From the NCBI GenBank assembly GCA_963711485.1, contig CAVQEM010000084.1, forward strand, positions 50,180 through 114,179: 64,000 nucleotides of DNA, in the 5' to 3' direction. A model generated the notes under the pieces. It saw nothing but the letters and a program-made list of their open reading frames with translations. It ran no database searches and had not been told where the DNA came from. Below are positions 1 through 64,000 of the stretch, piece by piece. A program made the position numbers and the translations under genes. How positions within the stretch are numbered: position 1 is the first letter of the stretch; every line of letters starts with the position of its first letter. The stretch comes from an uncultured Actinomycetes bacterium. Lineage in GTDB: Bacteria > Actinomycetota > Actinomycetes > Streptosporangiales > Streptosporangiaceae.

Positions 1-1388
1 TTTCCTCGGTCAGGGACCACGCCGACGTGCTGTGGGTGTGTGCGGCGCTGAGCGACGCGGACCGGACTGCGGCCCGCTCCGCCCCGGACGGGCGCCTCGA
101 CGCCGAGCTGACCCCGGGGAAGTCCACCGTGCGGATGCTGGACCTTCCGGCCGCCACCTTTCAGCGGGCCTACAACTCGGTGGCCAACTCCACGCTCTGG
201 TTCGTGCATCACATGCTCTTCGACACTCCGAACCAGCCCGGCTACGGGCTCGCGTTCCGCCGCGAGTGGCAGTCGTTCCGGGCCTACAACGCCGCGTTCG
301 CCGACGCGCTGGCCGACGGAGCCGGGCCGGGCGAGAGCCGCGGCCAGGTCAGCAGCGGTCGGGTCAGCACTGGCCAGGTCAGCACTGGCCAGGTCAGGGC
401 GTTGATCCAGGACTATCACCTGCCGCTCGTGCCGCGGATGCTCGCCGAGCGGCGGCCCGACGTCAGGATCGCGCATTTCTCGCACACGCCGTGGGCGCCC
501 CCGGATTACTACCGCCTGCTGCCGGACAAGGTGGGCCGCGACGTGCTGGACGGGATCCTCGGGGCGGATCACGCCGGCTTTCTCTGCCAGCGCTGGGCCG
601 ACGCTTTCCTGGACTGCTGCGCCCAGTTCCTCGACGCGTCGGTAGACCGGGCGGCCGACACCGTCCGGTACAGGGGCAAGCTGACTACGGTCGCCGTGCA
701 CCCGCTCGGCGTGGACGCGGACGAACTGCGGCAGCGGGCTGCGGCCCCGGATGTCCAGGGGCAGGTGGCCGCGCTGACCGCCATGACGGCGGGCCAGCGT
801 CTCATCGTCCGCGTGGACCGTACCGAGCTGTCCAAAAACATCGTCCGCGGCCTGGCCGCCTATCGCGAGCTGCTCATCACCCACCCGGAATGGCGCGGCC
901 AGGTGACCCATCTGGCGTTCGCCTACCCGTCCCGGCATGATCTCCCCGAATACCGCGAATACACCGCGCGGGTGCTGCGGATGGCCGGGGACATCGAGGA
1001 CGAGTTCGGCACCGACACCTGGAACCCGCTGATCCTCCAGGTGAACGACGACTACCCGCGCTCGCTGGCCGCCTTCCGGCTCGCCGACGTGCTCCTGGTC
1101 AACCCGATCCGGGACGGGATGAACCTGGTGGCCAAGGAGGGGCCGATCCTGTCCGAGCGGGCTTGCGCCCTGGTCCTGTCCACGGAGGCTGGCGCGGCCG
1201 CCCAACTGGGCGAGGACGCGCTCATGGTGAACCCGTTCGACGTCACGCAGACCGCGGAGGCGCTGCACCTGGCGCTCACCATGCCAGAGAGCGAGCGCGC
1301 CCGGCGGAACGCCGCGCTCGCGTCGGCCAGCGCGGCGTTCCCGCCCAGTGCCTGGCTGCAATCCCAGCTCGACGCGCTCGCGAGGTGA
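1..1388 (+). CDS. otsA: alpha,alpha-trehalose-phosphate synthase (GT20), 5' end outside window
   Basis: Frame is open back to the window edge. Motifs LWFVHHMLFD and VNPIRDGMNLVAKEGP are typical of OtsA. Carries an in-frame 15-nt repeat at 342-395 (GQVSS/GRVST/GQVST). Confidence 0.85.
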   Translation, partial: SSVRDHADVLWVCAALSDADRTAARSAPDGRLDAELTPGKSTVRMLDLPAATFQRAYNSVANSTLWFVHHMLFDTPNQPGYGLAFRREWQSFRAYNAAFADALADGAGPGESRGQVSSGRVSTGQVSTGQVRALIQDYHLPLVPRMLAERRPDVRIAHFSHTPWAPPDYYRLLPDKVGRDVLDGILGADHAGFLCQRWADAFLDCCAQFLDASVDRAADTVRYRGKLTTVAVHPLGVDADELRQRAAAPDVQGQVAALTAMTAGQRLIVRVDRTELSKNIVRGLAAYRELLITHPEWRGQVTHLAFAYPSRHDLPEYREYTARVLRMAGDIEDEFGTDTWNPLILQVNDDYPRSLAAFRLADVLLVNPIRDGMNLVAKEGPILSERACALVLSTEAGAAAQLGEDALMVNPFDVTQTAEALHLALTMPESERARRNAALASASAAFPPSAWLQSQLDALAR

Positions 1389-1435
1389 TTTCCTGGGGAT
1401 GCTTCCTGGGATAACGCGGGCCGCTTCCCGGGATA

Positions 1436-2458
1436 ATGAGACTCCTGGAGCCGATCGCGGTCGCCGGTATCGCCGAATTGAGGTGGTGTGACCCAGTGAG
1501 CGGGCTGGTGGCCGCGGCCCTGACCGTGCTGTGCCTGCCGTTCCTCGCCGCGCGCGCGGCGGGCGGCCAGCCGCCGAACCCGGGCCCGAAGCTGGCCGCG
1601 CTGGCCCCCGCCGGAATCGTGCCCGCCGTCGCCGGGGTCGTGGTGGGCGCATTGTCTTCGTGGTGGCTCGCGCTGATCCTGGCCGTGCCCGCGCTGGTCC
1701 TGCTGGCCTGGCAGCTGCCCCCGGCCTGGCGGGCGCCCCGGGCCCCCCGGCCGCCGGGCCCCGGCGGCCCGGGCCCGCCGCTGCGGGTGCTGAGCATGAA
1801 CGTCATGGGAGGCGCGGCCGACGCGGAGGCCATCACCGCCATCGTGGCCGCGCTGGAGGTGGACGTCCTCGCGGTCCAGGAACTGACCAGCGGGCTCCTG
1901 CAGCGGCTGGCCCTGACCGGGCTCACGGACCTCCTGCCGCACTCCCAGCTCGAGCCCCGCGAGGGCTCGGGCGGCACCGGGCTCTGGGCCCGCTGGCCGC
2001 TGGCCGCTGTGCCCCCGGTGGACGGCCTGACCGCGGCGGCCCCGCGGGCCCGCATCGACCCGCCCGGCGGGCAGTCCGTCACGATCACCGCCGTGCACCC
2101 GGTCGCCCCGGTCGCGGACCGGGAACACCGCTGGCGGCAGGAGCTCGCGCTGATTCAGGCGGCCCTGGCTGACACCAGCGGCCCGCAAGTGGCGGCCGGG
2201 GACTTCAACGCCAGCCGGGACCACCGCCCGTTCCGTGCCCTGCTCCGGTCCGGTTTCGTGGACTGCGCCGACGCCGCCCGCCAGCGGGTCTGGCCGGGTT
2301 TCACCTGGCCCGCAGACCGGCGCTACCCGCCGCTGATGCGGCTGGATCACGTGCTGGCCTCACGCGGGGCCGTGGTGCACGAAACCAGGACCGTCCGCGT
2401 TCCCGGCAGCGACCACCTGGGCGTCCTGGCCGTGCTCGATTTCCGCTCCGCGGGCTGA
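1436..2458 (+). CDS. endonuclease/exonuclease/phosphatase (EEP) family membrane protein
   Basis: Hydrophobic N-terminal segments followed by LRVLSMNVMGG, GDFNASRDH and SDHLGVLAVLDF, the EEP catalytic pattern. Confidence 0.7.
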   Translation: MRLLEPIAVAGIAELRWCDPVSGLVAAALTVLCLPFLAARAAGGQPPNPGPKLAALAPAGIVPAVAGVVVGALSSWWLALILAVPALVLLAWQLPPAWRAPRAPRPPGPGGPGPPLRVLSMNVMGGAADAEAITAIVAALEVDVLAVQELTSGLLQRLALTGLTDLLPHSQLEPREGSGGTGLWARWPLAAVPPVDGLTAAAPRARIDPPGGQSVTITAVHPVAPVADREHRWRQELALIQAALADTSGPQVAAGDFNASRDHRPFRALLRSGFVDCADAARQRVWPGFTWPADRRYPPLMRLDHVLASRGAVVHETRTVRVPGSDHLGVLAVLDFRSAG

Positions 2459-3316
2459 CCACCGGCAGGCCGCTACCGCCGGCCAGCCGCCGCCGATGGC
2501 TCCGGCCAGGGAGCCGAGCAGGGCCACGACGCCCTCCGGGCCGTCCACCACCAGGTCGGCTTGCCCCGCCAGCGCGGTCACCTCGGCGGAGCCGCTGAAC
2601 ACGGTGAGCCCGGGGACGCCCTCACCGCGCAGCGCGCGCACGGCGTCGAAGGCAGCCACATCGCCCAGGTCGTCTCCGCAGAACATGACGGCGGAGGGCC
2701 GACGCTGCTGAACGAGGCTGCGCAGGGCCTGGCCCTTGTCCATGCCCTGCGGCCGCAGCTCGATCACCATGCGCCCCGGCTCGACGGCCAGCCCGTGCCG
2801 CGCGGCCAGGCCGGCCAGCGGGTCGCGGAGGCGGTCCAGGGCCGCCTGCGGATCAGGCGCCTGCCGGGTGTGCACCGCGACGGCGTGGCCCTTGTCCTCG
2901 ATCCGCGTCCCGTCCGGCGCGCCCGCCCTGGCCAGCAGGCCGGGCAGCTCGGCGCGGGCCGCCTCGACCCCCGCCTGCGACGGGGGTGACTCGAGCATCC
3001 CGTCCGCCCAGCGCTCGAGGCCGTAGTGGCCGAGCACGATGAGGCCCGGGACCGCCTGGAACCCGCCCAGGTCCACGGCGGACGCGGCCGGGCGGCCGGT
3101 GATCACCGCGAGGGCGCCGACCACGGCGGCCACCTGCCGCAGGGCCGGGACCGCCGCTGGATGGGCGCGGGCCGCGGCCGGGTCGGCCACGATGGGGGAC
3201 AGCGTCCCGTCGAAGTCCAGCGCGACGAGGCCACGGCCCGGATCGGCGAGCAGCTCAGCCAGCCCGGCGCGTCCTTCCGGGGTCACCGGGACCGGCAGGG
3301 TCTGTGTCCCGCTCAC
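2360..3316 (-). CDS. otsB: trehalose-phosphatase (HAD)
   Basis: HAD motif I LDFDGTLSPIV, a later FCGDDLGD motif, and the otsA neighbourhood. The 3' tail overlaps the convergent EEP gene and may be shorter. Confidence 0.8.
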   Translation of the reverse strand: MSGTQTLPVPVTPEGRAGLAELLADPGRGLVALDFDGTLSPIVADPAAARAHPAAVPALRQVAAVVGALAVITGRPAASAVDLGGFQAVPGLIVLGHYGLERWADGMLESPPSQAGVEAARAELPGLLARAGAPDGTRIEDKGHAVAVHTRQAPDPQAALDRLRDPLAGLAARHGLAVEPGRMVIELRPQGMDKGQALRSLVQQRRPSAVMFCGDDLGDVAAFDAVRALRGEGVPGLTVFSGSAEVTALAGQADLVVDGPEGVVALLGSLAGAIGGGWPAVAACRWSARGAEIEHGQDAQVVAAGNADGPGFVHHGPA

Positions 3317-3588
3317 CAGGCCCCGCTCACCAGGACGGGCGGTCGCGGTCGGGGCCGGCCGAGCGCATCTGGTGCCGCCGGGCTCGCTGCCCGGCGCAGC
3401 CGGGTCACCAGGGCCGGGTCGAACACGAGCGCCTCCGGACGGTCAATGAGGTCGTTCAGCAGCTGGTAGTAACTGGTCGCGGTCATGCCCAGGGCGTCGC
3501 GGATCTCCTGCTCCTTCGCGCCGGGCGACCGCCACCAGCCACGCTCGAAGGCGAGGACCCGCATTTCGCGTTCGGACAGCGCCGCCAT
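3313..3588 (-). CDS. DUF3263 family protein
   Basis: The 91-aa sequence (SEREMRVLAFERGWW...ATSYYQLLNDLID) matches the small actinobacterial DUF3263 protein. Its stop overlaps the otsB start by 4 nt. Confidence 0.7.
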   Translation of the reverse strand: MAALSEREMRVLAFERGWWRSPGAKEQEIRDALGMTATSYYQLLNDLIDRPEALVFDPALVTRLRRAASPAAPDALGRPRPRPPVLVSGAW

Positions 3589-3669
3589 CTGCCCTCCAGT
3601 ACCGCGCCCGCAGCTTCATCCTAGGGCGGCTCTAGCCGGTCTGCCCACGACCCCGTACGCTCAGCCTTC

Positions 3670-4488
3670 GTGGCTTCATTCGACTGCATAACGTTCCTCA
3701 CTGACTACGGCCTGGAGGATGGGTTCGTCGCCGCCTGCCACGGGGTCGCCGCTCGCGTCGCCGCCGGGATCAGGCTGATCGACATTACCCATCTCGTGCC
3801 GCCCGGCGATGTGCGCCGCGGCGCCGCCGTGCTGGCCCAGACCATCCCCTACCTGCCGCCGGGCGTGCACGTCGCGGTGGTGGACCCGGGAGTCGGGACC
3901 GCACGCCGCGGGATCGCGGTGGCTGCCGGGGAGTCCATCCTCGTCGGCCCGGACAACGGCCTGCTGTCCTGGGCGGTGGCCGCACTTGGCGGCGCGACCG
4001 CGGCCTGCCAGCTGACCAACGGCGAGCTGTGGCTGCACCCGGTGTCGCCCACATTCCACGGCCGGGACATCTTCACCCCGGTCGCCGCGTACCTGGCGGG
4101 CGGGGCCGACCTGGCCTCGGTCGGCACGCCTATCGACCTCGCGGACCTGGTGACCCTGCCCGCGCCGACCAGCCGGGTGCACGACGGCGAGGCCGAGGGC
4201 GAGGTGATGTCGGTGGACCGGTTCGGCAACGTCCAGCTGTCCATCGCAGCCTCGGACGCCGACCGGCTGGGCCTGGGTTTCGGCTCGCCGGTGGTAGTCC
4301 GCTGCGGGCGGCGCCAGCTGACGGTGCCGTACCTGGAGACGTTCGCCGCGGTGGCCCCCGGGGAGATCGTCGCCTTCACGGACAGCGCCGGGCTCATTTC
4401 CCTGGCGGTGAACGGCGGCGACGCCGCGGAGCAGCTCGGGCTGCCTCCCGGCGCCCATGTCCGGCTGTCTGCGGCCATGCCTGCCTGA
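3670..4488 (+). CDS. SAM hydroxide adenosyltransferase (DUF62 / chlorinase-fluorinase fold) family protein
   Basis: N-terminus ITFLTDYGLEDGFVAACHGV, VAVVDPGVGT and VDRFGNVQL are typical of this family. Confidence 0.7.
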   Translation: MASFDCITFLTDYGLEDGFVAACHGVAARVAAGIRLIDITHLVPPGDVRRGAAVLAQTIPYLPPGVHVAVVDPGVGTARRGIAVAAGESILVGPDNGLLSWAVAALGGATAACQLTNGELWLHPVSPTFHGRDIFTPVAAYLAGGADLASVGTPIDLADLVTLPAPTSRVHDGEAEGEVMSVDRFGNVQLSIAASDADRLGLGFGSPVVVRCGRRQLTVPYLETFAAVAPGEIVAFTDSAGLISLAVNGGDAAEQLGLPPGAHVRLSAAMPA

Positions 4489-4559
4489 GCCATTCGCTAC
4501 GCCCTCGCAACCGTCCCGAACGTGGCAGAATGCCCGGGGGATGATGGGAGGGTCAGCGC

Positions 4560-6362
4560 ATGGCGCAGCGGCTCCGGAGCCGGGCGACGGCGGCTGTCGC
4601 CGCGGGTCTGGCAGCGGCCTGCATCGGGGTGGCGGCGTCGCCTGCGTTCGCGGACACCGTCCGTGATCAGGAGTGGTGGCTCAGCTCACTGCATGTGACT
4701 CAGGCCTGGCTTTCCAGCCGCGGCGCCGGGGTCACCGTGGCTGTGCTGGACACTGGCGTGGACCCTGCCCAGCCCGACCTGGCCGGCTCGGTGACCACCG
4801 GACCGGATTTCACGGGCTCCGGCCGGACCGCGGGCGGACCGTTCTGGGGCGTCCACGGTACGGCGGTGGCCAGCATCATCGCCGGGCACGGGCATGGCCC
4901 GCACCACGCCGACGGCATCGTCGGGGTCGCTCCTGCGGCGAAGATCCTGTCCGTGCGGGTCACGCTTGAGAGCAAGGATCCGCTGCTGGCCAGCCCGACC
5001 GTGGTAGCCGCGCTGCCCGCGGCGATCGCCCACGGCATCCGGTACGCGGTCCGGCACGGCGCCCAAGTCATCGACTTGCCCCTGGACCCGGCCGCACAGG
5101 CCGGCGGAACCACCCCCGGCGGCAGCCCGGCGGAGCGCAGCGCGGTCGAGGCGGCGCTGGCCAAGGGCGTCGTCCTGGTGGCCCCCTCCGGCGACAACGG
5201 CGCCGGGAGCGACACGGTCAACTACCCGGCCGCCTACCCGGGCGTGATCTCGGTCGGCGCGTTCAGCGAGGGCTTCGTCAAGGCGCCGTTCACCAACCAG
5301 CAGCCCTACGCCACGCTGACCGCGGCTGGCGACGGCGTCATCGCGGCGAACGGCCTGACCGGCTACGCCAAGCTGAGGAGCACCAGCGCGGCCAGCGCCG
5401 TGGTGGCCGGCATCGCCGCCCTGATCCGCTCGCAGTTCCCCACGTTCACGCCCGCCCAGGTGGAGCAGGCCCTGACCAGCGGCACCGCGTTCCGCCACAC
5501 GGACGGCCGGAAGGACGGCTCCGGGTTCGGCACCGCCGACGCGGCGGCCGCGCTGCTCGCGGCGGCCCACATCAATGCGACCCCGACCAGTTCGGCGTCG
5601 CCGGGCAACCCCACTCCGCCGGCCCCCCCGAAGGTCCACGTGACCACCAAGAGCCTCTGGGAGGCCGTGCGCATCCCGGTGCTCGGTCTCGCGGCCCTCG
5701 TGCTGCTCGCGCTCATCATCCTGATCTGCGTGCGGGTGCGGCAACGGCGGGCGCTCGACGCCCAGCTGGCTCCGCTGCAGGCCGCGGCGCGGGCTTCGCG
5801 GGCGCAGGCCGCGGCCAGCATGACCGGCATGGGCAGCCCGGGTCCGGGCTACGGGCCACCCCCGCGCGACGTGGCGCCGAGCCGTGCCCCGGCGAGCAGC
5901 GAACCGGGACACGGCCCTGAGAACTTCGGGCTGGCCAGCGTCGGCCCCAGCCACTCAGGTCTGGCTGGCCGAGTTCGGGCGGGCGCGGGCGCGGGCGCGG
6001 CGGGCCGGGTGCCGACGGCCGCCGGATTCATCAGCAGCGGGCCGGGCAGCAGCGGGCCGGGCAGCAGCGGACGGCCGCCGTCAGGATCGGTCGCGCGCCC
6101 GGCGGTCAGCGGCAGGCCACCCTGGGAAGAGGAGGACGAGCCGGCCGCCCGGCTCCTGCCCCGGCTCCTGCCGCGCCGCAACAGGGCCGGGCCGAGGCCA
6201 GGTTCCTGCTCCCCGGCCGCGGGCTGGGCAGCATGGACGCGGCGGCCGGCAGGCCGGCCGCGGGCGGCTCCGCGGGCGGCGGCCCTGCTGATGGCGGCCG
6301 GGGCCGCGCGGGTTCCCGCGCCGACAGCTCCGCCCCGGGGAGCGAAGGCACGAGCACCCTGA
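4560..6362 (+). CDS. S8 family serine peptidase, signal peptide plus C-terminal TM anchor (mycosin-like), 3' end uncertain
   Basis: Asp (VAVLDTGVD), His (HGTAVASII) and Ser (STSAASAVVAG) triad regions, then the TM helix IPVLGLAALVLLALIILICV. After about 5760 the protein is low-complexity tail. Confidence 0.75.
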   Translation: MAQRLRSRATAAVAAGLAAACIGVAASPAFADTVRDQEWWLSSLHVTQAWLSSRGAGVTVAVLDTGVDPAQPDLAGSVTTGPDFTGSGRTAGGPFWGVHGTAVASIIAGHGHGPHHADGIVGVAPAAKILSVRVTLESKDPLLASPTVVAALPAAIAHGIRYAVRHGAQVIDLPLDPAAQAGGTTPGGSPAERSAVEAALAKGVVLVAPSGDNGAGSDTVNYPAAYPGVISVGAFSEGFVKAPFTNQQPYATLTAAGDGVIAANGLTGYAKLRSTSAASAVVAGIAALIRSQFPTFTPAQVEQALTSGTAFRHTDGRKDGSGFGTADAAAALLAAAHINATPTSSASPGNPTPPAPPKVHVTTKSLWEAVRIPVLGLAALVLLALIILICVRVRQRRALDAQLAPLQAAARASRAQAAASMTGMGSPGPGYGPPPRDVAPSRAPASSEPGHGPENFGLASVGPSHSGLAGRVRAGAGAGAAGRVPTAAGFISSGPGSSGPGSSGRPPSGSVARPAVSGRPPWEEEDEPAARLLPRLLPRRNRAGPRPGSCSPAAGWAAWTRRPAGRPRAAPRAAALLMAAGAARVPAPTAPPRGAKARAP

Positions 6363-7810
6363 ATCTGGGTGGCTGGAGCCTGGGCAAGCCCAGCGGCGGC
6401 ACGGGCCGGGCGGGCGCCCGCAACGGCGCCCCCGACGCGGGCGAGGCAGCCACGGGCAGCGCAGCCAGGAGCAGCGCAGCCACAGGCGACGCACCCGCGG
6501 GCAGCGCAGCTACAGGCCACGCAGCCACGGACGACGCAACCACGGACGACGCAACCACGGACGACCCAACCACGGACGGAGAGCCACGGGTAGCACCGGC
6601 ACCGGGACAGGAGCCACCGCGAACACCGGCCGGGGGAACGGAACCACGGGGGCGGGACGCACGGGCCCAGGGTTCCCGGGGCCGCTGACCGGGATCGGCG
6701 ATACCAGCTCGAACAGGGCGGCGGCCGCCGCCCGGGCCCGTTTCGGTCCGTCGCCCTTCGACGACCCCTCGTTCGAGATTCCCGCGTTCGCCCCCCCGCC
6801 CGCCAGCGGCTCCCCGCTCGACGACCGCGCGTTCGGCACCTCCGCACCGGGCGCATCCGCACTGGGCGCATCGACACTGGGCGCATCGAGACCGGGCACA
6901 TCGACACCGAGCACATCGACACCGAGCACATCGGCTCCAGGTGCATCCGTACCGGGCGCAGCCACGCCGGGGTGGCTTCCTGGGCACGCCACCGCGGATA
7001 TCAGCGCCAGGTGCCCCAGCGGATGCCCTCCGCCCGGCTCCGCCAGCCGGGAATGCCGGCTCGCGTGGCCCGGGCCGCCACGGCGCGGCGCGAGGCGCCA
7101 CGGGCGGGAACTCCCCGGGAACGACCGGCGGAGCCGGGCCGGAGGCCCCCGCGGTCCGGACGGGCGGCGCCCCGCCCGCCGCCGTGCCACCCCTGGGGTC
7201 CGCGCAGCGGCTGAACCCGGTGCGGCCGCCTGCCGGGCCGAGCGGTCACCCGCCCTGGGGGCCTGCCGAGAAGCCAGCGAGCGAGCTCCCGTGGATGGAC
7301 GCGCCAGGCTCCGGTCAGGGCCGGCTGGGCCCGCCCCGGCGCGCTTTCCCGGTGGGCGCCCAAGGGCCGGCTGGCGGTCCGATGGCGACGGGAGTGGACA
7401 CCAGTGGCCTGGGTGCCGGTGGTCTGGGTGCCGGTGGTCTGGGTGCCGGTGGTCTGGGTGCCGGTGGTCTGGGTGTCTGTGTCTTGTGTGTGCCGATGGT
7501 CTGGGTGCCGATGGTCGGGGCCGATGGCCCGGGTGCGGGCCGGACCGGTGCGGGCCAGCCACTGGCCGGCGGCAGGCCGGCTGACCAGCAGCCCATGACT
7601 GACTCCGGGCTGGTCCGCCGCAGGCCGAAAAGCCAGAGCCCGTTCCCCGACCTGGCTGGCCCGCCGCCTGGAATCGACTCGTCGCCCGGCAGCCAGTCCG
7701 GCGATGACGCCGAGGGCACCAAGAGGCCGATGTACTCGTGGAATCCGTCGGATACCACGGAGGCCTTCCCCGCGGTGCCTCCGCCGGGCGACTCGCGCCC
7801 GGGGTAGCGG
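5850..7810. repeat. ~2 kb Pro/Gly/Ala/Ser-rich low-complexity region with nested 15-nt tandem arrays
   Basis: Arrays lie at 6521-6580 (gcaaccacggacgac x4), 6838-6957 (gcatcgacactgggc-like x8) and 7411-7470 (gggtgccggtggtct x4 perfect). All three forward frames are long and open, so the frame cannot be assigned. Confidence 0.8.
6941..7807 (+). CDS. hypothetical Pro/Gly-rich protein, or a frame-shifted continuation of the S8 peptidase cytoplasmic tail
   Basis: Only the last ~60 codons (RRPKSQSPFPDLAG...KRPMYSWNPSDTTEAFPAVPPPG) look like ordinary protein sequence. Confidence 0.3.
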   Translation: MHPYRAQPRRGGFLGTPPRISAPGAPADALRPAPPAGNAGSRGPGRHGAARGATGGNSPGTTGGAGPEAPAVRTGGAPPAAVPPLGSAQRLNPVRPPAGPSGHPPWGPAEKPASELPWMDAPGSGQGRLGPPRRAFPVGAQGPAGGPMATGVDTSGLGAGGLGAGGLGAGGLGAGGLGVCVLCVPMVWVPMVGADGPGAGRTGAGQPLAGGRPADQQPMTDSGLVRRRPKSQSPFPDLAGPPPGIDSSPGSQSGDDAEGTKRPMYSWNPSDTTEAFPAVPPPGDSRPG

Positions 7811-7843
7811 CACCCTGCCACCCGGGCCACCGCGCTGCGGGTC

Positions 7844-8533
7844 CTACCCGGCGGACGCCTCGCCGTTCATTTCCGCCTTGCGGACCGAGGCGTACATGGG
7901 CACGTATTCCTGCCCGGACAGGTCCTGGATGGCGTGGATGACCTCGTCCGTGATCCCGCGGCGGGCCTTGCCTGGCGCGCTCCCCTGGTACGCCTCGAAC
8001 GTGAGCGGCTTGCCGATCCGCATCGAGACCTGATGCAGCCGTGGCACCACGTGCCCGGGCGGCAGGATCCGGTCGGTGCCCATCATCGCCACCGGGATCA
8101 CGGGCAGGCCGGAGTTCATCGCCAGCCAGGCCACGCCGGTGCGTCCGCGGTACAGCCGCCCGTCCGGTGACCGGGTGCCCTCGGGGTAGATGCCGAACAG
8201 CTGGCCGCGACGCAGCAGGGCCAGCGCCGCCTCGAGCATGTCCTGCGCGGCCCGGGCCTGAGCCCGGTCCACGGACAGCTGCTTGGTGGCGCGCAGGTAG
8301 GCGCCGGCCACCCGCTGTGCCATGCTCCGGCCGGTGAAGTACTCCGACTTGGCGGCGAAGGTGAGCGGGCGGTCGAGCATCAGCGGAAGGAAGATCGAGT
8401 CCACGATGGACAGGTGGTTGGACGCCAGGATGGCGCCGCCCTCGGGTGGGATGTACCCCAGGCCGGTGATCCGCGGCCGCCAGAGCAGACGCAAGGCTGG
8501 GCCGGCCACAACCCTGGACAGCTGGTACTGCAC
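7844..8533 (-). CDS. plsC: 1-acyl-sn-glycerol-3-phosphate acyltransferase family protein
   Basis: NHLSIVDSIF (HX4D-type block) and IYPEGTRSPDG motifs. Confidence 0.8.
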   Translation of the reverse strand: MQYQLSRVVAGPALRLLWRPRITGLGYIPPEGGAILASNHLSIVDSIFLPLMLDRPLTFAAKSEYFTGRSMAQRVAGAYLRATKQLSVDRAQARAAQDMLEAALALLRRGQLFGIYPEGTRSPDGRLYRGRTGVAWLAMNSGLPVIPVAMMGTDRILPPGHVVPRLHQVSMRIGKPLTFEAYQGSAPGKARRGITDEVIHAIQDLSGQEYVPMYASVRKAEMNGEASAG

Positions 8534-8657
8534 CCGATAGCTCCTGGAATGTCGATCCGCAATGGCTGCTCAAAGATATCCGGGGTCAGCCGCGGCGGAG
8601 CAGGCTCAGTGCTGATCCGCGTCCGGCGGCGCCGGCGGCCCCCGCTCCCGCTCCCGC

Positions 8658-10298
8658 TCAGTTGGCGCAGATGTTCTGGCTGGCCGTCCGGGAAGAGAAG
8701 CTCGGCGACGGGGTGGGGGTAGTCGACTGGGCTGTCCCCTCGGTCTGGGTTGTGGTCCCGTAGTTACTGCCCAGCAGGAGGACCAGCCGGTCGCTGGTAC
8801 CCGGGACCTCCTGGATGGCGGAGCCGGGCACCTTGGCCTCCAGCAGTCTGGCCTGTGCCCCGTCACCCGCGTGGTACCTGATCACCGTCTCGCTGATGTC
8901 CTGGGCGGACCCCTGGATCATGCTCGTCACGTTGAAGCCCTTTTGCTGCAGCAGGGTGCCGACGGAGTCTTCCAGCCCGTACTGCGCGGTGCCGTTGCGG
9001 ACCGAGACGGAGACCGTGTGCGGCGAGATCGCGGGCTGCTTGACCTGCTGGATCGACGCGTTGCTGACCGGGATGTCGTCACGGAAGTCCTGGAAAATCG
9101 TGCTGTCCTCGGGCTGCGTCCACATCACGTTGGCGGTGTCGGTCGGCACCACCAGCTGCCGGGGGTAGGTCGGCAGGGTGAAGAAGGTGATCTGGCTGGA
9201 GGGCAGGTTCTTGACGCTCATCGCCAGGTCATACAGGCCGTGGATGCCCCCGAGCTGGCTGTCGATCGTGATCGACTTGGTGGCCGCGTCGAGGAATCTG
9301 TAGATGGCGACGGGGTTCAGCAGCTTGCTCTTCACTCGCTCGACGAGCGAGGACATGAGGGCCTGCTGGCGTCCGATCCGCTCGAGGTCGCTGCCGTTGC
9401 CCAGGGTGTAGCGGGCCCGCACGTACGCGAGCGCGACGAAACCGTGCAGCAAATGATGCCCGGGCTTGAGGTACAGGTCGGACTTCGGGTCACTGATCGC
9501 CGTGGTGTTGCACTCCTCGACCCCGCCGAGCGCGTTGACCATGTCCTGGAAGCCGGTGAAGTTGATCGCCACGAAGTGATCGATGTGGATACCCGTGTCC
9601 TGCTCCAGGGTCTTGACCGTGCAGGCCACCCCCAGGTCGGTGTGATTGCCATCCAGGTTGCCCAGGGCGAAGGCCTCGTTGATCTTGAAGGTGGTGGGCG
9701 AGGACAGCGAGCCGTTGCCCATGTCGCACGCGGGGATGTTCACCCACGAGTCGCGCGGGATCGACATCACGTCGACCCACTTCCGGTCGGCCGCGATGTG
9801 CATGATCATCAACGTGTCGGACTGATCGGTGCTGAGGTTCTGCCCGAAGCCCCGGATGCCGTTACGGCTGTCCGAGCCGATGATCATGATGTTCTCGGCC
9901 TGCGGATGCGTGTCGACCGGCTGGGTGCCGAGTTCGCCGGAGATGTTCAGCTGACGGATGTTGCCGTTCAGGTGCCGGTAGACGGCGTAAGCGCCCCCGA
10001 GCGCCAGCAGCACCACGACGGCGGCGCCCCCGGCCGTCCAGGCCAGGATCTTCTTCTTACGGCCGGGACGGTGGCGCGGCTCGGCCGGGGCGCCCGCCGC
10101 AGCGCCAGGCGGGACAGGGGGACCAGCCACATGATCAGGGCCAGCCCCGTCCGGGGGCGCGTCATCAGCCACGTCATCCGCGGGGGCGTTCCCGGCCTCG
10201 CCCGGCCCAGCATGGGCCGGTTCGTGCTCCGGCGGGTCCTCGCTTCCAGGCACATGCCCGGGGCCTGGACCAGGCTCGTCCATGTCGGCCGGCCCCAT
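8658..10298 (-). CDS. LCP (LytR-CpsA-Psr) family cell-wall glycopolymer transferase with LytR_C domain
   Basis: Pro-rich N-terminus plus a TM segment, then NIMIIGSDSR, SDTLMIMHI and MSIPRDSWVNIP. Confidence 0.85.
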   Translation of the reverse strand: MGPADMDEPGPGPGHVPGSEDPPEHEPAHAGPGEAGNAPADDVADDAPPDGAGPDHVAGPPVPPGAAAGAPAEPRHRPGRKKKILAWTAGGAAVVVLLALGGAYAVYRHLNGNIRQLNISGELGTQPVDTHPQAENIMIIGSDSRNGIRGFGQNLSTDQSDTLMIMHIAADRKWVDVMSIPRDSWVNIPACDMGNGSLSSPTTFKINEAFALGNLDGNHTDLGVACTVKTLEQDTGIHIDHFVAINFTGFQDMVNALGGVEECNTTAISDPKSDLYLKPGHHLLHGFVALAYVRARYTLGNGSDLERIGRQQALMSSLVERVKSKLLNPVAIYRFLDAATKSITIDSQLGGIHGLYDLAMSVKNLPSSQITFFTLPTYPRQLVVPTDTANVMWTQPEDSTIFQDFRDDIPVSNASIQQVKQPAISPHTVSVSVRNGTAQYGLEDSVGTLLQQKGFNVTSMIQGSAQDISETVIRYHAGDGAQARLLEAKVPGSAIQEVPGTSDRLVLLLGSNYGTTTQTEGTAQSTTPTPSPSFSSRTASQNICAN

Positions 10299-10794
10299 GC
10301 CTTCTCACCCCACACCCAGATCCGCGGGGGGCTCGTGCGCTGTGCACACGTGACGCGCCGCTGTTGCGGAGCGTTACACCCGAAGGCACAAACCACCCCA
10401 CTCGGCGCAACGTCATAGCCGCCCGGATAGTTTCAGCGTCCACTAAGTACCCACCTGCAGGCAAATAGTCACGTTGAGCAGCAGTCACGACGAGTAACTG
10501 TCTTTGCGACCACAGTACACGTCGTGGCTTCTGGTGCTCTGGGTGGCACTACACCATTTAACGGGTTCGAGGTTCCGGAAGGGCCTCGTGGGATCTGGGT
10601 CGGTCTACGGCCGCTCCCACTCCTGGGCCAGCAACGCGAACGAGCGGACCCGGTCGGCATGGTCGTGAGTGATCGTGATGATGAGCCCCCTGGCTCCTCC
10701 CAGACCCGGCCCGGTCCCCCGGGCGGCCGCCGTCATGACGCTACGCCGCCACGCCCCGTAAGTCTATAAACCCGATCGGCATAGCATTCATTAG

Positions 10795-11586
10795 GTGGGG
10801 AGCCGCCGGCCAGCACGCCCAGGTGGGCGGTGCTCACGGCGTAGGGTCGGAGGGGTATCACGATGCGGCGAGAGGATACCCGTGCCCGCACCAGAGGCTG
10901 AGCCACTGCCGGTTCTCGATGCCCTGCACTCCACCCCGGCCCGCCGGTACTTGTCCCCCGAGCCGATCCCGGACGATGTCATCTGGGCCGTCCTCGACGC
11001 GGCCGTCCGCGGGCCGACCGGCGGCAACCGGCAGGGGTGGGGCTGGGTCGTGGTCACCGACCCGGCGATCAAGCAGCGGGTGGCCGGCTGGTACCTGGAG
11101 GGCTGGAACCGGGCCTACGGCAGCCGGCGGGACGAGATCCTGGCCGCGCCGGCCGGCGCGGACGGGCTGACCCCCCGCTCCTTCCTGGCCGCCGAGCACC
11201 TGGCAAACCATCTCGCCGAGGCCCCGGTGTGGATCTTCCCGGTGCTGCGGAACGCGGCCGGCGCGCGCAGCCCCCGGCTGGGCAGCTCTATTTACGGAGC
11301 GGTGCAGCAGCTCATCCTGGCCGCCCGGGCCTACGGGGTGGGTACCACCCTCACGACGCTGTACTCCGGCCACGAGGATGAGGTACGAGAGCTGCTCGGA
11401 CTGCCCGAGGACGCGCTCACCATGGGCCTGCTGCCGCTGGGGTACCCGGCCCGGGGCCGCTGGGCCCAGCCGAAACGCCGCCCGGTAGAAGAAGTGACGC
11501 ACTGGAACCAGTGGGGAGCCACCCGCCCCCGGCTGGAAGCCATCCCAGGGGGTGCATCCTCTCGCCGTCGGCCACCCTCCGGGTAG
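10795..11586 (+). CDS. nitroreductase family protein (start probably downstream, about 10881)
   Basis: LDALHSTPARRYLSPEPIPDDVIWAVLDAAVRGPTGGNRQGW is a classic nitroreductase N-terminus. Confidence 0.75.
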   Translation: MGSRRPARPGGRCSRRRVGGVSRCGERIPVPAPEAEPLPVLDALHSTPARRYLSPEPIPDDVIWAVLDAAVRGPTGGNRQGWGWVVVTDPAIKQRVAGWYLEGWNRAYGSRRDEILAAPAGADGLTPRSFLAAEHLANHLAEAPVWIFPVLRNAAGARSPRLGSSIYGAVQQLILAARAYGVGTTLTTLYSGHEDEVRELLGLPEDALTMGLLPLGYPARGRWAQPKRRPVEEVTHWNQWGATRPRLEAIPGGASSRRRPPSG

Positions 11587-11712
11587 CGGACTGGGGCGCA
11601 TTGACCTGCCGTCCGGCTGCTGCGAGCTGGACGGAGCGTGCCACACTCTGATGATCGAGCGGCTTGCTCAACCGGACGCGATTCCGCGTTCGAGCGAAAA
11701 GGGGGGGCCAAG

Positions 11713-12126
11713 ATGGCCGACAACGCGCAGTTCCTGCAGGGCCTTTACGAAGCGTTCGCCAAGGGCGACGTGCCGACCGTGCTGGCCGCCATGGACCCGG
11801 GGATCGAGTGGAACGAGGCGGAGCACAGCACCTTCTGGCCCGGTCATCCGTTCGTCGGGCCGGAGGCCGTCGTTGAGGGAATTTTCGCCCGCACCCAGGC
11901 AACCTTCGGTGACACGTTCCGTATCGAAATCGGGCGCCTCCTCGATAGCGGCTCGGTGGTGGTGATGGAGGGCCGTTACAAGGGGATCGCGCAAGCGACC
12001 GGGAAGGCCCTCGACGCACAGGTCACTCATGTGTGGGACATTGCCGACGGCAAGATCGCGAAGTTCCAGCAGCACACCGACACGTGGCAGTGGGCTGAGG
12101 CCACCGGTGAGACTCCCCTGCCCTGA
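11713..12126 (+). CDS. SnoaL-like / NTF2-fold protein
   Basis: ATG at 11713. The sequence (MADNAQFLQGLYEAFAKGDV...THVWDIADGKIAKFQQHTD) fits the ketosteroid-isomerase-like pattern. Confidence 0.7.
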   Translation: MADNAQFLQGLYEAFAKGDVPTVLAAMDPGIEWNEAEHSTFWPGHPFVGPEAVVEGIFARTQATFGDTFRIEIGRLLDSGSVVVMEGRYKGIAQATGKALDAQVTHVWDIADGKIAKFQQHTDTWQWAEATGETPLP

Positions 12127-12198
12127 CTTCAGGCCGGAGCAGACCGGTCCGCGGGCACTTCAGCGGGTGCGGGCACCTTGCCCTGGTGGAGCCCACTG

Positions 12199-12274
12199 TG
12201 GAGCCGGTGACCAGGATCGAACTGGTGACCTGCCGTTTACAAGACGGCTGCTCTGCCAACTGAGCTACACCGGC
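12199..12274 (-). tRNA. tRNA-Thr (anticodon UGU), CCA encoded
   Basis: The reverse complement reads GCCGGTGTAGCTCAGTTGGCAGAGCAGCCGTCTTGTAAACGGCAGGTCACCAGTTCGATCCTGGTCACCGGCTCCA. It has a 7-bp acceptor stem, a TPsiC arm GGTTCGATCC-like, and anticodon loop CT-TGT-AA. Confidence 0.9.
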
Positions 12275-12487
12275 GGGATGGCTGAATCGTAGCGGACCCG
12301 CCCTCTGGCGTGCGCCGCAGCCGCGCAGGCCGGAGCATCCGCCCTCCCGGGCCGGCTGGTGATTTCTAGTCATCCGGGGGGAGCAATCCGCGAATCTTTG
12401 TCCCGCCGGGGGGAGCCAAAACTTCGGTTAACCACGTACTATCCCGCTAACGCGGTCGCGTCACAAGGTCACAAGGTGGTGGGGCGA

Positions 12488-13198
12488 ATGACCGGACCGG
12501 TGCCCAGTGGTATCGACGAGATCGGCTTGCTGCCCGGCAGTCACGTCTGCGCCTTCTACCGCGGTGATACCGATCGCGACCGGCTGCTGAACGGGTACCT
12601 CGGTGCGGGGCTCACCGCCGGGGACAAGTGCATCTGCGTCGTGGACTCCGCGGACACCGCGGAGCGGCTCGGGTCACTGCCCGGTGCCGGCCGCGGGCCC
12701 GGGCACTGCGCCGGCCAGCTGGACATCCACCTGCCCGAATCGACCTACCTGGCTGGCGGCGAGTTCACCACCAGCGACATGCTCACGTTCTGGACCGAGA
12801 GCATGGTCAAGGCAGAGGTCGAGGGTTACTCCTTCTGCCGTCTCGTCGGCGAGATGACGTGGGCGCTGCGCGACGCGCCCGGGGTCGAGCACCTGGTCAG
12901 CTACGAGTCGGAGCTGAACCGGGTCACCTCCAGTTACCCCGTCGTCGTGCTCTGCCTGTATGACCTGGACCGCTTCAGCGGCGAGGTCGTGGTCAACATC
13001 GTCAAGACCCACCCGCAGGTGCTGATCCAGGGCATCCTCGTGGAGAACCCGTACTACGTCGGGCCGGATGAGTTCCTCGCGCCGGATGAGCACCTCGGGC
13101 CGGGTGAGCACCTCAGGCCGCCGGGTGAGCACCTCGGGCCGGGCACCCCCCGGTCGGCCAGAACCGTGCCCGCGGCCCCCCGGTCGGCAAGTGCCTGA
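12488..13198 (+). CDS. MEDS-domain sensor protein (DcmR-like), copy 1
   Basis: SHVCAFYRGDTDRDRLLNGYLGAGLTAGDKCICV ... VVLCLYDLDRF ... THPQVLIQG. It is a paralogue of 25028..25721. Confidence 0.75.
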   Translation: MTGPVPSGIDEIGLLPGSHVCAFYRGDTDRDRLLNGYLGAGLTAGDKCICVVDSADTAERLGSLPGAGRGPGHCAGQLDIHLPESTYLAGGEFTTSDMLTFWTESMVKAEVEGYSFCRLVGEMTWALRDAPGVEHLVSYESELNRVTSSYPVVVLCLYDLDRFSGEVVVNIVKTHPQVLIQGILVENPYYVGPDEFLAPDEHLGPGEHLRPPGEHLGPGTPRSARTVPAAPRSASA

Positions 13199-13210
13199 CC
13201 GGCGCCCCCG

Positions 13211-14935
13211 ATGACCGCCGACCAGACATCCCGGAACACCGCGGCCGTGGTGCGGCTGCCCCGGCGTCCCGGCCGGCCTGCCGACGCGGACCTGCGCGAG
13301 CGGCTGGGTGAGTTCCGGGCCCTGCTGGTGATCTCGCTGCTGATGACCGAGTCCGTCAACGAGGAGCAGATCCTCGAACTGGCCGCCTCCAGCGCTCCCG
13401 GGCTCGGTCCCTGGCTGATCGAGGGCTACGGGTTCACCGACGGCCAGTGGCGTCCCGGACCGGGCCAGCCCGCGGCCGCGCCGGGCGGCCTGACCGGTCA
13501 GCTGGCCAGCCTGGGCAGCGCGGGCGGCCTGGTTGACCTGCCCGGCCGCCCGTGGGCGTGGGCCTACCCGCTGCGCGGCATCGCCGGGCCGCTCGGCCAC
13601 CTGGTCGCCTCCTGCGACGTGGAACCCTCCGCCGGGCAGCGGTTCATGATCCAGGTCATCGCGCAGCAGACGGGCGTGGCCGTATCCAACGCGCGGCTGC
13701 ACGCCCGGGAGCGCGCCACCGCGGCCGAACTCGCCGCCACCAACGAGGCGCTCGCCGAGAGCGTCACCACCCTGCAGCGCAGCATGGACATCCACCAGCG
13801 GCTGACCAGGGTGGCGGTCTCCGGCGAAGGCCAGCCCGGTATCGCCCGGGCCCTGCACGAGCTCACCGGGATGCCGGTCTCGATCGAGGACCGCTACGGG
13901 AACCTGACCGCCTGGGCCGGCCCCGGGCAGCCGGTCCCGTACCCGAAGGAGTCCTTCGCCCAGCGCGAGCACCTGCTCCGCCGGCTGATGCGGGCCAGCT
14001 CACCGACCCGGGACGGGGAGCGGCTCATCCTGCTCGCCTCGCCGCGGACCGACGTGATGGGGGTCCTGGCCCTCATCGACCCGGAGCGGCGCGCCGACCA
14101 CGCCGATCTCGTGGCCCTGGAGCACGGCGCGACCGTCTTGTCCATGGAACTGGCCCGGCTGCGCGGCATCGCCGACGCGGAACTGCGGCTGCGCCGCGAC
14201 CTGGTCCATGACCTGCTGGCCGGGACCGACGACGAGAGCGCGCTGACCCGCGCCGAGGCGCTGGACTACGACCTGCGGCGGCCGCACCGGGTGGTGATCG
14301 TGGAAGGCAAGGGCCGGGCCCGGGCCCACGATGCGCTGCTCAGCGCGGTCCGGCGGGCCATGCGCCAGGCCCGGCAGGACGGGCTGTTCGAAACCTGGTC
14401 CGGCAACGTCGCGGTGATCACCGCAGGCCAGACGGACTGGGAGCAGCTGCGCCGCGCGATCATGTCCGACCTCGGCGGACAGGTCCGCGTGGGGGTGGGC
14501 GGCACCGCGGGCCAGCCCTCCGAGCTGACCCGGTCCCTGCGCGAAGCCGGCCTCGCGCTGCGGCTGCAGAAGACACTGCTGCCCGGCAACAGCGCCTGCG
14601 AGTACCCCAAGCTCGGCATCTTCCGGATGCTGGCGGCCATCCCGGACCTCACCGACGTGGACTCGTTCGTCCGGGAGTGGCTCGGCAGCCTGCTCGACTA
14701 CGACGCGCGCCGCAAGGCCGAGCTGGTGCACACGCTGACCCAGTACCTGGAGCACGGCGGCAATTACGACGCCACCGCCGCCGCGCTGTCGGTGCACAAG
14801 AGCACGCTGAAGTACCGGCTGCAGCGGATCCGCGAGCTCACCGGCCTGGAGCTGAACGACCCCGACGTGCACTTCAACCTGCAGCTCGCCACCCGGGCGT
14901 GGGGCACGCTGCAGGCCCTGCACGACGAGCGCTGA
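13211..14935 (+). CDS. PucR/CdaR-family transcriptional regulator (GAF-like N-terminus, PucR C-terminal HTH), copy 1
   Basis: C-terminus YLEHGGNYDATAAALSVHKSTLKYRLQRIRELTG. Starts 12 nt after the MEDS gene. Confidence 0.8.
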   Translation: MTADQTSRNTAAVVRLPRRPGRPADADLRERLGEFRALLVISLLMTESVNEEQILELAASSAPGLGPWLIEGYGFTDGQWRPGPGQPAAAPGGLTGQLASLGSAGGLVDLPGRPWAWAYPLRGIAGPLGHLVASCDVEPSAGQRFMIQVIAQQTGVAVSNARLHARERATAAELAATNEALAESVTTLQRSMDIHQRLTRVAVSGEGQPGIARALHELTGMPVSIEDRYGNLTAWAGPGQPVPYPKESFAQREHLLRRLMRASSPTRDGERLILLASPRTDVMGVLALIDPERRADHADLVALEHGATVLSMELARLRGIADAELRLRRDLVHDLLAGTDDESALTRAEALDYDLRRPHRVVIVEGKGRARAHDALLSAVRRAMRQARQDGLFETWSGNVAVITAGQTDWEQLRRAIMSDLGGQVRVGVGGTAGQPSELTRSLREAGLALRLQKTLLPGNSACEYPKLGIFRMLAAIPDLTDVDSFVREWLGSLLDYDARRKAELVHTLTQYLEHGGNYDATAAALSVHKSTLKYRLQRIRELTGLELNDPDVHFNLQLATRAWGTLQALHDER

Positions 14936-15174
14936 GCTCTGCTGCTCCGGGGGGACGACCCCCCTGGACCCCCCGCTCGCCGCTTCGCGCCGAACGCCGG
15001 CTCCGCGAGCACCCGCCTGCGGCGGGCCTCGCCTCGCCAGCGCGCTAACCCGGCAAGGGTAAGGCCGGCCCGTTCTTCGTCCCCCGGGTGACCTGCCCCG
15101 CCCGTGCGCCGCTGGCGATGCTGAACAAACAGCCAGCCACCGGTGAGCCGACCACAGGCACGGAGGGATCAGGG

Positions 15175-16833
15175 ATGATCGACGTACGCAACCCGGGCGA
15201 CGGATTCAGGTCGTTGCGGGCGCGGATCGCCGCGCTCGGGACACTCGGCGACCGTGACCGCGGCGCGGACGGCGCCCCGCTGACTGTGGGCGAGTGGGCC
15301 CTGCTGATCGACGACATCGTGGACCACCCGGCGGACAACACCGAGGGCCTGTGGAACGTGGCCGGGCCGGACGAGGACAACCGCGAGTACGACGCGATCT
15401 TCGTGGGCGGCGGCGCGAGCGGCCGCTTCGGCTCGGCCTTCCTGAAGGCCCGGGGCGGCCGCCAGCTCACCATCGACGCGTGGCCGTTCCTCGGCGGCTC
15501 CTGCCCGCACCAGGCCTGCGTGCCGCATCACCTGTTCTCCGAGGCCGCCCGGGAGATGGACCTGGCCCGGCACATGCAGGGCCGCCTGTGGTACCCGCCG
15601 TTCGACGAGAAGCGGGCCAGCATCCAGGAGATCGTCGACCTGTTCAAGGCCGGCCGGATGTACCCGCACGCCATCATGAACTGGCAGTCCAAGGAACAGC
15701 TGGACATGGAGTTCATCCTGAACACCCCGGCCAGGATCATCGACGCCCACACGGTCGAGGTGGAGGGCCGCCGGTTCACCGCCCGGAACCTGGTGCTGTG
15801 CACCGGCGCGCGGACCAGGTACCCGGACATCCCCGGCATCGGGATCAAGGGCGTGTTCGACTTCGCCACGCTCATCGAGGACCTGGACTACGAGCCGAAC
15901 CGCTGCGTGATCATCGGCGGATCCAAGGTGGCCCTGGAGTACGGGTCGTTCTTCCAGGCCACCGGCTGCCAGACCACGATCCTGACCCGCAGCCCGCTGA
16001 TGGAGACGGCCAGCCTGCACCACGTGGACGCGGGCCTGCGCGAGTACGTGGTCGCGATGATGGCCGACCGGGGCATCGAGATCATCGAGGGTGCCGAACC
16101 GCTCGAGGTGCTCGGCAACGGCAAGGTCACGGGGGTCCGCTACCAGGAGCCGGGCGGCGCGATCCGGCAGATCGACACCGATTTCGTGTTCGTCGGCACC
16201 GGCGAGCGTCCCGACCTCAGCATGTACGCGCCCCTCGGGCTGGCCACCGACGAGCGAGGGTTCGTGATCGCGGACACCCACATGCGCACCTCGGTGCCCG
16301 GGGTGTACGCGGCCGGTGACCTGGTCGGCCCGCCGATGGAGATGTTCAAGGCGCGCAAGTGCGGGGTGGGCGCGGCCCGCAACATCATGGGCGAGGACTA
16401 CGAGTTCGACTTCACCGAGTACCCGGACTTCCTGCACACCACGTACGAGGTGACCTGGTGCGGCCTGTCCGAGGCGGAAGCGAAGGCGAAGTACCGGAAC
16501 GTGATCAAGATCCAGATGCCGCCGGACGACGCCGACCCGGAGACGTTCGCGCTCCCGGCCGCCGAGGGCTCGATGCTGTACGCGTTCACCCGGCCGATCC
16601 TGTCCGGCTGGCTCAAGCTGGTCATCGACGCGGACAGCCGCAAGGTCCTCGGCGCGCACCACGTCGGGTACGGGGCCAAGGACGCGTTCCAGTACATCGA
16701 CTACCTGATCCGCCTGCCCGAGGGCTTCACCATGGACCAGATGGCCGAGCTGAACGAGCTGTTCCTCAACCCGGAGCACTTCATCCAGCTGTGCCGGCTG
16801 CGCGCGGGCCAGAGCAGCCCGGTGAACCTGTGA
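15175..16833 (+). CDS. xecC: NADPH:2-ketopropyl-CoM oxidoreductase/carboxylase (2-KPCC)-type disulfide oxidoreductase
   Basis: GGAGGG RBS sits 6 nt upstream. Motifs: EYDAIFVGGGASGRFGSAFL, WPFLGGSCPHQACVPHHLF (redox CxxxxC), GPPMEMFKARK, GAHHVGYGAKDAFQY, and ELFLNPEHFIQLCRLRAG in place of the usual HPT..E His-Glu dyad. Confidence 0.85.
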   Translation: MIDVRNPGDGFRSLRARIAALGTLGDRDRGADGAPLTVGEWALLIDDIVDHPADNTEGLWNVAGPDEDNREYDAIFVGGGASGRFGSAFLKARGGRQLTIDAWPFLGGSCPHQACVPHHLFSEAAREMDLARHMQGRLWYPPFDEKRASIQEIVDLFKAGRMYPHAIMNWQSKEQLDMEFILNTPARIIDAHTVEVEGRRFTARNLVLCTGARTRYPDIPGIGIKGVFDFATLIEDLDYEPNRCVIIGGSKVALEYGSFFQATGCQTTILTRSPLMETASLHHVDAGLREYVVAMMADRGIEIIEGAEPLEVLGNGKVTGVRYQEPGGAIRQIDTDFVFVGTGERPDLSMYAPLGLATDERGFVIADTHMRTSVPGVYAAGDLVGPPMEMFKARKCGVGAARNIMGEDYEFDFTEYPDFLHTTYEVTWCGLSEAEAKAKYRNVIKIQMPPDDADPETFALPAAEGSMLYAFTRPILSGWLKLVIDADSRKVLGAHHVGYGAKDAFQYIDYLIRLPEGFTMDQMAELNELFLNPEHFIQLCRLRAGQSSPVNL

Positions 16834-17573
16834 TGCCGCCGCCACCGGACCATCCGCGGGTCGCCGTGGTCACCGGGGGCGCCTCCGGGATCGGCCTGGC
16901 CACCTGCGGGCGGCTGGCCGGCGAGGGCTTCACCGTGGCCGCGCTGGACATGAAGCCGGACGGCGCGGCCGGGACGGCGGCGATGGCTCTGCGCTGCGAC
17001 GTCACCGAGCCCGGCGACGTGGACCAGGCCATGAGCGAGGTCGCCGCGCGACTCGGCCCCATCGACGTCCTGGTCAACAACGCCGGCATCACCGGCTCCC
17101 AGGCCGCGGCTCGCTGCCACGAGACCCCGGTGGCGGAGTGGGACCGGGTCCAGGCGGTCAACGTGCGCGGCCCGTTCCTGTGCAGCCGCGCGGTGCTGCC
17201 GTCCATGATCGCTCGCGGGTCCGGCCACATCATCACGATCGCGTCGATCGCCGGGCTGGTCGCCTTCCCGGGCCGGTGCGCGTACACCGCGTCCAAGGGT
17301 GCGGCGCTGATGCTCACCCGGTCGATCGCGGTGGACTACGCGGCGGCCGGCATCCGGGCCAACGCCGTCTGCCCGGGCATGGTGTACACCCCGATGACCA
17401 GCTGGCGGCTGGACCAGCCGGACCTGCGGGCCCAGGTGGAAGACCGGATCCCGATGGGGCGGGTGGCCGAGCCCGCCGAGATCGCGGACGCGGTCGCGCT
17501 GCTGGCTTCCGGGCGGCTCGGCTACATGACCGGCCACCCGCTGGTCGTGGACGGCGGGATGTCAGCCCTGTAA
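16833..17573 (+). CDS. short-chain dehydrogenase/reductase (candidate 2-hydroxyalkyl-CoM dehydrogenase)
   Basis: TGGASGIG, NNAG and YTASK motifs. The start overlaps the 2-KPCC stop (TGATG). Confidence 0.8.
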   Translation: MPPPPDHPRVAVVTGGASGIGLATCGRLAGEGFTVAALDMKPDGAAGTAAMALRCDVTEPGDVDQAMSEVAARLGPIDVLVNNAGITGSQAAARCHETPVAEWDRVQAVNVRGPFLCSRAVLPSMIARGSGHIITIASIAGLVAFPGRCAYTASKGAALMLTRSIAVDYAAAGIRANAVCPGMVYTPMTSWRLDQPDLRAQVEDRIPMGRVAEPAEIADAVALLASGRLGYMTGHPLVVDGGMSAL

Positions 17574-17626
17574 GCGCAGGGACCGGCGGCGGACGGTTTT
17601 CGTTGCGGAAAAAAAGGCGGGACACG

Positions 17627-18400
17627 ATGACAGGCAAGCTGACGGGCAAGACAGCCGTGGTGACCGGGGCGGGGTCGGGGATCGGCCGGGCCGCCGCCAC
17701 GCTGTTCGCCCGCGAGGGCGCGGCGGTGGCGGTGCTGGACCTCGACGCCGACGCGGCCAAGACGGCGGCGGAGGAGATTACCGCCTCCGGCGGCACGGCG
17801 ATCGCCGTCGCGGCGAACGTCGCCGACCGGCTGCAGGTCGCCAGCGCCTTCGACCAGGTCTCTAACGGCTTCGGGCGTATCGACGTGCTTTACAACAACG
17901 CGGGTGTGAACAGCAGCGGGTCGGTCATCGACGCCAGTGACGATGACTGGGACCGGAGCTTCGCGGTGAACGCAAAGGGCACGTTCCTGTGCTCCCAGGC
18001 CGCCGCGCCGTCGATGGTGGCGGCCGGCGGCGGGTCGATCATCAACCAGGGCTCGGTCGCCGCCCTGGTCGGCATCGCGAACTTCGCCTCCTACTGCGCG
18101 TCCAAGGGGGCGGTGGTCGCGCTGACCAGGTCGATGTCCGTGGACCTGGCCCCGCGCGGGGTCCGGGTCAACGTGATCTGCCCGGGCACGGTGTACACGC
18201 CGCTGATGGAGCCCATGCTGCGGGCCCGCGGTGGCGGGGACATGGCGGCCGGGCTGGCGCTGACCGTGGCCAAGTACCCGATCGGCCGGCTCGGCACGCC
18301 GGAGGAGATCGCCGCGGTCGCGCTGTTCCTGGCCAGCGACGACTCCTCGTTCCTGACCGGCTCGGTGATCACCGCGGACGGCGGCATGACTTCCCAGTGA
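17627..18400 (+). CDS. short-chain dehydrogenase/reductase (second candidate 2-hydroxyalkyl-CoM dehydrogenase)
   Basis: TGAGSGIG, NNAG and YCASK motifs. It is the third gene of the 2-KPCC operon. Confidence 0.8.
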   Translation: MTGKLTGKTAVVTGAGSGIGRAAATLFAREGAAVAVLDLDADAAKTAAEEITASGGTAIAVAANVADRLQVASAFDQVSNGFGRIDVLYNNAGVNSSGSVIDASDDDWDRSFAVNAKGTFLCSQAAAPSMVAAGGGSIINQGSVAALVGIANFASYCASKGAVVALTRSMSVDLAPRGVRVNVICPGTVYTPLMEPMLRARGGGDMAAGLALTVAKYPIGRLGTPEEIAAVALFLASDDSSFLTGSVITADGGMTSQ

Positions 18401-18471
18401 CTCACCCAGCCCTACTCCCACCACCATCAGCCCCACACGCCCCGCCAGCCCCCGCACCTCTCGCATCCTTG

Positions 18472-18491
18472 TCGTGATCAACTGATCACGA
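18472..18491. promoter_or_regulatory. perfect 9+2+9 palindrome tcgtgatca-ac-tgatcacga (candidate operator)
   Basis: Read directly from the sequence. AT-richer than its surroundings and lies between the SDR stop and the PucR copy 2 start. Confidence 0.3.
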
Positions 18492-18529
18492 GGGGCTTGC
18501 GGCGGAGGCCTGCCCTCGGGGGACCAAAC

Positions 18530-18544
18530 TGTCCTGGCGGGACA
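18530..18544. promoter_or_regulatory. palindrome TGTCC-N5-GGACA (candidate operator)
   Basis: Sequence tgtcctggcgggaca. Related half-sites occur at 12397-12407 and 28149-28158 in other island promoters. Confidence 0.25.
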
Positions 18545-18717
18545 AAATCAGGGGCGGGGTTTGCCTCCGGACTCCGTTAGTTCTGCGCCCGGATTCTTCT
18601 ACGCTCCGGGTGACCTACCTGATCCACGGGGCGGTGGAGCGTGGGCACAGTTGAGTCACCGGCAGGCACAGCACCGGCAGGACAGCCGGCGGCCGCCGCC
18701 GCCCGTGCCGCGACGAG

Positions 18718-20437
18718 GTGGTCCTGCTCCGCAGCCAGCTGACCAACCTGCGGGCGCTCCTGGTGCTGTCCATCCTGATGACCGAGAGCGCGGACGACCA
18801 GCAGATCCTGCGGCTGGCCACGTCCGCGGCCGCCTCACTGGGCAGCTGGCAGATCGCGGGTTTCGTGATCGGGGACGCGTGGTGGGCCGGCAGCCGCCGC
18901 TGCGGCGCCCCCGGCCCGGAGCTGGCCGCCGAGCTCCAGGCCCTGCCCGAGGCCGGCGGGCCAGTGACCAGCCTGGACGCCGGGTGGGCCTGGGCGTACC
19001 CGTTGCGGAGCATCGCGGGGCGGCTCGGCCACCTGATCGTGCACGCCGCGCGCGAGCCCGCGGTCGAGGAACAGTTCCTGGCCCAGGTGCTCGCCCAGCA
19101 GACCGGGGTGGCGGTATCCAACGCCCAGCTGCACGTGCGGGAGCGGGACATCGCGGAGCAGCTGGCCGCCACCAACGGCGCGCTCGAGGAGACGGTCGCC
19201 ACGCTGCGCCACGGCATGGCCATCCACGAGCGGCTCACCCGGGTCGCAGCGGCCGGCGAGGGCGCGGCCGGCATCGCCGAGGCGCTGCACGACCTGACCG
19301 GGCTCGCGGTCGCGGTGGAGGACCGCTACGGCAACCTGTCCGCGTGGTCCGGCCCGGGCCAGCCGGCCCGGTACCCGAAACTCGCCGCCTACGAGCGGGA
19401 GCAGCTGCTGCGCCTGCTGATGACCGCCGGCCGGTCGGTCCGCGACGGCGACCGCGTGGTCGCCCTGGCTTCGCCCCGCCCCGGCGTGCTCGGGCTGCTC
19501 GCCCTGATGGATCCCGGGCACCAGGCGGGCACCACGGACGTGATGGCCCTGGAGCACGGCGCCACCGTCCTCGCCGTCGAGCTGGCCCGGCTGCGCGGGC
19601 TGGCCGACACCGAACTGCGGGTCCGCCGCGAGCTGGTGCACGACCTGCTGACCGGCACCGACGACGAGAGCGCCCGCCTGCGCGCCGAGGCGCTCGGGTA
19701 CGACCTGGGGCGGCCGCACCAGGTGGCGGTGGTGGAGGTGGCCGAGAGCTCGCCGGCCCAGGAGGAGGTGCTGCACGCCACCCGCCGGGTGCTGCGCCAC
19801 CAGCACCGGCCCTGCCTGCTGGGCAGCATGGCGGGCACGGTGGTGATCGTGGCGCCAGCCATTTCGCCGGCCGCGCCGGGTGCGCCGGATGCGCCGGGTG
19901 GGCCGGGTGGCCTGCCACGGCGACCGCGCCGGCTGGGAAGCGCTGCGCGCCGGCATCGTGGCCGAGCTGGGCGGCAGCCGCTGCCGGATCGGCGTCGGCG
20001 ACGCCTACCCGCGGCCCTCGGAGCTGTCCCGCTCGCTGCGCGAGGCGCGGCTCGCGCTGCGGATGCAGGAGGCGTCCGCGTCGGCCGAGCGGACCTCGGT
20101 GTTCGCGGACCTCGACGTGCTGCGGATGCTGGCCGCGGTGGACGACCTGACCGATGTGGAGGCGTTCGTCCTCAAGTGGCTCGGCACGCTGGCGTCCTAC
20201 GACGAGCGCAAGCACACCGAGCTGGTCAAGACGCTGATCCAGTACCTGCAGCACGGCGGCGGGTACGAGGCCACCTCCCGGGCGCTGTCCGTGCACCGCA
20301 GCACGCTGAAGTACCGGCTGCAGCGGATCCGCGAGCTGACCGGCTTCGACCTGGGCAACCCCGAGACCCACTTCAACCTGCAGCTCGCGACCCGGGCCTA
20401 CGTGACCCTCCAGGCCCTCGGCGATACTCCGGCCTGA
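18718..20437 (+). CDS. PucR/CdaR-family regulator, copy 2, with a frame break near 19905-19915
   Basis: The N-terminal 380 aa (frame of 18718) and C-terminal 170 aa (frame of 19880, ...YLQHGGGYEATSRALSVHRSTLKYRLQRIRELTG) are both collinear with copy 1. The break lies in a gcgccgg-rich repeat. Confidence 0.7.
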
Positions 20438-20533
20438 ACCGGGGCGGCCTGAGCCTGCGTGTCGCACGGACTGCGCTCGGTTGGGCCTGCCAGGACGAGG
20501 CCCGGTGCGCGGCGCCACCGTAGCGTCCTGGCC

Positions 20534-21634
20534 ATGGACGGCAGCGCCAGCCCGGGGGAACGGCCCCCCGCCCCGCTTTCCCGGGGGACTTCCCCCGGAG
20601 CCCCCGGCCCCCGCACGTCGCCGGCCCGGAGGGAACACGCCTCCGGCGCGCCCCCCCTCGCCGGCGCGGATGAGCTGGAACTGTTCGCGCAGATGTGTTT
20701 CCTGCGGCGTTTCGAGGAGCGGGTTGACACGCTGTACCGGCAGGGCCAGATCCACGGCCCGGTGCACCTGGGGCTCGGCCAGGAGGCCATCGCCGTCGGG
20801 GCCGCGTCCGTGCTCCGCCCCGGCGACTACTCGCTGGGCACCTACCGGGGGCACGCGCACGCGCTGGCCCGGGGCGCCCCGGCCGACGCGGTCCTGGCCG
20901 AGCTGCTCGGCCGCGAGGGCGGGATCTGCGGGGGCAAGGGCGGCTCCATGCACATCACCAGCGTGGAGCACGGCTACTACGGCTCCTACGCCATCGTCGG
21001 CGCGCACCTTCCGATCGCCTGCGGCCTGGCCTGGGCGGCCCGGATCCGCCGCAGCGGGCAGGTCACCGCGTGCTTCTTCGGCGACGGGACCACCAACATC
21101 GGCGCGTTCCACGAAGCGGTCAACCTGGCCGCGGTGTGGCGGCTGCCGGTCGTGTTCGTGTGCGAGAACAACTGGTACATGGAGTACACCCCGATCGGGC
21201 ACGTGATCCCGGTCGGGCTGCCCGCCGCCGACCGGGCCGCCGCCTACGGACTGCCCCCGATCGTGGTCGACGGCAACGACGTCGCCGCGGTCCGGCAGGT
21301 GGTCGGCGACGCGGTCCGCGCCGCCCGGGACGGTGACGGGCCGAGCCTGATCGAGGCGCAGACCTACCGGCTCAAGGGCCACTCGGCCGCGGATGCCGCC
21401 GCGTACCGCCCGGCGGAGGAAGTGGCCCGCTGGCGCGAGCGGGATCCGCTGCTGCTCGCCCGGGCCACGCTGGTGGCCGACGGCACGGCCGCGGAGAAGC
21501 TGGACGAGATCGACACGCGGATCAAGGCCGACCTGGCCGAGCTGGCCCAGCAGGTGCTGGCCCGGCCCGTCCCCGACCCGGCCGGGGCCTGGACCGACGT
21601 GTGGAGCGATGGGAGCTGGCAATGGCGGAACTGA
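20534..21634 (+). CDS. TPP-dependent 2-oxoacid/acetoin dehydrogenase E1 alpha subunit
   Basis: GQIHGPVHLGLGQEA, GKGGSMH, and the TPP motif FFGDGTTNIGAFHEAVNLAAVWRLPVVFVCENN. Confidence 0.8.
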   Translation: MDGSASPGERPPAPLSRGTSPGAPGPRTSPARREHASGAPPLAGADELELFAQMCFLRRFEERVDTLYRQGQIHGPVHLGLGQEAIAVGAASVLRPGDYSLGTYRGHAHALARGAPADAVLAELLGREGGICGGKGGSMHITSVEHGYYGSYAIVGAHLPIACGLAWAARIRRSGQVTACFFGDGTTNIGAFHEAVNLAAVWRLPVVFVCENNWYMEYTPIGHVIPVGLPAADRAAAYGLPPIVVDGNDVAAVRQVVGDAVRAARDGDGPSLIEAQTYRLKGHSAADAAAYRPAEEVARWRERDPLLLARATLVADGTAAEKLDEIDTRIKADLAELAQQVLARPVPDPAGAWTDVWSDGSWQWRN

Positions 21635-22635
21635 CCTACCGGCAGGCCGTCGCCGCCGCGCTGGCCCAGGAGATGGCCCGGGACGACCGGGTCGTGCTGC
21701 TCGGCGAGGACGTCGGCTCCGGCGGGGTGTTCAAGACCACCGGGGGCCTGCGTGAGCGGTTCGGGGCGGACCGGGTCTGGGACACGCCGATCTCCGAGCA
21801 GGCCATCGCGGGTGCCGCCATGGGCGCGGCCATGGCCGGGCTGCGGCCGGTGGCCGAGATCATGTTCGCCGACTTCTACGCGACCTGCTGGGACCAGGTA
21901 GCCAACGAGATCGCGAAGGTCCGTTACATGACCGGCGGCCAGGTCAGCCTGCCGCTCGTGCTGCGCGGCGCGAACGGCTCCGGCGGGCTGGGGTTCGGCA
22001 GCCAGCACGGCCAGTCGGTGGAGAACTGGGCCATGACGGTGCCCGGGCTGAAGATCGCCTCACCGGCCGGCCCGGCCGAGGCGTTCGGGCTGCTCGCCGC
22101 GGCCATCCGGGACGACGACCCGGTCATGGTGCTCGAGCACAAGGCGCTGTACGGGCGGAAGGAGGCCATGCCGGAAGGTGGGCCCGACGGTGAGCTTGTG
22201 CTGCCGCTGGGCCAGGCGCGGATCGTGCGCCCGGGCGCCGACGTGACCCTGGTCGGGCTGTCCATCACGGTCGGCACCTGCGTGGCCGCGGCCGCCGAGC
22301 TGGCCGCCGAGGGCATCGAGGCCGAGGTCATCGACCTGCGGACGCTGGTGCCGCTGGACGTGGCCACGGTGCTCGGCTCGGTCGCGCGCACCGGGCGTCT
22401 GGTCGTGGTGGAGGAGAACCCGGGCCAGCTCGGCTGGGGGGCCTCGGTCGCGGCCATCGCGGCGCAGGAGGCGTTCGGCTCGCTCACCGCCCCGGTCACC
22501 CGGGTCAGCGGCGGCAACGTGCCGCTGCCGGTGGCCGCGTCCCTCGAGGCCGAGGTAGATGTGACCGCAGCGCGCGTGGTCGCGGCCAGCCAGGCGGTGC
22601 TGGCCGGCGGCCGGGAGCCGAGCGGAACCCGGTGA
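21622..22635 (+). CDS. TPP-dependent dehydrogenase E1 beta subunit
   Basis: MAELTYRQAVAAALAQEMARDDRVVLLGEDVG..., DTPISEQAIAG. Overlaps the alpha subunit by 13 nt. Confidence 0.85.
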   Translation: MAELTYRQAVAAALAQEMARDDRVVLLGEDVGSGGVFKTTGGLRERFGADRVWDTPISEQAIAGAAMGAAMAGLRPVAEIMFADFYATCWDQVANEIAKVRYMTGGQVSLPLVLRGANGSGGLGFGSQHGQSVENWAMTVPGLKIASPAGPAEAFGLLAAAIRDDDPVMVLEHKALYGRKEAMPEGGPDGELVLPLGQARIVRPGADVTLVGLSITVGTCVAAAAELAAEGIEAEVIDLRTLVPLDVATVLGSVARTGRLVVVEENPGQLGWGASVAAIAAQEAFGSLTAPVTRVSGGNVPLPVAASLEAEVDVTAARVVAASQAVLAGGREPSGTR

Positions 22636-22757
22636 GCTCCTGCCTCGTCCCGCAGGGGCCGCTGCCGGCGGCTGGTTGGTCCGGGCAGGTCATGGTCGGC
22701 CCGGCGAGGCCGATCGCACAGTGAACCCATGAGTCCGTAGCCGGCAAGGAGGCCGAA

Positions 22758-23870
22758 ATGCTAGTGGGCCATGAAGACGTCCTGCTTCCCACCACGATGG
22801 TCGGGAACTATCCCAACCCGCGCTGGTACGACGGGTACGCGCACTCGAAGCTTCCGCCCGGGGCCCTGGTGTATGACTCGCTGACCCGGGAGGCCTACGA
22901 GGACGCGATCCTCGCGGTGGTGCACGACCAGGAGTCCGCCGGGCTGGACATCATCTCCGACGGCCGCGTGCACGGCGGTGACAGCCCGTACGCCCAGGTC
23001 GTGTACCACTATTTCGAGCGGCTGCGCGGGTACGAGATCGACGGGCCCCAGCTTGGGCTGCCGATCTACTCGACGCTGTTCTCCCCCACCGTGGTGGGCG
23101 AGGTGTCCAGGCGCACCTCGTTCGCGATGCCGACCCTGCGCGCGGTGCGCAAGGCGACCAAGAAGCCGGTGAAGATCTCCTACCAGGGCATTCACGTGCT
23201 CGCGGCCGCGTCCAACGACCTGTTCTACAAGGACATGAAGGAACTGGCGACCGCCATCGCGAAGGCCTATCACGAAGACTTCCTGGAGCTCGCGGAGGCG
23301 GGGGCAGAGATCATCCAGCTGGATGAGTTCCTCTGGCCGTACGAGATGAATGACTGGCAGGTCGAGGTCTTCAACCTGGCCGTGGACAATGTCCCCGGCG
23401 TGCAGTTCTGGGTGCACACCTGCTGGGGGAACTACGGCGGCACCCCGGGTTACCTGCCGGACGACACCGAGCAGGAGTACGGGGCATACGTGCTGGCCAG
23501 CCGGCAGGCGGACACGGCGGCCCCCAACCGGGCCTTCGGCATCTTCCCGAAGGTCAAGGAGGCCCACCTGACCGCGCTGAACTGGGAGGTCGGCCGGACC
23601 GGCCCGGACGACCTGAAGCCGCTCGCCGAGAACAACTGGGATAGGGACTTCGTGGCGGGCGTGATCGACGTGAAGTTAACCATCACCGAGACCGCGGATG
23701 AGGTCGCGGACCGGATCCGGCAGTGCCTGGAGTACGTGCCGGCCGAGCGGCTCGGGCTGACCACCGACTGCGGCCTGGTCATGCTGCAGCGGATGACGGC
23801 GCAGAACAAGCTCCGCTCGCTGGCCGAAGGCGCGGCCAAAGTCCGGGCGGAACTCGGCCAGCCGGGCTGA
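22758..23870 (+). CDS. MetE-fold (Meth_synt_2) zinc alkyltransferase, epoxyalkane:CoM transferase-like, copy 1
   Basis: AAGGAGG RBS, 370 aa. Zn ligands are H220-x-C222 (FWVHTCWGN) and C338 (TTDCGL). About 65% identical to 44196..45299. Confidence 0.75.
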   Translation: MLVGHEDVLLPTTMVGNYPNPRWYDGYAHSKLPPGALVYDSLTREAYEDAILAVVHDQESAGLDIISDGRVHGGDSPYAQVVYHYFERLRGYEIDGPQLGLPIYSTLFSPTVVGEVSRRTSFAMPTLRAVRKATKKPVKISYQGIHVLAAASNDLFYKDMKELATAIAKAYHEDFLELAEAGAEIIQLDEFLWPYEMNDWQVEVFNLAVDNVPGVQFWVHTCWGNYGGTPGYLPDDTEQEYGAYVLASRQADTAAPNRAFGIFPKVKEAHLTALNWEVGRTGPDDLKPLAENNWDRDFVAGVIDVKLTITETADEVADRIRQCLEYVPAERLGLTTDCGLVMLQRMTAQNKLRSLAEGAAKVRAELGQPG

Positions 23871-23919
23871 GCGGCGCAGGCACAAGCACAGAATCCGTCA
23901 GCAGGAAAGGTGATAGTCA

Positions 23920-24960
23920 ATGGAAATTCGTGGCGAAGAAGTCCTGCTCCCCGTCTCGGCGGTGTCGGCGTTCCCCCGGCCGCACTGGCTGCAGGGGCGC
24001 GTCCTCGGCTCGCTGAGCGAACCGGTGTACCGCAGCCACAACCTGCGGGTGGCCTACGAGGATGCCTGTCATATCTGCGCGGACGAGCAGGAAAAGGCCG
24101 GGCTGGACATCCTGTGCGACGGCGCCCAGTACTACGAGTGGGAAGCGCCCGGCTTCCAGCTGGAGCCGATCTTCCACTTCATCCCGGAGAACCTGGGCGG
24201 CTTCCGGCCGTACGGTCCCCCTGGTGAGGGTGCCAAGTACCGGCCGTTCTACCAGGCCGTGGTCAAGGACAAGATCACCTGGGAGCGGCCCATCTTCGAG
24301 AGCGTGGTCATGACCATGCAGAACGTCACCGACAAGCCGTTCAAGGTGGCGTTCCTCGGCCCGGCCCAGCAGAGCGTCATCGTCAAGGACGAGTACTACG
24401 GCGACCAGATCGCGGTGGCCCGGGATCTGGCCATCGCGCTCAATCAGGAGCTGAAGTACCTCGTCAGCATCGGGCTGGAGGCGGTGCAGCTGATCGACGT
24501 GCTGGCGCCGTACACCACGGACATGTGGCAGATCGAGATGCAGAACATCCTGTTCGACGGCGTGGACGCGATCAAGTTCTGGCACATCTGCTACGGCAGC
24601 GTGGACGGCCAGCGGGACATCTTCGACAACCACGCCACCTCGATGATGCCGCTGTTCAAGGAGTCGCCCGCCGATGTGATCCACCTGGAGTTCACCAACA
24701 AGGGCTTCGACGAGCTGGAGGCGTTCCGCGACTTCCCCACCGACAAGGTGCTCGGCGCGGGCGTGGTGGACGCGAAGAACCTGCAGGTCGAGACCGCCGG
24801 GCAGATCGAGCGCCGGATCAGGCGCGTGCTGGAGGTCGTCCCGGCCGACCGGCTGCTGGTGGCACCGGACTGCGGGCTGGGGTACTTCAGCCGGACCGCC
24901 GCCTACGCCAAGCTCCGCAACATGGGGCAGGCGGCCGAGACCGTCCGAAGCACCCTGTGA
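23920..24960 (+). CDS. divergent MetE-fold zinc alkyltransferase
   Basis: 346 aa. Keeps H-x-C (FWHICYGS) and the distal Cys (APDCGLGY), but is otherwise far from the two EaCoMT-like copies. Confidence 0.7.
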   Translation: MEIRGEEVLLPVSAVSAFPRPHWLQGRVLGSLSEPVYRSHNLRVAYEDACHICADEQEKAGLDILCDGAQYYEWEAPGFQLEPIFHFIPENLGGFRPYGPPGEGAKYRPFYQAVVKDKITWERPIFESVVMTMQNVTDKPFKVAFLGPAQQSVIVKDEYYGDQIAVARDLAIALNQELKYLVSIGLEAVQLIDVLAPYTTDMWQIEMQNILFDGVDAIKFWHICYGSVDGQRDIFDNHATSMMPLFKESPADVIHLEFTNKGFDELEAFRDFPTDKVLGAGVVDAKNLQVETAGQIERRIRRVLEVVPADRLLVAPDCGLGYFSRTAAYAKLRNMGQAAETVRSTL

Positions 24961-24966
24961 CCAGGG

Positions 24967-25006
24967 CCGCGCGGGCCGGACGCCAGAGGCGTACCGGCCC
25001 GCGCGG
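24967..25006 (+). terminator. 13-bp perfect GC stem, 14-nt loop
   Basis: ccgcgcgggccgg ... ccggcccgcgcgg, 7 nt after the stop of 23920..24960. Confidence 0.5.
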
Positions 25007-25027
25007 TGTTACATTCACGGGGGGAGG

Positions 25028-25721
25028 ATGCGTATGACCGCAGAGGTGGGCCGCGAGGTGCTGGGCCTGCAGCTGCGCGTGGGCGATCACATCTGCGGCT
25101 TCTACCGCCAGCCCTCCGAGCGTGATGACATCCTCATCCCCTTCCTGATCGAGGGGCTCAAGGCGGGTGACAAGTGCACCTGCGTGGTGGACAGCTGCAC
25201 CCCGGAGGACGTGCTGGCCGGCATGGCCGAGCACATCGAGGTGGAGCCCTACCTGTCAGACCGCCAGCTCGAGGTGCTCGACTCCTACGGGACCTATCTG
25301 GCCGAGGGTGGCTTCCTGCCTGAGCGGATGCTGAAGTTCTGGGAGGGCAAGGCCCGCCAGAGCCTGGGCGGGGAGCGGCCCGGAGGCGGGGAGGCGGGGC
25401 GGGGAGCGGCCCGGAGGCGAGGAGCAGGTCAGCCCGGACGCCCCCATGCGGGCCCGGAACATCGGGGACATGAGCTGGGCGCACCGCGACGAGGCGGTGG
25501 TCAGTGACCTGATGGGCTACGAATCCGAGCTGAACCGGATCATGTCGAACTTCCCCCAGGTCAACCTCTGCCTCTACGACCTGACCCGGTGCTCCGGGGA
25601 CCTGATCATGGACGTGCTGAAGACGCACCCCAAGGCGCTGCTCGGCGGCATGGTTATCGACAACCCGTACTACCTGGACCCCGACGAGTTCCTGGCCAGC
25701 AGGCTGGACCGTGACAGCTGA
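25028..25721 (+). pseudogene. MEDS-domain protein, copy 2, disrupted by a 31-nt tandem duplication
   Basis: The N-terminal part is in the frame of 25028 and the C-terminal part (GYESELNRIMSNFPQVNLCLYDL...) in the frame of 25446. Deleting 25367-25397 restores a single ORF. Confidence 0.75.
25367..25428 (+). repeat. 31-nt imperfect tandem duplication (28/31 identical)
   Basis: ggcggggagcggcccggaggcg occurs twice exactly 31 nt apart. Confidence 0.9.
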
Positions 25722-26516
25722 GCCAGGCATAACGGCTCCCCCGGCTGCCGCGCGGATCCCGGCCGAGCGGACCCATCACGGCGACACCGTGATCGACGAG
25801 TACGCGTGGCTGGCCGGCAAGGAGAACCCGGAGACGATCGCGTTCCTGAACGCCGAGAACGCCTACACGCAGGCGCTGACCGCGGGCCAGGCCGCCCTCC
25901 GCGACACGATCTTCGGCGAGATCAAGGCCCGGACCCAGGAGACGGACCTGTCCGTGCCCACCCGCAAGGGCGGCTGGTGGTACTACTCCCGGACGGTCGA
26001 GGGGAAGCAGTACGCGCTGCACTGCCGGCGGGCCGTCCGGGCGGAAGACACCGGACCGCCCGGGACCGGTCAGGGCGGTCCGCTGGACGGCGAGGGGCCG
26101 GACGGGGGGCCGCTGGACGGCGAGGAGGTCCACCCGCCGTCGTGGCGCCGCGGCGCCAGCGCGTGGAGTACGAGGTCGAGCACCAGGGCAGCACGGACGG
26201 CACCGGCCGGCTGCTGATCCTGCACAACGACCACGCGGAAAAGTACCCGCCCGTGCTGGCGGTCACCAGCCTCAACGACACCAGGGTGCTCTACACCGAG
26301 CCGGCCAAGTGGATCGCCCGGCTCCAGGCGGGGGCACGGGGCGGCCCGTTCCTGCTGAAGACCGAGATGACCGCCGGGCACGGCGGCCGCAGCGGCCGGT
26401 ACGACGCGTGGCACGAGGAGGCCCTGGTGCTGGCCTGGATCGTGGCCACCGTCTCGGGCATCCCCGTGATCGGGGTGGGTTTTGCGCCGCCCGCGGCGCA
26501 AAACCCACCCCGATAA
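25711..26516 (+). pseudogene. ptrB: oligopeptidase B (S9A) remnant with large internal deletions
   Basis: The N-terminal ~130 aa is intact (HGDTVIDEYAWLAGKENPETIAFLNAENAYT...). It is followed only by a propeller fragment (EYEVEHQGS..LLILHNDHAE) and the last ~70 aa (VLAVTSLNDTRVLYTEPAKWIARLQ...TEMTAGHGG), in a second frame. Confidence 0.7.
26469..26514. terminator. 46-nt perfect palindrome (22-bp arms), a bidirectional terminator candidate
   Basis: atcggggtgggttttgcgccgc-cc-gcggcgcaaaacccaccccgat, between the convergent ptrB remnant and the aldehyde dehydrogenase. Confidence 0.6.
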
Positions 26517-26555
26517 GGTGCCCCGGCGTCACCTGCGGCCCGGTGTCGCGCTGGC

Positions 26556-28082
26556 TCACCGGCCGTAGGCGTGCCAGTGCGCGCCGAACAGGGCTTCCTC
26601 GCTGATCGTCTTGGGCTCGATGGGCCGGGACACCCAGGTCAGGTTGACGAAGTGCCGCGCGTTGACGTTCTCGGTGGTGATGTTGCCGCCCCAGGCCCCG
26701 CAGCTGAGGCTGAGCGTGAACGGCAGGCCGTTGCGCGGGCTGCCCGCCCCCTCGTTCATGTTCTGGTTCACCAGCACGCGGGCGGTCCGGGTCGTCAGGG
26801 CCAGCCGTTCCACGTTCGCGTCCGAGCTGCTGTGGATGCCGCAGGTGTGGCCGAGCCCCTGGTAGGCGGTGATGGCGTTGACGAGGTCCGCGGCGGCGCT
26901 GATGCCGCCCTCGTACCGGTAGACGGCCAGCACCACGGACAGCTTCTCGCCCGAGAACGGATGATCCGGGCCGGTGCCCGTCTCCTCGACCATGATCATC
27001 GGGCAGGCCGGATCGAGCCCGAAGCCGGCCAGCCCCGCGATGTGCGCCGCGGACTTCGCCACCACGGCGGCCGCGGGCACCGGGCCGCCGTCCGGCCACA
27101 TCACCTGGCGCAGCGCCTCCTTCTGCTCCGCGTCGCACCGGTGCGCCCCGGCCTCGGTCAGCCGCCAGACCAGCTCGTCGTATACGTCCGCGTGGACGAC
27201 CAGGGCGTTGTCGGCCAGGCAACTCGTGGCGTAGTCGAAGGTCTTCGCGGCGAGGATGGCGGAGGCCGCGTCGGCCAGGTCAGCGGTCTCGTCCACCACA
27301 TGCACGGCGTTGCCCACCCCCACCCCGTAGGCCGGGGTGCCGGAGCTGTACGCGGCGTGCACCATGCCCGCGCCGCCGGTCGCGACGATCAGGTCAGCCT
27401 GGCGCATCAGCTCCTGGGTCTTCGGCAGCGACGGCGCGGGCAGCGACTGGACCAGGTCCGCGGGCGCGCCGACCTGCTCGCACGCGGCCCGCATGAACCC
27501 GGCCACCGCCTCGGTGGCGCCGGTGGTCCGCGGGTGCGGCGCGCAGATGATCGCGTTCCGGCCCTTGAGCGCGAACAGCGCCTTGACCGGCGGGGTCGCG
27601 TCCGGCCCGGTGGTCGGGATCAGCGCGGCGACCACCCCGACCGGCTTGGCGATTTTCACCAGGCCGGCCGAGGGCAACTCCTCCACGACCCCGACGGTCC
27701 GCAGCCCGGTCATGTCGGCCAGCACGCCGGTCACCCGTTTGTTGATCTTCGCGACCTTGTCCGTGTAGTTGCCGAACCCGCCCTCGTCCACGGCGAGCCG
27801 GGCCAGCGCCTCGGCGTGGTCCTTGCGCACCACAGCCCAGGCCACCGCCGTGACCAGCTCGTCCACCTGCTCCTGGGTGTAGGACTCGATGGCGCGGGCG
27901 GCCGTGCGGGCCCGGGCCACGACCGCCGCGACCTCGCTGGCCACCGGGCTGGCTTGCGCCGCGCTGGCTCCTGCCGGGCTGGCTCCTGCCGGGCTGGCTT
28001 GCGCCGGGCTGGGGCCCGCCGGGCTGGCCGTCTCAGGGCTGGCCACCACGGGGCCGTGCTTGCTGCTGCTGCGCTCCGTCAT
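26556..28082 (-). CDS. CoA-acylating aldehyde dehydrogenase (EutE/SucD/SauS-like)
   Basis: 508 aa starting at MTERSSSKHG. Motifs IPTTGPDATPPVKALFALKGRNAII and TFDYATSCLADN (catalytic Cys). The N-terminus carries a 15-nt repeat. Confidence 0.8.
   Translation of the reverse strand: MTERSSSKHGPVVASPETASPAGPSPAQASPAGASPAGASAAQASPVASEVAAVVARARTAARAIESYTQEQVDELVTAVAWAVVRKDHAEALARLAVDEGGFGNYTDKVAKINKRVTGVLADMTGLRTVGVVEELPSAGLVKIAKPVGVVAALIPTTGPDATPPVKALFALKGRNAIICAPHPRTTGATEAVAGFMRAACEQVGAPADLVQSLPAPSLPKTQELMRQADLIVATGGAGMVHAAYSSGTPAYGVGVGNAVHVVDETADLADAASAILAAKTFDYATSCLADNALVVHADVYDELVWRLTEAGAHRCDAEQKEALRQVMWPDGGPVPAAAVVAKSAAHIAGLAGFGLDPACPMIMVEETGTGPDHPFSGEKLSVVLAVYRYEGGISAAADLVNAITAYQGLGHTCGIHSSSDANVERLALTTRTARVLVNQNMNEGAGSPRNGLPFTLSLSCGAWGGNITTENVNARHFVNLTWVSRPIEPKTISEEALFGAHWHAYGR
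27946..28050. repeat. 7 x 15-nt tandem repeat (gggctggctcctgcc-like) encoding SPAGA pentapeptides in the ALDH N-terminus
   Basis: Read directly from the sequence. Confidence 0.85.
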
Positions 28083-28214
28083 GCTGCCCAGCGTGACGCC
28101 CGGAGGCGGCGATTCCACTGTTCTGGCGGGTCGAGCCTGCCCCGCTTCTTTGTCCTGGTAAGACCTGACTGCGGTGGCGGCGCGGCCCGCATGCTCGGAT
28201 GACCGGGCGTCGAG

Positions 28215-29624
28215 GTGATGGGAGCACGGGTGGCACGGCTCGTGGTGATCGGCGGCGGCGCCGCCGGGATGTCGGCCGCCTCGGCGGCCCGGCGCACCGA
28301 CCCCGGCCTCGACGTGGTGGTCTGCGAGGCAGGCGGCTTCGCCGCCTACGGCATGTGCGGGATCCCGTATTACCTGGGGGGCACCGTCGCAGCGCCGGAG
28401 GACTTGCTCGCCTATCCCCCGTCTGCCTTCCGCGAGGAGCGCGGCATCGACCTGCGGCTGCACACCCGGGTCACCGGGATCGACCCGGCCGCCCGGCAGG
28501 TGCGGCTGGCCGCCGGGACTCCCGCGGCGCAGGCTCCATCGGCCACCACGGGGGAGCCGCTGGCTTACGACGCGCTGGTGGTGACCAGCGGCGCCGACCC
28601 GGTCCGCCCGCCGATACCCGGCCTCGACGACCGCCGCGTGTTCACGATCCGGTCCCTGGACGAGGCGATCGGGCTGCGGCGGCTGCTGGCCAGCCGCACC
28701 ATGCGCCGCGCGGTCGTGGTGGGTGCCGGGTACGTCGGCCTGGAGACCGCGGAGGCCCTGGTCTGCGCGGGCGTGGACGTGGAGGTAGTCGAGGCGCTGC
28801 CCGGGGTGCTGGGCACCGTGGACGAGCCAGTCGCCGCGCTGGCCCAGGCCGAGGTCGAGCGGCACGTGAAGCTGCGGCTCGGCGCCCGGCTGGAGGCGGT
28901 GGACCAGGGCAGCACCCCGGCCGGCTGCCTGACCGCGGTGGTGGAAGGCGAGGAGATCCCCGCCGACGTGGTGGTCATCGCGGTTGGCGTCCGCCCCGCC
29001 ACGGACCTGCTGATCCAGGCGGGTGCCAGGCACCTGCCGGATGGGTCGGTGGTGGTGGACGCCGGGATGCGCACCTCGCTGCCGGACGTGTTCGCGGCGG
29101 GGGACGCGGTCGCGCTGCCGCACCTGGTGCTGGGCCGCCCCGCCTGGGTCCCGCTCGGTCCCGCCGCCAACAAGACCGGCCGGGTGGCCGGGACCGTGGC
29201 CGCCGGGGGGACCGCCTCGTTCCGGGGCGTGGTCGGCACCGCGGTGGTGAAGGTCTTCGACCTGGAGGTGGCCCGGACCGGGCTGGGGCTGGCCGAGGCG
29301 CAGGCGGCCGGGCTGGATGCGGTGGCGACCGACGAGGTGTCCCGGTCCCGGGCCAAGTACTACCCGGGCAGCTCGCCGCTGCACGTCCGGCTGGTGCACA
29401 CCCGGGAGGGGCGGCTGCTCGGCGGGCAGCTCGCGGGCCGGGAGGGCGCCGCCAAGCGTGTCGACGTGCTGGCCACCGCGCTGCATGCCGGGTTCAGCGT
29501 GGAGGACCTGGCGGCGCTCGACCTCAGCTACGCCCCGCCGTTCGCGCCGGTCTACGACCCGGTGCTGGCCGCCGCCATCAAAGCCACCCGCGGTCTGGCC
29601 GCGTTCACTGGAGGATCCCCATGA
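28215..29624 (+). CDS. FAD-dependent pyridine nucleotide-disulfide oxidoreductase, CoA-disulfide reductase / NADH oxidase class
   Basis: LVVIGGGAAGMSAA, a single active-site Cys in AAYGMCGIPYY, a second Rossmann VVVGAGYVGLE, and AAGD. Transcribed divergently from the ALDH. Confidence 0.75.
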   Translation: MMGARVARLVVIGGGAAGMSAASAARRTDPGLDVVVCEAGGFAAYGMCGIPYYLGGTVAAPEDLLAYPPSAFREERGIDLRLHTRVTGIDPAARQVRLAAGTPAAQAPSATTGEPLAYDALVVTSGADPVRPPIPGLDDRRVFTIRSLDEAIGLRRLLASRTMRRAVVVGAGYVGLETAEALVCAGVDVEVVEALPGVLGTVDEPVAALAQAEVERHVKLRLGARLEAVDQGSTPAGCLTAVVEGEEIPADVVVIAVGVRPATDLLIQAGARHLPDGSVVVDAGMRTSLPDVFAAGDAVALPHLVLGRPAWVPLGPAANKTGRVAGTVAAGGTASFRGVVGTAVVKVFDLEVARTGLGLAEAQAAGLDAVATDEVSRSRAKYYPGSSPLHVRLVHTREGRLLGGQLAGREGAAKRVDVLATALHAGFSVEDLAALDLSYAPPFAPVYDPVLAAAIKATRGLAAFTGGSP

Positions 29625-30553
29625 GCCTGCGCCCACCGGCCGACAAGCGGGCCAGCCTGGCCGACGCGGCCGCCCTGGTCATCGACGGCGCCATGGTCGC
29701 GCTCGGCGGTGGCCTGTCCGCCCGGCTGCCCATGGCCCTGGTCCGCGAGCTGGTCCGGCAGCGCCGGAGCGGCCTGCACCTGGTCGGGTCGGCGCACAGC
29801 ATCGACGTGGACATGCTCGTGGGTGCCGGGGCCGTCCGCCGGTGCGAGGAAAGTTACGTCGGCTTCGAGCAGGACCTCGGGCTGGCTCCCGCGTACCGCC
29901 GGGCCGCCGAGGAGGCCACGATCGAGGTGGCGGAGAGCTGCTGCGCCACGATCCTGGCCCAGCTGCGGGCGGCCGAGATGGGGGTGCCGTTCCTGCCCGT
30001 CCGCGGGGTCCGCGGCTCCGACATCGTCCGGCTGCACCCCGAGTACGCGGAGGTCACCTGCCCGTTTACCGGGGAGACACTGGTCGCCGTGCCCCCGCTG
30101 CGCCCCGATGTGGCGCTGCTGCACGCGCCGTCCGGGGACCGCTACGGCAACCTGCACCTGGAGCAGCCGTACGTGCTGGACGAGCGGTTCGCCTCCGCGT
30201 CACGGATGGTCATCGCGACCGTCGACGAGCTGGTCTCCACCGAGCAGGTGACCGCGGCAGGCGTCACCGTCCCCGGGCACCTGGTGGCGGCCGTCGCGCA
30301 CGTCCCGTTCGGGGCCCATCCGGCGTCCTGCTACCCGCGCTACGCCTATGACCGCAGCCACCTGCGTGAGTACGTGGCCGCGGCCCAGTCCGGGCCGGAG
30401 GGCCTGGACAAGTACCTGGCCGCCTACGTGCAGGACAGCGAGGAGAGCTACCGGGGCGCGATCGGCCCCGACCGGCTCTCCCGGCTGGCCGCCTGGTCCC
30501 GGTCCACCGACGCGTGGCAGGAGCTGTTCTCACAGGCGGGAGACTCCGCATGA
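29621..30553 (+). CDS. CoA-transferase subunit A (glutaconate-CoA-transferase-like)
   Basis: ASLADAAALVIDGAMVALGGG ... GDRYGNLHL. ATGA overlap with the upstream gene. Confidence 0.8.
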   Translation: MSLRPPADKRASLADAAALVIDGAMVALGGGLSARLPMALVRELVRQRRSGLHLVGSAHSIDVDMLVGAGAVRRCEESYVGFEQDLGLAPAYRRAAEEATIEVAESCCATILAQLRAAEMGVPFLPVRGVRGSDIVRLHPEYAEVTCPFTGETLVAVPPLRPDVALLHAPSGDRYGNLHLEQPYVLDERFASASRMVIATVDELVSTEQVTAAGVTVPGHLVAAVAHVPFGAHPASCYPRYAYDRSHLREYVAAAQSGPEGLDKYLAAYVQDSEESYRGAIGPDRLSRLAAWSRSTDAWQELFSQAGDSA

Positions 30554-31393
30554 GCTGGACCATCGACGAGTGGTTCGTGGTGGCGCTGGCCCGGACCATC
30601 CGGCCCCGGGAAACGGTGTTCCACGGCTTCGGCAGCCCGTGCGCACAGGTCGCGATGCACGTGGCCCGGCGCACCCACGCCCGGGACATGGTGCTGGTCG
30701 AGGGCGCCATGTACGCGATCAACCCCGACCCCCCGTTCATCCCGCCGACCAGCAACGACGACAGCCTGCGCCGGGGCGCGGCGTACAGCATGCGGTTCGA
30801 GGAGTTCTTCGACGCCGCGGTCCGCGGCGACGTGGACCGGATGTTCCTGTCCGGCGGGCAGATCGACGGGTACGGCAACACCAACGTCACCGCGATCGGG
30901 CCGGCTGGCCAGGCCGAAGGTGAAGCTGGGCGGCGGGGGCGGCGGCTGCAACCTGTCCGCCACCATCGGCCACCTCACGGTCTGGACCACCCGGCACCGC
31001 TCCGGCCGGACCCTGGTCCGCGACTGCGACTTCGTCACCGACATGGGCCACCGCACCCGGCTTGGCACCCGGGCCGAGCTCGGCTTCACCGGCGGCGGCC
31101 CGCAGTGGCTGGTCACCGAGCTGGGCGTGTTCGACTACCCGCAGGGGCAGGCCCGGCTGGTGCAGGTGTTCCCGGACGTCAGCGTGGCCGAGGTCCGCGC
31201 GGCCACCGGCTTCGCCCTGCAGGTGGCCGGGGACCTGCGCCCGGTCCCGCCGCCGTCGGTGTCCGAGCTGGCCGCGGTCCGCTCGGTGGACCCGCTCGGA
31301 GTCCGGACATCGGAGTTCTCCCCGAAGGAGCTGGCCAGAGTCTTCGAGAGCAGGGCGTCCGTCCAGGGGCACGGCCAGGACTGCGCATGCTGA
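30550..31393 (+). CDS. CoA-transferase subunit B, frame break near 30910
   Basis: The N-terminal half is in the frame of 30550 (...GQIDGYGNTNVTAIGPAGQ). The C-terminal half is in the frame of 30920 (KVKLGGGGGGCNLSATIGHLTVWTTRH...). ATGA overlap with subunit A. Confidence 0.7.
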
Positions 31394-33567
31394 ACGGCCG
31401 GGACGGCCTGGCGGCGGTGTTCGCGCCGCGCCGGGTCGCCCTGGTCGGGGCGTCCGCCCGGCCCGGCTCGGTCGGCCGGCTGCTGTGGGACAACCTGGCC
31501 GGCTTCCCCGGCGACGTCGTGCCGGTGGGCCAGGCGGCCCGTGTCGGCGGCCTGGTGGCCTACCCTGGCCTGCGGGACGTTCCCGGCGACGTGGACCTGG
31601 CCGTGGTCGCCACGCCTGCCGCCACCGTCCCGGGCATCGTCCGGGACGCCGCGAGCAAAGGCGTCGCCGCCGTGGTCGTGCTCAGCGCGGGCTTCGCGGA
31701 GACCGGCGACGAGGGCGCGCACCTGCAGGCCGAGGCGGTAGCCGCCGCCCGGGCGGGCGGGGTGCGGCTGGTCGGCCCCAACTGCTTCGGGGTGCAGAAC
31801 GCCGACCTGCCGCTGAACGCCTCGATCGCGGCCGGCATGCCGCGCGGCGGCGGGGGCGTCACGATCGTCACCCAGTCCGGGTCGTACGGGATGGCCGTGC
31901 ACGCGCTGGGCCAGGACGAGGGCCTGCGCGTGGCCAAGGTGTTCGCGGCCGGCAACAAGGCGGACATCACCGACGCGGAACTGCTCGCGTACCTGAGGCG
32001 GGACCCGGGCACCTCGGTTATCTGCCTGGTGCTCGAGTCGATCACCGACGCCCGCGGGTTCTTCAGGGAAGCCTGCCTGACCACACCGGACAAGCCGGTC
32101 GTCGCGGTCGTGGGCGGCCGGACCAGCGCCGGGCAGCGGGCCGCCATGTCGCACACCGCCGCCCTGGCCACCGACGACGCGGTCCGCGACGCGGCGCTGC
32201 GCCAGGCGGGCGTGGTCCGGGTGCGCACCGGCCTGCAGGTGCTCGACGCGGCCCGGGCCCTGTCCAGCCAGCCGGTGCCCCGCGGCGGCCGGGTGGCAGT
32301 GGTCACCAACTCCGGCGGCACCGGGGTGGAGCTGACCGACCTGCTCGCCGACGAGGGCCTGGCGGTCCCGGAGCTGAGCGGGACCCTGCAGAAAGAGCTC
32401 CGGGCCATCATGCCGGCCTACGCCAGCGCCCGGAATCCGGTGGACATGACGCCGGCCTGGAAGCTGTTCACCACCGTGTACCCGGGCGCGATCGAGATGC
32501 TGGCCCGGTCGGGCGAGGTCAACGTGGTCGTGCCGGTGTTGCTGCAGCGGTCCGCGTCGGCCGGGGTCGCGGCCGCGGTCCGGGACGCGGTGGAGCGGCT
32601 GCGGGCGGACCGGGTGCCGGTGCCGGTCTACGTGTGCTGGGTCGCGCCGCGGTCCGCGGATGAGCACGCCCGGGTGCTGCACGAGGCCGGGGTGCCGTGC
32701 TTCGCGTGGCCGGAGCGGACGGCGCGGGTGGTGGGCGTGGCGGTGCGCTGCGGTGCCGGGCTGCGGCGGGAGAAAGACCAGACGCCCGGTACTCGGGCAC
32801 CGGGCACTGAAAACCCGCCCCCGGGGACGGAGACCGGGGCACCGGTGGACGTGCGCGCGCCGGGGCGGCGCGCGCACGTCCACCGGGCACCCCGGCCTGC
32901 CCTCGATGGCCCCGCCGCGCCCCTGCGGGGCTCCCCGGCGAACGGTTTCCTGTCGCCGGCCACCGCGCGCGACGTGCTGGCCGAGGCTGGGATTCCGGTG
33001 ATCGAGACCGTCCTTTGCGGCAGTCCGGAGGAGGCAGCCGCGGCCGCGCAGCGGCTCGGCTACCCCGCGGTGGCGAAGGTCGATCACCCGGACCTGATCC
33101 ACAAGAGCGATGCCGGCGGGGTGCGCCTGGGACTGGCCTCGGCGGACGAGGTCGCCGGAGCGGCGGCCGAGCTGCTCGGGCTGGCGGAGGGGGCAGGAAT
33201 ACTGGTGCAACGCCAGCATCAGGGGGTGGAGCTGCTGGTCGGCGGGATCCGGGACCCGGAGTTCGGGGCCATGGTGATGGCCGGCCTGGGCGGCGTGCTG
33301 GCCGAGACTCAGCGTGACGTGCAGCTGGCCGTGGCCCCGGTGGATACCGGGCAGGCCCGGGCGATGCTGTCGTCGTTGCGGGGCGCCGCGATCCTCGGCG
33401 GGCTGCGCGGCAGTCCGCCGGTCCACCTGGGTTTCGTTGCGGAAATTATCGTGGCCGTCGGCGACCTTATGGCTGCGCACCCTGAGATCGCCGAGCTCGA
33501 CCTGAACCCGGTACTGGCTGGGCCCGACGGGTGCGTGGCCGTCGACTGGCGGATTGGCACCCGGTGA
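31387..33567 (+). CDS. ADP-forming acyl-CoA synthetase (CoA-binding + succinyl-CoA-ligase-like + ATP-grasp)
   Basis: RRVALVGASARPGSVG, LVGPNCFGV, TQSGSYG, and C-terminal ATP-grasp GYPAVAKVDHPDLIHKSDAGGV. Overlaps subunit B by 7 nt. Confidence 0.8.
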   Translation: MLNGRDGLAAVFAPRRVALVGASARPGSVGRLLWDNLAGFPGDVVPVGQAARVGGLVAYPGLRDVPGDVDLAVVATPAATVPGIVRDAASKGVAAVVVLSAGFAETGDEGAHLQAEAVAAARAGGVRLVGPNCFGVQNADLPLNASIAAGMPRGGGGVTIVTQSGSYGMAVHALGQDEGLRVAKVFAAGNKADITDAELLAYLRRDPGTSVICLVLESITDARGFFREACLTTPDKPVVAVVGGRTSAGQRAAMSHTAALATDDAVRDAALRQAGVVRVRTGLQVLDAARALSSQPVPRGGRVAVVTNSGGTGVELTDLLADEGLAVPELSGTLQKELRAIMPAYASARNPVDMTPAWKLFTTVYPGAIEMLARSGEVNVVVPVLLQRSASAGVAAAVRDAVERLRADRVPVPVYVCWVAPRSADEHARVLHEAGVPCFAWPERTARVVGVAVRCGAGLRREKDQTPGTRAPGTENPPPGTETGAPVDVRAPGRRAHVHRAPRPALDGPAAPLRGSPANGFLSPATARDVLAEAGIPVIETVLCGSPEEAAAAAQRLGYPAVAKVDHPDLIHKSDAGGVRLGLASADEVAGAAAELLGLAEGAGILVQRQHQGVELLVGGIRDPEFGAMVMAGLGGVLAETQRDVQLAVAPVDTGQARAMLSSLRGAAILGGLRGSPPVHLGFVAEIIVAVGDLMAAHPEIAELDLNPVLAGPDGCVAVDWRIGTR

Positions 33568-33627
33568 TCACTGCAGGCCGGCTGGCCGCCGCGGCCGGGA
33601 GGGTGGTTGCCCTGGCGGCCGGCGACG

Positions 33628-35079
33628 TCAGGCCGGGGTCCCCTGGATGGTCGTGAACCCCTGGAAGTGGCCGTTGAGTACGTGTCCGGCCAGGGCCAGC
33701 AGGTCGGCCTCGGAGAACGGCTTCTCCACGAGGGCCACGCCCGGGTCGAGCCTGCCCTGGGAGGCGAGGACGGGCCGGGCGTAGCCGGACATGAAGATCA
33801 CTTCGATCCCTGGTTTGAGCAACCGCATTTTCTCGGCGACCTCCTTGCCGAGCATGTGCGGCATGACCACGTCGGTGACCAGCAGGTGGATCTCGCCCGG
33901 GTGGCCAGTGGCGATGCTGAGGGCCTCCGGGCCGTTCGCGGCGGTGATCACCTGGTAGCCGTTACGGCTGAAGATCCGCCTGGTCACCTCGCGCAGCGCT
34001 TCCTCATCCTCAACGACCAGGACCGTCTCTCCCTTGGGTGCCCGCTGGTACGGCATGGGCTCTGCGATCGGGGCGGCTCCCTCGGCGGTGGCAGGCAGCG
34101 TGATGATGAAGGTCGTGCCGTGGCCAGGTTCGGAGTAGATCCGGATGTCCCCGTCGGCCTGGGTCAGGATCCCGTAGACGGTGGCCAGGCCGAGCCCGGT
34201 TCCGCCGCCGTCCGGCTTGGTGGTGAAGAACGGCTCGAATACGTGCTGCGCAACGCCGGCTGGCATTCCGATGCCGGTGTCGCTGACCCGCAGCCGCACG
34301 TTCCGGCCCTTCTGCGCCCTGGATCCCCCGGCGATGGCGTCAGCGTCGACGGTGATGTTGCCGGTGTCGATGGTCAGCGTGCCGCCGGCGGGCATGGCGT
34401 CACGGGCATTGACCGCGAGATTCACCAGCACCTGCTCCAGCTGGCCAGGATCGGCCAGCACCGGCCACAGGTCACCGGCCAGCGAGGTGACCAGCTCGAC
34501 ATGCTCCCCGATGGTGCGGCTCAGCAGTTCCTCCACCGCGGTGATGACGGTGTCGATGTCGAGGACCTGCGGCCGGATCACGTCGCGCCGGGCGAAGACG
34601 AGCAGTTGGTGGGTCAGCCCGGCCGCCCGTTCGGCGGCCTTCTTGATCTGCTCGAGGTCAGCGCTGGCCGACGCCAGGTGCCGGGCCGGGTCAGGCCCGG
34701 CCGCGGCGGCGACGTCCTCGGAGACGAAGGACACGTAGTTGAGGATCACGGCGAGCAGGTTGTTGAAGTCGTGCGCGACGCCCCCGGCGAGCTGGCCGAG
34801 GCTTTCCAGGCGCTGGGCCTGCGCCTGCAGTCGCCCTTTCCGCTCCAGGGACTCCCGGGCATCGCCGCGCTCGGTGCCGGCGCTGGCCGCAGCCGTCTCC
34901 CCGGGGCCGGGCTGGCCGGCGCATGGCCACTCGCTGTCGGCTGGGCCATGTGAATCATCTCCAGACTGGCCGGGAGGCGCCTGCCGCGCCGGGGGCAGCC
35001 GATCAGCACGTGCCGGGCCCTCGGGACAGGGAAGGCTTTCCCTCCGGGCACCTCGGGCCGGCCGTGCGCACGCAACCAA
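33628..35079 (-). CDS. hybrid histidine kinase / response regulator with no recognisable sensor domain (start uncertain)
   Basis: HisKA LGQLAGGVAHDFNNLL, HATPase DTGIGM..GTGLGLA, and C-terminal receiver VLVVEDEE...VTDVVMP. Confidence 0.75.
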   Translation of the reverse strand: MVACARPARGARRESLPCPEGPARADRLPPARQAPPGQSGDDSHGPADSEWPCAGQPGPGETAAASAGTERGDARESLERKGRLQAQAQRLESLGQLAGGVAHDFNNLLAVILNYVSFVSEDVAAAAGPDPARHLASASADLEQIKKAAERAAGLTHQLLVFARRDVIRPQVLDIDTVITAVEELLSRTIGEHVELVTSLAGDLWPVLADPGQLEQVLVNLAVNARDAMPAGGTLTIDTGNITVDADAIAGGSRAQKGRNVRLRVSDTGIGMPAGVAQHVFEPFFTTKPDGGGTGLGLATVYGILTQADGDIRIYSEPGHGTTFIITLPATAEGAAPIAEPMPYQRAPKGETVLVVEDEEALREVTRRIFSRNGYQVITAANGPEALSIATGHPGEIHLLVTDVVMPHMLGKEVAEKMRLLKPGIEVIFMSGYARPVLASQGRLDPGVALVEKPFSEADLLALAGHVLNGHFQGFTTIQGTPA

Positions 35080-35093
35080 GCTGTGCCGCGCCG

Positions 35094-35165
35094 CGACGGC
35101 ACCGGCCCGGACGACGGCACCGGCCCTGACGACGGCACCGGCCGGGGCGACGGCACCGGGCCAGG
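35094..35165. repeat. 4 x 18-nt tandem repeat (cgacggcaccggcccgga-like)
   Basis: Read directly. Lies just upstream of, or within the 5' end of, the hybrid kinase gene. Confidence 0.85.
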
Positions 35166-35458
35166 ATTGTTACTAAAAGTAAAGACTATCAGACTCTGGG
35201 TAGTCACCTGAGCCGGCGGGCAGCGGCACTCACCGGCGGGACGATCCGCCGCCGGCCGTCCCGGGAGGGGTACGCCTGGCTGGCCTGACGGACATCACAT
35301 CACGTCACGTCACCGGGGCGCCCCCTGCCCGGCCCGGGGCAAAGCATTGCGACTCGGGCCGTATTGCCCCGCCAGCCGCCGGATCCGGTGGCAAACGGAT
35401 CGGGGAAAACCCTCATCCAGGACAGGCCGCAATTCTCTGGGGCACAGGCGGCGATTTC

Positions 35459-36432
35459 TTGACACTGGCTATGAAGGCACAAAGACCCAGCAATAAATCC
35501 GCGGGAGCTGTCATGAATACCAATCGGAACCCATCGCCGGAAGACGCCCGAAATCCGTCCGGCGAGGCGAGTGCCCCGGCCGGCCACTCTCGCGCCCGGG
35601 GGTGGCGCCCGCGCACGATCCGGGCGAAGGTCAGCATCGGAGCAGTCGCCGCGGCCGGTGCCACCGGCCTGGCGCTGGCCCTGGTCGCGGGCCCGGCCGG
35701 CGCCGCGACCAAGCCGGTCTGGACCATGACCGCCGGGAACGTCCAGACGCTGAGCCAGACCGACCCCAGCATCGCGTCGTACTTCTTCAACACCCCCGCG
35801 GCTTACGGCGAGGGGGCCAGCCTGGTGCACACGCCTGTCCAGGCCGGGTACGCCACCACGCCGGTGCTGTCGTACACGTCCTACGCCCAGTTCGCCTCCG
35901 ACATCCAGAGCGGCGCCATCACCTACCCCTACAAGTGGGTCATGTACGACCCGGAGGAGTGGTCCGCCACCCCGGTCAGCGAGCAGCAGGACCCGGCCAG
36001 GTACATGACCCTGTTCGGCCAGCTGGCCCACGCCCACGGGCTGAAGGTCATCCAGGCTCCCGCCCTGGACCTGGCGTACGTCACGGGCTCTGTCCTCCCA
36101 CGGCAGCCAGGCGAGACGGCCGACCAGTGGTACATCCGGGTCAACATCGCCGGGTCGGCCGCGGCCGCGGGTGACATCTTCGTGCTCCAGGACGAGTCGA
36201 ACACCACCGCCGGGGGCAGTACGCGTACATGTTCAACACGACCGAGACCCAGGCGCAGGCCGCGAACTCCAGCATCCAGGCGTTCTCCGAGGTCTCGACG
36301 TCCAACGGGACCGCGGCCCAGATGGCCACGGCGGCCCAGTCCATCAGCCCGGCTGGCTTCTATGTCGCGGCCGCGGGGAACATGCCCCAGACTGACCAGT
36401 TCTTCCAGCTGATGAAGACCGCAGGCTACTGA
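35459..36432 (+). CDS. secreted hypothetical protein, frame break at the G5 run 36212-36216
   Basis: Signal-like RTIRAKVSIGAVAAAGATGLALALVAGPAGAA. The frame of 35459 continues into the frame of 36229 (QYAYMFNTTETQAQAANS...). Confidence 0.5.
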
Positions 36433-36533
36433 CAAGCGGCAGGTTTTCTGAGGCAACCGCACCCGCTCCGCGGGCCCGGCACCGGCCGGCCCGCGGAGCG
36501 GCATGTTCGCGTCCCGGTGCTGGGCGGCTGCGC

Positions 36534-37523
36534 TCAGCCGAACGATCTCACCCCGGCGCGGAAGGCCGCGACCGCGGCCGGGTGATCATCCAGCCGCCAG
36601 TCCTGGTGGTAGGGCCCCCGATGCTGGTTCGCGTCGAAGTAAAGCAGGCCCAGCAGGTGATCGCGGCGGATGCCGGCGAACAGGCCGTGAATCTTCGCGG
36701 CCTGCCCGGCGCGCGGCCCGATGCCGACCTCGGAGAGAAGGACCGGCTTGCCGGTGAACTTCCGGATGTTTCTCACGGCCTTGCCGATGACGGTCCCGAA
36801 CGTGTCGGCCGGCCTGACGTAGTAGCCATCGATGCCGACCCAGTCCACGTAGCGGGGGCCCGGCCACCAGTTCCGGACGCGCGCCATGGCGTGGCCGTTC
36901 CCGCTCATGACCCACAGCCAGGTCACGTTGGTTGCGCCGGACCGGCGGAACACCTCTACGACATGCCGCCATGCCGCCACCCACTGGGCGGGGCTCGCAT
37001 GGCGCCAACCCCAGGGGTACCAGCGGCCATCCGCCTCGGGGGCGAAGCTTATGATGACGTGGCCGCCGTAGTGGCGGACCGCCGCAGCGAACCGGCGCAG
37101 GTAGCGGTCTGAGTTCCCGGCGGCGATGGCGGCCATGGATTGGTGCCAGGGCTCCATGTGCACCAGCACCACGGCTCCGGCCCGCGCAGCCGCGGTCGCA
37201 AAGTGGGCCCGGAACGGCGTGCCCCAGCTGCTGTAGTAGACGGTGAGGTTGGGCTTGCGGCCGGCCACCGGGGAAAAGAGCGTCGCCGGCCGGTAGGTAC
37301 TGGATGAATCACGCTCGAAGACGCCCAGGTAGTGCATCGGGCCAGGGTTGCCGATGGCCGCCTCGGGAGAGGGTGCGGATCTGGCCGCCGGAAGCGCGAC
37401 CAGGCGCCCGCGCTCGCGGGCTGGTTCGTGCCGGTACAGCCACAGGGCCGAGCCCGCACCGGTGACCGTGATGGTCACCCCCACCGCCGCGATGAGCGCC
37501 GCCACGAGCCTAGCTCTGTTCAC
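36534..37523 (-). CDS. GH26-like glycoside hydrolase with N-terminal TM anchor
   Basis: GTG at 37523 overlaps the upstream stop (GTGA). ISFAPEADGRWYPWGW resembles the GH26 catalytic block. Confidence 0.65.
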   Translation of the reverse strand: MNRARLVAALIAAVGVTITVTGAGSALWLYRHEPARERGRLVALPAARSAPSPEAAIGNPGPMHYLGVFERDSSSTYRPATLFSPVAGRKPNLTVYYSSWGTPFRAHFATAAARAGAVVLVHMEPWHQSMAAIAAGNSDRYLRRFAAAVRHYGGHVIISFAPEADGRWYPWGWRHASPAQWVAAWRHVVEVFRRSGATNVTWLWVMSGNGHAMARVRNWWPGPRYVDWVGIDGYYVRPADTFGTVIGKAVRNIRKFTGKPVLLSEVGIGPRAGQAAKIHGLFAGIRRDHLLGLLYFDANQHRGPYHQDWRLDDHPAAVAAFRAGVRSFG

Positions 37524-38967
37524 AGACGAGCACCTCCACCGGGGGGCAGGGGGCCGGAAAGAGTCACTTCCACCTTCTTGCGGGTCACCCAGCCCTGACG
37601 ATGACAGGTGGCCATGCCGTAGAAGCGGATCTGGCGCAGCACCAGGAGGTACCACAGGGCCGCGAAGGGGAGCAGCGCCGTTGAGGCAAGCCAGGTGGGC
37701 CACCGCTGGTCGGAGCGGCTGACGGTGACCAGGCGCAGTGCCACCGCCAGCGGCCAGGCGACCAGGGCGAGGCAACTGGCGAAGACCAGGTTGCGGGTGG
37801 CCGGCCAGGCGAACGGCACCGCCAGGGACACCGCGGCCGACGCGAAGAAGGCGTACTGCTGGTACACCACGAACCACCAGGCATAGGAACGCATCCGCAG
37901 ATAGCGAATCCGCCATAGCGTCCGGATCGTGGAGGCGCGCATCCAGCGTGTCCACTGGCGCAGGTGGTGTGACAGCGTCTCCGGGTACACCGGCATCGAC
38001 ACCGCCGTGGGCTGGTGGACGGCCCGTCCGTGCAGCAGGGAGAACATGCTCAGGGCGGTGTCATCGCCCAGGGTCACCGGCACCCGAAGAATTTCTCTTC
38101 CAGGTACGCGGGCAGGCTCTTGTGAATCAGCCACCCCCGGTAGAGCGAGAACGCACCGGGGTTAATCACCACATTCCCCCCGGCAACGCTCTGCGCACTC
38201 ATGGCGAAAAGCTGGAAAGCGAGGGAGCGCAGGCCCATGGCCCGGGTGAGAACGTTGGTGGTCAGGTTGTAGGCCATCTCCAGACCCGCCACGGAGGTCA
38301 CTTCACGGGAGGCGAAAGGTTTGAGTCCTTCCTCGATGGCCCGCTGCTCGAGAGCGGAGTCTGAATCCATCGTGGCGTAGATGTCGGCATAGGGCACCGC
38401 GCGGAAAGCCGCCGCCTGCGCGTGCTTCTTGCCCTGGTTCTCCTGGCGTATCCAGATGAATTCCGTGACGGAAAGGTGGGTCTGCCAGCGGGCCCGGACA
38501 TCGGCGTAATCAGCCGTGGAGCCATCATCGACCACGATCACCCAGTCCGGCGCGCGGGTCTGGGAGAACAGGGCGTAGATGGTCCGGTCGAGGATGGCGG
38601 GATCCTCGTTGTAGCAGGGGACCACCGCGGCGACCTTCAGCCGGTCCAGCTTGGCGCGCTGCGCGTCCGTCACGGTGAAGGGACGCTGGAACCAGGCCAG
38701 GAGGAGCTGGGAGAGCACGAAACCGAGGCTGACCGCCCACACGCCAAGCATCCAGCTCTCGCCCGGGGAGAACCGGCCTAGGACCGTCCGGTGCAGGAAG
38801 ACCGAGCCCGCCACGATCATGGCGACCGGGATGATCGCCAATCCCCGGCGCGGCCGGAAAGTGACACGGGGAATCTGGAAGCTGCGGCTGCGGGTTAAGG
38901 CTCCATCGCCGCCTTCCCACGGCGGAAGAACAGCCGTATTGTCAGTGTTAGCAACAGGGTCGAACAC
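37520..38967 (-). CDS. processive family-2 glycosyltransferase (polysaccharide synthase type), frame break near 38083
   Basis: VVPCYNED and VVDDGST in the frame of 38967, then PVTLGDDTALS, QWTRWMRAS (QxxRW) and TM helices in the frame of 38134. The break is at a G/C homopolymer. Confidence 0.7.
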
Positions 38968-39351
38968 GCTGAGATCCCGAACACGATCCAGATCACGGCG
39001 CCGAACCCCGGACCGTCTTTCACGAAGTTTCCCCCATTGATTGCGTTAAGCGGCGGATCATCATCGTAGGTCGCCATGATCCAGGAAATCCTCCCCGAGA
39101 GTGACCGGCTTTCGGTCATGGACATCATACAATTCCCGGGCCGGGGGTTCAGGTAAACATTCTAGGCTCTTATATCTTCTAATTTGCTTGCTGTTCCACC
39201 AGGTGCTTTTGGATTAACGCGCTATATCTCCGGTGCTATCCGGAAGAAGCACCAATCCACCCGAATCCTGGGCACCCGGGGCACGAGAGGCGCGGCGCCC
39301 GCGCACGAGACGCGCTGGCGGCGGGATTGACGTCCCTCGACACGGCGTTGG

Positions 39352-40767
39352 TCACCTCAGCCGGGCCGCGCTACTCCCCCTGGCCGGCCTGGGAGATGAC
39401 ACGGGGTCGACCGCGGCCGCGTGCTCCTCCATCGCAGCCAGCATCCGCTCATGCACGCCGTTCAGGCGGCCGCGATACGGGGCGGCGAGCCCGACTGCCC
39501 GGGTCAGCACCTGGTGGGGAACGGCCGACACGGTGGCATCGAACAGGGACCACGAAAGGTCGTCCAGCGCCGCGCGCACTGGCCCGGGCTCCTCCGTTCG
39601 CGCGCAGGTGTCGGCCAGTGCGCACATCCGCTCGTCCGCCGCGGAGACAGGTGCCGCCTCAAACGGGAACGCGTCAACGGCGGGGCACCACGACTGTCGG
39701 GCCCTCGTGGCCTCGAAAGAGCTGATCAGCGGGCTCACGTCACCCGCGGTCTCCGGGTCGTAGAGCCCGGGAAACGGCATGGCCTCGTACCCGCGGTCGT
39801 AGCCGCTGAAGTAGATGGGCGCCGCGGAACCGGTCCACGCGAGCACTCCGAGCGCCACATCCAGCAGGGTCACCGGCCAGCCGAGGTCACTGATGGCATG
39901 CACCCGCAGCGAGCCGGGCTGGGCGCCTGCCTCGGCGGCCAGCAGCAACCGCGCCGCCTGGAGTGCGGACTGAACGTAGAAGGCGATGCCGGTGTCGTGC
40001 AGGCGGATCACCCCGCCGTCACACCAGTCCAGCAGCCGGGCATGGACGATCGAGTTGTCGATCACGTGGGTGAACCTCGCGGCCGAGCAGGTGGCCAGCC
40101 CGCGCGCCGCTGCCTGCCAGAGCAGCCACTCGGCGACTCGCTTGGAGGCCGTGTACACCTCGGGTGAATAGGGACGCAGGGCCTTCCCGGTGGACGCGAA
40201 GATCACGTGCGGAACCTCGGACGAAGCGGCGGCGCTGATCACGTTGCAGGTGCCGAGCACGTTCGTGGTCACGGTGCGGTGCACCTCGTGCTCGGCCAGG
40301 CCCGGGTCCCGCTGGCCCGCGACGTGGAAAACGATGTCGGGTCTCGCCTGGTCGAAGACGGCGGCCAGCTGGTCTGCGTCCCTGATGTCCGCCTGGACAT
40401 ACTCGGCGCCCGGGAGCCGCGGCCACCCCTGGGTGATGCCGCGGCTGACGCTGACCAGCCGCGCGGGAGAGAACCGCGCCAGCTGTGCCATCAGCGCCGA
40501 ACCGATACACCCTGAGCCACCGGTGACCAGGATCCGCTTGCCCTGCAGGCAGGCGGCAAGGACGGGCCCCGGCAGGTCGATGTCTTTCCGGACCGCGGCC
40601 AGGAACCTGCCGTACTCTCCCTCCGCCTCCGGGCTGCTGGCGAGCAGCGCCCGCGTGAGGCTAGCCAGCCGCTGCCGCTCTTCGCCGGTCAGGCGCTGCC
40701 TGCCACGCGGCACCGCCTCATGCATCGCTGCGATTATCTCCGCGGCAGTCTGCACCATGCTCTCCAT
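39352..40767 (-). CDS. NAD-dependent epimerase/dehydratase (polysaccharide biosynthesis) with C-terminal extension
   Basis: KRILVTGGSGCIGSAL Rossmann motif and YTASK. Confidence 0.75.
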   Translation of the reverse strand: MESMVQTAAEIIAAMHEAVPRGRQRLTGEERQRLASLTRALLASSPEAEGEYGRFLAAVRKDIDLPGPVLAACLQGKRILVTGGSGCIGSALMAQLARFSPARLVSVSRGITQGWPRLPGAEYVQADIRDADQLAAVFDQARPDIVFHVAGQRDPGLAEHEVHRTVTTNVLGTCNVISAAASSEVPHVIFASTGKALRPYSPEVYTASKRVAEWLLWQAAARGLATCSAARFTHVIDNSIVHARLLDWCDGGVIRLHDTGIAFYVQSALQAARLLLAAEAGAQPGSLRVHAISDLGWPVTLLDVALGVLAWTGSAAPIYFSGYDRGYEAMPFPGLYDPETAGDVSPLISSFEATRARQSWCPAVDAFPFEAAPVSAADERMCALADTCARTEEPGPVRAALDDLSWSLFDATVSAVPHQVLTRAVGLAAPYRGRLNGVHERMLAAMEEHAAAVDPVSSPRPARGSSAARLR

Positions 40768-41120
40768 CGGTTCAGCGTCTAACTGTCTACCCGGGCACCT
40801 GTCACATCGGGGAACATTGACTTACCGGCATTAAGTGCCTTACATCACCCACAACGGCCTCCGTGCGTCGCGCAATCGTGCACTGAGGGTACATGAATGC
40901 CTGGCCATCCCGGGATGACTGCCAAAGCCGGCAGATTCACGGCAAAACTATTCCGCAGCTGCACCATGAGCCCGCAGACCGTACGCTAAGAGCTTCATGT
41001 GGCGATTTCACATCTTAAGGGCGCCTAGTCCCGGCATGATCCCCGGGCACTCGAGAAGTAGAGGGCCTCGGCTGAGAGAAGTATTCGTTTCACTGGCATT
41101 GAATTGGCTATGGTGGTGCC

Positions 41121-41933
41121 ATGACTCGCAGAAGCGAAGTTGGCATGACGTTTCGTCTGATCAGCCTGCCGGCGAGAAAACTGCTGACCTTGGCTGTCGC
41201 GGCGACGGTACCCCTGACCCTGGCCGGGGCCGCGCCGGCCAGCGCGTCGGCGGACGGGACGACCTGCAGGGCCTGGCAGGCCCTGCGGGTCACCGGGGCG
41301 GGCGGGCAGCACTACGTCATCAGGAACAAGCCCAGCGCTAACCACAACGACCTGGGGATGTGCGTCTCTGACCCGGGCCAGCGCGCGGCCTTCACCGTCA
41401 CGCGCTCCCCAGGAAGAGCGGCCTCGCTGAAGGTGCGGGCCTACCCCTACATCGGGGCCGGCTGCTTCGAGGGAGCGTGCCCCGCGAACGGCGAGGGCGC
41501 ACTGGACCGGGCAGGATCACTCGGCAACTACACCGTGCGCTGGACAACCGTGACACCGCCGGACAGCGGCGTGTATAACGCATCCCTGGACCTGTGGCTC
41601 GGCCCCCACGTCGGAGTCGGCGCATCGGAGATAATGATCTGGCTCCGGTATAGCAAGCCGTCGTGGTGGGTGAAGCAGTATCCGGCCGTGAACATCGACG
41701 GCGCGAAATGGTACATAGTGCCGCACGCCACGGCTCCGGGCCGCTACTACCTCTCGTTCCGGCGGGCCACTCCGGTGGCAGCGGCAAAGCTGCGGCTCGC
41801 GCCGTTCATGGCGGCAGCCGAGAAACGCGGCGCGCTCCGCGCATCCTGGCTGCTGTGGAGCGTCCAGGCTGGCTTCGAAATCTGGTCAGGCGGGAAGGGC
41901 CTGGCGGTCAGCAATTTCTCAATCACCCAGTAA
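41121..41933 (+). CDS. GH12-like secreted endoglucanase
   Basis: Signal peptide, then SEIMIWL and AGFEIWSGG, the two GH12 catalytic-Glu blocks. Confidence 0.7.
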   Translation: MTRRSEVGMTFRLISLPARKLLTLAVAATVPLTLAGAAPASASADGTTCRAWQALRVTGAGGQHYVIRNKPSANHNDLGMCVSDPGQRAAFTVTRSPGRAASLKVRAYPYIGAGCFEGACPANGEGALDRAGSLGNYTVRWTTVTPPDSGVYNASLDLWLGPHVGVGASEIMIWLRYSKPSWWVKQYPAVNIDGAKWYIVPHATAPGRYYLSFRRATPVAAAKLRLAPFMAAAEKRGALRASWLLWSVQAGFEIWSGGKGLAVSNFSITQ

Positions 41934-42725
41934 ATCCTGGACACGGGCGCCCAGCTTCCGGCATGGCTCCCCGGCCAGCCTTCCGGCATGGCTCGCCGAC
42001 CAGCCTTCCGGTAAGGCTCCCCGACCAGCCGCGGACGGGATTAACTGGCCCGACGCGCCCGCGAGCCGCGCCACGAAGGCCGCTGCCTGCGACCGCCGGT
42101 GCATTCCGAGCTTGGTAAGCACCGAGGACACGTAATTCTTGGCCGTCTTCTCCGACAAGAACATGTGCTCGGCAATCTGGCGGTTGGTCATGCCGTCACC
42201 GATCAAGTCCAGGACCCGCTTCTCCTGTGCGGAAAGGGCGGACACGGGAACTTCACCCGAGGCTCCTTCGCGCAGGCGCCGCATTACCCGCTGCGCGGCG
42301 TCAGCGTCGAGAGTGGACCGGCCGGCCGCAACCGCGCGGACAGCGTCTATCAGCTCGCTGCCAGACGCCTGCTTCGTCACATAGCCAGCCGCCCCCGCCA
42401 TGATGGCGCCCAGCAAAGCCCGGTCGTCCCCGTACGCCGTGAGCATCAGGCACGCCGTGCCGGGGAGCGCGGAACGTATCTCACGGCACACCGTCACGCC
42501 ATCCCCGTCCGGAAGGCGGACATCGAGCAGGCCGACATCCGGCCGCAGCACCAGCATGCGGTTCACCCCCGATTCGGCGGTCCCCGCCTCGCCGACTACC
42601 TCGATGTCAGTCTCTGCCTCAAGCAGATCCCTGAGCCCGCGGCGTACCACTTCGTGGTCATCAAGCAAGAACACGCGGATCGCCGCGCGATCGCCGTCAG
42701 TCCCCACGCCGGATGATTCACTCAT
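41919..42725 (-). CDS. NarL/FixJ (LuxR) family response regulator
   Basis: IRVFLLDDHEVVRRGL...LLDVRLPDGDG receiver and LSAQEKRVLDLIGDGMTNRQIAEHMFLSEKTAKNYV HTH. Confidence 0.8.
   Translation of the reverse strand: MSESSGVGTDGDRAAIRVFLLDDHEVVRRGLRDLLEAETDIEVVGEAGTAESGVNRMLVLRPDVGLLDVRLPDGDGVTVCREIRSALPGTACLMLTAYGDDRALLGAIMAGAAGYVTKQASGSELIDAVRAVAAGRSTLDADAAQRVMRRLREGASGEVPVSALSAQEKRVLDLIGDGMTNRQIAEHMFLSEKTAKNYVSSVLTKLGMHRRSQAAAFVARLAGASGQLIPSAAGRGALPEGWSASHAGRLAGEPCRKLGARVQDLLGD
41952..42025. repeat. 3 x ~25-nt tandem repeat (cagccttccggcatggctcgccgac)
   Basis: Read directly. Lies after the GH12 stop and inside the 3' tail of the LuxR ORF. Confidence 0.8.
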
Positions 42726-42870
42726 CGGACCCCCCGTTCCAACCGTCATCAACCGATGCGGCAGTGGGAGCAACCATCTCCCGATGCGGATGTTACTACG
42801 ATTTGCACTCAATATGCTACTCACCGTAAGCTGACGGTCTCAGCGCCGAACGCGTTGACCGGGAGGCACG

Positions 42871-44094
42871 GTGGCGGTGGATCCAGGCGGGCGGCGAGTG
42901 CTCGTGGTGGATGACATGGAGGCGATCCGTACCGTCATCCGCCGGGTGCTGACCGGAGTCGGATACCACGTTGATGTCGCCGCCTCGGCGCCGGAAGCCC
43001 GGTCGATGAACCCCGCCGGGTATGACGCGCTCCTGATTGACGCCCACCTGGGCCGGGAACGGGGAACCGCGCTGATCGAGGCGCTGGTGGCCGAGGACCC
43101 GGCCGCGGCCGGCCGGTGTCTCCTGATCACCGGCGGGACGCCGGACGTGGTCCCGGGGGGTGTCGTATGCCTCACCAAACCGTTCCGGGCGGATGAGCTG
43201 ATCGCCGCGGTGGGGGCGTTGCGGTCAGGCGAGTCCGCCGGCCGCCGGGATGCCGTCCCTGCTGGCCTGGGCGCACCGGCTGCCACCGCACCGGCTGCCA
43301 CCGCGCCGGCTGCCACCGCGGTCAACGGGGCGCCGCAGGGCCGTGAACCGGAGGGAGCGCCACCCGCCCCGCCCGCCGTATGGCAGCTTCTCGGTATCGT
43401 CCGGAGGCTCCGTGCTGGCGAGCGCGCCGCCATCGCGGACTTCATGCATGACGGCCCGCTTCAGGATCTCACGGCCGCCTTGCTGAACCTTCAGGCACTT
43501 CCGATGCTGCCGCCGGGCGATCTGGCGCCGCATGTCGATCAGCTGCGGCACCATGTGGAAGCAGCGGCCGGGTCCGTGCGCCAGCTGGTTGAGGATGGCG
43601 TCCTTTCCACCCAGGCCGAGGCCGGCCTGGATGGTATCGTCCGGCGGCGCACCGCCTGGCTGCCTTTCTCACCTGTTACTGCACAGTTCCAGCGCACTTC
43701 TGCGGAGCCCCGCACTTCTGCGGAGCCCCGCACTTCTGCCGAGCCCCGCACTTCTGCCGAGCCCCGCGCCGAGGCACCCGTCATCGCGGCGATCCTCGAG
43801 CTGGCCCTGTTCGCCCTGGCCGACGTCGCTCCGCCCAGCCGGGCTGACATCCTTGTCCAGGCCGGGGAGAAGGTGCTGGAAATCCTGCTGACGCTTACCC
43901 CGGTCGAGGGAATCCCCGAGGGAGCAGGCGACGCGGCAGCAGCTCACTTGTCCCTGGCAGGGCTGGCTCAGGCCCTGGGCGGCACCGCGCGCGGCAGGTT
44001 CGGGACATTCCCCTGGCGGGCCCGGATCCTGGTGCCGAGGGAGATTTTCTGCCCCGCCGTGGGGACCGGCGGGCCGAGAACGGTCCCCGGGTAG
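42871..44094 (+). CDS. receiver domain fused to a HisKA_3-like dimerisation domain and a degenerate ATPase region
   Basis: RVLVVDDMEAIR...LIDAHL..KPF, then ERAAIADFMHDGPLQDL (H-box). The N and G boxes are not recognisable. Confidence 0.65.
   Translation: MAVDPGGRRVLVVDDMEAIRTVIRRVLTGVGYHVDVAASAPEARSMNPAGYDALLIDAHLGRERGTALIEALVAEDPAAAGRCLLITGGTPDVVPGGVVCLTKPFRADELIAAVGALRSGESAGRRDAVPAGLGAPAATAPAATAPAATAVNGAPQGREPEGAPPAPPAVWQLLGIVRRLRAGERAAIADFMHDGPLQDLTAALLNLQALPMLPPGDLAPHVDQLRHHVEAAAGSVRQLVEDGVLSTQAEAGLDGIVRRRTAWLPFSPVTAQFQRTSAEPRTSAEPRTSAEPRTSAEPRAEAPVIAAILELALFALADVAPPSRADILVQAGEKVLEILLTLTPVEGIPEGAGDAAAAHLSLAGLAQALGGTARGRFGTFPWRARILVPREIFCPAVGTGGPRTVPG
43693..43764 (+). repeat. 4 x 18-nt tandem repeat encoding (TSAEPR)4
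   Basis: cgcacttctgcggagccc x4, with 2 point differences. Confidence 0.9.
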
Positions 44095-44195
44095 GGAAGA
44101 AACTCGCTGATCAGCCGGCCTACGCTCCTGGGATCTAGCTGGGCCCGTGCGGCTGGAGCACGGCAACCGGAGCTGCGCAAGCGGAAGGAGCGACG

Positions 44196-45299
44196 ATGCT
44201 CATCGGCGGTCAGGACATCCTGCTGCCCACCACGATGGTGGGCAACTACCCGAATCCACGGTGGTACGACGGGCACGCGTTCGCGACGCTGCCCAAAGGT
44301 GAATTCATCCACGACTCGATCAGCAAGGAAGCGTTCGAGGACGTCGTCGGCGCGATCGTGCGCGACCAGGAGGCAGCGGGCCTGGACGTGATCAGCGACG
44401 GCAAGGTGTACGGCGGGGACTCCCCGTACGGCACGATCCTGTACTACTACCTGGAGCGCATGTCCGGCTACCGGCTGTCCGGGCCGCCCATCGGACTCCC
44501 GATCTACTCCACGCTCTTCTCCCCCACCTGCGTCGGCGAGATCAGCCGGGAAGTCCCGTTCCATCTGGTCAACCTGCGCGCGGTCCGGAAGGCGACCAGG
44601 AAGCCGGTCAAGGTGTCCTACACCGGGCTGGGCGTGATCGCCGCGGCCACCACGAACCTGCACTACAAGGACACCAGAGAAGTCGCCATGGCGCTGGCCA
44701 AGGCATTCAACGAGGACTTCAAGGAACTCGCCGACAACGGCTGCGACATCATCCAGCTGGATGAGTTCGTCTGGCCGTACGGCATGGGCGACTGGGAGAT
44801 CGAGGCGCTCAATGCCTCGGTCGAGGGCGTGAACTGCGAGTTCTGGGTGCACACCTGCTGGGGCAACTACTCCGGCACGCCCGCCTACTTCCCGGACGAG
44901 ACCACGACCGAGTTCGGCGCGTTCGTGCTGGACAAGCGGGCCTCCGACGCCCCGGCCCCGGAGCGGGCCCACGCGATCTTCCCGCACGTGCTCGACGCGA
45001 ACATCACCGCGCTGAACTACGAGGTGGGCCGGACCGGGCCGGACGACCTCAAGCCGCTGACCGACAACAACTGGACCAAGCCGTTCGTGGCCGGGGTCAT
45101 CGACGTGAAGTCCACGGTGACCGAGAGCGCGGACGAGGTCGCCGACCGGATCAGGCAGGTCCTCGAGTACGTGCCCGCGGACCGGCTCGGCCTGTCCACC
45201 GACTGCGGGCTCATCAACCTGCCCCGGATGATCGCCGCGGGCAAGCTGCGCGCGCTGGCCGACGGCGCCGCGATGGTCCGGGCCGAAGTCCAGGGTTAG
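44196..45299 (+). CDS. MetE-fold zinc alkyltransferase, epoxyalkane:CoM transferase-like, copy 2
   Basis: 367 aa with GGAAGGAG RBS. FWVHTCWGN and STDCGL ligands. First gene of the CoM biosynthesis operon region. Confidence 0.75.
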   Translation: MLIGGQDILLPTTMVGNYPNPRWYDGHAFATLPKGEFIHDSISKEAFEDVVGAIVRDQEAAGLDVISDGKVYGGDSPYGTILYYYLERMSGYRLSGPPIGLPIYSTLFSPTCVGEISREVPFHLVNLRAVRKATRKPVKVSYTGLGVIAAATTNLHYKDTREVAMALAKAFNEDFKELADNGCDIIQLDEFVWPYGMGDWEIEALNASVEGVNCEFWVHTCWGNYSGTPAYFPDETTTEFGAFVLDKRASDAPAPERAHAIFPHVLDANITALNYEVGRTGPDDLKPLTDNNWTKPFVAGVIDVKSTVTESADEVADRIRQVLEYVPADRLGLSTDCGLINLPRMIAAGKLRALADGAAMVRAEVQG

Positions 45300-45303
45300 C
45301 GCG

Positions 45304-45388
45304 CGTCTCGTTGGCCCCGGCCTCAGGCCGCCGGGGGTACCGCCGGAGTACCGCCGGAAGTACCGAGTCGGCCGGGGCCAACGAAACG
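45304..45388 (+). promoter_or_regulatory. 85-nt hairpin (18/19-bp stem) with three gtaccgccgga repeats in the loop
   Basis: cgtctcgttggccccggcc ... ggccggggccaacgaaacg, in the 173-nt gap between EaCoMT-like copy 2 and comA. Confidence 0.5.
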
Positions 45389-45472
45389 GCGAAACCTCAC
45401 CCTGTCAGGACAGCGAAACTCGGATGCCCGCGTGCCTATGGTGCGACCACACCACAGAGCGGGAGGCGCACC

Positions 45473-46297
45473 GTGCCCGAGTGTCCCACCTTCCTCCGGC
45501 TGCCCGCCCGGGCGGCCAAGCCCCGGTCCCGTGGCGTCACGCACGTGCTGGACAGCGGGCTCACCCCGGAGGGCACCCGGGCCTTCCTGGGCCAGGCCGG
45601 GCACCTGGTGGACATCGTGAAGGTGGGGTGGGGCATCGGGTATGTCGATCCGGCGCTGGAGGAGCGGGTCGGCATCTGCGCGGACTATGACTGCCCGGTC
45701 TCGCCGGGCGGGACCCTGCTCGAGGTGGCCGCGCTGCAGGACCGGATCGGTGAGCTGCGGGACTGGGCGCTCAAGGTCGGGATGACCCACATCGAGGTGT
45801 CCAACGGGCTGCGGGCGCTCTCGGCCGGCCGGAAGCACGCCCTGGTCCGCGAGCTGGCCGCGGACTTCGTGGTGCTCGCGGAGACCGGCGCGAAAGAGGG
45901 GAACCACCCGCCCACCCCGGCGGAGTGGGCCGAGGAGATGGCCCGCGACCTCGACGCCGGCGCCACGTGGGTGATCGCCGAGGGCCGGGAGAGCGGCACC
46001 GTCGGTCTGTACCACCCGGACCAGGGCATCCGCGAGGATCTGGTGACGGCCATCCTGGACTGGATCCCCCAGGACAAGGTGATCTTCGAGGCCCCGGGCA
46101 AGAGCCAGCAGGCCTGGTTCATCCGCCAGCTCGGGGCGGACGTCAACCTCGGCAACATCGCGCCGGCCAGCGTCCTGGCCCTGGAAACGCTGCGGCTCGG
46201 CCTGCGCGCCGACACCGTCCCGGCCTGTGCTCCGGCACCGGGCGCTCCGGCACCGGGCGCCCTCGGCACCTCGGCGCCCTGGCCTGAGATGCCCTGA
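45473..46297 (+). CDS. comA: (2R)-phospho-3-sulfolactate synthase
   Basis: GTG at 45473, 7 nt after GGGAGG. KPRSRGVTHVLDSGL, VDIVKVGWG and HIEVSNG are ComA family blocks. Confidence 0.85.
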   Translation: MPECPTFLRLPARAAKPRSRGVTHVLDSGLTPEGTRAFLGQAGHLVDIVKVGWGIGYVDPALEERVGICADYDCPVSPGGTLLEVAALQDRIGELRDWALKVGMTHIEVSNGLRALSAGRKHALVRELAADFVVLAETGAKEGNHPPTPAEWAEEMARDLDAGATWVIAEGRESGTVGLYHPDQGIREDLVTAILDWIPQDKVIFEAPGKSQQAWFIRQLGADVNLGNIAPASVLALETLRLGLRADTVPACAPAPGAPAPGALGTSAPWPEMP

Positions 46298-46298
46298 C

Positions 46299-47282
46299 GT
46301 GATCGCCGAGCCCGCTCCCAACACGATCACCCGGCCCTACCGCGGCCTGTCTGTGCAGGACGTTGACGTGCCGCTCACCCCGGCCGGCATCGGGGGCCTG
46401 CTGAGTCACCGGGAGATCTACCGGCGGACCGCGTTCCTGGTGCTCCGCAACGGTGAGCAGACCGCGCTCGTGGCGGTCCGCCCCGCCGATCCCGGCCCGC
46501 TGTTCTCCCCGGTCGCGGAGCTACGCGTGCTCTCCGGCCCGGCCAGCACGGCCTGGATCACCGATGGGGATGCCGACGTGGGCAACGCGTCCTCGCTCGC
46601 CGCGGTCGCGCTCAAGCATCAGCGTGACGGCGTGCTCGCCTACGTGGTCCAGGGAAAGTTCGAGCACGTCAACTTCATCTGGCGGCCCGCCCCGGTCCAG
46701 GTCCGGGTCACTGAGGTCGTCCCGCCGCACCCGCCGAAACTGCTGGCCATGGCCGAGCAGGTGGTCGCCTACGACGAAGACCTGCCCCCGCTCGACCTGG
46801 TCCTCGACGCCGTGGACGTGAGTGAGCTGGTCGCTGCTAACCCGGCGCCGCACTACCTGCTGCCCTGCCGCGGCAGCGGCATGCCCGCCGGCCAGCAGGT
46901 CAGCTTCCTGGACACCCACCCGCCCTACCACGACGACTGGCTGCTCATCGGCTGCGAGCGCTCGCGCCAGTTCCACGAGCATTTTTACCTAACGGAATCG
47001 TCCCGGGTCGATCTCTGCCCGAAAGCGAGGGCAGGGGCGGGCCAGACCGGGGAGCGGGTACTCACCAAATGCTGCCTCATGGAACGCGGCATAGAGGTTG
47101 ACGGCACGACCGCCGTGGTGCCGTGGGGCGCCAACCTTGACGAAGTACGGGCCGCCCTCCGGGCCCTCTGCGGCATCCCGCCGGTGGACATGGGCGCGGC
47201 CGCCGGGGAAGCAGCGCCGGGCGCCGAGGCGCGCGCTGACGCCGCCCCTGCGGCCCCGGCACCGGGGGGCAGCCCGGCATGA
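46299..47282 (+). CDS. conserved-looking hypothetical protein, Cys-rich C-terminal half, embedded in the CoM operon
   Basis: GTG lies 1 nt after the comA stop and the gene ends in an ATGA overlap with the next gene. Contains LLPCRGSG, LLIGCERSRQFHEHFY, DLCPK and LTKCCLMERG. I recognise no domain. Confidence 0.6.
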   Translation: MIAEPAPNTITRPYRGLSVQDVDVPLTPAGIGGLLSHREIYRRTAFLVLRNGEQTALVAVRPADPGPLFSPVAELRVLSGPASTAWITDGDADVGNASSLAAVALKHQRDGVLAYVVQGKFEHVNFIWRPAPVQVRVTEVVPPHPPKLLAMAEQVVAYDEDLPPLDLVLDAVDVSELVAANPAPHYLLPCRGSGMPAGQQVSFLDTHPPYHDDWLLIGCERSRQFHEHFYLTESSRVDLCPKARAGAGQTGERVLTKCCLMERGIEVDGTTAVVPWGANLDEVRAALRALCGIPPVDMGAAAGEAAPGAEARADAAPAAPAPGGSPA

Positions 47283-48637
47283 CCAGCGCCCACCCCGCCG
47301 ACTCGGCGGTCTTCGGCCACCTCTGGACCACGCCGGAGGCCTCCGCCCTGTTCACAGACGAGGGGCGGACTCAGTCATGGCTGCAGATCCTGGCCGCGCT
47401 GGCCCGGGCCCAGGCGGACGCAGGCCTGGTGCCGCCGGCCGCCGCCGAGGCGATCCGGGCCCATGCCGAGGCCGGGCTGATCGACCTGGACCTGGTGGCG
47501 AAACTGACGCGGGAGACCGGGCACTCGACCATGGGCCTGATCCGGGCGCTGCGTGACGTGCTCCCGGAGGAGGCACGCGAGTGGGTGTACTACGGCGCCA
47601 CCGTGCAGGACCTGACTGACACATGGTTCGCGCTGGTGTTCCGGGCCGTGGGAGACATCGCGGAACGGGATGTGACGCGGATGCGGGACCGGGCCCTCGT
47701 CCTGGCCGGGGAGTACCGGGATACGCCGATGTGCGGGCGGACGCACGGGCAGCCCGGGCTCCCGATCACGTTCGGCTTCAAGGCGGCCGTGTGGGCCGCG
47801 GAACTCGACCGGCACCTGCAGCGGCTCCGGCAGGGCCGGGCCCGGTGGGAGGTCGTGCAGCTCGGCGGGGCGCTCGGGACGATGGAGTTCTGGGGCGACC
47901 GGGCCCTGGACCTGCTGGAGGGCTTCGCCGGGCAGCTGGGGCTCGGCGTTCCGGTGGTGCCCTGGATCACGGCGCGGGACGGGGTGGCCGAGTTCATCTG
48001 GCTGCTCGCCGCGATCTCCGCGACGGCCGGCAAGATCGGCAACGAGGTCTACCAGCTGCAGCGGCCGGAGATCGGGGAGCTGCGGGAGTCGTTCACCCCC
48101 GGCACGGTCGGGTCGATCACCATGCCGCACAAGCGCAACCCGGAGATCTCCGAGCACCTGGTCACCCTGTCGCGGGTGATCCGGGCCCAGGCCGCCGTGG
48201 CCCTGGACGGGATGCTGTCCGAGCACGAGCGGGACGGCCGGGCGTGGAAGGCCGAGTGGCTGGTGGTGCCGGAGACCTCGATGGCGTTCGCGGCCTGCGC
48301 AGGATCCGCGGCCCGGATGCTGGACGGGTTGGGGGCCGACCCGGCCCGGATGCTCGCCAACATCGACAGCCACCGCGGCTACCTGCTGTCCGAGCCGGTC
48401 ATGCGGGCGCTGGCCGACCGGCTCGGCAAGCACTCCGCGCACGACAGCGTGTACGCCGCGGCCATGCACGGCATCGACTCCGGGCAGGACTTCCGCACCG
48501 CGCTGCGCGCGGACACCAGGCTGGACGCGATCCCCGACGCCGAACTCGACACGCTGCTCGAGGTACGGTCCTCGCTCGGCTCGTGCGCCGCGTTCGTGGA
48601 CCGGGTCCGGCGGGAGTGCGCGGGTGCAGGGCGGTGA
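47279..48637 (+). CDS. aspartase/fumarase-superfamily lyase, adenylosuccinate-lyase-like (XcbC/XcbD-type candidate)
   Basis: GRTHGQPGLPITFG and the signature loop GSITMPHKRNP. Confidence 0.8.
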   Translation: MTSAHPADSAVFGHLWTTPEASALFTDEGRTQSWLQILAALARAQADAGLVPPAAAEAIRAHAEAGLIDLDLVAKLTRETGHSTMGLIRALRDVLPEEAREWVYYGATVQDLTDTWFALVFRAVGDIAERDVTRMRDRALVLAGEYRDTPMCGRTHGQPGLPITFGFKAAVWAAELDRHLQRLRQGRARWEVVQLGGALGTMEFWGDRALDLLEGFAGQLGLGVPVVPWITARDGVAEFIWLLAAISATAGKIGNEVYQLQRPEIGELRESFTPGTVGSITMPHKRNPEISEHLVTLSRVIRAQAAVALDGMLSEHERDGRAWKAEWLVVPETSMAFAACAGSAARMLDGLGADPARMLANIDSHRGYLLSEPVMRALADRLGKHSAHDSVYAAAMHGIDSGQDFRTALRADTRLDAIPDAELDTLLEVRSSLGSCAAFVDRVRRECAGAGR

Positions 48638-49853
48638 GCGCGGGGGGCCGGGGGGAGCGCGGGAGTGCCGCGGTGACCCCCGGGCCACCGGCAGCCAGTC
48701 CCGGGGCTGACGCAGGCCGTTTCCGGGCCGGCCCCCACCTGGCGGACCTGGCGCGCGTGGACCTGGTCCTCGCCCCCACCCCGCTGCACCCCGCACCCCG
48801 GCTGTCACGTGAGCTTGGGGTTTCGTTGCGGCTGAAAAGGGACGACCTGGCCGGCGCCGGACTGGGCGGCAACAAGCTGCGCGGCCTGGAATTTATCATC
48901 GCCGACGCGCTCGCCCAGGGCTGCGACAGCCTGGTGACCGGGCCGGCCCGCAGTCGAACTGGACGATGCTGGCCGCCCTGGCCTGCCTCCGGTATGGGCT
49001 TGAGCCGCACGTCGTGTGCTACGGCACCGGAGCCGCGCACGAGGCCGGCCGGGCCGAGGGCAACATGCGGCTGCACCGCTGGCTCGGGGTGGATGTGCGG
49101 TTCACCGGTGTGGCGGAGCGGTCGTCGGTGGACGCGGGCATCGCCGCGGTCACCGCGGAGCTGCGCGCCGCGGGCCGGCGGCCGTATCCGGTGCCCCGCG
49201 GCGGCGCGACTCCGCTGGGCGCGCTCGGCTACGTCCGGGCCAGTGTGGAGCTGGCGGCCCAGCTGGCCGTCCTGGATGAGCCGCCGGCCGGGCTGTGGCT
49301 GGCCACCGGGTCCTGCGGGACCCAGGCCGGGCTGGTCGCCGGCGCGGCCCTCACCCGGGCGCCCTACCAGGTCGTGGGCGTGACCGTGAGCCGCACGGCC
49401 CAGGAGTGCGCCGACCGGGTCCGGGAGCTGGCCGGCGCGGCGGCGGCGCTAGGCGGTATCGACGCGGACCTTCCCGGGCCGGACGTGCGGGACGGCTGGA
49501 TCGGGCCGGGCTACGGCGTCCCGTCGGCGGCCGGCATGGCCGCCGCGCGGCTCGTCGCGGCGACCGAGGGCGTGTTCCTGGACCCGGTGTTCGGGGCCAA
49601 GGCCATGGCCGCCCTGATCGCCGGCTGCCGCGAGGGCCTGGTGCACGGTCCGCAGGTATTCCTGGTCAGCGGGGGCGCACCCACGCTGTTCGCCGGAACC
49701 GCGCTGGCCGGGCCGGCGCCAGAGGGGCCCATGCCTGACGGACCGGCGCTCCCCGGCCCGGCGCTCCCCGGGCCGCCTCCCGGCCCGGCACTCCCCGGCC
49801 CGGCACTCCCCGGGCCTGCCGGACCGGACGGATCCGGAAGTGAGGCGCGATGA
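48634..49853 (+). CDS. PLP-dependent D-cysteine desulfhydrase / ACC deaminase-like enzyme (XcbE-type candidate), frame break near 48940-48950
   Basis: TPLHPAPRLSRELGVSLRLKRDDLAGAGLGGNKLRGLEF (PLP Lys) in one frame, then QSNWTMLAALACLRYGLEP... in the frame of 48966. GTGA overlap upstream and ATGA overlap downstream. Confidence 0.7.
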
Positions 49854-51362
49854 ACGCAGTCCGTCCACCCGAGGGCTACCTCGGTACCGCGGCCCGCATC
49901 ACCAGCGGGCCCGCCCCCGAGCTGGTCGAGGCTGGTTACGCGCTGGAGATCGGCGACGCGCCGCTGCTGCACCGGGGCCTGACCCTGGCCGACCTGGCGC
50001 ACCTCGTCGAGCTGGTCGAGTGCGGCGCGATCACCCGCCAGGAGGCGGCGCCAGTGGTCGCGGTGCTGCTCAAGCTGCTCGACTCACCGGCCGGCGATTT
50101 CCCCTATGACCCGGTGTACGGCGACGCCTACAACAGCCGGGAACGGGAACTGGAGCGCGAACTCGGCCCGGCGGCCGGCCGCCTTCACCTGGGCCGGACT
50201 CGCCGCGAGGCAGGCCGCATCGCGTTCCGCCTCGCCCTGCGGGACCGGCTGCTCAGCCTGCACACCGACGTGTCCACCTTCGCCCGTGCGGTCGCGGACC
50301 AGGCCACCCGGCAGTCCGGCACGCTCTGGGCCGACACGACTTACCTGCAACCCGCCCAGCCGTCCACGTTCGGCCACTACCTGGGCGGCTTCGCTGAGCA
50401 GTCCGTGCGCCACCTGGACCGGATCGAGGCCGCCTACGGGCTCGCGGACGTCTCCCCTGCCGGGGCCGGTGGGGTGGGCGGGACACGTCTGCCGCTGGAC
50501 CGGGGCCGGCTGGCCCGCGGGCTCGGTTTCGGCGCGGTAGGCCCGCATACCCGGGACGCGATGTGGTCGGCCGATGCCCTGGCCGACGCGGTCCTCGCGG
50601 CCGCGCAGGCCGTGGCGACCATCAGCCAGCTGGCCTCGGACCTGGAGATCTTCGCCAGCCCCGCGTTCGGCTACGTGACGCTGGACGCCTCGCTGTGCCG
50701 GGCCAGCGTGCTCATGCCGCAAAAACGCAACCCCTACGCGCTGCCGGTCCTGCGCGGCGGCGCGGGCACGCTGGTCGGCCGGCTGCACCGGGCTGCTGGC
50801 GACCGGCCTTACCCCATCCGCCCGCACCGACAACTGGCTGTACGCCTACGGCGAGGTGGCCGGGGCCCTCGACCTCGCCGGCCGTCTCGTCCGGCTGGGA
50901 TCGGCGGTGGTGAGCGGCCTGACCGTGAACGCCGGCGTCCTGGCCGAGCAGGCGGTCAGCCATTTCACCGCGGCCGCCGACCTTGCGGAGGAGCTGACCC
51001 AGCGTTACGGGCTCGACTACCGCACGGCCTACCGGGTCGTCGGCCGGGCCGTCGCCGCCACCCTGGCCGGCGGCGGGGGGAAACTGACCGTGGATGTCGT
51101 ACGCGCCGCCACCGTGGAGATCACCGGAGCCGAGCTGCCCATCACCGCGGACCTGCTCAGCGCCGTGTCGGACCCGGCCACGGTCGTGGCGGCCCGTGAC
51201 GCCCCCGGTGGCGCGAGCCCCCGCCGGGTCCGGGAGCACGCCCGGCGGGTCCGGCGCCGCGTGGTAGCGGCCCGGCAGTGGAATGCCGCCCGCCGGGGCC
51301 GCCAGGCCGAGGCGGAAGCCGCCCTGATCAGCGCCGCCCAGGCCGTCACGTCCGGCGCCTGA
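49850..51362 (+). CDS. aspartase/fumarase-superfamily lyase, argininosuccinate-lyase-like (XcbC/XcbD-type candidate), frame break near 50785
   Basis: TYLQPAQPSTFGHYL and SVLMPQKRNP in the frame of 49850. The C-terminal domain (TGLLATGLTPSARTDNWLYAYGEVAGALDLA...) is in the frame of 50856. Confidence 0.7.
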
Positions 51363-51392
51363 GCCCCCGTGCGCCTCCGCGCCTGCGGAGCC

Positions 51393-52001
51393 TTACTCGC
51401 GGGTCCAGCGCGGCCGGCGGAACATGCGCCCGATGCGGTCGTGCAGCGCCGGGCCCGTCTCGCCCAGCATGTTCACGTGATAGACGGGCGTGCCGTCCGG
51501 CGGGGGCAGCAGTGCGACCTCCGAGTGGTCCAGGTCGCAGCGGATATAGCCAGCGGTAATGGCGGCGATCTTGTCGGCGTCCACGAAACGCAGCCCGCCG
51601 GAGATCGACCCGCGTTCCAGACCCCGGGCCGCGGCCCGATGACCCTTCGCGAGTTCCTTCTGGATCTCGCGGTCGGTGAAGGCTCCCCCGCCGACCCAGA
51701 CCACGATCCCGTCGAACAGGTCCAGTTGCGGGACTTCGAGGACGTGTTCCAGAATGCCGAACTGCTCCTTGTCCCGGGTGAGCACCGGGATGCCCGGCGT
51801 CACCGCCTCGTAGGAGACCAGAAATTCATCTTCCACGCCGACCTCCCGGATATCGGACCCGCCACGGTGCGGGATGCGACGCCACGCCGAGCGCCGCATC
51901 GCCAATATAGGCCGCCGGCGCCGGGGATCCGGCCCCGACCGATCCCGGGCGATCGCAGGCAGCACTCCCCCCGCAGCCACCACCTCCACCCGCCCCACCA
52001 C
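51393..52001 (-). CDS. hypothetical protein (start more likely M at 51899)
   Basis: ORF only; no domain recognised. The first 35 codons run into the C-rich tract. Confidence 0.35.
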   Translation of the reverse strand: MVGRVEVVAAGGVLPAIARDRSGPDPRRRRPILAMRRSAWRRIPHRGGSDIREVGVEDEFLVSYEAVTPGIPVLTRDKEQFGILEHVLEVPQLDLFDGIVVWVGGGAFTDREIQKELAKGHRAAARGLERGSISGGLRFVDADKIAAITAGYIRCDLDHSEVALLPPPDGTPVYHVNMLGETGPALHDRIGRMFRRPRWTRE

Positions 52002-52092
52002 CCCTTCTCATCCCACCAGCCCGCCATCACCCCACCACCTCTTCCCCACCCCACCAGCTCCTCCCCGCCCCACCACTCCTCCCGCCTCACCG
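51965..52092. other. ~130-nt strongly strand-asymmetric tract (C-rich top strand, G-run-rich bottom strand)
   Basis: ccaccacctccacccgccccaccacccc...ccccaccccaccagctcctccccgccccaccac contains almost no G. The bottom strand has multiple GGGG runs. Confidence 0.7.
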
Positions 52093-52170
52093 GGATCCGC
52101 GGTGAACGCCCGAGCCCCGGTCAGCCGCCGCACCGCCCCTGGTCCCATGAGTCACACGGGCCCCTCCCGC

Positions 52171-52245
52171 CCACGTTTCCCGCGAAACGTTCGCGCAAAC
52201 CGGGACAAATCACCCGCCATGACGCACGTTTCGCGGGAAACGTGG
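52171..52245. repeat. 20-bp perfect inverted repeat separated by 35 nt
   Basis: ccacgtttcccgcgaaacgt (52171-52190) pairs with acgtttcgcgggaaacgtgg (52226-52245). Confidence 0.8.
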
Positions 52246-52422
52246 TACGGGCCCGTCCGCCCCCATCACGGACAAGAGCCAGGTGTAAACGGAGGCTTCA
52301 TTCAGGCGCTCCGAACCTGCGGCGCAGACCCCCGACGCGCACCCGCCGCTTGAGCCCGCGGCGCGCACCCGCCACGCGCACCCGCGGCGCGAAACTCTGC
52401 CCCGGGCACGGCAGGCCCCTGC

Positions 52423-54043
52423 TCAGGAGTGGATCAGCACCAGGCCGGGGCGGGCGTCAGGGGTATCGGGGCCGTGGCCGGCCGGTTCCCAGCCCTCGCT
52501 CTGGTACAGGGCCATCGCAGCCGTCGGCTCGTCCCGGGTGATCAGCCACGCGCCGGATTTCGTTGCGGAAAGAAGGGTGCTGAGCAGCTCCCGGCCCAGT
52601 CCTGCCCTGCGGTACCACGGGTGGACGGCGAGCAGGTAGACGGCGAACCGGCCGTCCAGGCGGTCCGCCGCGCCGCCCAGCCGGTCCTTCAGCTGGACCG
52701 CCCAGTCATCGGTTTGCTCGGCCCACCGCCAGCCGTGCCCGTAGGCGAAGCCGATGAGCTGGCCGCCGCCGGCCCGGGCCGCGGCCGCCTCCAGATCGGG
52801 CCGCCGCAGCAGGGCCGCATACAACCGGGCATACCCGGCGGCGATCGCCCTGGACTCGCGCAGCGGGCTGCTGCAGGTCGCCACGTAGTACAGCGACTCC
52901 ACCTCGGCCGCGTTGGGGACCTGCCCCGGGCCGCAGCGGAACACGCGGGTCTGCTGGTCAGCCATCGCCAGCCGGGCCCGCGGGCAGTCGGGCAGGTCAG
53001 GCAGGTCAGGCAGGTCAGGCACGTCGGGCACGTCAGGCAGGCCGGGCAGATCGGCCACCTCGAGCTCCCAGGACGGCCAGTGGCCGAGCACCTCGAAGCC
53101 GAGCTGGTCGTTGATGGCGATCATGTGGTCGTTCCCCGCCGCGTTCCGGGTGATGATCTGCGTCAGCTGCGGCTCCCACCCGGCCAGCAGGTCCAGCATG
53201 GCCAGCTTCAGCAGCAGCCCGAGCCGGTGCCCGCGGTGCGGCCTGGCCACCGCGGTCAGCTCCTGGAATCCCCACTCCGGCGTGGCCGGATCGACGGTCA
53301 GCTGGGTCAGCGCGGCCAGGTGCGCCAGTGGCCTGCGCGCGCGCGGCGACCACGTGGGCCCGCAGCCCCATCGCCGCGACCCGGCGCTCGTCCAGCCGGA
53401 CCCGCTCCACGTCCCAGGACTGCACTTCCTGCCCGGCTTCCTGCGGCGCGTCGGCCATGGCCGCGTTGAGGGCGGCGACCTCCGCGACCGCGTCCTCGGG
53501 CGCGGGACCGTGCCAGCACAGCACCGTGTATCCGCGGGCTGCGGCCTCCGCCTCGGCCCGCAGCGCGTCCCGCCGTCCCGCGGGGGCGCGGTCCAGGGCG
53601 AGTACCCGCGAGACCGAGGTCACGGCCGGCCGCGCCGGGAGCGCGCCCGCGAACGCCGCGCCGGGCGAGCCCTCCAGCGCGTCGATCTCCAGCCTGGTCC
53701 GGCCCGCCGCGCGGGCCCGCGTGGCGGCGTGCCGGAGCAGCGCGGTGCCCCGGCCCGACCGGCGCCGGGCGGCGTGCACGACGAGGCTGAGCGAGGCCAG
53801 CTGGCGGTTCTCGCGTTGCGGCAGGCTGAGCGCGTACCAGCCGCAGGGCTCGCCCGAGTCGTCCCGGGCCAGCCAGGTTTCCAGTGGGTCCTCGGTCCAG
53901 CCCAGGGCCAGCCAGCCCGCGAACGCGCGCGGCGACATGGGCGGCCCGAGCGGGTCATCAGCGGGCAGGCCGCTGAGGTAGATCTCATGGCAGGCGCGTA
54001 CTGCGGTGCTGTCCGTCCCTGGATCGAACCGTCCGACCTTCAC
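52423..54043 (-). CDS. GNAT-family N-acetyltransferase locus: a two-GNAT protein read through into a third GNAT domain; frame break at the (GC)n run 53333-53346
   Basis: GNAT blocks RRRSGRGTALL, HRGHRLGLLLK and YRRAGLGRELL. No stop codon between the second and third domains. Confidence 0.6.
52982..53053. repeat. 8 x 9-nt tandem repeat (ggcaggtca) encoding D-[LV]-P tripeptides
   Basis: Read directly. Forms the linker between GNAT domains. Confidence 0.85.
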
Positions 54044-54379
54044 GCCCCCAGCTAACTCAGCCGGGGCGGGGTAGCGCCAGCGGTTTTCGCCGCGGCCGGG
54101 CCCGCCTCGGCAGGCCTCGCCGCACCGCCGCGGCCGAAGGCCGCGGCACTGGGCGGGCCGGGCCCGCCGCGGCCGGTACTGGCGGACCCCGGCGGGCGCA
54201 CGTCCTTCGCGCCCCCGGCTGGCGGTTCGCGCCCGAAGGGGGGAACCAGGGATTCCACTTCTGCGAAGATACCGGGAGGATACGGCAGAGATGACCTTTC
54301 CGGCATAGCGTAGATAAAGGAAGCTATCCCGTCGTCGCCGAATGCCGTTGCCTATTCAACACGCACAGCGAAACGCCTA

Positions 54380-54901
54380 TTGTTTCGCTACAGTTATGCC
54401 GTGAATTCCAGTCGATCAGGAGTAATTCCTCCCGATATCTACGTGGCCTCCCTGGCCAGAAAGTGGATGGCCGCGGGCGCCCTGTTCCGTGACCAGGCTG
54501 GCCAGGTCCTGCTGGTTGACCCGGTCTACAGGGATACCTGGGATGTGCCCGGCGGCGTGGTCGAGGCGGAGGAATCGCCGCACGCGGCCTGCCGCCGCGA
54601 GGTAGCCGAGGAAATCGGGCTCGACCGCCCGGTCGGCCGGGCGCTCGCGGTGGACTGGGTGCCTTCCCAGCCTGATTACCCGGAGGGCCTGGTCGTGATC
54701 TACGACGGCGGCGTGCTCAGCGCCAGGGACATTGCCGCCATCACGGTCCCCGCCGACGAACTAGACGGCTTCGCGTTTGTCCGGCCCGGGCAAATAGCAA
54801 CCCGGGTAAGACCGATCGTGGCGCGCAGGCTCCGGGCCTGCCTGAACGCCCTGGCCACAGGGGCCGTCGCCGCGCTCGACAACGGCCGCCCGATCAGCTG
54901 A
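54380..54901 (+). CDS. NUDIX hydrolase
   Basis: Nudix box GGVVEAEESPHAACRREVAEEIGL. Confidence 0.75.
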   Translation: MFRYSYAVNSSRSGVIPPDIYVASLARKWMAAGALFRDQAGQVLLVDPVYRDTWDVPGGVVEAEESPHAACRREVAEEIGLDRPVGRALAVDWVPSQPDYPEGLVVIYDGGVLSARDIAAITVPADELDGFAFVRPGQIATRVRPIVARRLRACLNALATGAVAALDNGRPIS

Positions 54902-55848
54902 CCCAGGCGGCGGCGGACCTGCCGCGAGGGTGCACAGCAGCTCCTCCGGAAATGCGGCCCGAGCCGGCCAAGGTGCCCGCACGCGGGGCGGCGGCGCACC
55001 GCGGGCCGTCCACCGGTTCCTGATCACGCCACCTCCGGGGCGGGCAAGCGCTGCCGGTCCATGGGCAGATGGCCGGGTCGTAGTCGCGGTCCGCGAGCCC
55101 GCGGAGGAACGCCGCGTTCGCGCCGAAGTCCTCGTTGATCCAGCGGGCGGCCACGAGCACCGAGACCCGGGCCGCCCCGGCCGCCCGTAAGGCCAGGACC
55201 GCGGACTGGGCGTGCCCGCCGCGGGCCCAGGTGTCGTCCACGAGCAGCACGTGCGCGCCCGGGGGCAGCGGCGCCACCGCCCGGAAGTGCCCGGGATCGA
55301 GGTCCCGCGGATAGTCCACCTCGTCGGCGGCCGCCAGGACGGCCTCGCGCCCGGGCGCGATACGGCTGACGATCGAGTGCAGCGGATGCTCTCCCTCCCG
55401 GGGCGGCAGCGAGGGCACCGTGGCCCAGTGCGTCACCGGCGCGCGGCCCGCCCCGCGCACCCGGCGTGCCCGCGCACCCGGCGTGCGCCCGCACCGGCGT
55501 GCCCGCGCACCCGGCGTGCGCCGCGCATCCGGCGTGCCGGGCCAGCCCCAGCAGCACGAGTAACGTGACAATCGTCCGGTGCTCCGGGACCGGCGGCCGG
55601 GCCTTGTATCCCTGCATCACATAGCCCGACTGCCGCCCGGCCGCCGCATAGGTGAGGAACCCGGTGGCGTCCGCGAGACCCGTCCGGCCGCGCCGCCGCT
55701 GGCACTGATAACACAGCCGGAAGCCAGTCACCGGGGTCGCGCACACCGCGCAGGTCACAAGCTCCTGGCGGACCGTATTGCGCAGGTACCCGCCGGCCCG
55801 GGCCACCAGGGCCGCGCTCAGCCGGGCCACCACCTCCGGGTCGGCCAC
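54894..55848 (-). pseudogene. ComF-like phosphoribosyltransferase-fold protein, disrupted by a tandem repeat
   Basis: N-terminal Cys pairs CAVCATP..CYQC in the frame of 55848. The PRTase core HVLLVDDTWARGGH is in the frame of 55571. The frames switch across 55454-55538. Confidence 0.6.
55454..55538. repeat. five imperfect ~17-nt units (cgcgcacccggcgtgcc), equivalent to ~2.5 x 35 nt
   Basis: Read directly from the sequence. Confidence 0.8.
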
Positions 55849-55849
55849 G

Positions 55850-56857
55850 TTAGGAAGGTGCCAGCCGGCGCAGCGTGGCCCCCAGCGCCGCCGGCTCGGC
55901 GATCAGGTGCTCGACGATGTCCGGTACCGCCTGCAGATGGCCGGCCACGTACACCCCGGGCCGCCCCACCAGCGCGCGGGCCCAGTCGTTGCGCTCCACC
56001 ACCAGCGAGGTGAGGATCACCGGCCGCCCGTGCTCCACCGCGATCCGCGCCTGGGCCCGCGACCCGCTCTGCTCCCCCGCCTCGATCACGACGGTGGCCA
56101 GCCCGTACCCGGACATCGTGGCGTTGCGCATCAGGAAGTTGTGCCGCTGCGGCGGCGCGTCCGGCCAGAACTGGGAGAGCACGAGGCCGCGCGTGGCGAT
56201 CTGCTCCTGCAGGCCCCGGTTCTCGGCCGGATAGGCACGGTCAATTCCAGTTCCGATAACGCCAACCGTCCGGCCGCCCGCCGCCAGCGCGGCCCGGTGG
56301 GCCGCGGTGTCGATGCCCAGGGCGAGACCGCCCAGGACCGTCACGCCGCGGGCGACAAGTTCCCCGGCCACCCTGGCCGCGATGTCGAGCCCGCGGGAGG
56401 ACGCCTTCCGGGACCCGACCACCGACACGGCCACGTCGCCCCGGACCAGCGTGCCGCGGGCGAACAGAACGGGGGGCGCCTGGTGGATCCCGCGCAGCCG
56501 GGGCGGGTAGTCGTCATCGAGGATGCTCAGCAGCCGCCACCCCCGGTCCGCCCAGCCGCCGATCTGCTCGGCCGCCGCGTCCAGCGGATCAGCCTCGCCC
56601 GGCGGCCTCACCAGCACCGGCGGCACCAGGCGCTGCCACACCGCCGCCGCGCTGCCGGCCTCCAGCACCGCGGCCGTGACCTCGGCCCAGCCCCGCCGCC
56701 CAGGGCGCTCCCGGAGCAGCGCCACCAGAGCCGCCCGCTCCCCGGGCGCGCCATCCTCAACCCGGCGGCTGACCATCGGCCCAGCGTACGAGGAACGCAG
56801 CCCCGCCGGCCGCTCATGCGGGCGGACACCGGCCATAACCCGGAAACCTCCGCACAT
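55850..56857 (-). CDS. dprA: DprA/Smf-family (SLOG Rossmann) DNA-processing protein
   Basis: GLALGIDTAAHRAAL, VIGTGIDRAYPAEN and FLMRNATMSG. Ends 1 nt before the ComF-like start. Confidence 0.75.
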   Translation of the reverse strand: MCGGFRVMAGVRPHERPAGLRSSYAGPMVSRRVEDGAPGERAALVALLRERPGRRGWAEVTAAVLEAGSAAAVWQRLVPPVLVRPPGEADPLDAAAEQIGGWADRGWRLLSILDDDYPPRLRGIHQAPPVLFARGTLVRGDVAVSVVGSRKASSRGLDIAARVAGELVARGVTVLGGLALGIDTAAHRAALAAGGRTVGVIGTGIDRAYPAENRGLQEQIATRGLVLSQFWPDAPPQRHNFLMRNATMSGYGLATVVIEAGEQSGSRAQARIAVEHGRPVILTSLVVERNDWARALVGRPGVYVAGHLQAVPDIVEHLIAEPAALGATLRRLAPS

Positions 56858-57023
56858 TCATGCCGTCCCTGCCCTGCTGGCGCGCTGGCCAGGAGAGAAG
56901 CCACGAAAGGGTTTTAGCTTGAAGAAAAGGTCGATACGTGGCAAACTGTAACTGAGCGTGGCCCGTGGGTAGCCGCTTGTGGCTAGACCATGCTGACCTG
57001 CTGCCCTGCCGAACGGAACCGCG

Positions 57024-58400
57024 ATGGACCCTCTACCGTCAGCAGCTCCGGGAATTCTGGGAGGTAGCGAGCTGAGCGTCAGGCCGGCCACGGCCGGTGA
57101 CATGCCTTATATCGTGATTGCCTTCGAACGTGCACTCAGCCCTTACTACGGCGGCGATCACATCGCGCACGCCCATCGGCTCATCCAGACACATCTGGCA
57201 GGCGGAGTCGATCCCCGGGGGCTCCTCTCTACCAGGCAGTTACTTCTCGTCCTCTGGGAGGGCGACCATCGCCGCGGCATACTGAACCTTGTCTTCAAGC
57301 GTCAGGCCACTTGTAAGATAAGCCCGCTCATTCTGTTCCCGGACTATTACCGGCATAGAGGCCTGGGCAGCGCCCTCATTCAAACTGCTGAGCGGGAAGC
57401 CGCCAGGGTAGGCGCACGCCAGCTGTACTGTACTGTCGCACAAAGCAATCGCTCCGCCCTGCAATTCTTCATGGACCTCGGCTTTACCTTATGCGGCGAA
57501 GCGCACGAACAGTACAAAAAGGGGGAAACGGAAATGCTGCTTAGAAAGCCCATAGCGCTCGAAACTTCGCAGCCCGGCCCCGATAGCATCATCTCGGTCA
57601 TGCAAATATGCGACGATATAGCATGGAAAGAGGTCCGGGAGCTTCTTCTGGACAACCTCCCCACGCAAGTCGCCGGCGGCAATGATGAATGGCTGGAATC
57701 ACTCCGGCGCGGTCCTGACTACGAGCGGTGGGCAGCCCCGGAAGAACAGGGGAAATCCTGGGTCTACGCCGCCAGGGACCGGACCGGCCGGTACCGGGCA
57801 GCGGCTATGGCGACTTCCAAGAAAGGTGGCTCGCTGAAAATAATGCCCGTCGCCGCGACGGATCCCATCGCTTTCCGGGCACTCATACTGGATCTGCCCG
57901 TTCTTCTCGCCGGGAAGGGCCATAAGGCCTACATCCACCACACGCCGACCGCCGGTGAGGTCGCCGCCCTGCAGGACAGCAACTGGAAGTTCGAGGGGCA
58001 GTTCCCCGGCTCCTACCACGAGGGGATGGTCACCCAGCAGTGGGGATGCCCACTCGATGAGGCGGCGCCCCTGCCGGACCTCCGGATCCAGGATCGGTTC
58101 CTGAACATGATCACCAGCGGGAAGAAGTCTCTCGAAGTCCGCGTCGGCTACCCGCACATCAGGGCGATCAAGCCTGGTGCCAGCATCCGGTTCGTCGCGA
58201 ACGCCGGCCAGATGCTCTGCTCTGTCGCGGATGTGCGCAGGTACCGCAGCCTCGAATCAATGAGCAAACACGAGGATGTCGGCAAGGCACTCCCCGGCCT
58301 GGCCGCCGATGAAGCGCTTGCCCAGCTGCACGGGATATATCCGCCCGAGAAGGAACGGCTGGGAATCGTGGTGCTGGAGCTATCCCAGCAGGCCAACTGA
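57024..58400 (+). CDS. GNAT acetyltransferase + second GNAT-like region + C-terminal ASCH (PUA-like) domain fusion
   Basis: HRGLGSALIQTAEREA..ALQFFMDLGF (GNAT), then RFLNMITSGKKSLEVRVGY...GIVVLEL (ASCH pattern). Local GC is visibly lower. Confidence 0.65.
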   Translation: MDPLPSAAPGILGGSELSVRPATAGDMPYIVIAFERALSPYYGGDHIAHAHRLIQTHLAGGVDPRGLLSTRQLLLVLWEGDHRRGILNLVFKRQATCKISPLILFPDYYRHRGLGSALIQTAEREAARVGARQLYCTVAQSNRSALQFFMDLGFTLCGEAHEQYKKGETEMLLRKPIALETSQPGPDSIISVMQICDDIAWKEVRELLLDNLPTQVAGGNDEWLESLRRGPDYERWAAPEEQGKSWVYAARDRTGRYRAAAMATSKKGGSLKIMPVAATDPIAFRALILDLPVLLAGKGHKAYIHHTPTAGEVAALQDSNWKFEGQFPGSYHEGMVTQQWGCPLDEAAPLPDLRIQDRFLNMITSGKKSLEVRVGYPHIRAIKPGASIRFVANAGQMLCSVADVRRYRSLESMSKHEDVGKALPGLAADEALAQLHGIYPPEKERLGIVVLELSQQAN

Positions 58401-58504
58401 GGCATACGGGCACATTGATCCAGCTGAGCCGCTCAGCTAAGCTTGACAGCACGCGACGCAATTGCTTGCCGCATTCCGGGCGTTCAGTTCATGCAGGGCA
58501 GACC

Positions 58505-59170
58505 GTGATAACCGTGAGTGCCTCCGCACATTTAAGCCAGGACGGCCGTCCGCCGAGTGAGGACGCGGTCGAGGCTTCGATCAATCAGTGCGTCTCGGAC
58601 GCGGTCGAGGGCTCCTTCGATGAGTACCCACGGCACCTGCAGCCGATGCTGCGGCTGCGCGGCAGGCGGATATCCGATGACTCGAAAGAGTTCACCACAT
58701 ACCGGGAAATACGGTTTTCCTTCGGGGTGCTGCCGGCCGAAGTGTCCCAGTCGACAGCGGCGGGCTTCAGCTTCTGGTCAATCTGCTGGCTGGCGACATG
58801 TTCCCCACCGAAGTGCTCGGGTGCCGCTGGTCAGATGTGCGCGTTCTCACCGTCGATCTGCCGCTTGAGCTGCGGGAGAGCGCAGTAAAATCTTTCCGTC
58901 GTCACGCTCACCCGATCGACGGTATCCGCACGACCTTCCGGCTCCCCGAGGAGCGGCCCCTGCTGGCTTTTTCCCTGAAGCCGCGCGTCGGCCTTACGTT
59001 TGATGAGACCCGCGACATCACGCTCGGCGTGCTGAAGGCTGGCTTCAACATCGTCGAGCTCGACGCCAGAAATCTGGCCCTCAGGTCGGCGCCCATCGAG
59101 GACTGGATCCGCCTCGGAATTGGGCCGCTCAGGCCGGCACCCATATCACCGCCTTCGCACCCAATCTGTC
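58505..59170 (+). pseudogene. RuBisCO-like protein (form IV type), 5' part, two frame breaks, cut by the IS
   Basis: LLVNLLAGDMFP, RPLLAFSLKPRVGL (KPKxGL block), and ELDARN where RuBisCO has KDDEN. Confidence 0.6.
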
Positions 59171-59244
59171 GTAACTGGATAGGCCTGCTGTTACCGGTGA
59201 TTGTGGTTGCGCGTTGGGTAACCGGCTGCGGGCCGGGCTGGGTG

Positions 59245-60740
59245 TTACAGGACTTCGGGGATCCAGGGGTCGCCTTGGGCGGCGCGGGTGAGGGCGTCAA
59301 GCCAGCCGATGCCGTGGCGGGATGCGGTGGCGAGGTAGGAGCGGATGGCGCAGAAGATCTCGGCGCCGGTCATGGACCGCATGCAGCCGGAGACCTTGAT
59401 GCGGAGCTTGCCCATCCTGATGACCTGCTCGGCCTCGTTATTATCGAACGGAACCCGCAGGTCGTGTGGCGAACCGCAGGTAGTCCGCCTGGCGCGGCCG
59501 CGCATCCGGGCGGCGAGGGCGTGCCGTTTCTTCTGGAGCCCGCTGCGGCGGGCGGCGTTGAGGGCGATGCCGGCGGCTGCGGCGTCGCGGAAGTAGTCGC
59601 TGTGCTCGGCGAGGATCTCGGCGTCGATGCCGTCTGGCCGGCTTCGCGGGCCGCCCTGCGGCGCTTTCTTGAGGGCGAGGAGGGCATCGATGGCCTGCCT
59701 GGCCCAGGTCACGTCGTCAGGTCGGTGCCGGTCTCGGTGACCGCGGCCAGCTCCCGGAGCAGGTGAGCGTTACACAAGCGCGTGCGCCGGCGCGCCGTTG
59801 TAGGTGTCATATGGCGCCCAGGCGTCGTGGCAGGCGATCCCGGCGAAGGACGGCAGCACCCCGGCCGCGTCCATCCCCTCCTTCCCGCGCTTGGCGTGCA
59901 CGGTGACCAGCACGTACTTCCCGGCCGAGGCCGAGTGCACCCAGGCGAGCTTCCCGGCGACCCGGAACCCGGTCTCATCGAAGTGCGCCACCTCGGACGC
60001 GAGCAGGGCCTTGATGATCGCGTCGATCGCCGGGGCGATGAAGGCGGCGATCTTCCTCGCCGCCACCGCGATCACCGCAGGAGACGGGGCGCAGCCGAAC
60101 ATGTCCGCCAGCGCGGCGCAGGCCCTGTTCCGGGACAGGAACTGCCCGTGCCACAGGTACACGCCCAGCGCCGCGGCCCGCGGCCCGTACTGCACCGGCG
60201 CGGTCACCCCCGTCGGCGCGGCCGCCTTGGTCCGCGTCCCCGCAGCACGGGCATTCCCTCTCGATCATCTGGTGCTCGGTGACCTCGGCCCGCACCGGCG
60301 GGATCTCGGTCACCTGACGCCGCTCCATCCCCGTCTGCGCCGCATCCTCCAGCCTGGCTCCGCACTCCCGGCAGGCAGCGGGCTCATGCCGGACCACATG
60401 ATCAGGGTGATCGGTCAGCTGCAACGTCGCGCCCGGCTGCCCCTTCGGCCGGCCGGGCTTGCGGCCGGAGGTCTTCCGCAGCGACTTCGGCGCCGGCTTG
60501 GCCAGCCCGTCCGGCCGAGGGCGGCATGGACGAGTTCTTCGAGTTCCGCTTCACCTGCGCCGCCAGGTCCGCGACCTGCGCCCGCAGCCCCTCCAGCTCC
60601 GCCTCCAGCACCGCGACTCGCGCGTCCCGCTCGGCCAGCAGCTCCCGCAGCCGCGTGTTCGCCGTGCGCAGCCCGGCAACTGTCTCAGCCAGCGCAGCCG
60701 CCTCGCCGGGCACAGGGGGCGTATCGGGCACAAGCCGCAC
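59245..60740 (-). CDS. IS66-family transposase, at least 3 frame breaks
   Basis: Collinear pieces lie in four ORFs: a coiled-coil N-terminus, zinc-ribbon CRECG..CPCCG, HFDETGFRV, CNAHLLREL and FDNNEAEQVIRMGKLRIKVSG. Confidence 0.8.
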
Positions 60741-60838
60741 AACACCACGGCCGGCCCGCCGTGATCAAGGCGACACGCCGGGCCGGCCACAGCACTCAGG
60801 ACCGCCGCGCCGCCGCGCACAGACGCCGGCCCCGGTCC

Positions 60839-61420
60839 TCAGCCCGCACGCCCGGACCCTGCGTCCCCCGGCCCCTCCTGCGGGCCAGGCTTCACCAGCA
60901 TGCTCAGCTGCACCGGCTTGCCGGTCAGCTCCTCCAGCTCGGCGCGGAGCCGGTCGGCCTCCGCACCGCCATGGCCGGACACCACGCCCGGCCGGGCAGC
61001 CTCGATATCAACCCGGACCTGGTCCAGGTCCCCGCCGACCGCCACCGCCGATACCCCGGCCGCCTGTCCTATCCGCCGGCGCACCAGCTCACCGATCTCC
61101 TCGATGCGCAGCGCCTGGACCGTCATGATCTCCGAACCGGCGGCGACCCCGGCCTCCCCGGCCCCGGCCACCTCGATGTGGTCCGCCAGCAGCCGGTTCG
61201 CCATGTCCCGGCGGCCCGGCTCATCGGCCGCCGCATACGCCCGGGCCGCCTCGTCGGTCAGCTCCAGGTCCACATGCGGATTCAGGTACACCCGCAACAC
61301 CACCGGCGGCTGGCCCGGATCACGCCCGGCGATGACCATCCGGCGGGCGACGGTGTACTTCTCCCCGGTCTCGGCCATCCGGGCCCGGACCTGCTTCTTG
61401 AACGCGCTGTCGTCAGTCAC
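60839..61420 (-). CDS. IS-internal ORF of unknown function (C-terminal KH-like segment)
   Basis: 193-aa ORF lying inside the IR boundaries, upstream of the transposase. Confidence 0.5.
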   Translation of the reverse strand: MTDDSAFKKQVRARMAETGEKYTVARRMVIAGRDPGQPPVVLRVYLNPHVDLELTDEAARAYAAADEPGRRDMANRLLADHIEVAGAGEAGVAAGSEIMTVQALRIEEIGELVRRRIGQAAGVSAVAVGGDLDQVRVDIEAARPGVVSGHGGAEADRLRAELEELTGKPVQLSMLVKPGPQEGPGDAGSGRAG

Positions 61421-61675
61421 GCCATGTCCCTCGCGGCGACGCTGCCCCGCGCCCTGATCGCCTGGCTCAGCGGTGACTGATCTGTCCCAGCTAGCGCGAA
61501 CCGGCGGCCCTTGTCCTCACCGCCACCGCGGGCGCGGGCCGCGGCAGCTCGGAGTGCGGCAGGCGCTCCTGCCAGACCCAGGCTACCCAGCCTGCCCATT
61601 ACCTCAAACCAGCACATCCCGGCCTGCTCACGAGCCAACTCCGGCCGCAAGCCCAATGCAGACCTATCCAGTTAC

Positions 61676-61837
61676 AATCTGTCTATCCCCGCGCCGCAAC
61701 TCCTTGAAAAAGCGGCTGCCTGGGTCGAGGCCATTTCGGAATACGGGCCGCCGGTCATCAAGGTGGACGGAGGCCTCGACGGCCTGTCCAGCCTGCAGGC
61801 CATCCGGCCCGGCAGGCTGACGGACCCGGCCGGGTGA
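61676..61837 (+). pseudogene. RuBisCO-like protein, continuation after the IS, prematurely ended
   Basis: NLS|IPAPQLLEKAAAWVEAISEYGPPVIKVDGGLDGLSSLQAIR is in frame with APNLS at 59157-59170 once the IS and one TSD copy are removed. Confidence 0.55.
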
Positions 61838-61864
61838 AGGGCGGGGTGGCTGACGGCCCGGCCG

Positions 61865-62713
61865 TTATTTACGGGGCTTGTACTTGAGCCGCTTGCGCGC
61901 CTGCTCGCTCTTGCCGCTGCGCTCGTTGGCCGCAGCCGCCTCCCGGGCGGCCTCGAGATCGGCCTGGGTGAGCAGGCCGTGGGTGAGCAGGTACTCGGCC
62001 AGCTCCCGCGGGTGGCCGCGTTCCTTCCAGATCAGGCCCTGGAGCTGCTTCTTGTAGTCCGAGATGGCTCCCTCACCGCTCAGGTCCAGGGCGATGACCA
62101 CGTCCATCATCGGCACCGGCTGCGCGCCGGGCAGGCCGAGGATGAGTTCCTGGTAGTGATAAGCCATGGCCAGCCGGGCGGCCGTGTTCCGCGCGAACCA
62201 GGCCCGGACCCGGTCCGGGGCATCCGGCCGGGGCGGGCTGCCGCGGCGTCCCGGGGTTCCGTTCGGCTGGACCCGTTTTTCCTGGGTCTCGGGCTGCTCG
62301 TGGAGGGGCACGCTCGGCACGGACGGGCTGTCCGCCGCCTCCAGACGCAGCGGGAGCACCCAGTTGCCCACGCTGACCAGCCAGGTCCCGGCCTCCAGCA
62401 CCACCGGGAGGGTCTCGAAGTGGTTGGCCGGGGCGATCGGCAGGACCTGCCGGGCGGCCTGCTGCACGGCCCGGTGATTGACGGGAGTCCCCGGGGTGTG
62501 CGGAGCCAGGTAGACCGGGTAGGTGGTATCGCGGCTGAACAGCTCCCACCGGCGGTGCACGTAGCGGAGCCCCGCGCAGCGCGGCGATCGGTGCAGGGTG
62601 AGGTCCTGGTTGCCGCTGAGCAGGCTGCGGTCGAGCCAGGTGATCTCGTCGGGTGGGCAGTTCACCCACTCGCGTCGTCCGGCTGCCCAGAGGAAAAGCT
62701 GCTCCACCGCCAC
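61865..62713 (-). CDS. hypothetical protein
   Basis: 282-aa ORF with a lysine-rich C-terminus. Lies downstream of the FHA gene on the same strand. Confidence 0.5.
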   Translation of the reverse strand: MAVEQLFLWAAGRREWVNCPPDEITWLDRSLLSGNQDLTLHRSPRCAGLRYVHRRWELFSRDTTYPVYLAPHTPGTPVNHRAVQQAARQVLPIAPANHFETLPVVLEAGTWLVSVGNWVLPLRLEAADSPSVPSVPLHEQPETQEKRVQPNGTPGRRGSPPRPDAPDRVRAWFARNTAARLAMAYHYQELILGLPGAQPVPMMDVVIALDLSGEGAISDYKKQLQGLIWKERGHPRELAEYLLTHGLLTQADLEAAREAAAANERSGKSEQARKRLKYKPRK

Positions 62714-62785
62714 TATTGTGCCGTCCCCCGCCGGGTGAGTCGCCGGTATGACCCGGGACGGGGGGCTCAGGCACTTCGACGGTGG

Positions 62786-63972
62786 TCAGTCCCCGATCCC
62801 GACGCGGGAACCCGGCGCCTGCTCGTTGGTGCCCCAGCGGATCATGTCGCCGTCGTGCAGTGGCTGCTCTCCGGCGACGGGGGCGCCGTTCAGCAGCATC
62901 CCGTTCATGCCCAGGTTGGCGACCCACCACCGGCCGTCGGAGTAGGTGAACCTGGCGTGCTCACGGGACACCGTGGGCACGTCGGGAAGGCTGAGCTCGA
63001 CCGCGCCCCGGCCGGCCCGGGCGCCGGACATCCGGGTTTCGCAGACCCGCCCACCAGTGATCAGCCGCAGCGTCGGGATCATGCTGCGGGCCGGCTCGGC
63101 CACGGTGGCGAGGCCGCCCCCGCCGACGGTAGCGGCGGTGCCGACGGGGTCGGGCGCCGGCACCGATGTGGTGCGGCCGTCGTGGGCGAACGGCCAGCCT
63201 GTCCCCTGATCAGCCCCGAGGCCTGCCCCGGCCGGGTAGACGCCCACCTGGGAGTCGGGCCGGGCCGCCTGGAGGTCTTGCGGCATGTACCCGGCTCCGG
63301 GGGGAACCGGCTGGAAGCCGGACGCGGACACCGGCGAGAAGCCGGACGCGGACACCGGCGGAAGCCGGCGCCCAGCGGCCGGCCCTGCCGCAGCTGGTAG
63401 CGGCCCTCGGGCACGGATGGGTCGCTGATCAGGCTCACCTCCACCGGGCCAGGCCCGGCCAGGCGCGCCTCGTGCGCGGCCACCTGCTCCTCGTACACCT
63501 CGGCCGCGCTCATCTCCACCAGGCCGATGTCCATCCGCTCGCCCAGTGACCCGTAATCACGCGGGTTCAGCCGCAGCTCGACCGACGTCGGGGCGAGCAG
63601 CGCGCCGCTCGGGGTCACCACGAGCACCTCGGGCAGGTGGCGCAGGGCGAGCTGCAGCACCTCCTGACCGTCACGCCATGGCCGGGTGGCGATCTGCCGT
63701 ACCCAGGGGTGGTCGCGGTTCACGCCCAGGGCGCGCAGCGCCAGCACGGTCACCACGCCGAGCGCGGCGAGGAACAGCAGCACGAGGGTCCCGCTGACGA
63801 TCGATCCCGTCACCGACCACAGCACCACCCAGCAGACCGTGATGGCAGCGGCGACGGCCCACCGCCGGCGGTTGCGCCGCGGAGCGCCAGGTGGCTGCAT
63901 ACGGGGCAGTTGGCCGCGGGGCACCGGGGCACGAGAGGGCCGCGCGGGCGCCTCCATGCGATCTGACATCAC
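62786..63972 (-). CDS. membrane protein with C-terminal FHA domain, frame break inside a 24/23-nt repeat near 63320-63365
   Basis: TM helices (AITVCWVVLWSV.., LVLLFLAALGVV) are in the frame of 63972. The FHA core VSREHARFTYSDGRWWVANLGMNGMLLNG is in the frame of 63355. Confidence 0.65.
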
Positions 63973-64000
63973 ACCGTCCTTGCGCGCAGGCCGCAGCGCG

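Follow-up and report, generated by a model that had tools for sequence, protein, structure and literature searches.

Gene content of the island

The window, by which we mean the whole 64-kb stretch of DNA analysed, carries an island of putative coenzyme M (CoM) genes and one conserved non-coding element (Table 1). The features listed by the first-pass annotation were all found where it had placed them, and its picture of the aldehyde dehydrogenase was corrected to the minus strand.

Table 1. Features of the island, with positions counted from the first base of the window
Feature	Position	Strand	Remarks
MEDS-domain sensor, EtnR2-like, first copy	12500..13198	+	Pfam MEDS, E=1.2e-41
CdaR/PucR-type transcription activator, EtnR1-like, first copy	13211..14935	+	Pfam GGDEF_2 + HTH_30
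2-KPCC-type NADPH:2-ketoalkyl-CoM oxidoreductase/carboxylase homologue	15175..16833	+	552 aa disulfide oxidoreductase
SDR, R-hydroxypropyl-CoM dehydrogenase (R-HPCDH)-like	16830..17573	+	best solved structure R-HPCDH 2CFC
SDR, etn-cluster type, weakly S-HPCDH-like	17603..18400	+	70% to JS614 SDRs
Second EtnR1-like PucR-type regulator	18703..20437	+	two frames, break near 19860-19934
E1alpha, PDH-type TPP-dependent 2-oxoacid dehydrogenase	20459..21634	+	start uncertain, domain from ~20690
E1beta subunit	21622..22635	+	Pfam Transket_pyr + Transketolase_C
Second EaCoMT-type epoxyalkane:CoM transferase (EtnE2)	22758..23870	+	Meth_synt_2 protein, 370 aa
MetE3, third MetE-fold zinc protein	23920..24960	+	Meth_synt_2 protein, 346 aa
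Second MEDS (EtnR2-like) sensor	25064..25721	+	two frames, break near 25345-25452
CoA-acylating aldehyde dehydrogenase (SauS/EutE-like)	26556..28082	-	start 28082 from translation
CoA-disulfide-reductase (CoADR)-like flavoprotein	28215..29624	+	Pfam Pyr_redox_2
CoA-transferase subunit A	29621..30553	+	Pfam CoA_trans; 70% to JS614
CoA-transferase subunit B	30550..31393	+	frameshift near 30900
NDP-forming acyl-CoA synthetase	31387..33567	+	Pfam CoA_binding_2, Succ_CoA_lig, ATP-grasp_5
Conserved non-coding element upstream of etnE1	44046..44131	.	etnE upstream alignment
EaCoMT (EtnE1), epoxyalkane:CoM transferase	44196..45299	+	Meth_synt_2 protein, 367 aa
XcbB/ComA phosphosulfolactate synthase	45473..46297	+	Pfam ComA, E=2.2e-75
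XcbA-family protein	46299..47282	+	NF052538 407.7 bits (cut-off 150); Pfam DUF7714
XcbD-type adenylosuccinate-lyase-like enzyme	47279..48637	+	Pfam Lyase_1 + ADSL_C
XcbE-type PLP enzyme (DcyD-like)	48640..49853	+	Pfam PALP; frameshift 48942; start approximate
XcbC-type argininosuccinate-lyase-like enzyme	49850..51362	+	Lyase_1 / ASL_C2 in two frames; frameshift near 50785

Catabolic genes and CoM biosynthesis

A 2-KPCC-type enzyme with two SDRs had been proposed at 15175-18400, and all three are present. The first protein groups with 2-KPCC and not with glutathione or mercuric reductases, giving 596.6 bits to X. autotrophicus 2-KPCC (PDB 1MO9) and 123.5 bits to the runner-up, a mercuric reductase. 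Its alignment keeps CPHQAC (CxxxxC), His137, Met140, Phe501/His506, Arg56 and Arg365, and its identity is 67% to the protein of Nocardioides sp. JS614 and 53.7% to Py2 XecC. The first SDR scores 246 bits to 2CFC (runner-up 163 bits), keeps the catalytic triad Ser142, Tyr155 and Lys159 together with the sulfonate-binding Arg152 and Arg196, and matches XecD at 53% and the SDR of JS614 at 66% identity. For the second, the best PDB match is S-HPCDH 4GH5 with 202 bits (runner-up 191), and identity to XecE is 44%.

Three MetE-fold zinc proteins (22758, 23920 and 44196) had also been noted; the H-x-C, E and C ligands are kept in all three, and no MetE-like island protein reaches the NCBIfam methionine-synthase cut-offs (176-197 bits versus 406), in agreement with their proposed separation from true methionine synthases. 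The proteins at 22758 and 44196 belong to the EaCoMT-type transferases. EtnE1 is 78.5% identical to JS614 EtnE and 50.5% to XecA, with a dN/dS of 0.03-0.07, and its gene has 80% nucleotide identity to pNOCA01. EtnE2, which likewise retains its zinc ligands, is 66% identical to JS614 EtnE, ~50% to XecA and 64.6% to EtnE1, and has a separate orthologue group (74-91% identity). The etnE2 gene is inserted between the E1beta and MetE3 genes, a position at which it is absent in the ~20 related loci whose flank reaches these genes.

The element upstream of etnE1 is probably an activator-dependent promoter/operator. When the sequences preceding etnE in the window and in up to 45 related loci are aligned, it is conserved (as inspected in 16 rows and an 80% consensus). 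It occurs once in the window with 0 occurrences expected by chance, and an element of its type also lies upstream of etnA in the related locus L039. It has no Rfam match, and in its inverted repeat the left arm is variable and the right arm is without compensating changes.

The five-gene bacterial CoM pathway, which is biochemically defined (PMC9457059), occupies 45473-51362 in the order xcbB-A-D-E-C, where comA, two lyases of the aspartase/fumarase superfamily and a DcyD-like PLP enzyme had been recognised before. XcbB/ComA is 57% identical to the JS614 protein and 35% to Py2 XcbB, and the XcbD-type enzyme 57% to JS614 and 43% to Xaut_4874. The latter, an ADL-like enzyme of the kind named XcbD in PMC9457059, would add cysteine to sulfoacrylate; the XcbC-type protein, with halves 40% and 36% identical to Xaut_4873 and 69% and 50% to JS614, is predicted to eliminate phosphate from phosphosulfolactate. 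The XcbE-type gene aligns to JS614 as two HSPs, each in its own frame (64% and 56% identity), and the role of XcbA is the final reduction step to CoM (PMC9457059). The earlier claim that this organism makes and uses CoM is borne out at the gene level, as the island encodes a complete set for CoM biosynthesis together with enzymes of CoM-thioether catabolism.

The CoA branch and the regulators

The aldehyde dehydrogenase is 73-75% identical to its JS614 and NBB4 etn-cluster counterparts and scores 524 bits against NF047625 SauS, under the cut-off of 600. The CoADR-like flavoprotein (TIGR03385 350 bits, under the cut-off of 578.8) is 55% identical to JS614 and 62% to NBB4, the two tblastn HSPs of CoA-transferase B, in different frames, 78% and 71% to JS614, and the acyl-CoA synthetase 50% to JS614 and 62% to NBB4. 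Among the regulators, the first MEDS protein has 48-49% identity to JS614 MEDS proteins and the first PucR-type activator 51% to JS614 and 53% to NBB4 over its full length. In the second PucR gene the Pfam GGDEF_2 domain is divided between two ORFs, with tblastn HSPs in different frames at 46% (JS614 residues 9-396) and 56% (residues 400-561); in the second MEDS gene the Pfam domain is divided over ORFs 25028-25507 and 25335-25721, again with tblastn HSPs in two frames.

The E1alpha/E1beta-MetE3 module

E1alpha (Pfam E1_dh, E=8.7e-73; TIGR03182 333.6 bits, under the cut-off of 393.85) has human PDH E1alpha as its best PDB match (207 bits) and carries GDG...NN and YR..GHS motifs. E1beta exceeds the NF006667 cut-off (334.8 versus 321 bits) and has 84-89% identity to relatives of the Streptosporangiaceae type and 70-75% to those further removed. 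MetE3 appears to form a distinct MetE-fold subfamily, with 29-32% identity to EaCoMTs, the HxC/E/C ligands kept and the ~22-aa EaCoMT insertion lacking. There are 274 MetE3 homologues at E<=1e-20, and the best 120 of them, at 66-96% identity, include none with a specific functional name.

Within CoM clusters, MetE3 always adjoins E1alpha/beta. In at least 20-23 of 80 related loci the three genes are found immediately upstream of the CoM core. They also occur inside CoM clusters of Solirubrobacterales, Vulcanimicrobiaceae, further MAGs and an isolate of Nocardioides, three times together with a lipoyl-E2 and adjoining a 2-KPCC homologue. They were not found in JS614, NBB4 or Py2. The module is a conserved accessory of CoM clusters in several phyla; we would guess that it acts on a 2-oxo thioether of CoM in a TPP-dependent reaction.

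Absence of a linked oxygenase

The first-pass annotation had seen no epoxide-forming oxygenase in the 64 kb, which tblastn and Pfam scans confirmed. JS614 EtnABCD and Py2 XamoA-F had no match in the window, EtnABCD sequences from L032 and L039, two close relatives, revealed neither a match nor etnABCD remnants there down to E<=1, and a Pfam scan of the called ORFs of the whole window, flanks included, found no oxygenase. Around etnE1, neither the 44 kb upstream nor the 19 kb downstream encodes an epoxide-forming enzyme. A CoM cluster without a nearby oxygenase is common and not exceptional: EtnABCD is absent within 10 kb in 73 of the 80 related loci, all from species-representative genomes, and that this arrangement is kept argues for a function without a linked oxygenase.

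In L032 and L039, etnABCD lies exactly at the junction of the acyl-CoA synthetase (Acs) and etnE genes (L032 EtnC is 84% identical to JS614 EtnC), which ties the cluster of this clade to alkene-derived epoxides. The split of the island in two is a lineage-specific interruption at the same junction by 10.6 kb of unrelated genes. Dozens of species-level genomes share with the island the core order MEDS, Ald, FADox, CtA, CtB, Acs, EtnE, ComA, XcbA, lyase, PLP enzyme, lyase. Cultured strains with this type of cluster include Amycolatopsis nalaikhensis 2-2, Kribbella alba JCM 14306 and Nocardioides sp. CPCC 206347, the last of which also has the E1alpha/beta-MetE3 module, and NZ_CP127173.1 is an example of a complete genome that has the cluster.

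Comparison with known clusters

The region is probably a chromosomal etn-type CoM cluster of an uncultured Streptosporangiaceae-like soil actinomycete, and it is likely that the stretch encodes CoM manufacture along with the use of CoM for the capture and breakdown of small epoxides. Bacteria that degrade ethene and vinyl chloride are already known to have this pathway. The enzyme set had been likened to that of Xanthobacter Py2, and all of those families are indeed present, but the closest kin is the actinobacterial etn cluster, as protein identities are 50-79% to JS614 and Mycolicibacterium chubuense NBB4 and only 35-54% to Py2 Xec/Xcb. CoM use had also been described as confined to a few organisms, which matches the literature but not the genome record: a scan of 185,579 species-representative genomes confirmed 157 stretches with etnE relatives.

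Gene content and order match those of JS614 pNOCA01 and NBB4 pMYCCH.01/.02, both of them clusters studied by experiment, several sub-orders being identical. Shared families are MEDS (EtnR2), PucR/CdaR (EtnR1), the acylating aldehyde dehydrogenase, the 2-KPCC homologue, two SDRs, the CoADR-like flavoprotein, CoA-transferase A/B, the NDP-forming acyl-CoA synthetase, EtnE and the ComA-XcbA-lyase-PLP-lyase series. Unlike these plasmid clusters, the island lies in a chromosomal setting, with otsA/otsB, dprA and a gene of the LytR family in its flanks, lacks etnABCD, a PAPS reductase and an F420-dependent LLM oxidoreductase, and has its CoM biosynthesis genes downstream of etnE in the same direction; E1alpha/beta, MetE3 and the second EaCoMT are its extras. 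With Py2 the island shares the xecC-xecD-xecE order, all 2-KPCC and R-HPCDH signature residues and all five Xcb families. The Py2 region (xamo-xec-xcb, pXAUT01), in contrast, has a six-gene Xamo alkene monooxygenase adjoining xecA and is without CoA-transferase, acyl-CoA synthetase and CoADR-like genes; its xcbA is not linked to xcbB-E, whereas in the island the gene stands between xcbB and the next lyase gene.

Of the modules that had been placed outside the textbook pathway, E1alpha/beta and MetE3 do fall outside all described clusters, but the CoADR-like reductase is a standard member of the JS614/NBB4 etn clusters, as are the CoA-transferases, acyl-CoA synthetase, aldehyde dehydrogenase and MEDS/PucR regulators. 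The suggestion that substrate and chemistry may be new holds, as a possibility, only for the E1alpha/beta-MetE3 module.

Proposed pathway and alternative readings

Gene identities come from sequence tools, and the order of reactions was inferred from the Xanthobacter and Mycobacterium/Nocardioides models. In the actinobacterial ones, according to the account in PMC11507031, only etnE and the alkene monooxygenase are directly supported by experiment and the downstream steps are proposals. XcbB, XcbC, XcbD, XcbE and XcbA would convert phosphoenolpyruvate, sulfite and cysteine to CoM, the thiol of which would open a short-chain epoxide (epoxyethane and/or epoxypropane) on EtnE1/EtnE2, and the two SDRs would take 2-hydroxyalkyl-CoM to 2-oxoalkyl-CoM. 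Thioether cleavage and CoM recycling may then proceed reductively through the 2-KPCC homologue, with or without carboxylation, or through the CoA branch (acylating aldehyde dehydrogenase, CoA-transferase A/B, NDP-forming acyl-CoA synthetase and CoADR-like reductase), yielding acetyl-CoA or acetoacetate. The model pathway has no place for the E1alpha/beta-MetE3 module or the extra EtnE2. Two MEDS/PucR pairs of the EtnR2/EtnR1 type would exert control; in NBB4 this system, from which the EtnR2 assignment is taken, senses ethylene oxide and responds to epoxide, not alkene (PMC11197473). With epoxide sensors as regulators, an alkene oxygenase need not belong to the regulon.

Compared with their homologues, five island genes (the second PucR, the second MEDS, CoA-transferase B and the XcbE- and XcbC-type genes) have reading frames broken by single-base frameshifts. 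Together with a truncated S9-peptidase remnant within the island (~1.4 kb missing relative to the related locus L016) and the broken Acs/etnE junction, they could mark a decaying relic, an ancestral ethene-assimilation cluster that has lost etnABCD, with its CoM genes becoming pseudogenes and CoM no longer made or used; the genes hit include two of the five for making CoM, the synthesis of which would be broken if these frameshifts were real. However, each of the five is an indel of one base within GC-rich sequence (with a short G run in XcbE), similar frameshifts affect non-island genes near 53324-53334 and 55440-55468 whose ORFs are intact in three relatives, and the related loci, mostly 'MFD' MAGs that we take to be nanopore-derived, also contain many split HSPs. 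All island genes are under purifying selection, with dN/dS of 0.03-0.39, frameshifted genes included (XcbC-type halves 0.10-0.17; tested C-terminal part of XcbE 0.20), which matches the 0.12-0.37 of neighbouring genes. Since frameshifts also lie outside the island and dN/dS stays in this range, assembly error is more likely than decay, and with the oxygenase-less arrangement so widely kept we regard a relic as very improbable.

A functional cluster may belong to a complete alkene (ethene/propene) growth pathway, its dedicated monooxygenase (SDIMO or copper monooxygenase) being encoded elsewhere in the genome. Its catabolic genes are already dispersed, the 2-KPCC operon lying 27 kb from etnE1, such genes are spread over several clusters or plasmids in Py2 and NBB4 as well (as PMC11507031 describes them), and L032 and L039 have etnABCD in the cluster; the empty searches of the window, the many related loci lacking the enzyme nearby and the epoxide-type regulators weigh against it, leaving this a tentative reading, somewhat less probable than its opposite. 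It is unlikely, although less so than decay, that something other than an alkene-derived epoxide is the main substrate and that E1alpha/beta-MetE3(-EtnE2) forms a different CoM-dependent route. MetE3 might, for example, alkylate CoM with another electrophile (a halo-aldehyde, a halo-alcohol or an activated C3 acid), and the TPP-dependent E1 might process the 2-oxo thioether so formed, either oxidatively decarboxylating a 2-oxo acid or, in an Xsc/phosphoketolase-like reaction, eliminating the CoM thiolate from 2-oxoethyl-CoM to yield acetyl-TPP. The recurrence of the module in CoM clusters and its absence from the models speak for such a route, as do the zinc-thiolate site of MetE3, kept under purifying selection (dN/dS 0.07-0.31), and a Pseudonocardia MAG in which the MetE3 orthologue adjoins an ALS/Xsc-type TPP enzyme in place of E1. 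Against it, all classical epoxide-pathway genes and epoxide-type regulators are conserved beside the module, the E1alpha motifs are canonical for a lipoamide-dependent 2-oxoacid dehydrogenase E1 with no E2 in the window, and the chemistry proposed is pure inference.

In conclusion, what is new in this etn-type cluster would be the E1alpha-E1beta and MetE3 (23920) module, which is without counterpart in the model clusters. The epoxide-making oxygenase, unlinked to the cluster, would be either elsewhere in the genome or absent. For methanotrophs, among them Methylohalobius crimeensis, a stand-alone CoM epoxyethane cluster has been described (Toppings et al. 2024, PMC11507031), and in Methylohalobius it is functional without an alkene monooxygenase. 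Methylohalobius likewise combines etnE, downstream catabolism, CoM biosynthesis and a MEDS regulator without a dedicated alkene monooxygenase, a likeness that here covers the 64-kb region only; the passages of that report on which we draw do not mention the E1alpha/beta-MetE3 module for the methanotroph cluster. Methanotrophs belong to another phylum than the island (Actinomycetota), and the role proposed for their cluster is the removal of epoxide, which in them arises from pMMO co-oxidation. If the oxygenase is absent here, the epoxide would be either a co-oxidation product of some unrelated monooxygenase or of extracellular origin, which would make the cluster an epoxide scavenging or detoxification unit.

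Gene content of the coenzyme M region

Because the window has a G+C content of about 72%, its lists of open reading frames (ORFs) are full of spurious frames. Genes were called by third-position GC bias and then confirmed by Pfam, NCBIfam and homology, and all the features described in the first-pass annotation were found. The resulting map covers the island of coenzyme M (CoM) genes, in two blocks at 12.5-33.6 kb and 44.2-51.4 kb, and its flanks.

Features of the CoM region and its flanks (coordinates are those of the window)
Feature	Coordinates	Strand	Remark
Nitroreductase-family gene and SnoaL-like gene	10795-12126		just left of the island
tRNA-Thr (TGT)	12199-12274	-	immediately left of the first island gene
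MEDS, then PucR/CdaR-type regulator (GGDEF_2+HTH_30)	12500-14935	+	
Pyridine-nucleotide disulfide oxidoreductase	from 15175	+	552 aa
First SDR	16830-17573	+	
Second SDR		+	
Second PucR-type regulator		+	frameshifted
E1alpha and E1beta		+	TPP-dependent dehydrogenase
EtnE2	22758-23870	+	MetE-fold protein
MetE3	23920-24960	+	MetE-fold protein
Second MEDS		+	frameshifted
S9 peptidase (prolyl-oligopeptidase family) fragment	25806-26516	+	between second MEDS and Ald
Aldehyde dehydrogenase (Ald)		-	N-terminal extension at 27950-28082
CoA-disulfide-reductase (CoADR)-like flavoprotein (FADox)		+	
CoA-transferase A (CtA)		+	
CoA-transferase B (CtB)		+	frameshifted
NDP-forming acyl-CoA synthetase (Acs)		+	
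10.6-kb block of unrelated genes	33628-44094		between Acs and etnE1: hybrid histidine kinase, GH26, GT2, epimerase/dehydratase, GH12, LuxR-type response regulator, second response-regulator/HisKA_3 protein
Conserved non-coding element	44046-44131		upstream of etnE1
EtnE1	44196-45299		third MetE-fold protein
XcbB (ComA)			
XcbA (DUF7714)			
XcbD (Lyase_1+ADSL_C)	47279-48637		ADSL-type lyase
XcbE (PALP)			PLP enzyme; frameshifted; C-terminal tail at 49700-49853
XcbC (Lyase_1+ASL_C2)	49850-51362		ASL-type lyase; frameshifted
Non-island frameshifts	near 53324-53334 and 55440-55468		two genes
IS66-family transposase remnant	59245-60207	-	right flank
otsA, otsB, subtilase, LytR-family, NUDIX, dprA			flanks; ordinary chromosomal genes

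Some local peculiarities were seen on this map. Ald begins with a low-complexity extension in which the unit ASPAG recurs, reflecting imperfect GGGCTGGCT(C/T)... repeats in the DNA, and its homologues in Nocardioides sp. JS614 and Mycolicibacterium chubuense NBB4 align only from their residue 27 on. At the C-terminus of the XcbE-type protein is a low-complexity tail rich in proline (PALPGPALPGPPPGPALPGPALPGPAGP), which lies beyond the region of the JS614 and NBB4 homologues that aligns. The IS66 remnant is a broken insertion sequence, consisting of two adjoining ORFs that each match part of the transposase. A nitroreductase gene also flanks the CoM cluster of the isolate Nocardioides sp. CPCC 206347 (L085 16967-17812), together with F420-biosynthesis genes (cofD, cofH-like).

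Predicted enzymes of CoM-thioether catabolism

The protein encoded from 15175 matched the structure of 2-ketopropyl-CoM oxidoreductase/carboxylase (2-KPCC, 1MO9) over residues 35-551 with 596.6 bits, while the next solved structure, a mercuric reductase, scored 123.5 bits. It is 53.7% identical to XecC and 67% to the JS614 homologue. In the 1MO9 alignment, the motifs CPHQAC, PHAIMN, FLNPEH, GRFGS and FKARK lie at matching positions, and CxxxxC (Cys82/Cys87), His137, Met140, Phe501/His506, Arg56 and Arg365 are conserved. We take the CxxxxC of 2-KPCC to be redox-active, Phe501...His506 to replace the His-Glu dyad of ordinary DSORs, and Arg56 and Arg365 to bind the sulfonate. By sequence, the protein belongs to 2-KPCC within the DSOR family, and its predicted activity is reductive cleavage/carboxylation of 2-ketoalkyl-CoM.

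The first SDR aligned with R-HPCDH (2CFC) at 246 bits, with the Ser-Tyr-Lys triad, Arg152 and Arg196 all conserved, the two arginines being presumably those that bind the sulfonate in R-HPCDH (XecD); the alignment marks it as clearly R-HPCDH-like. The best PDB match of the second SDR was S-HPCDH (4GH5, 202 bits), with no meaningful margin over the next, unrelated SDR (191 bits). For S-HPCDH (XecE) we assume Arg211/Lys214 to be the sulfonate-binding pair, and in the alignment to 4GH5 the Lys position is kept and the Arg position is apparently Thr. Both SDRs are 66-70% identical to those of JS614/NBB4.

Epoxyalkane:CoM transferase (EaCoMT) has the MetE C-terminal fold, about 370 aa and His-x-Cys ... 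Cys zinc ligands. All three MetE-fold proteins of the window carry a Meth_synt_2 domain and keep the His-x-Cys, Glu and Cys ligands (HTCWG/HICYG, E, DCGL). Classification as true cobalamin-independent methionine synthase (MetE or short MetE) was rejected, the best NF003317 scores being 196.7 (EtnE1), 184.6 (EtnE2) and 176.1 (MetE3) bits against a cut-off of 406; the proposed separation of these proteins from true methionine synthases thus held, none of them coming near the NCBIfam cut-offs. EtnE1 is 78.5% identical to JS614 EtnE and 50.5% to XecA, and EtnE2 is 66% identical to JS614 EtnE, 49.6% to XecA and 66% to the Rhodococcus rhodochrous EaCoMT Q93A86. Judged by these identities, EtnE1 and EtnE2 are close to characterised EaCoMTs and MetE3 is not. 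Since MetE3 is 29-32% identical to any EaCoMT, lacks the insertion of about 22 residues after HxC that is common to four of the four EaCoMTs aligned, and forms a tight orthologue group of its own, it was not classed as an EaCoMT.

A further, fourth subfamily of MetE-fold proteins was seen at three places (L090 5088-6161, L090 8780-9841 and L091 11997-13079); it shares 34-38% identity with MetE3 and 31-35% with EaCoMTs. Its members adjoin MetE3 or EaCoMT genes in a Pseudonocardia MAG (L090) and in GCA_973789725.1, and in the Pseudonocardia MAG they lie beside an ALS/Xsc-type TPP enzyme.

A complete set of CoM biosynthesis genes

All five Xcb families are clustered downstream of etnE1, and their proteins are 50-69% identical to those of JS614/NBB4 and 35-62% to those of Xanthobacter autotrophicus Py2. 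At 407.7 bits the DUF7714 protein passes the cut-off of 150 of the XcbA-family model NF052538 and is assigned to that family. This completes the bacterial pathway to CoM, for which Wu et al. 2022 (PMC9457059) defined five genes; their order here is xcbB-xcbA-xcbD-xcbE-xcbC. As XcbD is described as an adenylosuccinate-lyase-like enzyme (PMC9457059), the first lyase was assigned as XcbD-like and the last as XcbC-like. The earlier proposal that the organism makes and uses CoM was confirmed at the level of gene equipment: with the five Xcb families and the CoM-thioether enzymes both present, its predicted gene products equip the host to do so.

Relation to the etn clusters and a putative activator site

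The annotated regions of JS614 and NBB4 hold the same set of genes as the window: MEDS and an HTH regulator (EtnR2/EtnR1), aldehyde dehydrogenase, a 2-KPCC-like oxidoreductase, SDRs, an 'FAD-dependent oxidoreductase' (the CoADR-like protein), two CoA-transferase subunits, an 'acetate-CoA ligase family' protein, EtnE, phosphosulfolactate synthase, a hypothetical protein (XcbA), an ADSL-like lyase, a PLP enzyme and an ASL-like lyase. They differ from the window in having the alkene monooxygenase genes EtnABCD directly after etnE, and an F420-dependent LLM oxidoreductase. Identity to JS614/NBB4 reaches 73-75% for the aldehyde dehydrogenase and 70% for CoA-transferase A. Identity to the Xec and Xcb proteins of Xanthobacter autotrophicus Py2 is lower than to JS614/NBB4, at 35-54%, and the region is therefore an etn-type cluster. 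The Xanthobacter system, on which the first-pass annotation had modelled the region, is by protein identity the more distant of the two known models, and the CoADR-like reductase, which had been taken for an extra module, is a standard etn-cluster member in JS614/NBB4.

The MEDS and GGDEF_2+HTH_30 proteins at the left end of the island are 45-53% identical to the JS614/NBB4 pair, which makes them EtnR1/EtnR2 homologues, predicted to be epoxide-responsive. The EtnR1/EtnR2 system of NBB4 responds to ethylene oxide and not to ethylene (PMC11197473), and the same authors noted homologues beside CoM genes in other actinobacteria.

Upstream of etnE1, an alignment of the window with up to 45 related loci revealed a non-coding element some 85 nt long that is strongly conserved. 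Its core is CGGTCCCCGGGNAGGGAAGAAAC ... CTACGCTCCT; the element includes the inverted repeat GGGGACC-N14-GGTCCCC, after which comes AGGGAAGAAAC...CTACGCTCCT. One copy is present in the window, and a second occurrence was found upstream of etnA in L039, a locus of the window's own clade. The element has no Rfam match and no sigma-70 consensus promoter, and the left arm of the inverted repeat varies without compensating changes. An RNA element was considered and rejected, as the repeat shows no covariation; the uncompensated variation and the missing Rfam match make a DNA-level promoter/operator for an EtnR1-type activator more likely. The element is thus probably an EtnR1-type activator site and promoter. 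A search for operator motifs common to the island promoter regions gave weak GC-rich similarities only.

Genomic setting and integrity of the region

Several other accounts of the region were weighed. Megablast against plasmids gave matches to JS614 pNOCA01 and the NBB4 plasmids, which are partial and of 73-80% identity, so that the window is not a known plasmid. The closest relative at the nucleotide level, L005, is the 2.68-Mb contig CAVYJW010000003.1, 87-95% identical to and collinear with the window, the intervening glycosyl genes included; this places the window on a chromosome, that of an organism related to but distinct from the source of L005. The tRNA gene at the left border led us to consider a tRNA-integrated mobile island. 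Since there is no att-like direct repeat, no integrase and no break in composition between island and flanks, the region was not called one.

A pseudogenised relic would account for the five island genes that are split, relative to all homologues, by single-base indels in GC-rich stretches. These sites lie near 19860-19934 (second PucR), 25345-25452 (second MEDS), 30900 (CtB), 48942 (XcbE-type) and 50785 (XcbC-type). The two frameshifted non-island genes, whose ORFs are continuous in the related loci L005, L010 and L031, suggest assembly indel errors throughout, and the related loci of the 'MFD' MAG series, which we take to be nanopore-derived, are full of split matches. Nei-Gojobori dN/dS values, computed for the window against L005, L007 and others, were 0.03-0.39 for island genes and 0.12-0.37 for neighbouring non-island genes; they were 0.03-0.07 for EtnE1, 0.20 for the C-terminal part of the XcbE-type gene, 0.10 and 0.17 for the two halves of the XcbC-type gene, and 0.07-0.31 for MetE3. 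The parts of the XcbE-type and XcbC-type genes that entered this comparison are under purifying selection. Frameshifts outside the island, split matches in the MFD loci and low dN/dS together make indel error more likely than decay, and we rejected the relic as the main reading: the frameshifts, those of the XcbE-type and XcbC-type genes included, are likely due to assembly error. The S9-peptidase fragment, in which about 1.4 kb of the middle is missing compared with the related locus L016, is one real lesion.

A probable epoxide pathway without a linked oxygenase

Searched by tblastn with JS614 EtnABCD, with Py2 XamoA-F and, to a limit of E<=1, with EtnABCD from two close relatives, the 64 kb gave no match to a soluble di-iron monooxygenase, and no oxygenase domain was found by Pfam in the window, flanks included. 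Remnants of etnABCD at the Acs/etnE junction were also sought, and none appeared even at E<=1. Lacking EtnABCD, the window holds only the epoxide half of the pathway.

We scanned 185,579 species-representative genomes with EtnE1 and confirmed 157 stretches encoding relatives, the best 80 of which are all at least 77% identical. Most of these 80 come from MAGs labelled 'uncultured Actinomycetes' or Streptosporangiaceae, many of the MFD series, with further MAGs of Geodermatophilaceae, Acidimicrobiales, Chloroflexota, Dormiibacterota and Acidobacteriota; isolates among them are Amycolatopsis nalaikhensis (NZ_CP127173.1), A. echigonensis, A. alkalitolerans, Kribbella alba JCM 14306, Nocardioides pocheonensis Gsoil 818, Mycobacterium sp. 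SM1 and Haloechinothrix salitolerans. When the JS614 proteins were mapped to these loci, a canonical order emerged of MEDS, Ald (reverse), FADox, CtA, CtB, Acs, EtnE, ComA, XcbA, lyase, PLP enzyme, lyase, with EtnABCD within 10 kb in only seven of the 80. Two of these seven, L032 and L039, belong to the window's own clade and have etnABCD exactly between Acs and EtnE, and the L032 EtnC is 84% identical to that of JS614. Between Acs and etnE the median distance is 179 nt (49 loci), with values of 1.2-9.2 kb in the window's nearest clade, where the inserts of ten sampled loci hold LysE and MFS transporters, sigma factors, an HNH/DUF222 mobile-element-like gene and an NmrA-like protein, and no oxygenase. 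The two-part island of the first-pass annotation is real as two blocks separated by unrelated genes, but the variable spacing and the unrelated inserts make the split a local interruption rather than a design feature.

The 10.6-kb block is shared by L005; most relatives have about 180 nt between Acs and etnE. A rearrangement is indicated by one part of the block (35344-36500), which other relatives carry downstream of the xcb genes.

Methylohalobius crimeensis is reported to have an ethylene-induced CoM epoxyethane cluster in a genome without alkene monooxygenase, with a proposed role in detoxifying epoxyethane made by pMMO (PMC11507031). The absence of an oxygenase thus stands for the 64 kb, but its novelty had been overstated, given the scarcity of loci with EtnABCD nearby (seven of 80) and this precedent. 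A literature search for surveys of etnE in soils or MAGs turned up nothing specific. The best-supported reading, which we consider probable, is a CoM pathway of the etn type that responds to epoxide and whose epoxide source is unlinked.

A conserved E1alpha-E1beta-MetE3 module

No E1alpha-E1beta-MetE3 module turned up in JS614, NBB4 or Py2: MetE3 matches plasmid proteins at best at 29-30% identity, and genes of this kind are missing from the NBB4 etn region. In each of the 80 etnE loci with a long enough upstream flank, the module lies directly upstream of MEDS-Ald-FADox, with MetE3 in 23 loci (74-96% identical) and E1beta in 20. EtnE2 sits between E1beta and MetE3 in the window alone among these 80, about 20 of which have a flank reaching the module. 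The EtnE2 orthologue group is 74-91% identical, and members elsewhere (loci L091 and L092) again adjoin E1alpha/beta or MetE3. A database search with MetE3 returned 274 homologues at E<=1e-20; the best 120 of these 274 are 66-96% identical and bear generic names only, being called 'hypothetical protein' or labelled automatically as 'methionine synthase' or methyltransferase.

Five module contexts were picked from the MetE3 search, independently of etnE. In the isolate Nocardioides sp. CPCC 206347 (L085), the order is XcbA, XcbD, XcbE, XcbC, Ald, PucR, E1alpha, E1beta, MetE3, MEDS. A Solirubrobacterales MAG (L086/L087) has E1alpha, E1beta, MetE3 and a lipoyl-E2 within the CoM cluster and a 2-KPCC homologue nearby, an arrangement repeated in another MAG (L089). 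A Vulcanimicrobiaceae MAG (L088) carries EaCoMT, MetE3, E1alpha, E1beta, E2, 2-KPCC, SDR, SDR, CtA, CtB, XcbA and ComA, and in the Pseudonocardia MAG (L090) MetE3 stands beside two more distant MetE-fold paralogues, SDRs and the ALS/Xsc-type TPP enzyme, with no Xcb genes within 10 kb. Across phyla, CoM genes are thus robustly associated with a PDH-type E1 and a new MetE-fold zinc protein.

E1alpha carries a TPP motif of the normal kind as well as YR..GHS, a motif of E1 enzymes that depend on lipoamide, and its closest solved relative is PDH E1alpha; no E2 gene is present in the window. The module may carry out a TPP-dependent step on a 2-oxo CoM thioether. This step could be the oxidative decarboxylation of a 2-oxo acid thioether, or else an Xsc/phosphoketolase-like elimination of CoM thiolate from 2-oxoethyl-CoM, which would yield acetyl-TPP.

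Significance

The core of the finding is a known, textbook pathway; two things are new, the conserved E1alpha/beta-MetE3 (+EtnE2) module and the fact that in this uncultured lineage the cluster is chromosomal and has no oxygenase beside it. A broader reading, which we offer tentatively and hold to be rather doubtful, would join two ideas: that E1alpha-E1beta-MetE3, joined in some lineages by a lipoyl-E2 and in the window by an extra EaCoMT, is an undescribed CoM branch combining TPP-dependent CoM-thioether conversion with a new MetE-fold zinc thiol-alkyltransferase, and that oxygenase-less CoM clusters are widespread in uncultured soil Actinomycetota and neighbouring phyla, with CoM as a common bacterial cofactor for scavenging trace epoxides or other electrophiles, not one confined to a few alkene degraders.

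To our knowledge, bacterial CoM has been treated in the literature as a curiosity of a handful of alkene and vinyl chloride degraders. The full cluster for biosynthesis and catabolism is found here in many uncultured soil actinomycetes and, among named isolates, in Amycolatopsis, Kribbella, Nocardioides, Mycobacterium and Haloechinothrix, in most cases without a linked alkene oxygenase. New CoM-dependent chemistry has a concrete candidate in the E1alpha/beta-MetE3 module, and Nocardioides sp. CPCC 206347 shows that at least one carrier is in culture. The wide occurrence of such clusters points to a wider role of CoM in soil ethylene and epoxide turnover, and possibly in the natural attenuation of vinyl chloride.

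Follow-up and report, generated by a model that had tools for sequence, protein, structure and literature searches.

To our knowledge, 2-KPCC (NADPH:2-ketopropyl-CoM oxidoreductase/carboxylase) is the only carboxylase (CO2 fixer) in the disulfide-oxidoreductase (DSOR) superfamily, and the use of coenzyme M (CoM) by bacteria is still considered rare. The enzyme has been crystallised from Xanthobacter autotrophicus Py2 (XecC, EC 1.8.1.5; PDB 1MO9, 1MOK, 2C3C, 2C3D and 3Q6J), in which the genes for KPCC, an R-type SDR and an S-type SDR lie in the order xecC-xecD-xecE on a plasmid, with CoM biosynthesis genes near. Homologues described as 'CoM reductase/carboxylase' are found in the ethene/vinyl-chloride degraders Nocardioides sp. 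JS614 (NOCA_RS00610, on the ethene/vinyl-chloride plasmid pNOCA01) and Mycolicibacterium chubuense NBB4, whose plasmid-borne clusters carry etnEABCD alongside. In the literature, ethene metabolism ends in acetyl-CoA, and the step that follows 2-ketoethyl-CoM is a proposal only. Methanotroph clusters (Methylohalobius crimeensis) have the CoM epoxide pathway, CoM biosynthesis and a MEDS-type regulator with no dedicated alkene monooxygenase; there, methane monooxygenase co-oxidises ethylene to the epoxide (PMC11507031). The classical DSORs (glutathione reductase, dihydrolipoamide dehydrogenase and mercuric reductase) share with 2-KPCC-type proteins the Pyr_redox_2/Pyr_redox_dim domains and a CxxxxC centre.

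Here we describe a CoM-related locus from an uncultured soil actinomycete, contained in a 64-kb stretch of DNA (the window), and compare it with these systems. The features discussed are listed in Table 1.

Table 1. Predicted features of the window
Feature	Position	Strand	Evidence and remarks
MEDS-domain sensor protein (EtnR2-like)	12500..13198	+	Pfam MEDS E 1.2e-41; 48% identity to JS614 MEDS protein
PucR/CdaR-type activator (EtnR1-like)	13211..14935	+	Pfam HTH_30 and GGDEF_2; 51% identity to JS614 homologue
2-KPCC-family CoM-thioether reductase/carboxylase (predicted)	15175..16833	+	552 aa; PDB 1MO9 E 4e-178
Redox-active C110-P-H-Q-A-C115 (= C82...C87)	15502..15519	+	alignment; Cys, His, Cys invariant in 82/82 homologues
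F530-L-N-P-E-H535 (= F501...H506), Phe/His in place of His-Glu dyad	16762..16779	+	F and H invariant in 78/78 aligned homologues
SDR1, R-HPCDH-like dehydrogenase	16830..17573	+	PDB 2CFC E 3.8e-72, next match 7e-47
SDR2, S-HPCDH-like dehydrogenase	17612..18400	+	best PDB match 4GH5/4ITU E 4.3e-58, next 2.5e-55
Second EtnR1-like PucR regulator	18718..20437	+	split, apparent frameshift near 19860-19934
TPP-dependent dehydrogenase E1 alpha	20693..21634	+	Pfam E1_dh E 1e-72; start codon uncertain, maybe upstream
E1 beta subunit	21622..22635	+	Pfam Transket_pyr and Transketolase_C; NCBIfam E1 beta subfamily 335 bits, above 321 cut-off
EaCoMT paralogue (MetE1)	22764..23870	+	66% identity to JS614 EtnE, 49% to Py2 XecA; Zn triad H218/C220/C341 kept
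MetE2, distinct MetE-like Zn protein	23920..24960	+	346 aa; 29% identity to EtnE; Zn triad kept
Second MEDS (EtnR2-like) gene	25064..25721	+	split across two frames
CoA-acylating aldehyde dehydrogenase, SauS-like	26556..27944	-	NCBIfam SauS 524 bits, below 600 cut-off; 73% identity to JS614 homologue
Second FAD disulfide reductase, CoA-disulfide-reductase (CoADR)-like	28242..29624	+	53% identity to JS614 homologue
CoA-transferase subunits A and B	29621..31393	+	B split, apparent frameshift ~30900
NDP-forming acyl-CoA synthetase (ACS)	31387..33567	+	
EaCoMT (EtnE orthologue)	44196..45299	+	78.5% identity to JS614 EtnE; Zn triad kept
CoM biosynthesis: xcbB/comA, xcbA, xcbD, xcbE, xcbC	45473..51362	+	Pfam, NCBIfam, tblastn with JS614 and Py2 proteins

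The 2-KPCC-family protein and its active-site residues

A phmmer search of the KPCC ORF against PDB returned 2-KPCC (1MO9 and related entries) as the top match (E 4.2e-178), with query residues 35-551 pairing with residues 10-522 of the 2-KPCC chain and small indels only; mercuric reductase was the next family (E 8.5e-35). This similarity is far above chance. Pfam detected Pyr_redox_2, Pyr_redox and Pyr_redox_dim domains, and the protein could be aligned end-to-end with the crystallised 2-KPCC; identity was 54-55% to Py2 XecC and reached 67-68% to the JS614 homologue. The protein is a further member of the known 2-KPCC family and not a new kind of enzyme. It has the fold and length class of XecC, and differs from it in being ~29 residues longer at the N-terminus. 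A preliminary description of the DNA had called the ORF a 2-KPCC homologue ending in ELFLNPEHF, which the full-length alignment to the crystal structure (E 4e-178) bore out; this motif is encoded by nt 16756-16782, and the C-terminus reads MAELNELFLNPEHFIQLCRLRAGQSSPVNL before the stop codon.

Residue conservation was assessed over 82 aligned homologues, of which 78 cover the Phe/His dyad position. The redox pair, expected as C-PHQA-C, was located in GGSCPHQACVPHH as C110 and C115, aligned to C82 and C87, within the context WPFLGGSCPHQACVPHH (Py2 counterpart, WPFLGGSCPHNACVPHH). At the dyad, 'elflnpehfiqlcrlrag' of the ORF paired gap-free with 'elflnpthfiqlsrlrag' of 2-KPCC, placing F501 at F530 (nt 16762-16764) and H506 at H535 (nt 16777-16779); this ungapped, column-for-column match to ELFLNPTHF answers the reservation that the FLNPEHF segment might not be homologous to the dyad. 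The Xanthobacter motif and the Phe/His for His/Glu exchange, as given in the preliminary description, agree with the published work, in which roles are given for F501, H506 and R365, including an Arg365/His506 pocket, and in which changing the dyad shifts the Xanthobacter reaction away from carboxylation (PMC8358701). Twelve positions (R56, F57, C82, H84, C87, H137, M140, M361, R365, F501, H506 and Q509) are all kept in the ORF and are invariant or nearly so over the 82 homologues. The equivalents of the sulfonate-binding Arg residues R56 and R365 (R84 and R394) are invariant, and those of H84, H137 and of M140 and M361 from the Met-rich pocket (H112, H165, M168 and M390) are kept in 81-82 of the 82. 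Arg56 of 2-KPCC was reportedly identified as CoM-sulfonate-binding in the 2002 structure paper, and from the structural literature we take His84/His137 to stabilise the enolate and Met140/Met361 to form the pocket. Py2 XecC has the identical redox pair, Phe/His dyad, sulfonate Arg residues and these same His and Met residues, and the key residues are likewise shared with the ethene/vinyl-chloride degraders. Two differences from XecC were weighed against orthology, namely Gln for N85 in the redox loop (Gln in 80/82 homologues) and Glu for T505 beside H506; both are clade-typical.

Many members of the homologue cluster are named 'dihydrolipoamide dehydrogenase (E3)' by JGI, E1 alpha/beta genes are found 4 kb downstream of the ORF, and at locus L087 the homologue follows E1 alpha, E1 beta and E2, the usual E3 slot. 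These observations would fit a generic flavoprotein disulfide reductase (E3/dihydrolipoamide dehydrogenase, or mercuric, glutathione or mycothione reductase) that adjoins E1 genes by chance, but we give this reading almost no weight. All curated NCBIfam DSOR models scored far below their cut-offs (for example MerA at 169, cut-off 454, and lipoamide dehydrogenase at 146, cut-off 409), matches to classical DSORs had E-values of ~1e-35 or weaker, the His-Glu dyad essential to DSORs is replaced by Phe/His, and the CoM-sulfonate Arg is present. The homologue of L087, like that of L086, also has the complete KPCC residue set. The earlier statement that the protein is not a generic reductase stands on the cut-offs, the dyad and the Arg; a generic DSOR identity is effectively refuted by the sequence.

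Neighbouring genes and the predicted pathway

KPCC, the R-type SDR and the S-type SDR follow one another as xecC-xecD-xecE do, overlapping stop/start codons included; the KPCC stop and the SDR1 start (16830/16833) share TGATG. An R- and S-specific hydroxypropyl-CoM dehydrogenase (HPCDH) pair, the counterparts of XecD and XecE, had been proposed for the two SDRs, which do lie directly downstream. The R-type assignment is firm, SDR1 being clearly R-HPCDH-like as judged from its sequence: 2CFC led the runner-up by 25 orders of magnitude, and S142, Y155, K159 and the sulfonate ligands R152 and R196 of R-HPCDH are all kept, as S139, Y152, K156, R149 and R193. The sulfonate ligands are Arg152/Arg196 in R-HPCDH and Arg205/Lys208 in S-HPCDH (PMC11199699). 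SDR2 keeps the Lys208 equivalent but has Thr in place of Arg205 (4ITU numbering), as do 67/67 actinobacterial orthologues, and a 3-residue RARGxGD insertion lies upstream of this Thr. With one of the two ligands replaced and a marginal PDB lead, SDR2 (70% identity to both SDRb and SDRc of JS614) is classed as S-HPCDH-like rather than as an S-HPCDH proper, and this half of the proposal is less firm. Because ethene degraders, whose substrate is achiral, have the same pair, the two SDRs are no evidence for propylene.

Both copies of epoxyalkane:CoM transferase (EaCoMT, EtnE/XecA) have the MetE-type domain, the His-X-Cys...Cys Zn triad and high identity to JS614 EtnE (78% for the EtnE orthologue and 66% for MetE1). 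NCBIfam models detected XcbA (408 bits, cut-off 150) and XcbD (674 bits, cut-off 600), and also matched ComA and the XcbC fragment. The KPCC gene is thus found in one locus with EaCoMT, HPCDH-type SDRs and CoM biosynthesis genes. The etn-type accessory set (EtnR1/EtnR2, CoA-transferase A/B, ACS, aldehyde dehydrogenase, CoADR-like reductase and xcb) was found in full and matches pNOCA01 gene for gene; the shared genes also include SDRa and SDRb. Py2 lacks the acylating aldehyde dehydrogenase, CoA-transferases, ACS and second reductase. The CoA-transferase/synthetase set is an ethylene-type signature (PMC6440738), and the MEDS and PucR pair of the window corresponds to EtnR2/EtnR1, an epoxide-responsive system in which the MEDS protein is EtnR2 (PMC11197473). 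Of 49 related loci, 45-48 retain the KPCC neighbourhood, with the EtnR1-like PucR gene in 48/49 full-flank loci and the acylating aldehyde dehydrogenase in 32/49. A 2-ketoalkyl-CoM substrate had been proposed from the ORF; two EaCoMT genes, xcbABCDE and the EtnR1/R2-like genes independently support a CoM-thioether.

From this homology, residue conservation, gene content and synteny we infer that the ORF is probably a true 2-KPCC orthologue, with carboxylation as the final step in the CoM-dependent epoxide pathway of the window. The enzyme would be FAD- and NADPH-dependent, with a disulfide-oxidoreductase fold. In the proposed scheme, EaCoMT would add CoM to the epoxide and the two SDRs would convert the 2-hydroxyalkyl-CoM to a ketone or aldehyde. 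Cys110/Cys115 would then cleave the thioether of 2-ketoalkyl-CoM reductively to CoM and an enolate, while Phe530/His535, acting with Arg394, would keep protons out and bind both CO2 and the anionic product, and carboxylation would turn the enolate into a beta-keto acid. CoM would be regenerated at this step and supplied by XcbA-E; the SauS-like dehydrogenase, CoA-transferase and ACS would bring the product into CoA metabolism, and the MEDS and PucR proteins would mediate induction by epoxide.

Given this ethene/vinyl-chloride ('etn') type of gene set, 2-ketoethyl-CoM (giving malonate semialdehyde) is the most likely physiological substrate, and 2-ketopropyl-CoM (giving acetoacetate) is plausible as an alternative or extra substrate. 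The Phe/His dyad is not diagnostic here because it is invariant in 78/78 homologues, including the JS614 ethene/vinyl-chloride enzyme; it is a family trait that does not separate the two substrates, and its retention is expected for the family and unsurprising to a specialist.

The same C-S cleavage chemistry might also proceed to an outcome other than net CO2 fixation, through protonation of the enolate or with CoM-S-acetyl-CoA as the true substrate. By protonation, 2-ketoethyl-CoM would yield acetaldehyde, and the adjacent acylating aldehyde dehydrogenase acetyl-CoA; alternatively, CoM-S-acetyl-CoA from the SauS-like dehydrogenase would be cleaved to acetyl-CoA or malonyl-CoA. The ethene-type cluster is consistent with such an outcome, as are its conserved aldehyde dehydrogenase, which is nearest to sulfoacetaldehyde dehydrogenase, its CoA-transferases and ACS, and the acetyl-CoA end product of the literature, the steps to which are proposals. 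We nevertheless consider it unlikely, as the proton-excluding Phe and the anion-pocket His/Arg are invariant clade-wide, which is hard to explain were carboxylation dispensable, and substitution of the dyad in Xanthobacter disfavours carboxylation (PMC8358701). Carboxylation is the outcome we prefer.

Epoxide source and integrity of the locus

Within the 64-kb window, tblastn with EtnA-D of JS614 gave no match, neither the called genes nor the gap ORFs contained an oxygenase domain, and the soluble di-iron alkene monooxygenase genes (etnABCD) that mark an etn cluster were not found beside etnE. The cluster, in an actinomycete host, thus differs from those of Py2, JS614 and NBB4, and resembles those of the methanotrophs, except that no oxygenase comparable to methane monooxygenase is visible. 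An alkene monooxygenase was present nearby in only 3/80 related loci (L032, L063 and L065). A source of epoxide is presumed in the pathway above.

The absence of etnABCD, together with apparent frameshifts in five genes (the second PucR and MEDS genes, CoA-transferase B, xcbE and xcbC) and with S9 peptidase and IS66 fragments close by, could indicate a decaying alkene-degradation island that has lost its monooxygenase, bears several pseudogenes and retains an intact but functionless KPCC. This is very improbable. In every split gene, both halves remain GC3-rich and highly identical to intact orthologues and contain no internal stop codons, and both junctions that can be placed exactly sit on one 9-mer, CGGGCCGGC, a sign of systematic sequencing error. 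KPCC, both SDRs, both EaCoMTs, E1 alpha/beta, XcbA, XcbB and XcbD are intact. Moreover, the monooxygenase-less arrangement recurs in dozens of independent MAGs at 75-97% identity, which implies purifying selection. Should the five frameshifts be real, some of the pathway could have lost its function.

The locus and its ~80 relatives show that a complete KPCC/EaCoMT/Xcb system with intact catalytic determinants, usually without an adjacent dedicated alkene monooxygenase, occurs commonly among uncultured soil actinomycetes (Streptosporangiaceae-like MAGs). CoM-dependent turnover of epoxides (ethylene oxide/propylene oxide) and CO2-coupled detoxification therefore likely reach more widely in soils, and diverse intact KPCC orthologues become available for probing the ethene-type pathway beyond 2-ketoethyl-CoM.

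The E1 alpha/beta and MetE2 module

Beyond the gene set of JS614 and NBB4, the window contains the second EaCoMT and a module of E1 alpha/beta and MetE2 with its own regulator pair. E1 alpha scored 327 bits with the NCBIfam PDH E1 alpha model, below the 394 cut-off, and human PDH E1 alpha was its best PDB match. MetE2 lacks the ~22-aa EaCoMT insertion, its family members being typically 346 aa, and always co-occurs with E1 alpha/beta in related loci. The E1 alpha/beta and MetE2 module was absent from JS614, NBB4, Py2 and every characterised system compared. It is embedded in KPCC clusters of at least three phyla-level lineages, often with a second EaCoMT, and a lipoyl E2 is added in Solirubrobacterales and Vulcanimicrobiaceae.

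We tentatively raise the possibility that the cluster of this lineage is, rather than a plain alkene pathway, a monooxygenase-independent, epoxide-sensing CoM system that recruited this undescribed module and regulator pair. MetE2 is counted here as a divergent MetE-like zinc thiol-alkyltransferase, and E1 alpha/beta as PDH-like and TPP-dependent. If so, bacterial CoM chemistry may include a new branch in the form of this module, one that would be widespread among the uncultured Streptosporangiales of soil. For example, a CoM-thioether keto compound might undergo oxidative decarboxylation or be cleaved in an acyloin-type reaction, or CoM might capture some electrophile that is not a simple epoxide.

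Homology to crystallised 2-KPCC and the active-site residues

Genes were called by GC3 in the window, whose DNA is high in GC (about 72%) and actinobacterial, and were annotated with Pfam and NCBIfam. The 2-KPCC-family ORF (KPCC) and the two SDR genes directly downstream (SDR1 and SDR2) have intact reading frames (see table). A phmmer search of KPCC against all PDB chains returned as best matches the 2-KPCC structures of Xanthobacter autotrophicus Py2 (1MO9, 1MOK, 2C3C, 2C3D and 3Q6J; E 4.2e-178), to which KPCC is 54% identical. The alignment spans residues 35-551 of the query and 10-522 of the chain. Two dyad mutants, 7MGN and 7MGO, ranked next, and the top match outside the family was mercuric reductase (8.5e-35).

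KPCC ends in ...MAELNELFLNPEHFIQLCRLRAGQSSPVNL*, and the ELFLNPEHF motif noticed in the preliminary description pairs without gaps with its Py2 counterpart ('elflnpehfiqlcrlrag' against 'elflnpthfiqlsrlrag'), the Xanthobacter ELFLNPTHF given there being correct. The redox-pair context described there also appears in the PDB alignment, 'wpflggscphqacvphh' in KPCC being aligned to 'wpflggscphnacvphh' in Py2. The further statement that Phe501 and His506 replace the His-Glu dyad is borne out by published work: other disulfide oxidoreductases have that dyad where 2-KPCC has F501 and H506, and H506 and R365 lie on either side of an anion pocket (PMC8358701).

The window protein, Py2 XecC, the Nocardioides JS614 homologue and 79 orthologues from related loci were aligned. 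Residues R56, F57, C82, H84, C87, H137, M140, R365, F501, H506 and Q509 (R84, F85, C110, H112, C115, H165, M168, R394, F530, H535 and Q538 in the window) were invariant in all complete sequences, and M361 (window M390) was conserved in 81 of 82; the proposed check of the sulfonate-binding Arg residues and Met pocket thus found R56, R365, M140 and M361 all kept in KPCC. Py2 and the actinobacterial clade differ at two positions: N85, inside the CxxxxC loop, is replaced by Gln in 80/82 sequences (window Q113), and T505, directly before the dyad His, by Glu or Asp in 75/78 (window E534). The acidic residue beside H506 might tune the pKa of H506. Since the dyad is invariant, the JS614 ethene/vinyl-chloride enzyme included, it is a marker of the family and no readout of substrate, and its use to separate propylene-type from ethene-type enzymes was rejected; its retention as such is of modest interest.

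Curated model scores and the lack of a His-Glu dyad rule out a role as a generic E3, MerA or GR, upholding the earlier view that KPCC is not a generic reductase. The ORF is most likely, judged by its sequence, a genuine KPCC-type enzyme, and it adds one more member to a known family within a known cluster type. The Cys pair would reductively cleave a 2-ketoalkyl-CoM to an enolate, whose carboxylation would be controlled by Phe530, His535 and Arg394; this step would complete a cycle begun by EaCoMT (epoxyalkane:CoM transferase) and the SDRs and turned on by an epoxide sensor. In the main rival explanation the C-S cleavage is kept and net carboxylation is replaced, the enolate in one version being protonated to acetaldehyde. 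The homology and residue conservation support, with caveats, the reading as a carboxylating KPCC acting on a 2-ketoalkyl-CoM, for which catalysis and CO2 dependence are predicted.

Coordinates of features in the window and, where a locus is named, in other genomes
Feature	Coordinates	Strand	Remark
MEDS sensor	12500-13198		
PucR/CdaR regulator	13211-14935		
KPCC	15175-16833	+	552 aa, GC3 0.97
Q113 codon	15511-15513		
E534 codon	16774-16776		
SDR1	16830/16833-17573	+	overlaps KPCC stop codon as TGATG
SDR2	17612-18400	+	
SDR2 region with the Arg205 position and insertion	18190-18260		residues ~203-222
E1 alpha/beta + MetE2 module	18718-25721		
PucR2 junction	~19860-19934		
MetE1 (EaCoMT paralogue)	22764-23870		66% identical to JS614 EtnE
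MetE2	23920-24960		
MEDS2 junction	25345-25452		
S9 peptidase C-terminal fragment	26142-26516		
CoA-acylating aldehyde dehydrogenase	26556-27944	-	nearest SauS (sulfoacetaldehyde dehydrogenase), 524 bits against a cut-off of 600
CoA-transferase B junction	30899		
LuxR-type response regulator and receiver/HisKA_3 hybrid	41919-44094	- (LuxR)	immediately upstream of EtnE-xcb operon
EaCoMT	44196-45299		78.5% identical to JS614 EtnE; about 10 kb past first block
xcbE junction	48942		
xcbC junction	50706-50782		
Two IS66-family transposase fragments	59245-60207		
Monooxygenase genes, Streptosporangiaceae MAG	L032:1454-5506		
Monooxygenase genes, Kribbella orskensis	L063:11906-15845		
Monooxygenase genes, Chloroflexota MAG	L065:5770-9819		
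E1 alpha, E1 beta, E2, E3-slot operon, Vulcanimicrobiaceae	L087:6985-11784		KPCC homologue in E3 slot

The dehydrogenase pair and the gene neighbourhood

The best PDB match of SDR1 was R-HPCDH 2CFC (E 3.8e-72; runner-up 7e-47), and SDR1 retains the catalytic triad S142, Y155 and K159 as well as R152 and R196, which bind the sulfonate (residue roles from PMC11199699). SDR2 was closest to S-HPCDH 4GH5/4ITU (E 4.3e-58), by a narrow margin over the runner-up (2.5e-55). The S-HPCDH sulfonate ligands are Arg205 and Lys208 (PMC11199699); SDR2 keeps Lys208, and Thr replaces Arg205 both in the window and in 67/67 actinobacterial orthologues. All 67 also carry a 3-residue insertion (RARGxGD) just upstream of the Arg205 position, and its two Arg might stand in for the missing ligand. 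The proposed R- and S-specific pair is therefore present as two SDRs, with the first of R type and the second only in part of S type. The order KPCC-SDR1-SDR2 is that of xecC-xecD-xecE in Py2, and the pair resembles xecD/xecE. JS614 carries orthologues of both (66% and 70% identity) though its substrate, 2-hydroxyethyl-CoM, is achiral, so that the pair alone is no sign of propylene.

Downstream of SDR2 lie a second PucR gene and genes for the alpha and beta subunits of a TPP-dependent E1, for MetE1 (an EaCoMT paralogue) and for MetE2 (a MetE-like Zn protein), followed by a second MEDS gene and, on the minus strand, the aldehyde dehydrogenase gene. The first block ends with a flavoprotein resembling CoA-disulfide reductase, both CoA-transferase subunits (A and B) and an NDP-forming acyl-CoA synthetase. 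Beside the EtnE-like EaCoMT are all five CoM biosynthesis genes, xcbB/comA, xcbA, xcbD, xcbE and xcbC, with NCBIfam bits of 408 for xcbA (cut-off 150) and 674 for xcbD (cut-off 600); the bacterial XcbA-E route has been described (PMC9457059). The window thus holds three MetE-type paralogues, all keeping the His-X-Cys...Cys zinc triad: the divergent MetE2, an EaCoMT adjoining the xcb operon (78.5% identity to JS614 EtnE) and a further EaCoMT copy within the E1 alpha/beta module (66%). The LuxR regulator and HisKA_3 hybrid may be a further regulatory layer. An S9 peptidase C-terminal fragment lies between the MetE2 module and the aldehyde dehydrogenase gene, and together with the two IS66 fragments hints at earlier rearrangement around the cluster.

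On plasmid pNOCA01 of JS614 every gene of this accessory set recurs, beside etnEABCD. The MEDS and PucR pair has its counterparts in EtnR2/EtnR1, and in Mycobacterium NBB4 EtnR2/EtnR1 were shown to activate the pathway with ethylene oxide, not ethylene, as the signal (PMC11197473). The CoA-transferase/synthetase set has been described as a signature of ethylene-type, not propylene-type, pathways (PMC6440738). On account of this ethene-type gene content, 2-ketoethyl-CoM, carboxylated to malonate semialdehyde, is the leading candidate substrate, and 2-ketopropyl-CoM, giving acetoacetate, is plausible. The aldehyde dehydrogenase would fit a CoA-acylating enzyme for a sulfonate-tailed aldehyde such as 2-ketoethyl-CoM. 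The same gene enters the other version of the main rival, in which the KPCC substrate is a CoM-acetyl-CoA thioester formed by the SauS-like dehydrogenase.

Distribution and the E1 alpha/beta-MetE2 module

A scan of species-representative genomes yielded 80 loci with KPCC homologues, the nearest (85-97% identity) in uncultured soil Actinomycetes and Streptosporangiaceae MAGs and farther ones, among others, in Amycolatopsis (about 80%), Geodermatophilaceae (75%), and Kribbella and Mycobacterium sp. SM1 (68-69%). At least 997 relatives in the protein database had an E of 1e-50 or better, many of them named '2-oxopropyl-CoM reductase (carboxylating)' by JGI. Synteny is conserved: among the 49 loci flanked by 9 kb or more on each side, PucR accompanies KPCC in 48, MEDS in 47, SDR1 and SDR2 in 45 each, aldehyde dehydrogenase in 32, and E1 alpha/beta with MetE2 in 31. 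The EaCoMT cluster type was already known from Amycolatopsis, Kribbella, Nocardioides, Rhodococcus and Mycolicibacterium, and a 'CoM reductase carboxylase' step has been named as a proposal (PMC8727900).

No match to the alkene monooxygenase EtnABCD of JS614 was found in the 64-kb window by tblastn, nor an oxygenase of any type by Pfam scans of called genes and gap ORFs, and any epoxide source is a presumed one. By tblastn, etnABCD-like genes lay within 10 kb of KPCC in only 3 of the 80 loci. Methanotrophs offer a precedent for CoM epoxide clusters lacking a monooxygenase (PMC11507031), and the wide occurrence of this arrangement in soil Streptosporangiales is one of two newer leads.

The other is the module of EtnR1-like PucR, PDH-like E1 alpha and E1 beta, MetE2 and EtnR2-like MEDS, in which the EaCoMT paralogue is optional; we found no description of it in CoM clusters in the literature. 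It also occurs in L077, L084, L085/L086 and L087, and E1 alpha, E1 beta and MetE2 accompany the KPCC cluster far outside the window clade. They directly follow KPCC in L077, and a Nocardioides genome has the order xcb genes, aldehyde dehydrogenase, PucR, E1 alpha, E1 beta, MetE2, MEDS. The module is missing from all characterised systems, Py2, JS614 and NBB4 among them, and searches of annotated plasmids for MetE2 gave only 29% cross-matches to EtnE. MetE2 forms a tight family of around 346 aa that keeps the zinc triad, lacks the ~22-residue EaCoMT insertion and is 29% identical to EtnE. A role of E1 alpha/beta as a sulfopyruvate-decarboxylase analogue in CoM biosynthesis was rejected, since the published XcbA-E route (PMC9457059) runs without a TPP step and the window carries the full set of five xcb genes.

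Solirubrobacterales and Vulcanimicrobiaceae contigs carry the module plus a lipoyl E2, the order in L087 being EaCoMT, MetE2, E1 alpha, E1 beta, E2, KPCC, SDR, SDR, CoA-transferases, xcb genes; no E2 gene was found in the window or among the 80 loci. KPCC as the E3 of an E1/E2 system was rejected, as the homologues on the E2-bearing contigs (L086 and L087) keep every key KPCC residue and have no His-Glu dyad. The homologue in L087 occupies the E3 slot of its operon, and one idea is that KPCC originated as the E3 of such an operon or took the place of one.

Split reading frames near KPCC

Five genes near KPCC (PucR2, MEDS2, CoA-transferase B, xcbE and xcbC) are split between frames, both halves of each being highly conserved with the coding signal intact on either side. 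The two exactly placed junctions (CoA-transferase B and xcbE) both fall on the 9-mer CGGGCCGGC, which occurs only 19 times in the window on both strands; the other three were placed to ranges only. A shared and rare motif argues for a systematic error in sequencing and against decay of the genes, and a pseudogene reading of the frameshifts is accordingly disfavoured. The pattern suggests long-read basecalling errors tied to the motif and possibly to methylation.

Follow-up and report, generated by a model that had tools for sequence, protein, structure and literature searches.

CoM is the smallest organic cofactor, and its catabolic use in bacteria, as described so far, comprises an epoxyalkane:CoM transferase (EaCoMT), two HPCDHs, and 2-KPCC, plus an unresolved ethene branch. 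A stretch of 64,000 nucleotides from an uncultured Actinomycetes bacterium (the whole of which is termed the window herein) contains an operon that places the two subunits of a TPP-dependent E1 enzyme, E1 alpha (E1a) and E1 beta (E1b; together E1ab), next to two MetE-fold proteins, M1 and M2. What does a TPP enzyme contribute to CoM metabolism, and is it functionally tied to the MetE-fold genes beside it? A full-text literature search with targeted reading turned up no account of CoM clusters in which an E1 or a second MetE-like gene occurs, and the proteome supplement for Actinomycetospora chiangmaiensis held no relevant entries.

Organization of the operon and its neighborhood

The genes follow one another in the order PucR copy 2, E1 alpha, E1 beta, M1, M2, hairpin, and MEDS copy 2 (Table 1). 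Read directly from the sequence, the ATG of E1 beta lies at position 21622 and the stop codon of E1 alpha at 21632 to 21634, giving an overlap of 13 nt. The hairpin has a folding energy (dG) of −50.2 kcal/mol (z = −7.35), and 0 of 200 shuffled sequences were equally stable. Gene order, overlap, strong hairpin, and upstream PucR-type regulator had all been claimed in an earlier note on this DNA, and all of these sequence-level statements were reproduced.

Table 1. Features of the operon and its surroundings in the window
Feature	Position	Strand	Remarks
First EtnR2/EtnR1-like pair: MEDS, PucR copy 1	12359..14935 (12359-13198, 13211-14935)	+	
2-KPCC, R-HPCDH-like SDR, S-HPCDH-like SDR	15175..18400 (15175-16833, 16830-17573, 17657-18400)	+	Equivalent to xecC-xecD-xecE
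PucR/CdaR-type regulator copy 2 (EtnR1-like)	18703..20437	+	GGDEF_2 and HTH_30 in two frames
E1 alpha, TPP-binding subunit	20534..21634	+	Alternative start 20459; PF00676, 245 bits
E1 beta	21622..22635	+	PF02779 and PF02780
M1, EtnE-type epoxyalkane:CoM transferase paralogue (predicted)	22758..23870	+	PF01717, 83 bits
M2, MetE-fold protein	23920..24960	+	PF01717, 79 bits
G+C-rich hairpin, terminator-like, without clear U tract	24966..25007	+	Between M2 and the MEDS gene
MEDS-domain sensor copy 2 (EtnR2-like)	25050..25721 (start approximate)	+	PF14417
SauS-like acylating aldehyde dehydrogenase	26556..27944	−	NF047625, 523.7 bits, below cut-off of 600
CoA-disulfide-reductase-like flavoprotein, CoA-transferase A and B, ADP-forming acyl-CoA synthetase	28242..33567	+	
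M3, ComA, DUF7714, ADSL-like lyase, PLP enzyme, XcbC-like lyase	44196..51347 (M3, 44196-45299)	+	Bacterial CoM biosynthesis genes (xcb-like)

The operon is flanked by its own EtnR1/EtnR2-like regulator pair; the EtnR1 family is described in PMC11197473. Both of these regulators are frameshifted in the window. PucR copy 2 is split by a single frameshift between about 19860 and 19928, and the intact 606-amino-acid orthologue from locus L009 aligns to it in frame 1 and then in frame 2; MEDS copy 2 is likewise split once, near 25378 to 25434, with the intact 263-amino-acid orthologue from the same locus aligning in two frames. CoA-transferase B (near 30900) and the XcbC-like lyase (near 50785) are frameshifted as well.

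That the surroundings are devoted to CoM metabolism, as the earlier note proposed, is borne out by orthologues of 2-KPCC and of R- and S-HPCDH, two EtnE-type transferases, and xcb-like CoM biosynthesis genes, all in the window. The signature of 2-KPCC is a CxxxxC motif plus a Phe...His motif in place of the His-Glu dyad; the window's protein has the redox motif CPHQAC and the Phe/His motif ELFLNPEHF and matches PDB entry 1mo9 with 597 bits. The two SDRs match 2cfc (R-HPCDH-like, 246 bits) and 4gh5 (S-HPCDH-like, 191 bits). Together with an EaCoMT orthologue, these genes correspond to the epoxypropane carboxylation system of Xanthobacter Py2 (xecA, -C, -D, and -E), and with the JS614 and NBB4 etn clusters the window has in common EtnR1/R2-like regulators, CoM biosynthesis, and the CoA-transferase/acyl-CoA synthetase genes, which with the CoA-disulfide-reductase-like flavoprotein make up the ethene-type set that precedes etnE in both strains. 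The window has the E1ab-M2 module beyond what the xec and etn clusters contain. It also differs from them in that no alkene monooxygenase was found, either in the window itself or among those flanking genes that recur or were sampled; an alkene monooxygenase as the source of the epoxide was rejected on this result.

Distribution of the E1a-E1b-M2 unit

Among 80 related loci on genome contigs (L001 to L080), the unit E1a-E1b-M2 was recovered in 51, with M1 lying between E1b and M2 in just 8, all close relatives. E1a-E1b-M2 is a widely conserved three-gene module inside the CoM-dependent epoxide-breakdown island. In Actinomycetota, Chloroflexota, and Betaproteobacteria MAGs, E1ab and M2 are inherited together, in islands that carry genes for 2-KPCC, HPCDHs, EaCoMT, and CoM biosynthesis as well, and the genes are tightly packed: L085 has a gap of 11 nt between E1b and M2, and L063 has an overlap of 4 nt between M2 and E1a. 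An apparent E1b-M2 fusion (P0003, 540 amino acids) was rejected as a gene-calling read-through over a repetitive spacer.

A TPP enzyme is present in 70 of the 76 informative loci. Since M2 has no TPP enzyme of any kind within 10 kb in six loci, the coupling of the two is not obligatory. In six loci, E1ab is replaced by a single-chain TPP enzyme resembling benzaldehyde lyase (BAL; 371 to 373 bits to BAL and formolase), an enzyme type present in M2 loci without E1ab and not in the window; similarity of about 372 bits is no proof of function, and acyloin-lyase activity is a prediction. Recurrent neighbors include the SauS-like aldehyde dehydrogenase (48/80 loci) and an FMN 2-hydroxyacid dehydrogenase resembling lactate dehydrogenase (11 loci).

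The module was not found in the classical alkene oxidizers JS614, NBB4, and Py2, and searches for M2 orthologues on known alkene-oxidizer plasmids returned only EtnE/XecA at ∼29% identity. The earlier note had described known clusters as having a single EaCoMT and no E1. The second half of that description holds for JS614, NBB4, and Py2; the first is not strictly true, as the Py2 and JS614 plasmids each have two matching places, and two EtnE proteins in Py2 are mentioned in PMC11507031.

The E1 pair and a possible lipoyl partner

E1 alpha retains the GDG...NN and GHS motifs and E1 beta the His of QHGQS. The pair has the makeup of an alpha2beta2 E1 (E1_dh in alpha, Transket_pyr and Transketolase_C in beta, TPP motif, and catalytic His), and these domains, motif, and His are the same as in heterotetrameric 2-oxoacid/acetoin dehydrogenase E1s. 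The nearest E1 structures to the pair are those of human PDH E1 and a Thermus 2-oxoacid dehydrogenase E1, with human PDH E1 alpha the nearest solved structure to E1 alpha (207 bits). Against functional models, E1 alpha scored 334 bits with TIGR03182, below the PDH equivalog threshold of 393.85, while E1 beta scored 334.8 bits with NF006667, above the subfamily cut-off of 321, and 339.9 bits with the equivalog model NF008854, below its cut-off of 454. By its sequence, E1ab is a catalytically intact TPP enzyme of the PDH/acetoin dehydrogenase type. Because E1 alpha scores closest to pyruvate-type E1s, a plain 2-oxoacid is a possible substrate.

Such an E1 ordinarily works with E2 and E3, and the earlier note reported neither in the window. 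For E2 this was confirmed: tblastn with two E2 queries taken from related loci detected no E2 or lipoyl protein in the window, and none of the 80 genome-contig loci has an E2 within 10 kb. For E3 the statement holds as far as the Lpd type is concerned, which was not found in any cluster examined; the window nevertheless encodes two flavoprotein disulfide reductases, the 2-KPCC and the CoA-disulfide-reductase-like protein, neither of them of the Lpd type, and the disulfide reductases in the clusters are of the 2-KPCC type. The reductase upstream of the SDR genes was considered as the missing E3 and was rejected, its Phe/His signature identifying it as an orthologue of 2-KPCC. The closest plasmid-borne E1ab is also E2-less, in an ALDH-E1a-E1b set. 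A PDH-type lipoyl E2 does adjoin E1ab or M2 in four divergent clusters (L086, L090, L091, and L093), which are the deepest-branching versions (Ktedonobacteria and Solirubrobacterales-like), and both His residues needed for the reductive acylation of lipoamide are conserved in nearly all E1ab orthologues. In contrast to pyruvate, branched-chain, and acetoin dehydrogenase complexes, the window and most loci are without E2 or E3, and within the CoM islands the module's E1 gene always shares an operon with a gene of the MetE fold. A housekeeping PDH or BCKDH E1 was rejected on the grounds that E1ab travels with M2 within these islands in several phyla, in agreement with the earlier note.

Relationships of the MetE-fold proteins

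M1, a single-barrel protein of about 370 amino acids, is 66% identical to EtnE of JS614, 64% to EtnE of NBB4, 51% to XecA of Py2, and 65% to M3, and it groups with the EtnE clade. Its zinc ligands H220, C222, and C338 (His-x-Cys...Cys) are invariant with those of EtnE and XecA. The third MetE-fold gene, M3, adjoins comA and encodes an EtnE orthologue 79% identical to the JS614 protein. M1 and M3 belong to the EaCoMT family (EC 4.4.1.23; XecA of Xanthobacter autotrophicus Py2 and EtnE of Mycobacterium/Nocardioides): they are 64 to 79% identical to EtnE and 51 to 52% to XecA and share with both the ligands and the insertion that follows the HxC motif. For M1, the addition of CoM to epoxides is predicted. 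Its position between E1b and M2 in only eight close relatives marks M1 as a lineage-specific insertion (boundaries about 22614 to 23889), so the MetE-fold pair that the earlier note emphasized is a trait of a sublineage and not a conserved feature.

M2 shares 29 to 32% identity with the EaCoMTs EtnE and XecA, and the 22 residues inserted in those proteins after the HxC motif are missing from it. Its zinc ligands H222, C224, and C318 (His-x-Cys...Cys) are invariant in 13 orthologues, and its AlphaFold2 model matches MetE barrels (Foldseek TM score, 0.66), the moderate quality of the model (pLDDT, 72) confirming the fold only. M2 thus shares fold, zinc ligands, and genomic CoM context with EaCoMTs; by the same comparison, M2 is assigned outside that family, as the close relationship and the shared insertion are absent. 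Its clade is compact and separate from the EtnE and XecA clades, and the islands in which it occurs carry EtnE- or XecA-type genes too. We regard M2 as the founding member here of a new, tightly conserved clade of putative MetE-fold Zn-thiol alkyltransferases. A sister clade, M2d, occurs in ComA-M2d-E1a-E1b operons or adjoining the BAL-like enzyme, and a further paralogue, M2b, is paired with a BAL-like TPP enzyme, so that pairings of a TPP enzyme with a MetE-fold protein recur as E1ab plus M2, E1ab plus M2d, and BAL-like plus M2b.

Proposed function and alternatives

We tentatively favor, at a little short of even confidence, an accessory module, separately regulated, of bacterial CoM-dependent catabolism of epoxides and short-chain carbonyls, where a C-S enzyme of the MetE fold and a TPP-dependent C-C lyase act on a CoM-linked carbonyl. 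The module would probably add a C-C cleavage step to CoM chemistry. M2 would make or break the C-S bond that joins CoM to some electrophile outside the range of EaCoMT, and the TPP enzyme would cut the C-C bond beside the carbonyl of the resulting CoM-linked 2-oxo or 2-hydroxy-ketone compound in an acyloin-type reaction. Where an E2 is present, the acyl product would pass via lipoyl-E2 to acyl-CoA; otherwise it would perhaps be released as an aldehyde. The cleavage would also give a sulfonated aldehyde fragment, to be taken up by the neighboring SauS-like enzyme. If the source genome uses an E2, it would be encoded outside the window, and M1 would be an extra EtnE-type EaCoMT inserted in this lineage. 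BAL of Pseudomonas fluorescens is a TPP-dependent acyloin lyase, and acetoin-cleaving E1 enzymes carry out the same acyloin-cleavage chemistry; the BAL-like substitute for E1ab in six loci therefore lends indirect support to the alpha-hydroxyketone substrate suggested by the earlier note. A route from 2-hydroxyacid to 2-oxoacid, or a link to CoM synthesis, would also account for the FMN dehydrogenase and the ComA-M2d-E1ab operons.

A more specific form, TPP-dependent C-C cleavage or formation directly on CoM thioethers, aided by the MetE-fold radiation (M2, M2b/c, and M2d), is possible but doubtful. Such an enzyme could be, for instance, a 2-oxoalkyl-CoM lyase acting on CoM adducts of the 2-oxopropyl or 2-oxoethyl type, from which it would release an acetyl unit and leave a fragment bound to CoM; this would bypass 2-KPCC and need neither CO2 nor NADPH; in reverse, it could form 2-oxopropyl-CoM from pyruvate and a CoM-activated C1 unit.

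It is unlikely that the functions are unlinked, with E1ab an ordinary pyruvate/acetoin dehydrogenase E1 that disposes of nearby pyruvate, lactate, or acetoin with E2/E3 encoded elsewhere, and M2 a further isozyme of CoM transferase that serves a different epoxide. The closeness of E1a and E1b to PDH-type models and structures, the PDH-type E2 in some loci, the lactate-dehydrogenase-like neighbor, and M2 without E1ab in 6 to 12 loci would be expected of such an arrangement, but E1b and M2 are directly adjacent or overlapping in the operon across phyla, several MetE-fold clades have each been paired with a TPP enzyme, the E1a score does not reach the PDH equivalog cut-off, and well-studied alkene oxidizers also make pyruvate yet lack the module.

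Following the earlier note, an orphan E1ab could use a non-lipoamide thiol (CoM, CoA, or CoM disulfide) as acceptor of the intermediate bound to its TPP, while M1 and M2 would form a hetero-oligomeric alkyltransferase. The general lack of a nearby E2 and of an Lpd-type E3 is consistent with this, as is the BAL-like substitute, which requires no acyl acceptor. The first part is weakened by the lipoyl E2 in the most divergent lineages and by the conserved His pair; moreover, to our knowledge, MetE-fold enzymes transfer alkyl, not acyl, groups. As M1 is missing from 72 of the 80 loci, an M1-M2 hetero-oligomer cannot be the general mechanism. We judge this reading quite improbable.

A still slimmer chance attaches to an archaeal-like branch of CoM biosynthesis or salvage, in which the FMN dehydrogenase would convert sulfolactate to sulfopyruvate, the TPP enzyme would decarboxylate the latter to sulfoacetaldehyde or sulfoacetyl-CoA, and the SauS-like enzyme and M2 would perform the last steps. 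It would account for the ComA-M2d-E1a-E1b operons whose ComA is the sole one in the cluster, for the score of the SauS-like enzyme near that of the sulfoacetaldehyde dehydrogenase model, and for the FMN 2-hydroxyacid dehydrogenase in some loci. We know, however, of no chemistry for the MetE-fold thiolation of sulfoacetaldehyde, JS614, NBB4, and Methylohalobius crimeensis have CoM biosynthesis genes and neither M2 nor E1ab, and module-bearing islands already contain a full xcb-like set. The five-step bacterial pathway (PMC9457059) also requires no TPP step.

Finally, that M1 and M2 are cobalamin-independent methionine synthases, as JGI naming and matches to PF01717 and several NCBIfam models would have it, is scarcely credible, given that every such model scores far below its cut-off (the best, NF003317, 184.6 bits for M1 and 176.1 for M2 against 406), that M1 is so similar to EtnE proteins (64 to 66%), and that the genomic context is always CoM metabolism.

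Implications

The module is conserved in numerous genomes and MAGs that represent three or more phylum-level groups, and it is accompanied by epoxide-sensor-type regulators, yet it is missing from every model alkene oxidizer. This combination points to CoM chemistry beyond that assayed so far. Several of the new MetE-fold clades bear wrong "methionine synthase" names in databases, and cultured hosts of the module exist among Actinomycetospora and Nocardioides species, with Actinomycetospora endophytica TBRC 5722 and Nocardioides marmoriginsengisoli Gsoil 097 as candidate isolates. If the TPP enzyme acts on CoM thioethers, the known roles of CoM would be widened, and the use of CoM islands by soil Actinomycetota without an adjacent alkene monooxygenase could become easier to explain. 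Direct TPP-dependent C-C chemistry on these compounds would add a new reaction to CoM biochemistry, one common among soil Actinomycetota that are still uncultured.

Organization of the operon and the surrounding CoM island

Because the G+C content of the window is about 72%, genes were called by third-position G+C, and the calls were then checked against profile libraries. For 20534-24960, the earlier note had described the genes for the alpha and beta subunits of a thiamine diphosphate (TPP)-dependent E1 (E1a and E1b; together, E1ab), two MetE-fold genes (M1 and M2), a hairpin, and the absence of an E2 from the window. This sequence-level observation was borne out by profile matches, a 13-nt overlap between the E1 alpha stop codon and the E1 beta ATG, folding, and a tblastn search in which two E2 queries of related loci had no match in the window. 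The reading frames of E1a, E1b, M1, and M2 are intact. The hairpin, located 3' of M2 and just 5' of the gene for a regulator, MEDS2, shows no obvious U tract; it might act as a terminator or else as an attenuation or processing site lying between enzymes and sensor.

Features of the operon and its surroundings (window positions)
Feature	Position	Match or remark
MEDS and PucR pair	12359-14935	upstream of operon
2-KPCC	15175-16833	597 bits to PDB 1mo9; motifs CPHQAC and ELFLNPEHF kept
R-HPCDH orthologue		after 2-KPCC; 246 bits to 2cfc
S-HPCDH-like SDR		after 2-KPCC, with R-HPCDH; 191 bits to 4gh5
PucR2	frameshift site 19860-19928	frameshift
E1 alpha	20534-21634 (alternative start 20459)	PF00676, 245 bits
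E1 beta	21622-22635	PF02779 and PF02780
M1, MetE-fold, 370 aa	22758-23870	PF01717
M2, MetE-fold, 346 aa	23920-24960	PF01717
Hairpin	24966-25007	-50.2 kcal/mol, z = -7.35
MEDS2	frameshift site 25378-25434	frameshift
Prolyl-oligopeptidase (S9) remnant	26142-26516	124 aa
SauS-like acylating aldehyde dehydrogenase		downstream of operon
CoA-disulfide-reductase-like flavoprotein, CoA-transferase A and B, ADP-forming acyl-CoA synthetase		downstream of operon
CoA-transferase B	frameshift site ~30900	frameshift
Stretch between acyl-CoA synthetase and M3/EtnE	33600-44195	~10.6 kb
M3, ComA, DUF7714, ADSL-like lyase, PLP enzyme, XcbC-like lyase	44196-51347	bacterial CoM biosynthesis genes
XcbC-like lyase	frameshift site ~50785	frameshift
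Two adjoining short ORFs	59245-60207 (-)	may be IS66-family transposase fragments (by eye)

The window is a coenzyme M (CoM) island, and its biosynthesis genes follow the bacterial pathway set out in PMC9457059. Its PucR and MEDS proteins are the counterparts of EtnR1 and EtnR2 of Mycobacterium NBB4, described in that organism as an epoxide-responsive activator pair (PMC11197473). A dedicated second pair of this kind brackets E1ab-M1-M2, with PucR2 upstream and MEDS2 downstream. In JS614 and NBB4, etnE is preceded by the same flavoprotein/CoA-transferase/synthetase set as in the window, and in NBB4 an aldehyde dehydrogenase gene similar to the SauS-like one adjoins the 2-KPCC-like gene. No monooxygenase was found within the window. 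PucR2, MEDS2, CoA-transferase B, and the XcbC-like lyase each carry a single frameshift relative to intact orthologues; these may be assembly (long-read) indels or real early decay of the island.

The stretch preceding M3 encodes a histidine kinase/response-regulator hybrid, a glycosyl-hydrolase-like protein, a glycosyltransferase, and an epimerase. In many related loci (numbered with L; e.g., L012, L014, and L024), the acyl-CoA synthetase, EtnE, and ComA genes are consecutive among the mapped genes; most of the insertion, minus 33600-35329, is common to L009. The S9 gene is full length (~721 amino acids) at the same position in L002 to L010 and L020.

E1ab and M2 form a conserved unit

One genome per GTDB species was scanned with an M2 alignment as the query, the best 80 of 135 relatives were kept, and the window proteins were mapped onto these 80 loci, related genomes being seen as 21-kb slices. 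Among these best 80 of 135, the order was E1a-E1b-M2 in 51 and, as in the window, E1a-E1b-EaCoMT-M2 in 8 (EaCoMT, epoxyalkane:CoM transferase); a single E1 subunit adjoined M2 in 3 (partial or at a contig end), E1ab lay elsewhere in the locus in 2, another TPP enzyme replaced it in 6, no TPP enzyme was present within 10 kb in 6, and the upstream flank was too short to judge in 4. The earlier note had described E1ab beside a pair of MetE-like genes: the E1ab-M2 association is conserved, but the pair is not, with M1 in between in 8 of these best 80 of 135. The hosts comprise metagenome-assembled genomes (MAGs) of Streptosporangiaceae, other Actinomycetes, and Burkholderiales/Betaproteobacteria, members of Geodermatophilaceae, Acidimicrobiia, and Chloroflexota, and isolates of Pseudonocardia, Actinomycetospora, and Nocardioides; cultured carriers include Actinomycetospora endophytica TBRC 5722, Nocardioides marmoriginsengisoli Gsoil 097, and Nocardioides sp. 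CPCC 206347. L009 (contig CAVYJW010000003.1) is collinear with the window at a DNA identity of ~95%.

In relatives that lack M1, the alignment to the window breaks off at ~22614 and resumes at ~23889, which marks M1 as an insertion of 1.27 kb and as secondary to the E1ab-M2 unit. The E1ab and M2 genes are tightly coupled: in L085, E1b is separated from M2 by 11 nt, and in L063 the order is M2-E1a-E1b with a 4-nt overlap. The clusters of the classical alkene oxidizers contain neither an M2 orthologue nor E1ab. That the functions of E1ab and M2 are unlinked, as the loci with M2 and no TPP enzyme nearby might suggest, appears unlikely in view of this coupling.

In one Mycobacteriales MAG (L080, 3131-5821), a single case, E1ab-M2 is preceded by a gene for pyruvate phosphate dikinase. 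Phosphoenolpyruvate is a CoM precursor.

The E1 is probably of E2-linked ancestry

The best structure match of E1a is human pyruvate dehydrogenase (PDH) E1 alpha (207 bits), and E1b is closest to Thermus and PDH beta subunits; E1a scores under the PDH equivalog cut-off, and E1b passes the subfamily model only. The GDG...NN motif, the alpha "GHS" His, and the beta "QH(G/S)QS" His are kept in the window and in nearly all orthologues. A PDH-type lipoyl E2 is encoded in the most divergent orthologous clusters, in the order E1a-E1b-M2-E2 in L086 and L090 and, in L091 and L093 (Ktedonobacteria), as an E1a-E1b-E2 operon divergent from an M2-led CoM operon. The latter reads M2-EaCoMT-SDR-SDR-CoAT-CoAT-2-KPCC in L091 and M2-ALDH-SDR-CoAT-CoAT-2-KPCC in L093, and both continue into CoM biosynthesis genes. 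Judged by the kept His residues and these E2 genes, the E1 therefore looks lipoyl competent and was probably E2 linked ancestrally. Most Actinomycetes loci, including the window, have no E2 nearby (21-kb slices for relatives), as would suit the proposal of the earlier note that E1ab passes its product to a nonlipoyl thiol acceptor; next to the lipoyl-type features of the E1, we regard this as rather improbable.

The disulfide reductases of L086 and L090 belong to the 2-KPCC type and are not E3; those of L091 and L093 are 62 to 63% identical to the window 2-KPCC. The nearest plasmid-borne E1ab (Rhodococcus USK13, 53.5%) belongs to an ALDH-E1a-E1b set, also without E2. In L091, the E1ab-E2/M2/2-KPCC cluster has acetone carboxylase genes as neighbors (1-4066; the gamma subunit and two of the hydantoinase-A type). 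Acetone is what 2-KPCC releases as a side product when no carboxylation takes place.

TPP enzymes also occur with other MetE-fold clades

In the six loci in which E1ab is replaced (6/80; best 80 of 135), a 587-amino-acid single-chain TPP enzyme is present, whose closest matches among solved structures are benzaldehyde lyase and formolase (371 to 373 bits). Benzaldehyde lyase cleaves acyloins at a C-C bond. The enzyme adjoins a paralogue of another MetE-fold clade, M2b, in four of the six, with SDRs present and an alpha/beta hydrolase also in three. A metagenome scan with outgroup sequences revealed a sister clade, M2d, 37 to 41% identical to M2, located directly downstream of ComA in 10 of 12 metagenome loci (L094 to L105); the contig begins at M2d in the other 2. 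M2d is followed by orthologous E1a-E1b (often; 62 to 74% identity to those of the window) or by a benzaldehyde-lyase-like enzyme. The ComA-M2d arrangement also occurs in L069 and L074, and where the cluster is long enough (L097, L102, L069, and L074) this ComA is the sole one. The module might seem a branch of CoM biosynthesis, a reading that we think distinctly improbable.

With E1ab or a benzaldehyde-lyase-like enzyme as the partner of M2, M2b, or M2d, there are three recurring combinations of TPP enzyme and MetE-fold protein, each of them within CoM islands. Recurrent neighbors are an FMN-dependent 2-hydroxyacid dehydrogenase (11 loci), an F420-dependent LLM oxidoreductase, and an XcbC-like lyase.

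Pseudonocardia-type CoM loci (L050, L054/L088, L058, and L074 to L076) are a denser radiation of this theme. They hold two to four MetE-fold genes (an M2 orthologue plus M2b and/or a further clade, M2c; L074 also M2d; L074 to L076 also an XecA-type EaCoMT), a TPP enzyme resembling benzaldehyde lyase, and one SDR or two; in L050 and L054/L088, genes for an alpha/beta hydrolase and a class II aldolase are present as well.

M2 is a MetE-fold clade of its own

M3 is 79%, 73%, and 52% identical to EtnE of JS614, EtnE of NBB4, and XecA of Py2, respectively, M1 is 66%, 64%, and 51% identical, and M2 is 30% identical to each; M1 and M3 share 65% identity. By sequence, M1, M2, and M3 are thus not equivalent. 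EaCoMTs carry a 22-residue insertion after the HxC motif that M2 lacks; His222, Cys224, and Cys318 are kept in M2. The 143 MetE-fold sequences collected from every retrieved locus fell into four clades on clustering: EtnE-type, XecA-type, M2, and M2b/c. When 1.84 billion representatives were searched exhaustively with HMMER, M2 proved to be a compact family, with only 35 representatives at E <= 1e-30, the nearest full-length outgroups at 35 to 39% identity, and one divergent lineage at 57%. The AF2 model of M2 (pLDDT 72, pTM 0.78) matches MetE barrels (TM 0.66). Low-identity EtnE matches were dismissed as probable methionine synthases in PMC11507031; for M1 and M2, every curated methionine synthase model scores far below its cut-off, which makes that function extremely improbable.

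A possible mechanism

We propose that M2 would make or break a CoM thioether on an electrophile that EaCoMT does not serve and that the TPP enzyme would cleave the C-C bond adjacent to the carbonyl of that CoM-linked compound. Where E2 is present, cleavage could yield acyl-lipoyl and then acyl-CoA; where it is absent, an aldehyde would probably result, with benzaldehyde lyase as the model. A sulfonated aldehyde fragment could pass to the SauS-like acylating dehydrogenase. This general mechanism is quite possible but tentative, and any specific substrate is far less probable.

A full-text search of the literature on CoM clusters found no description of a TPP and MetE-fold module. The CoM-dependent epoxide pathway around the module is already known; what appears new is the module itself, in which TPP chemistry might act directly on CoM thioethers.
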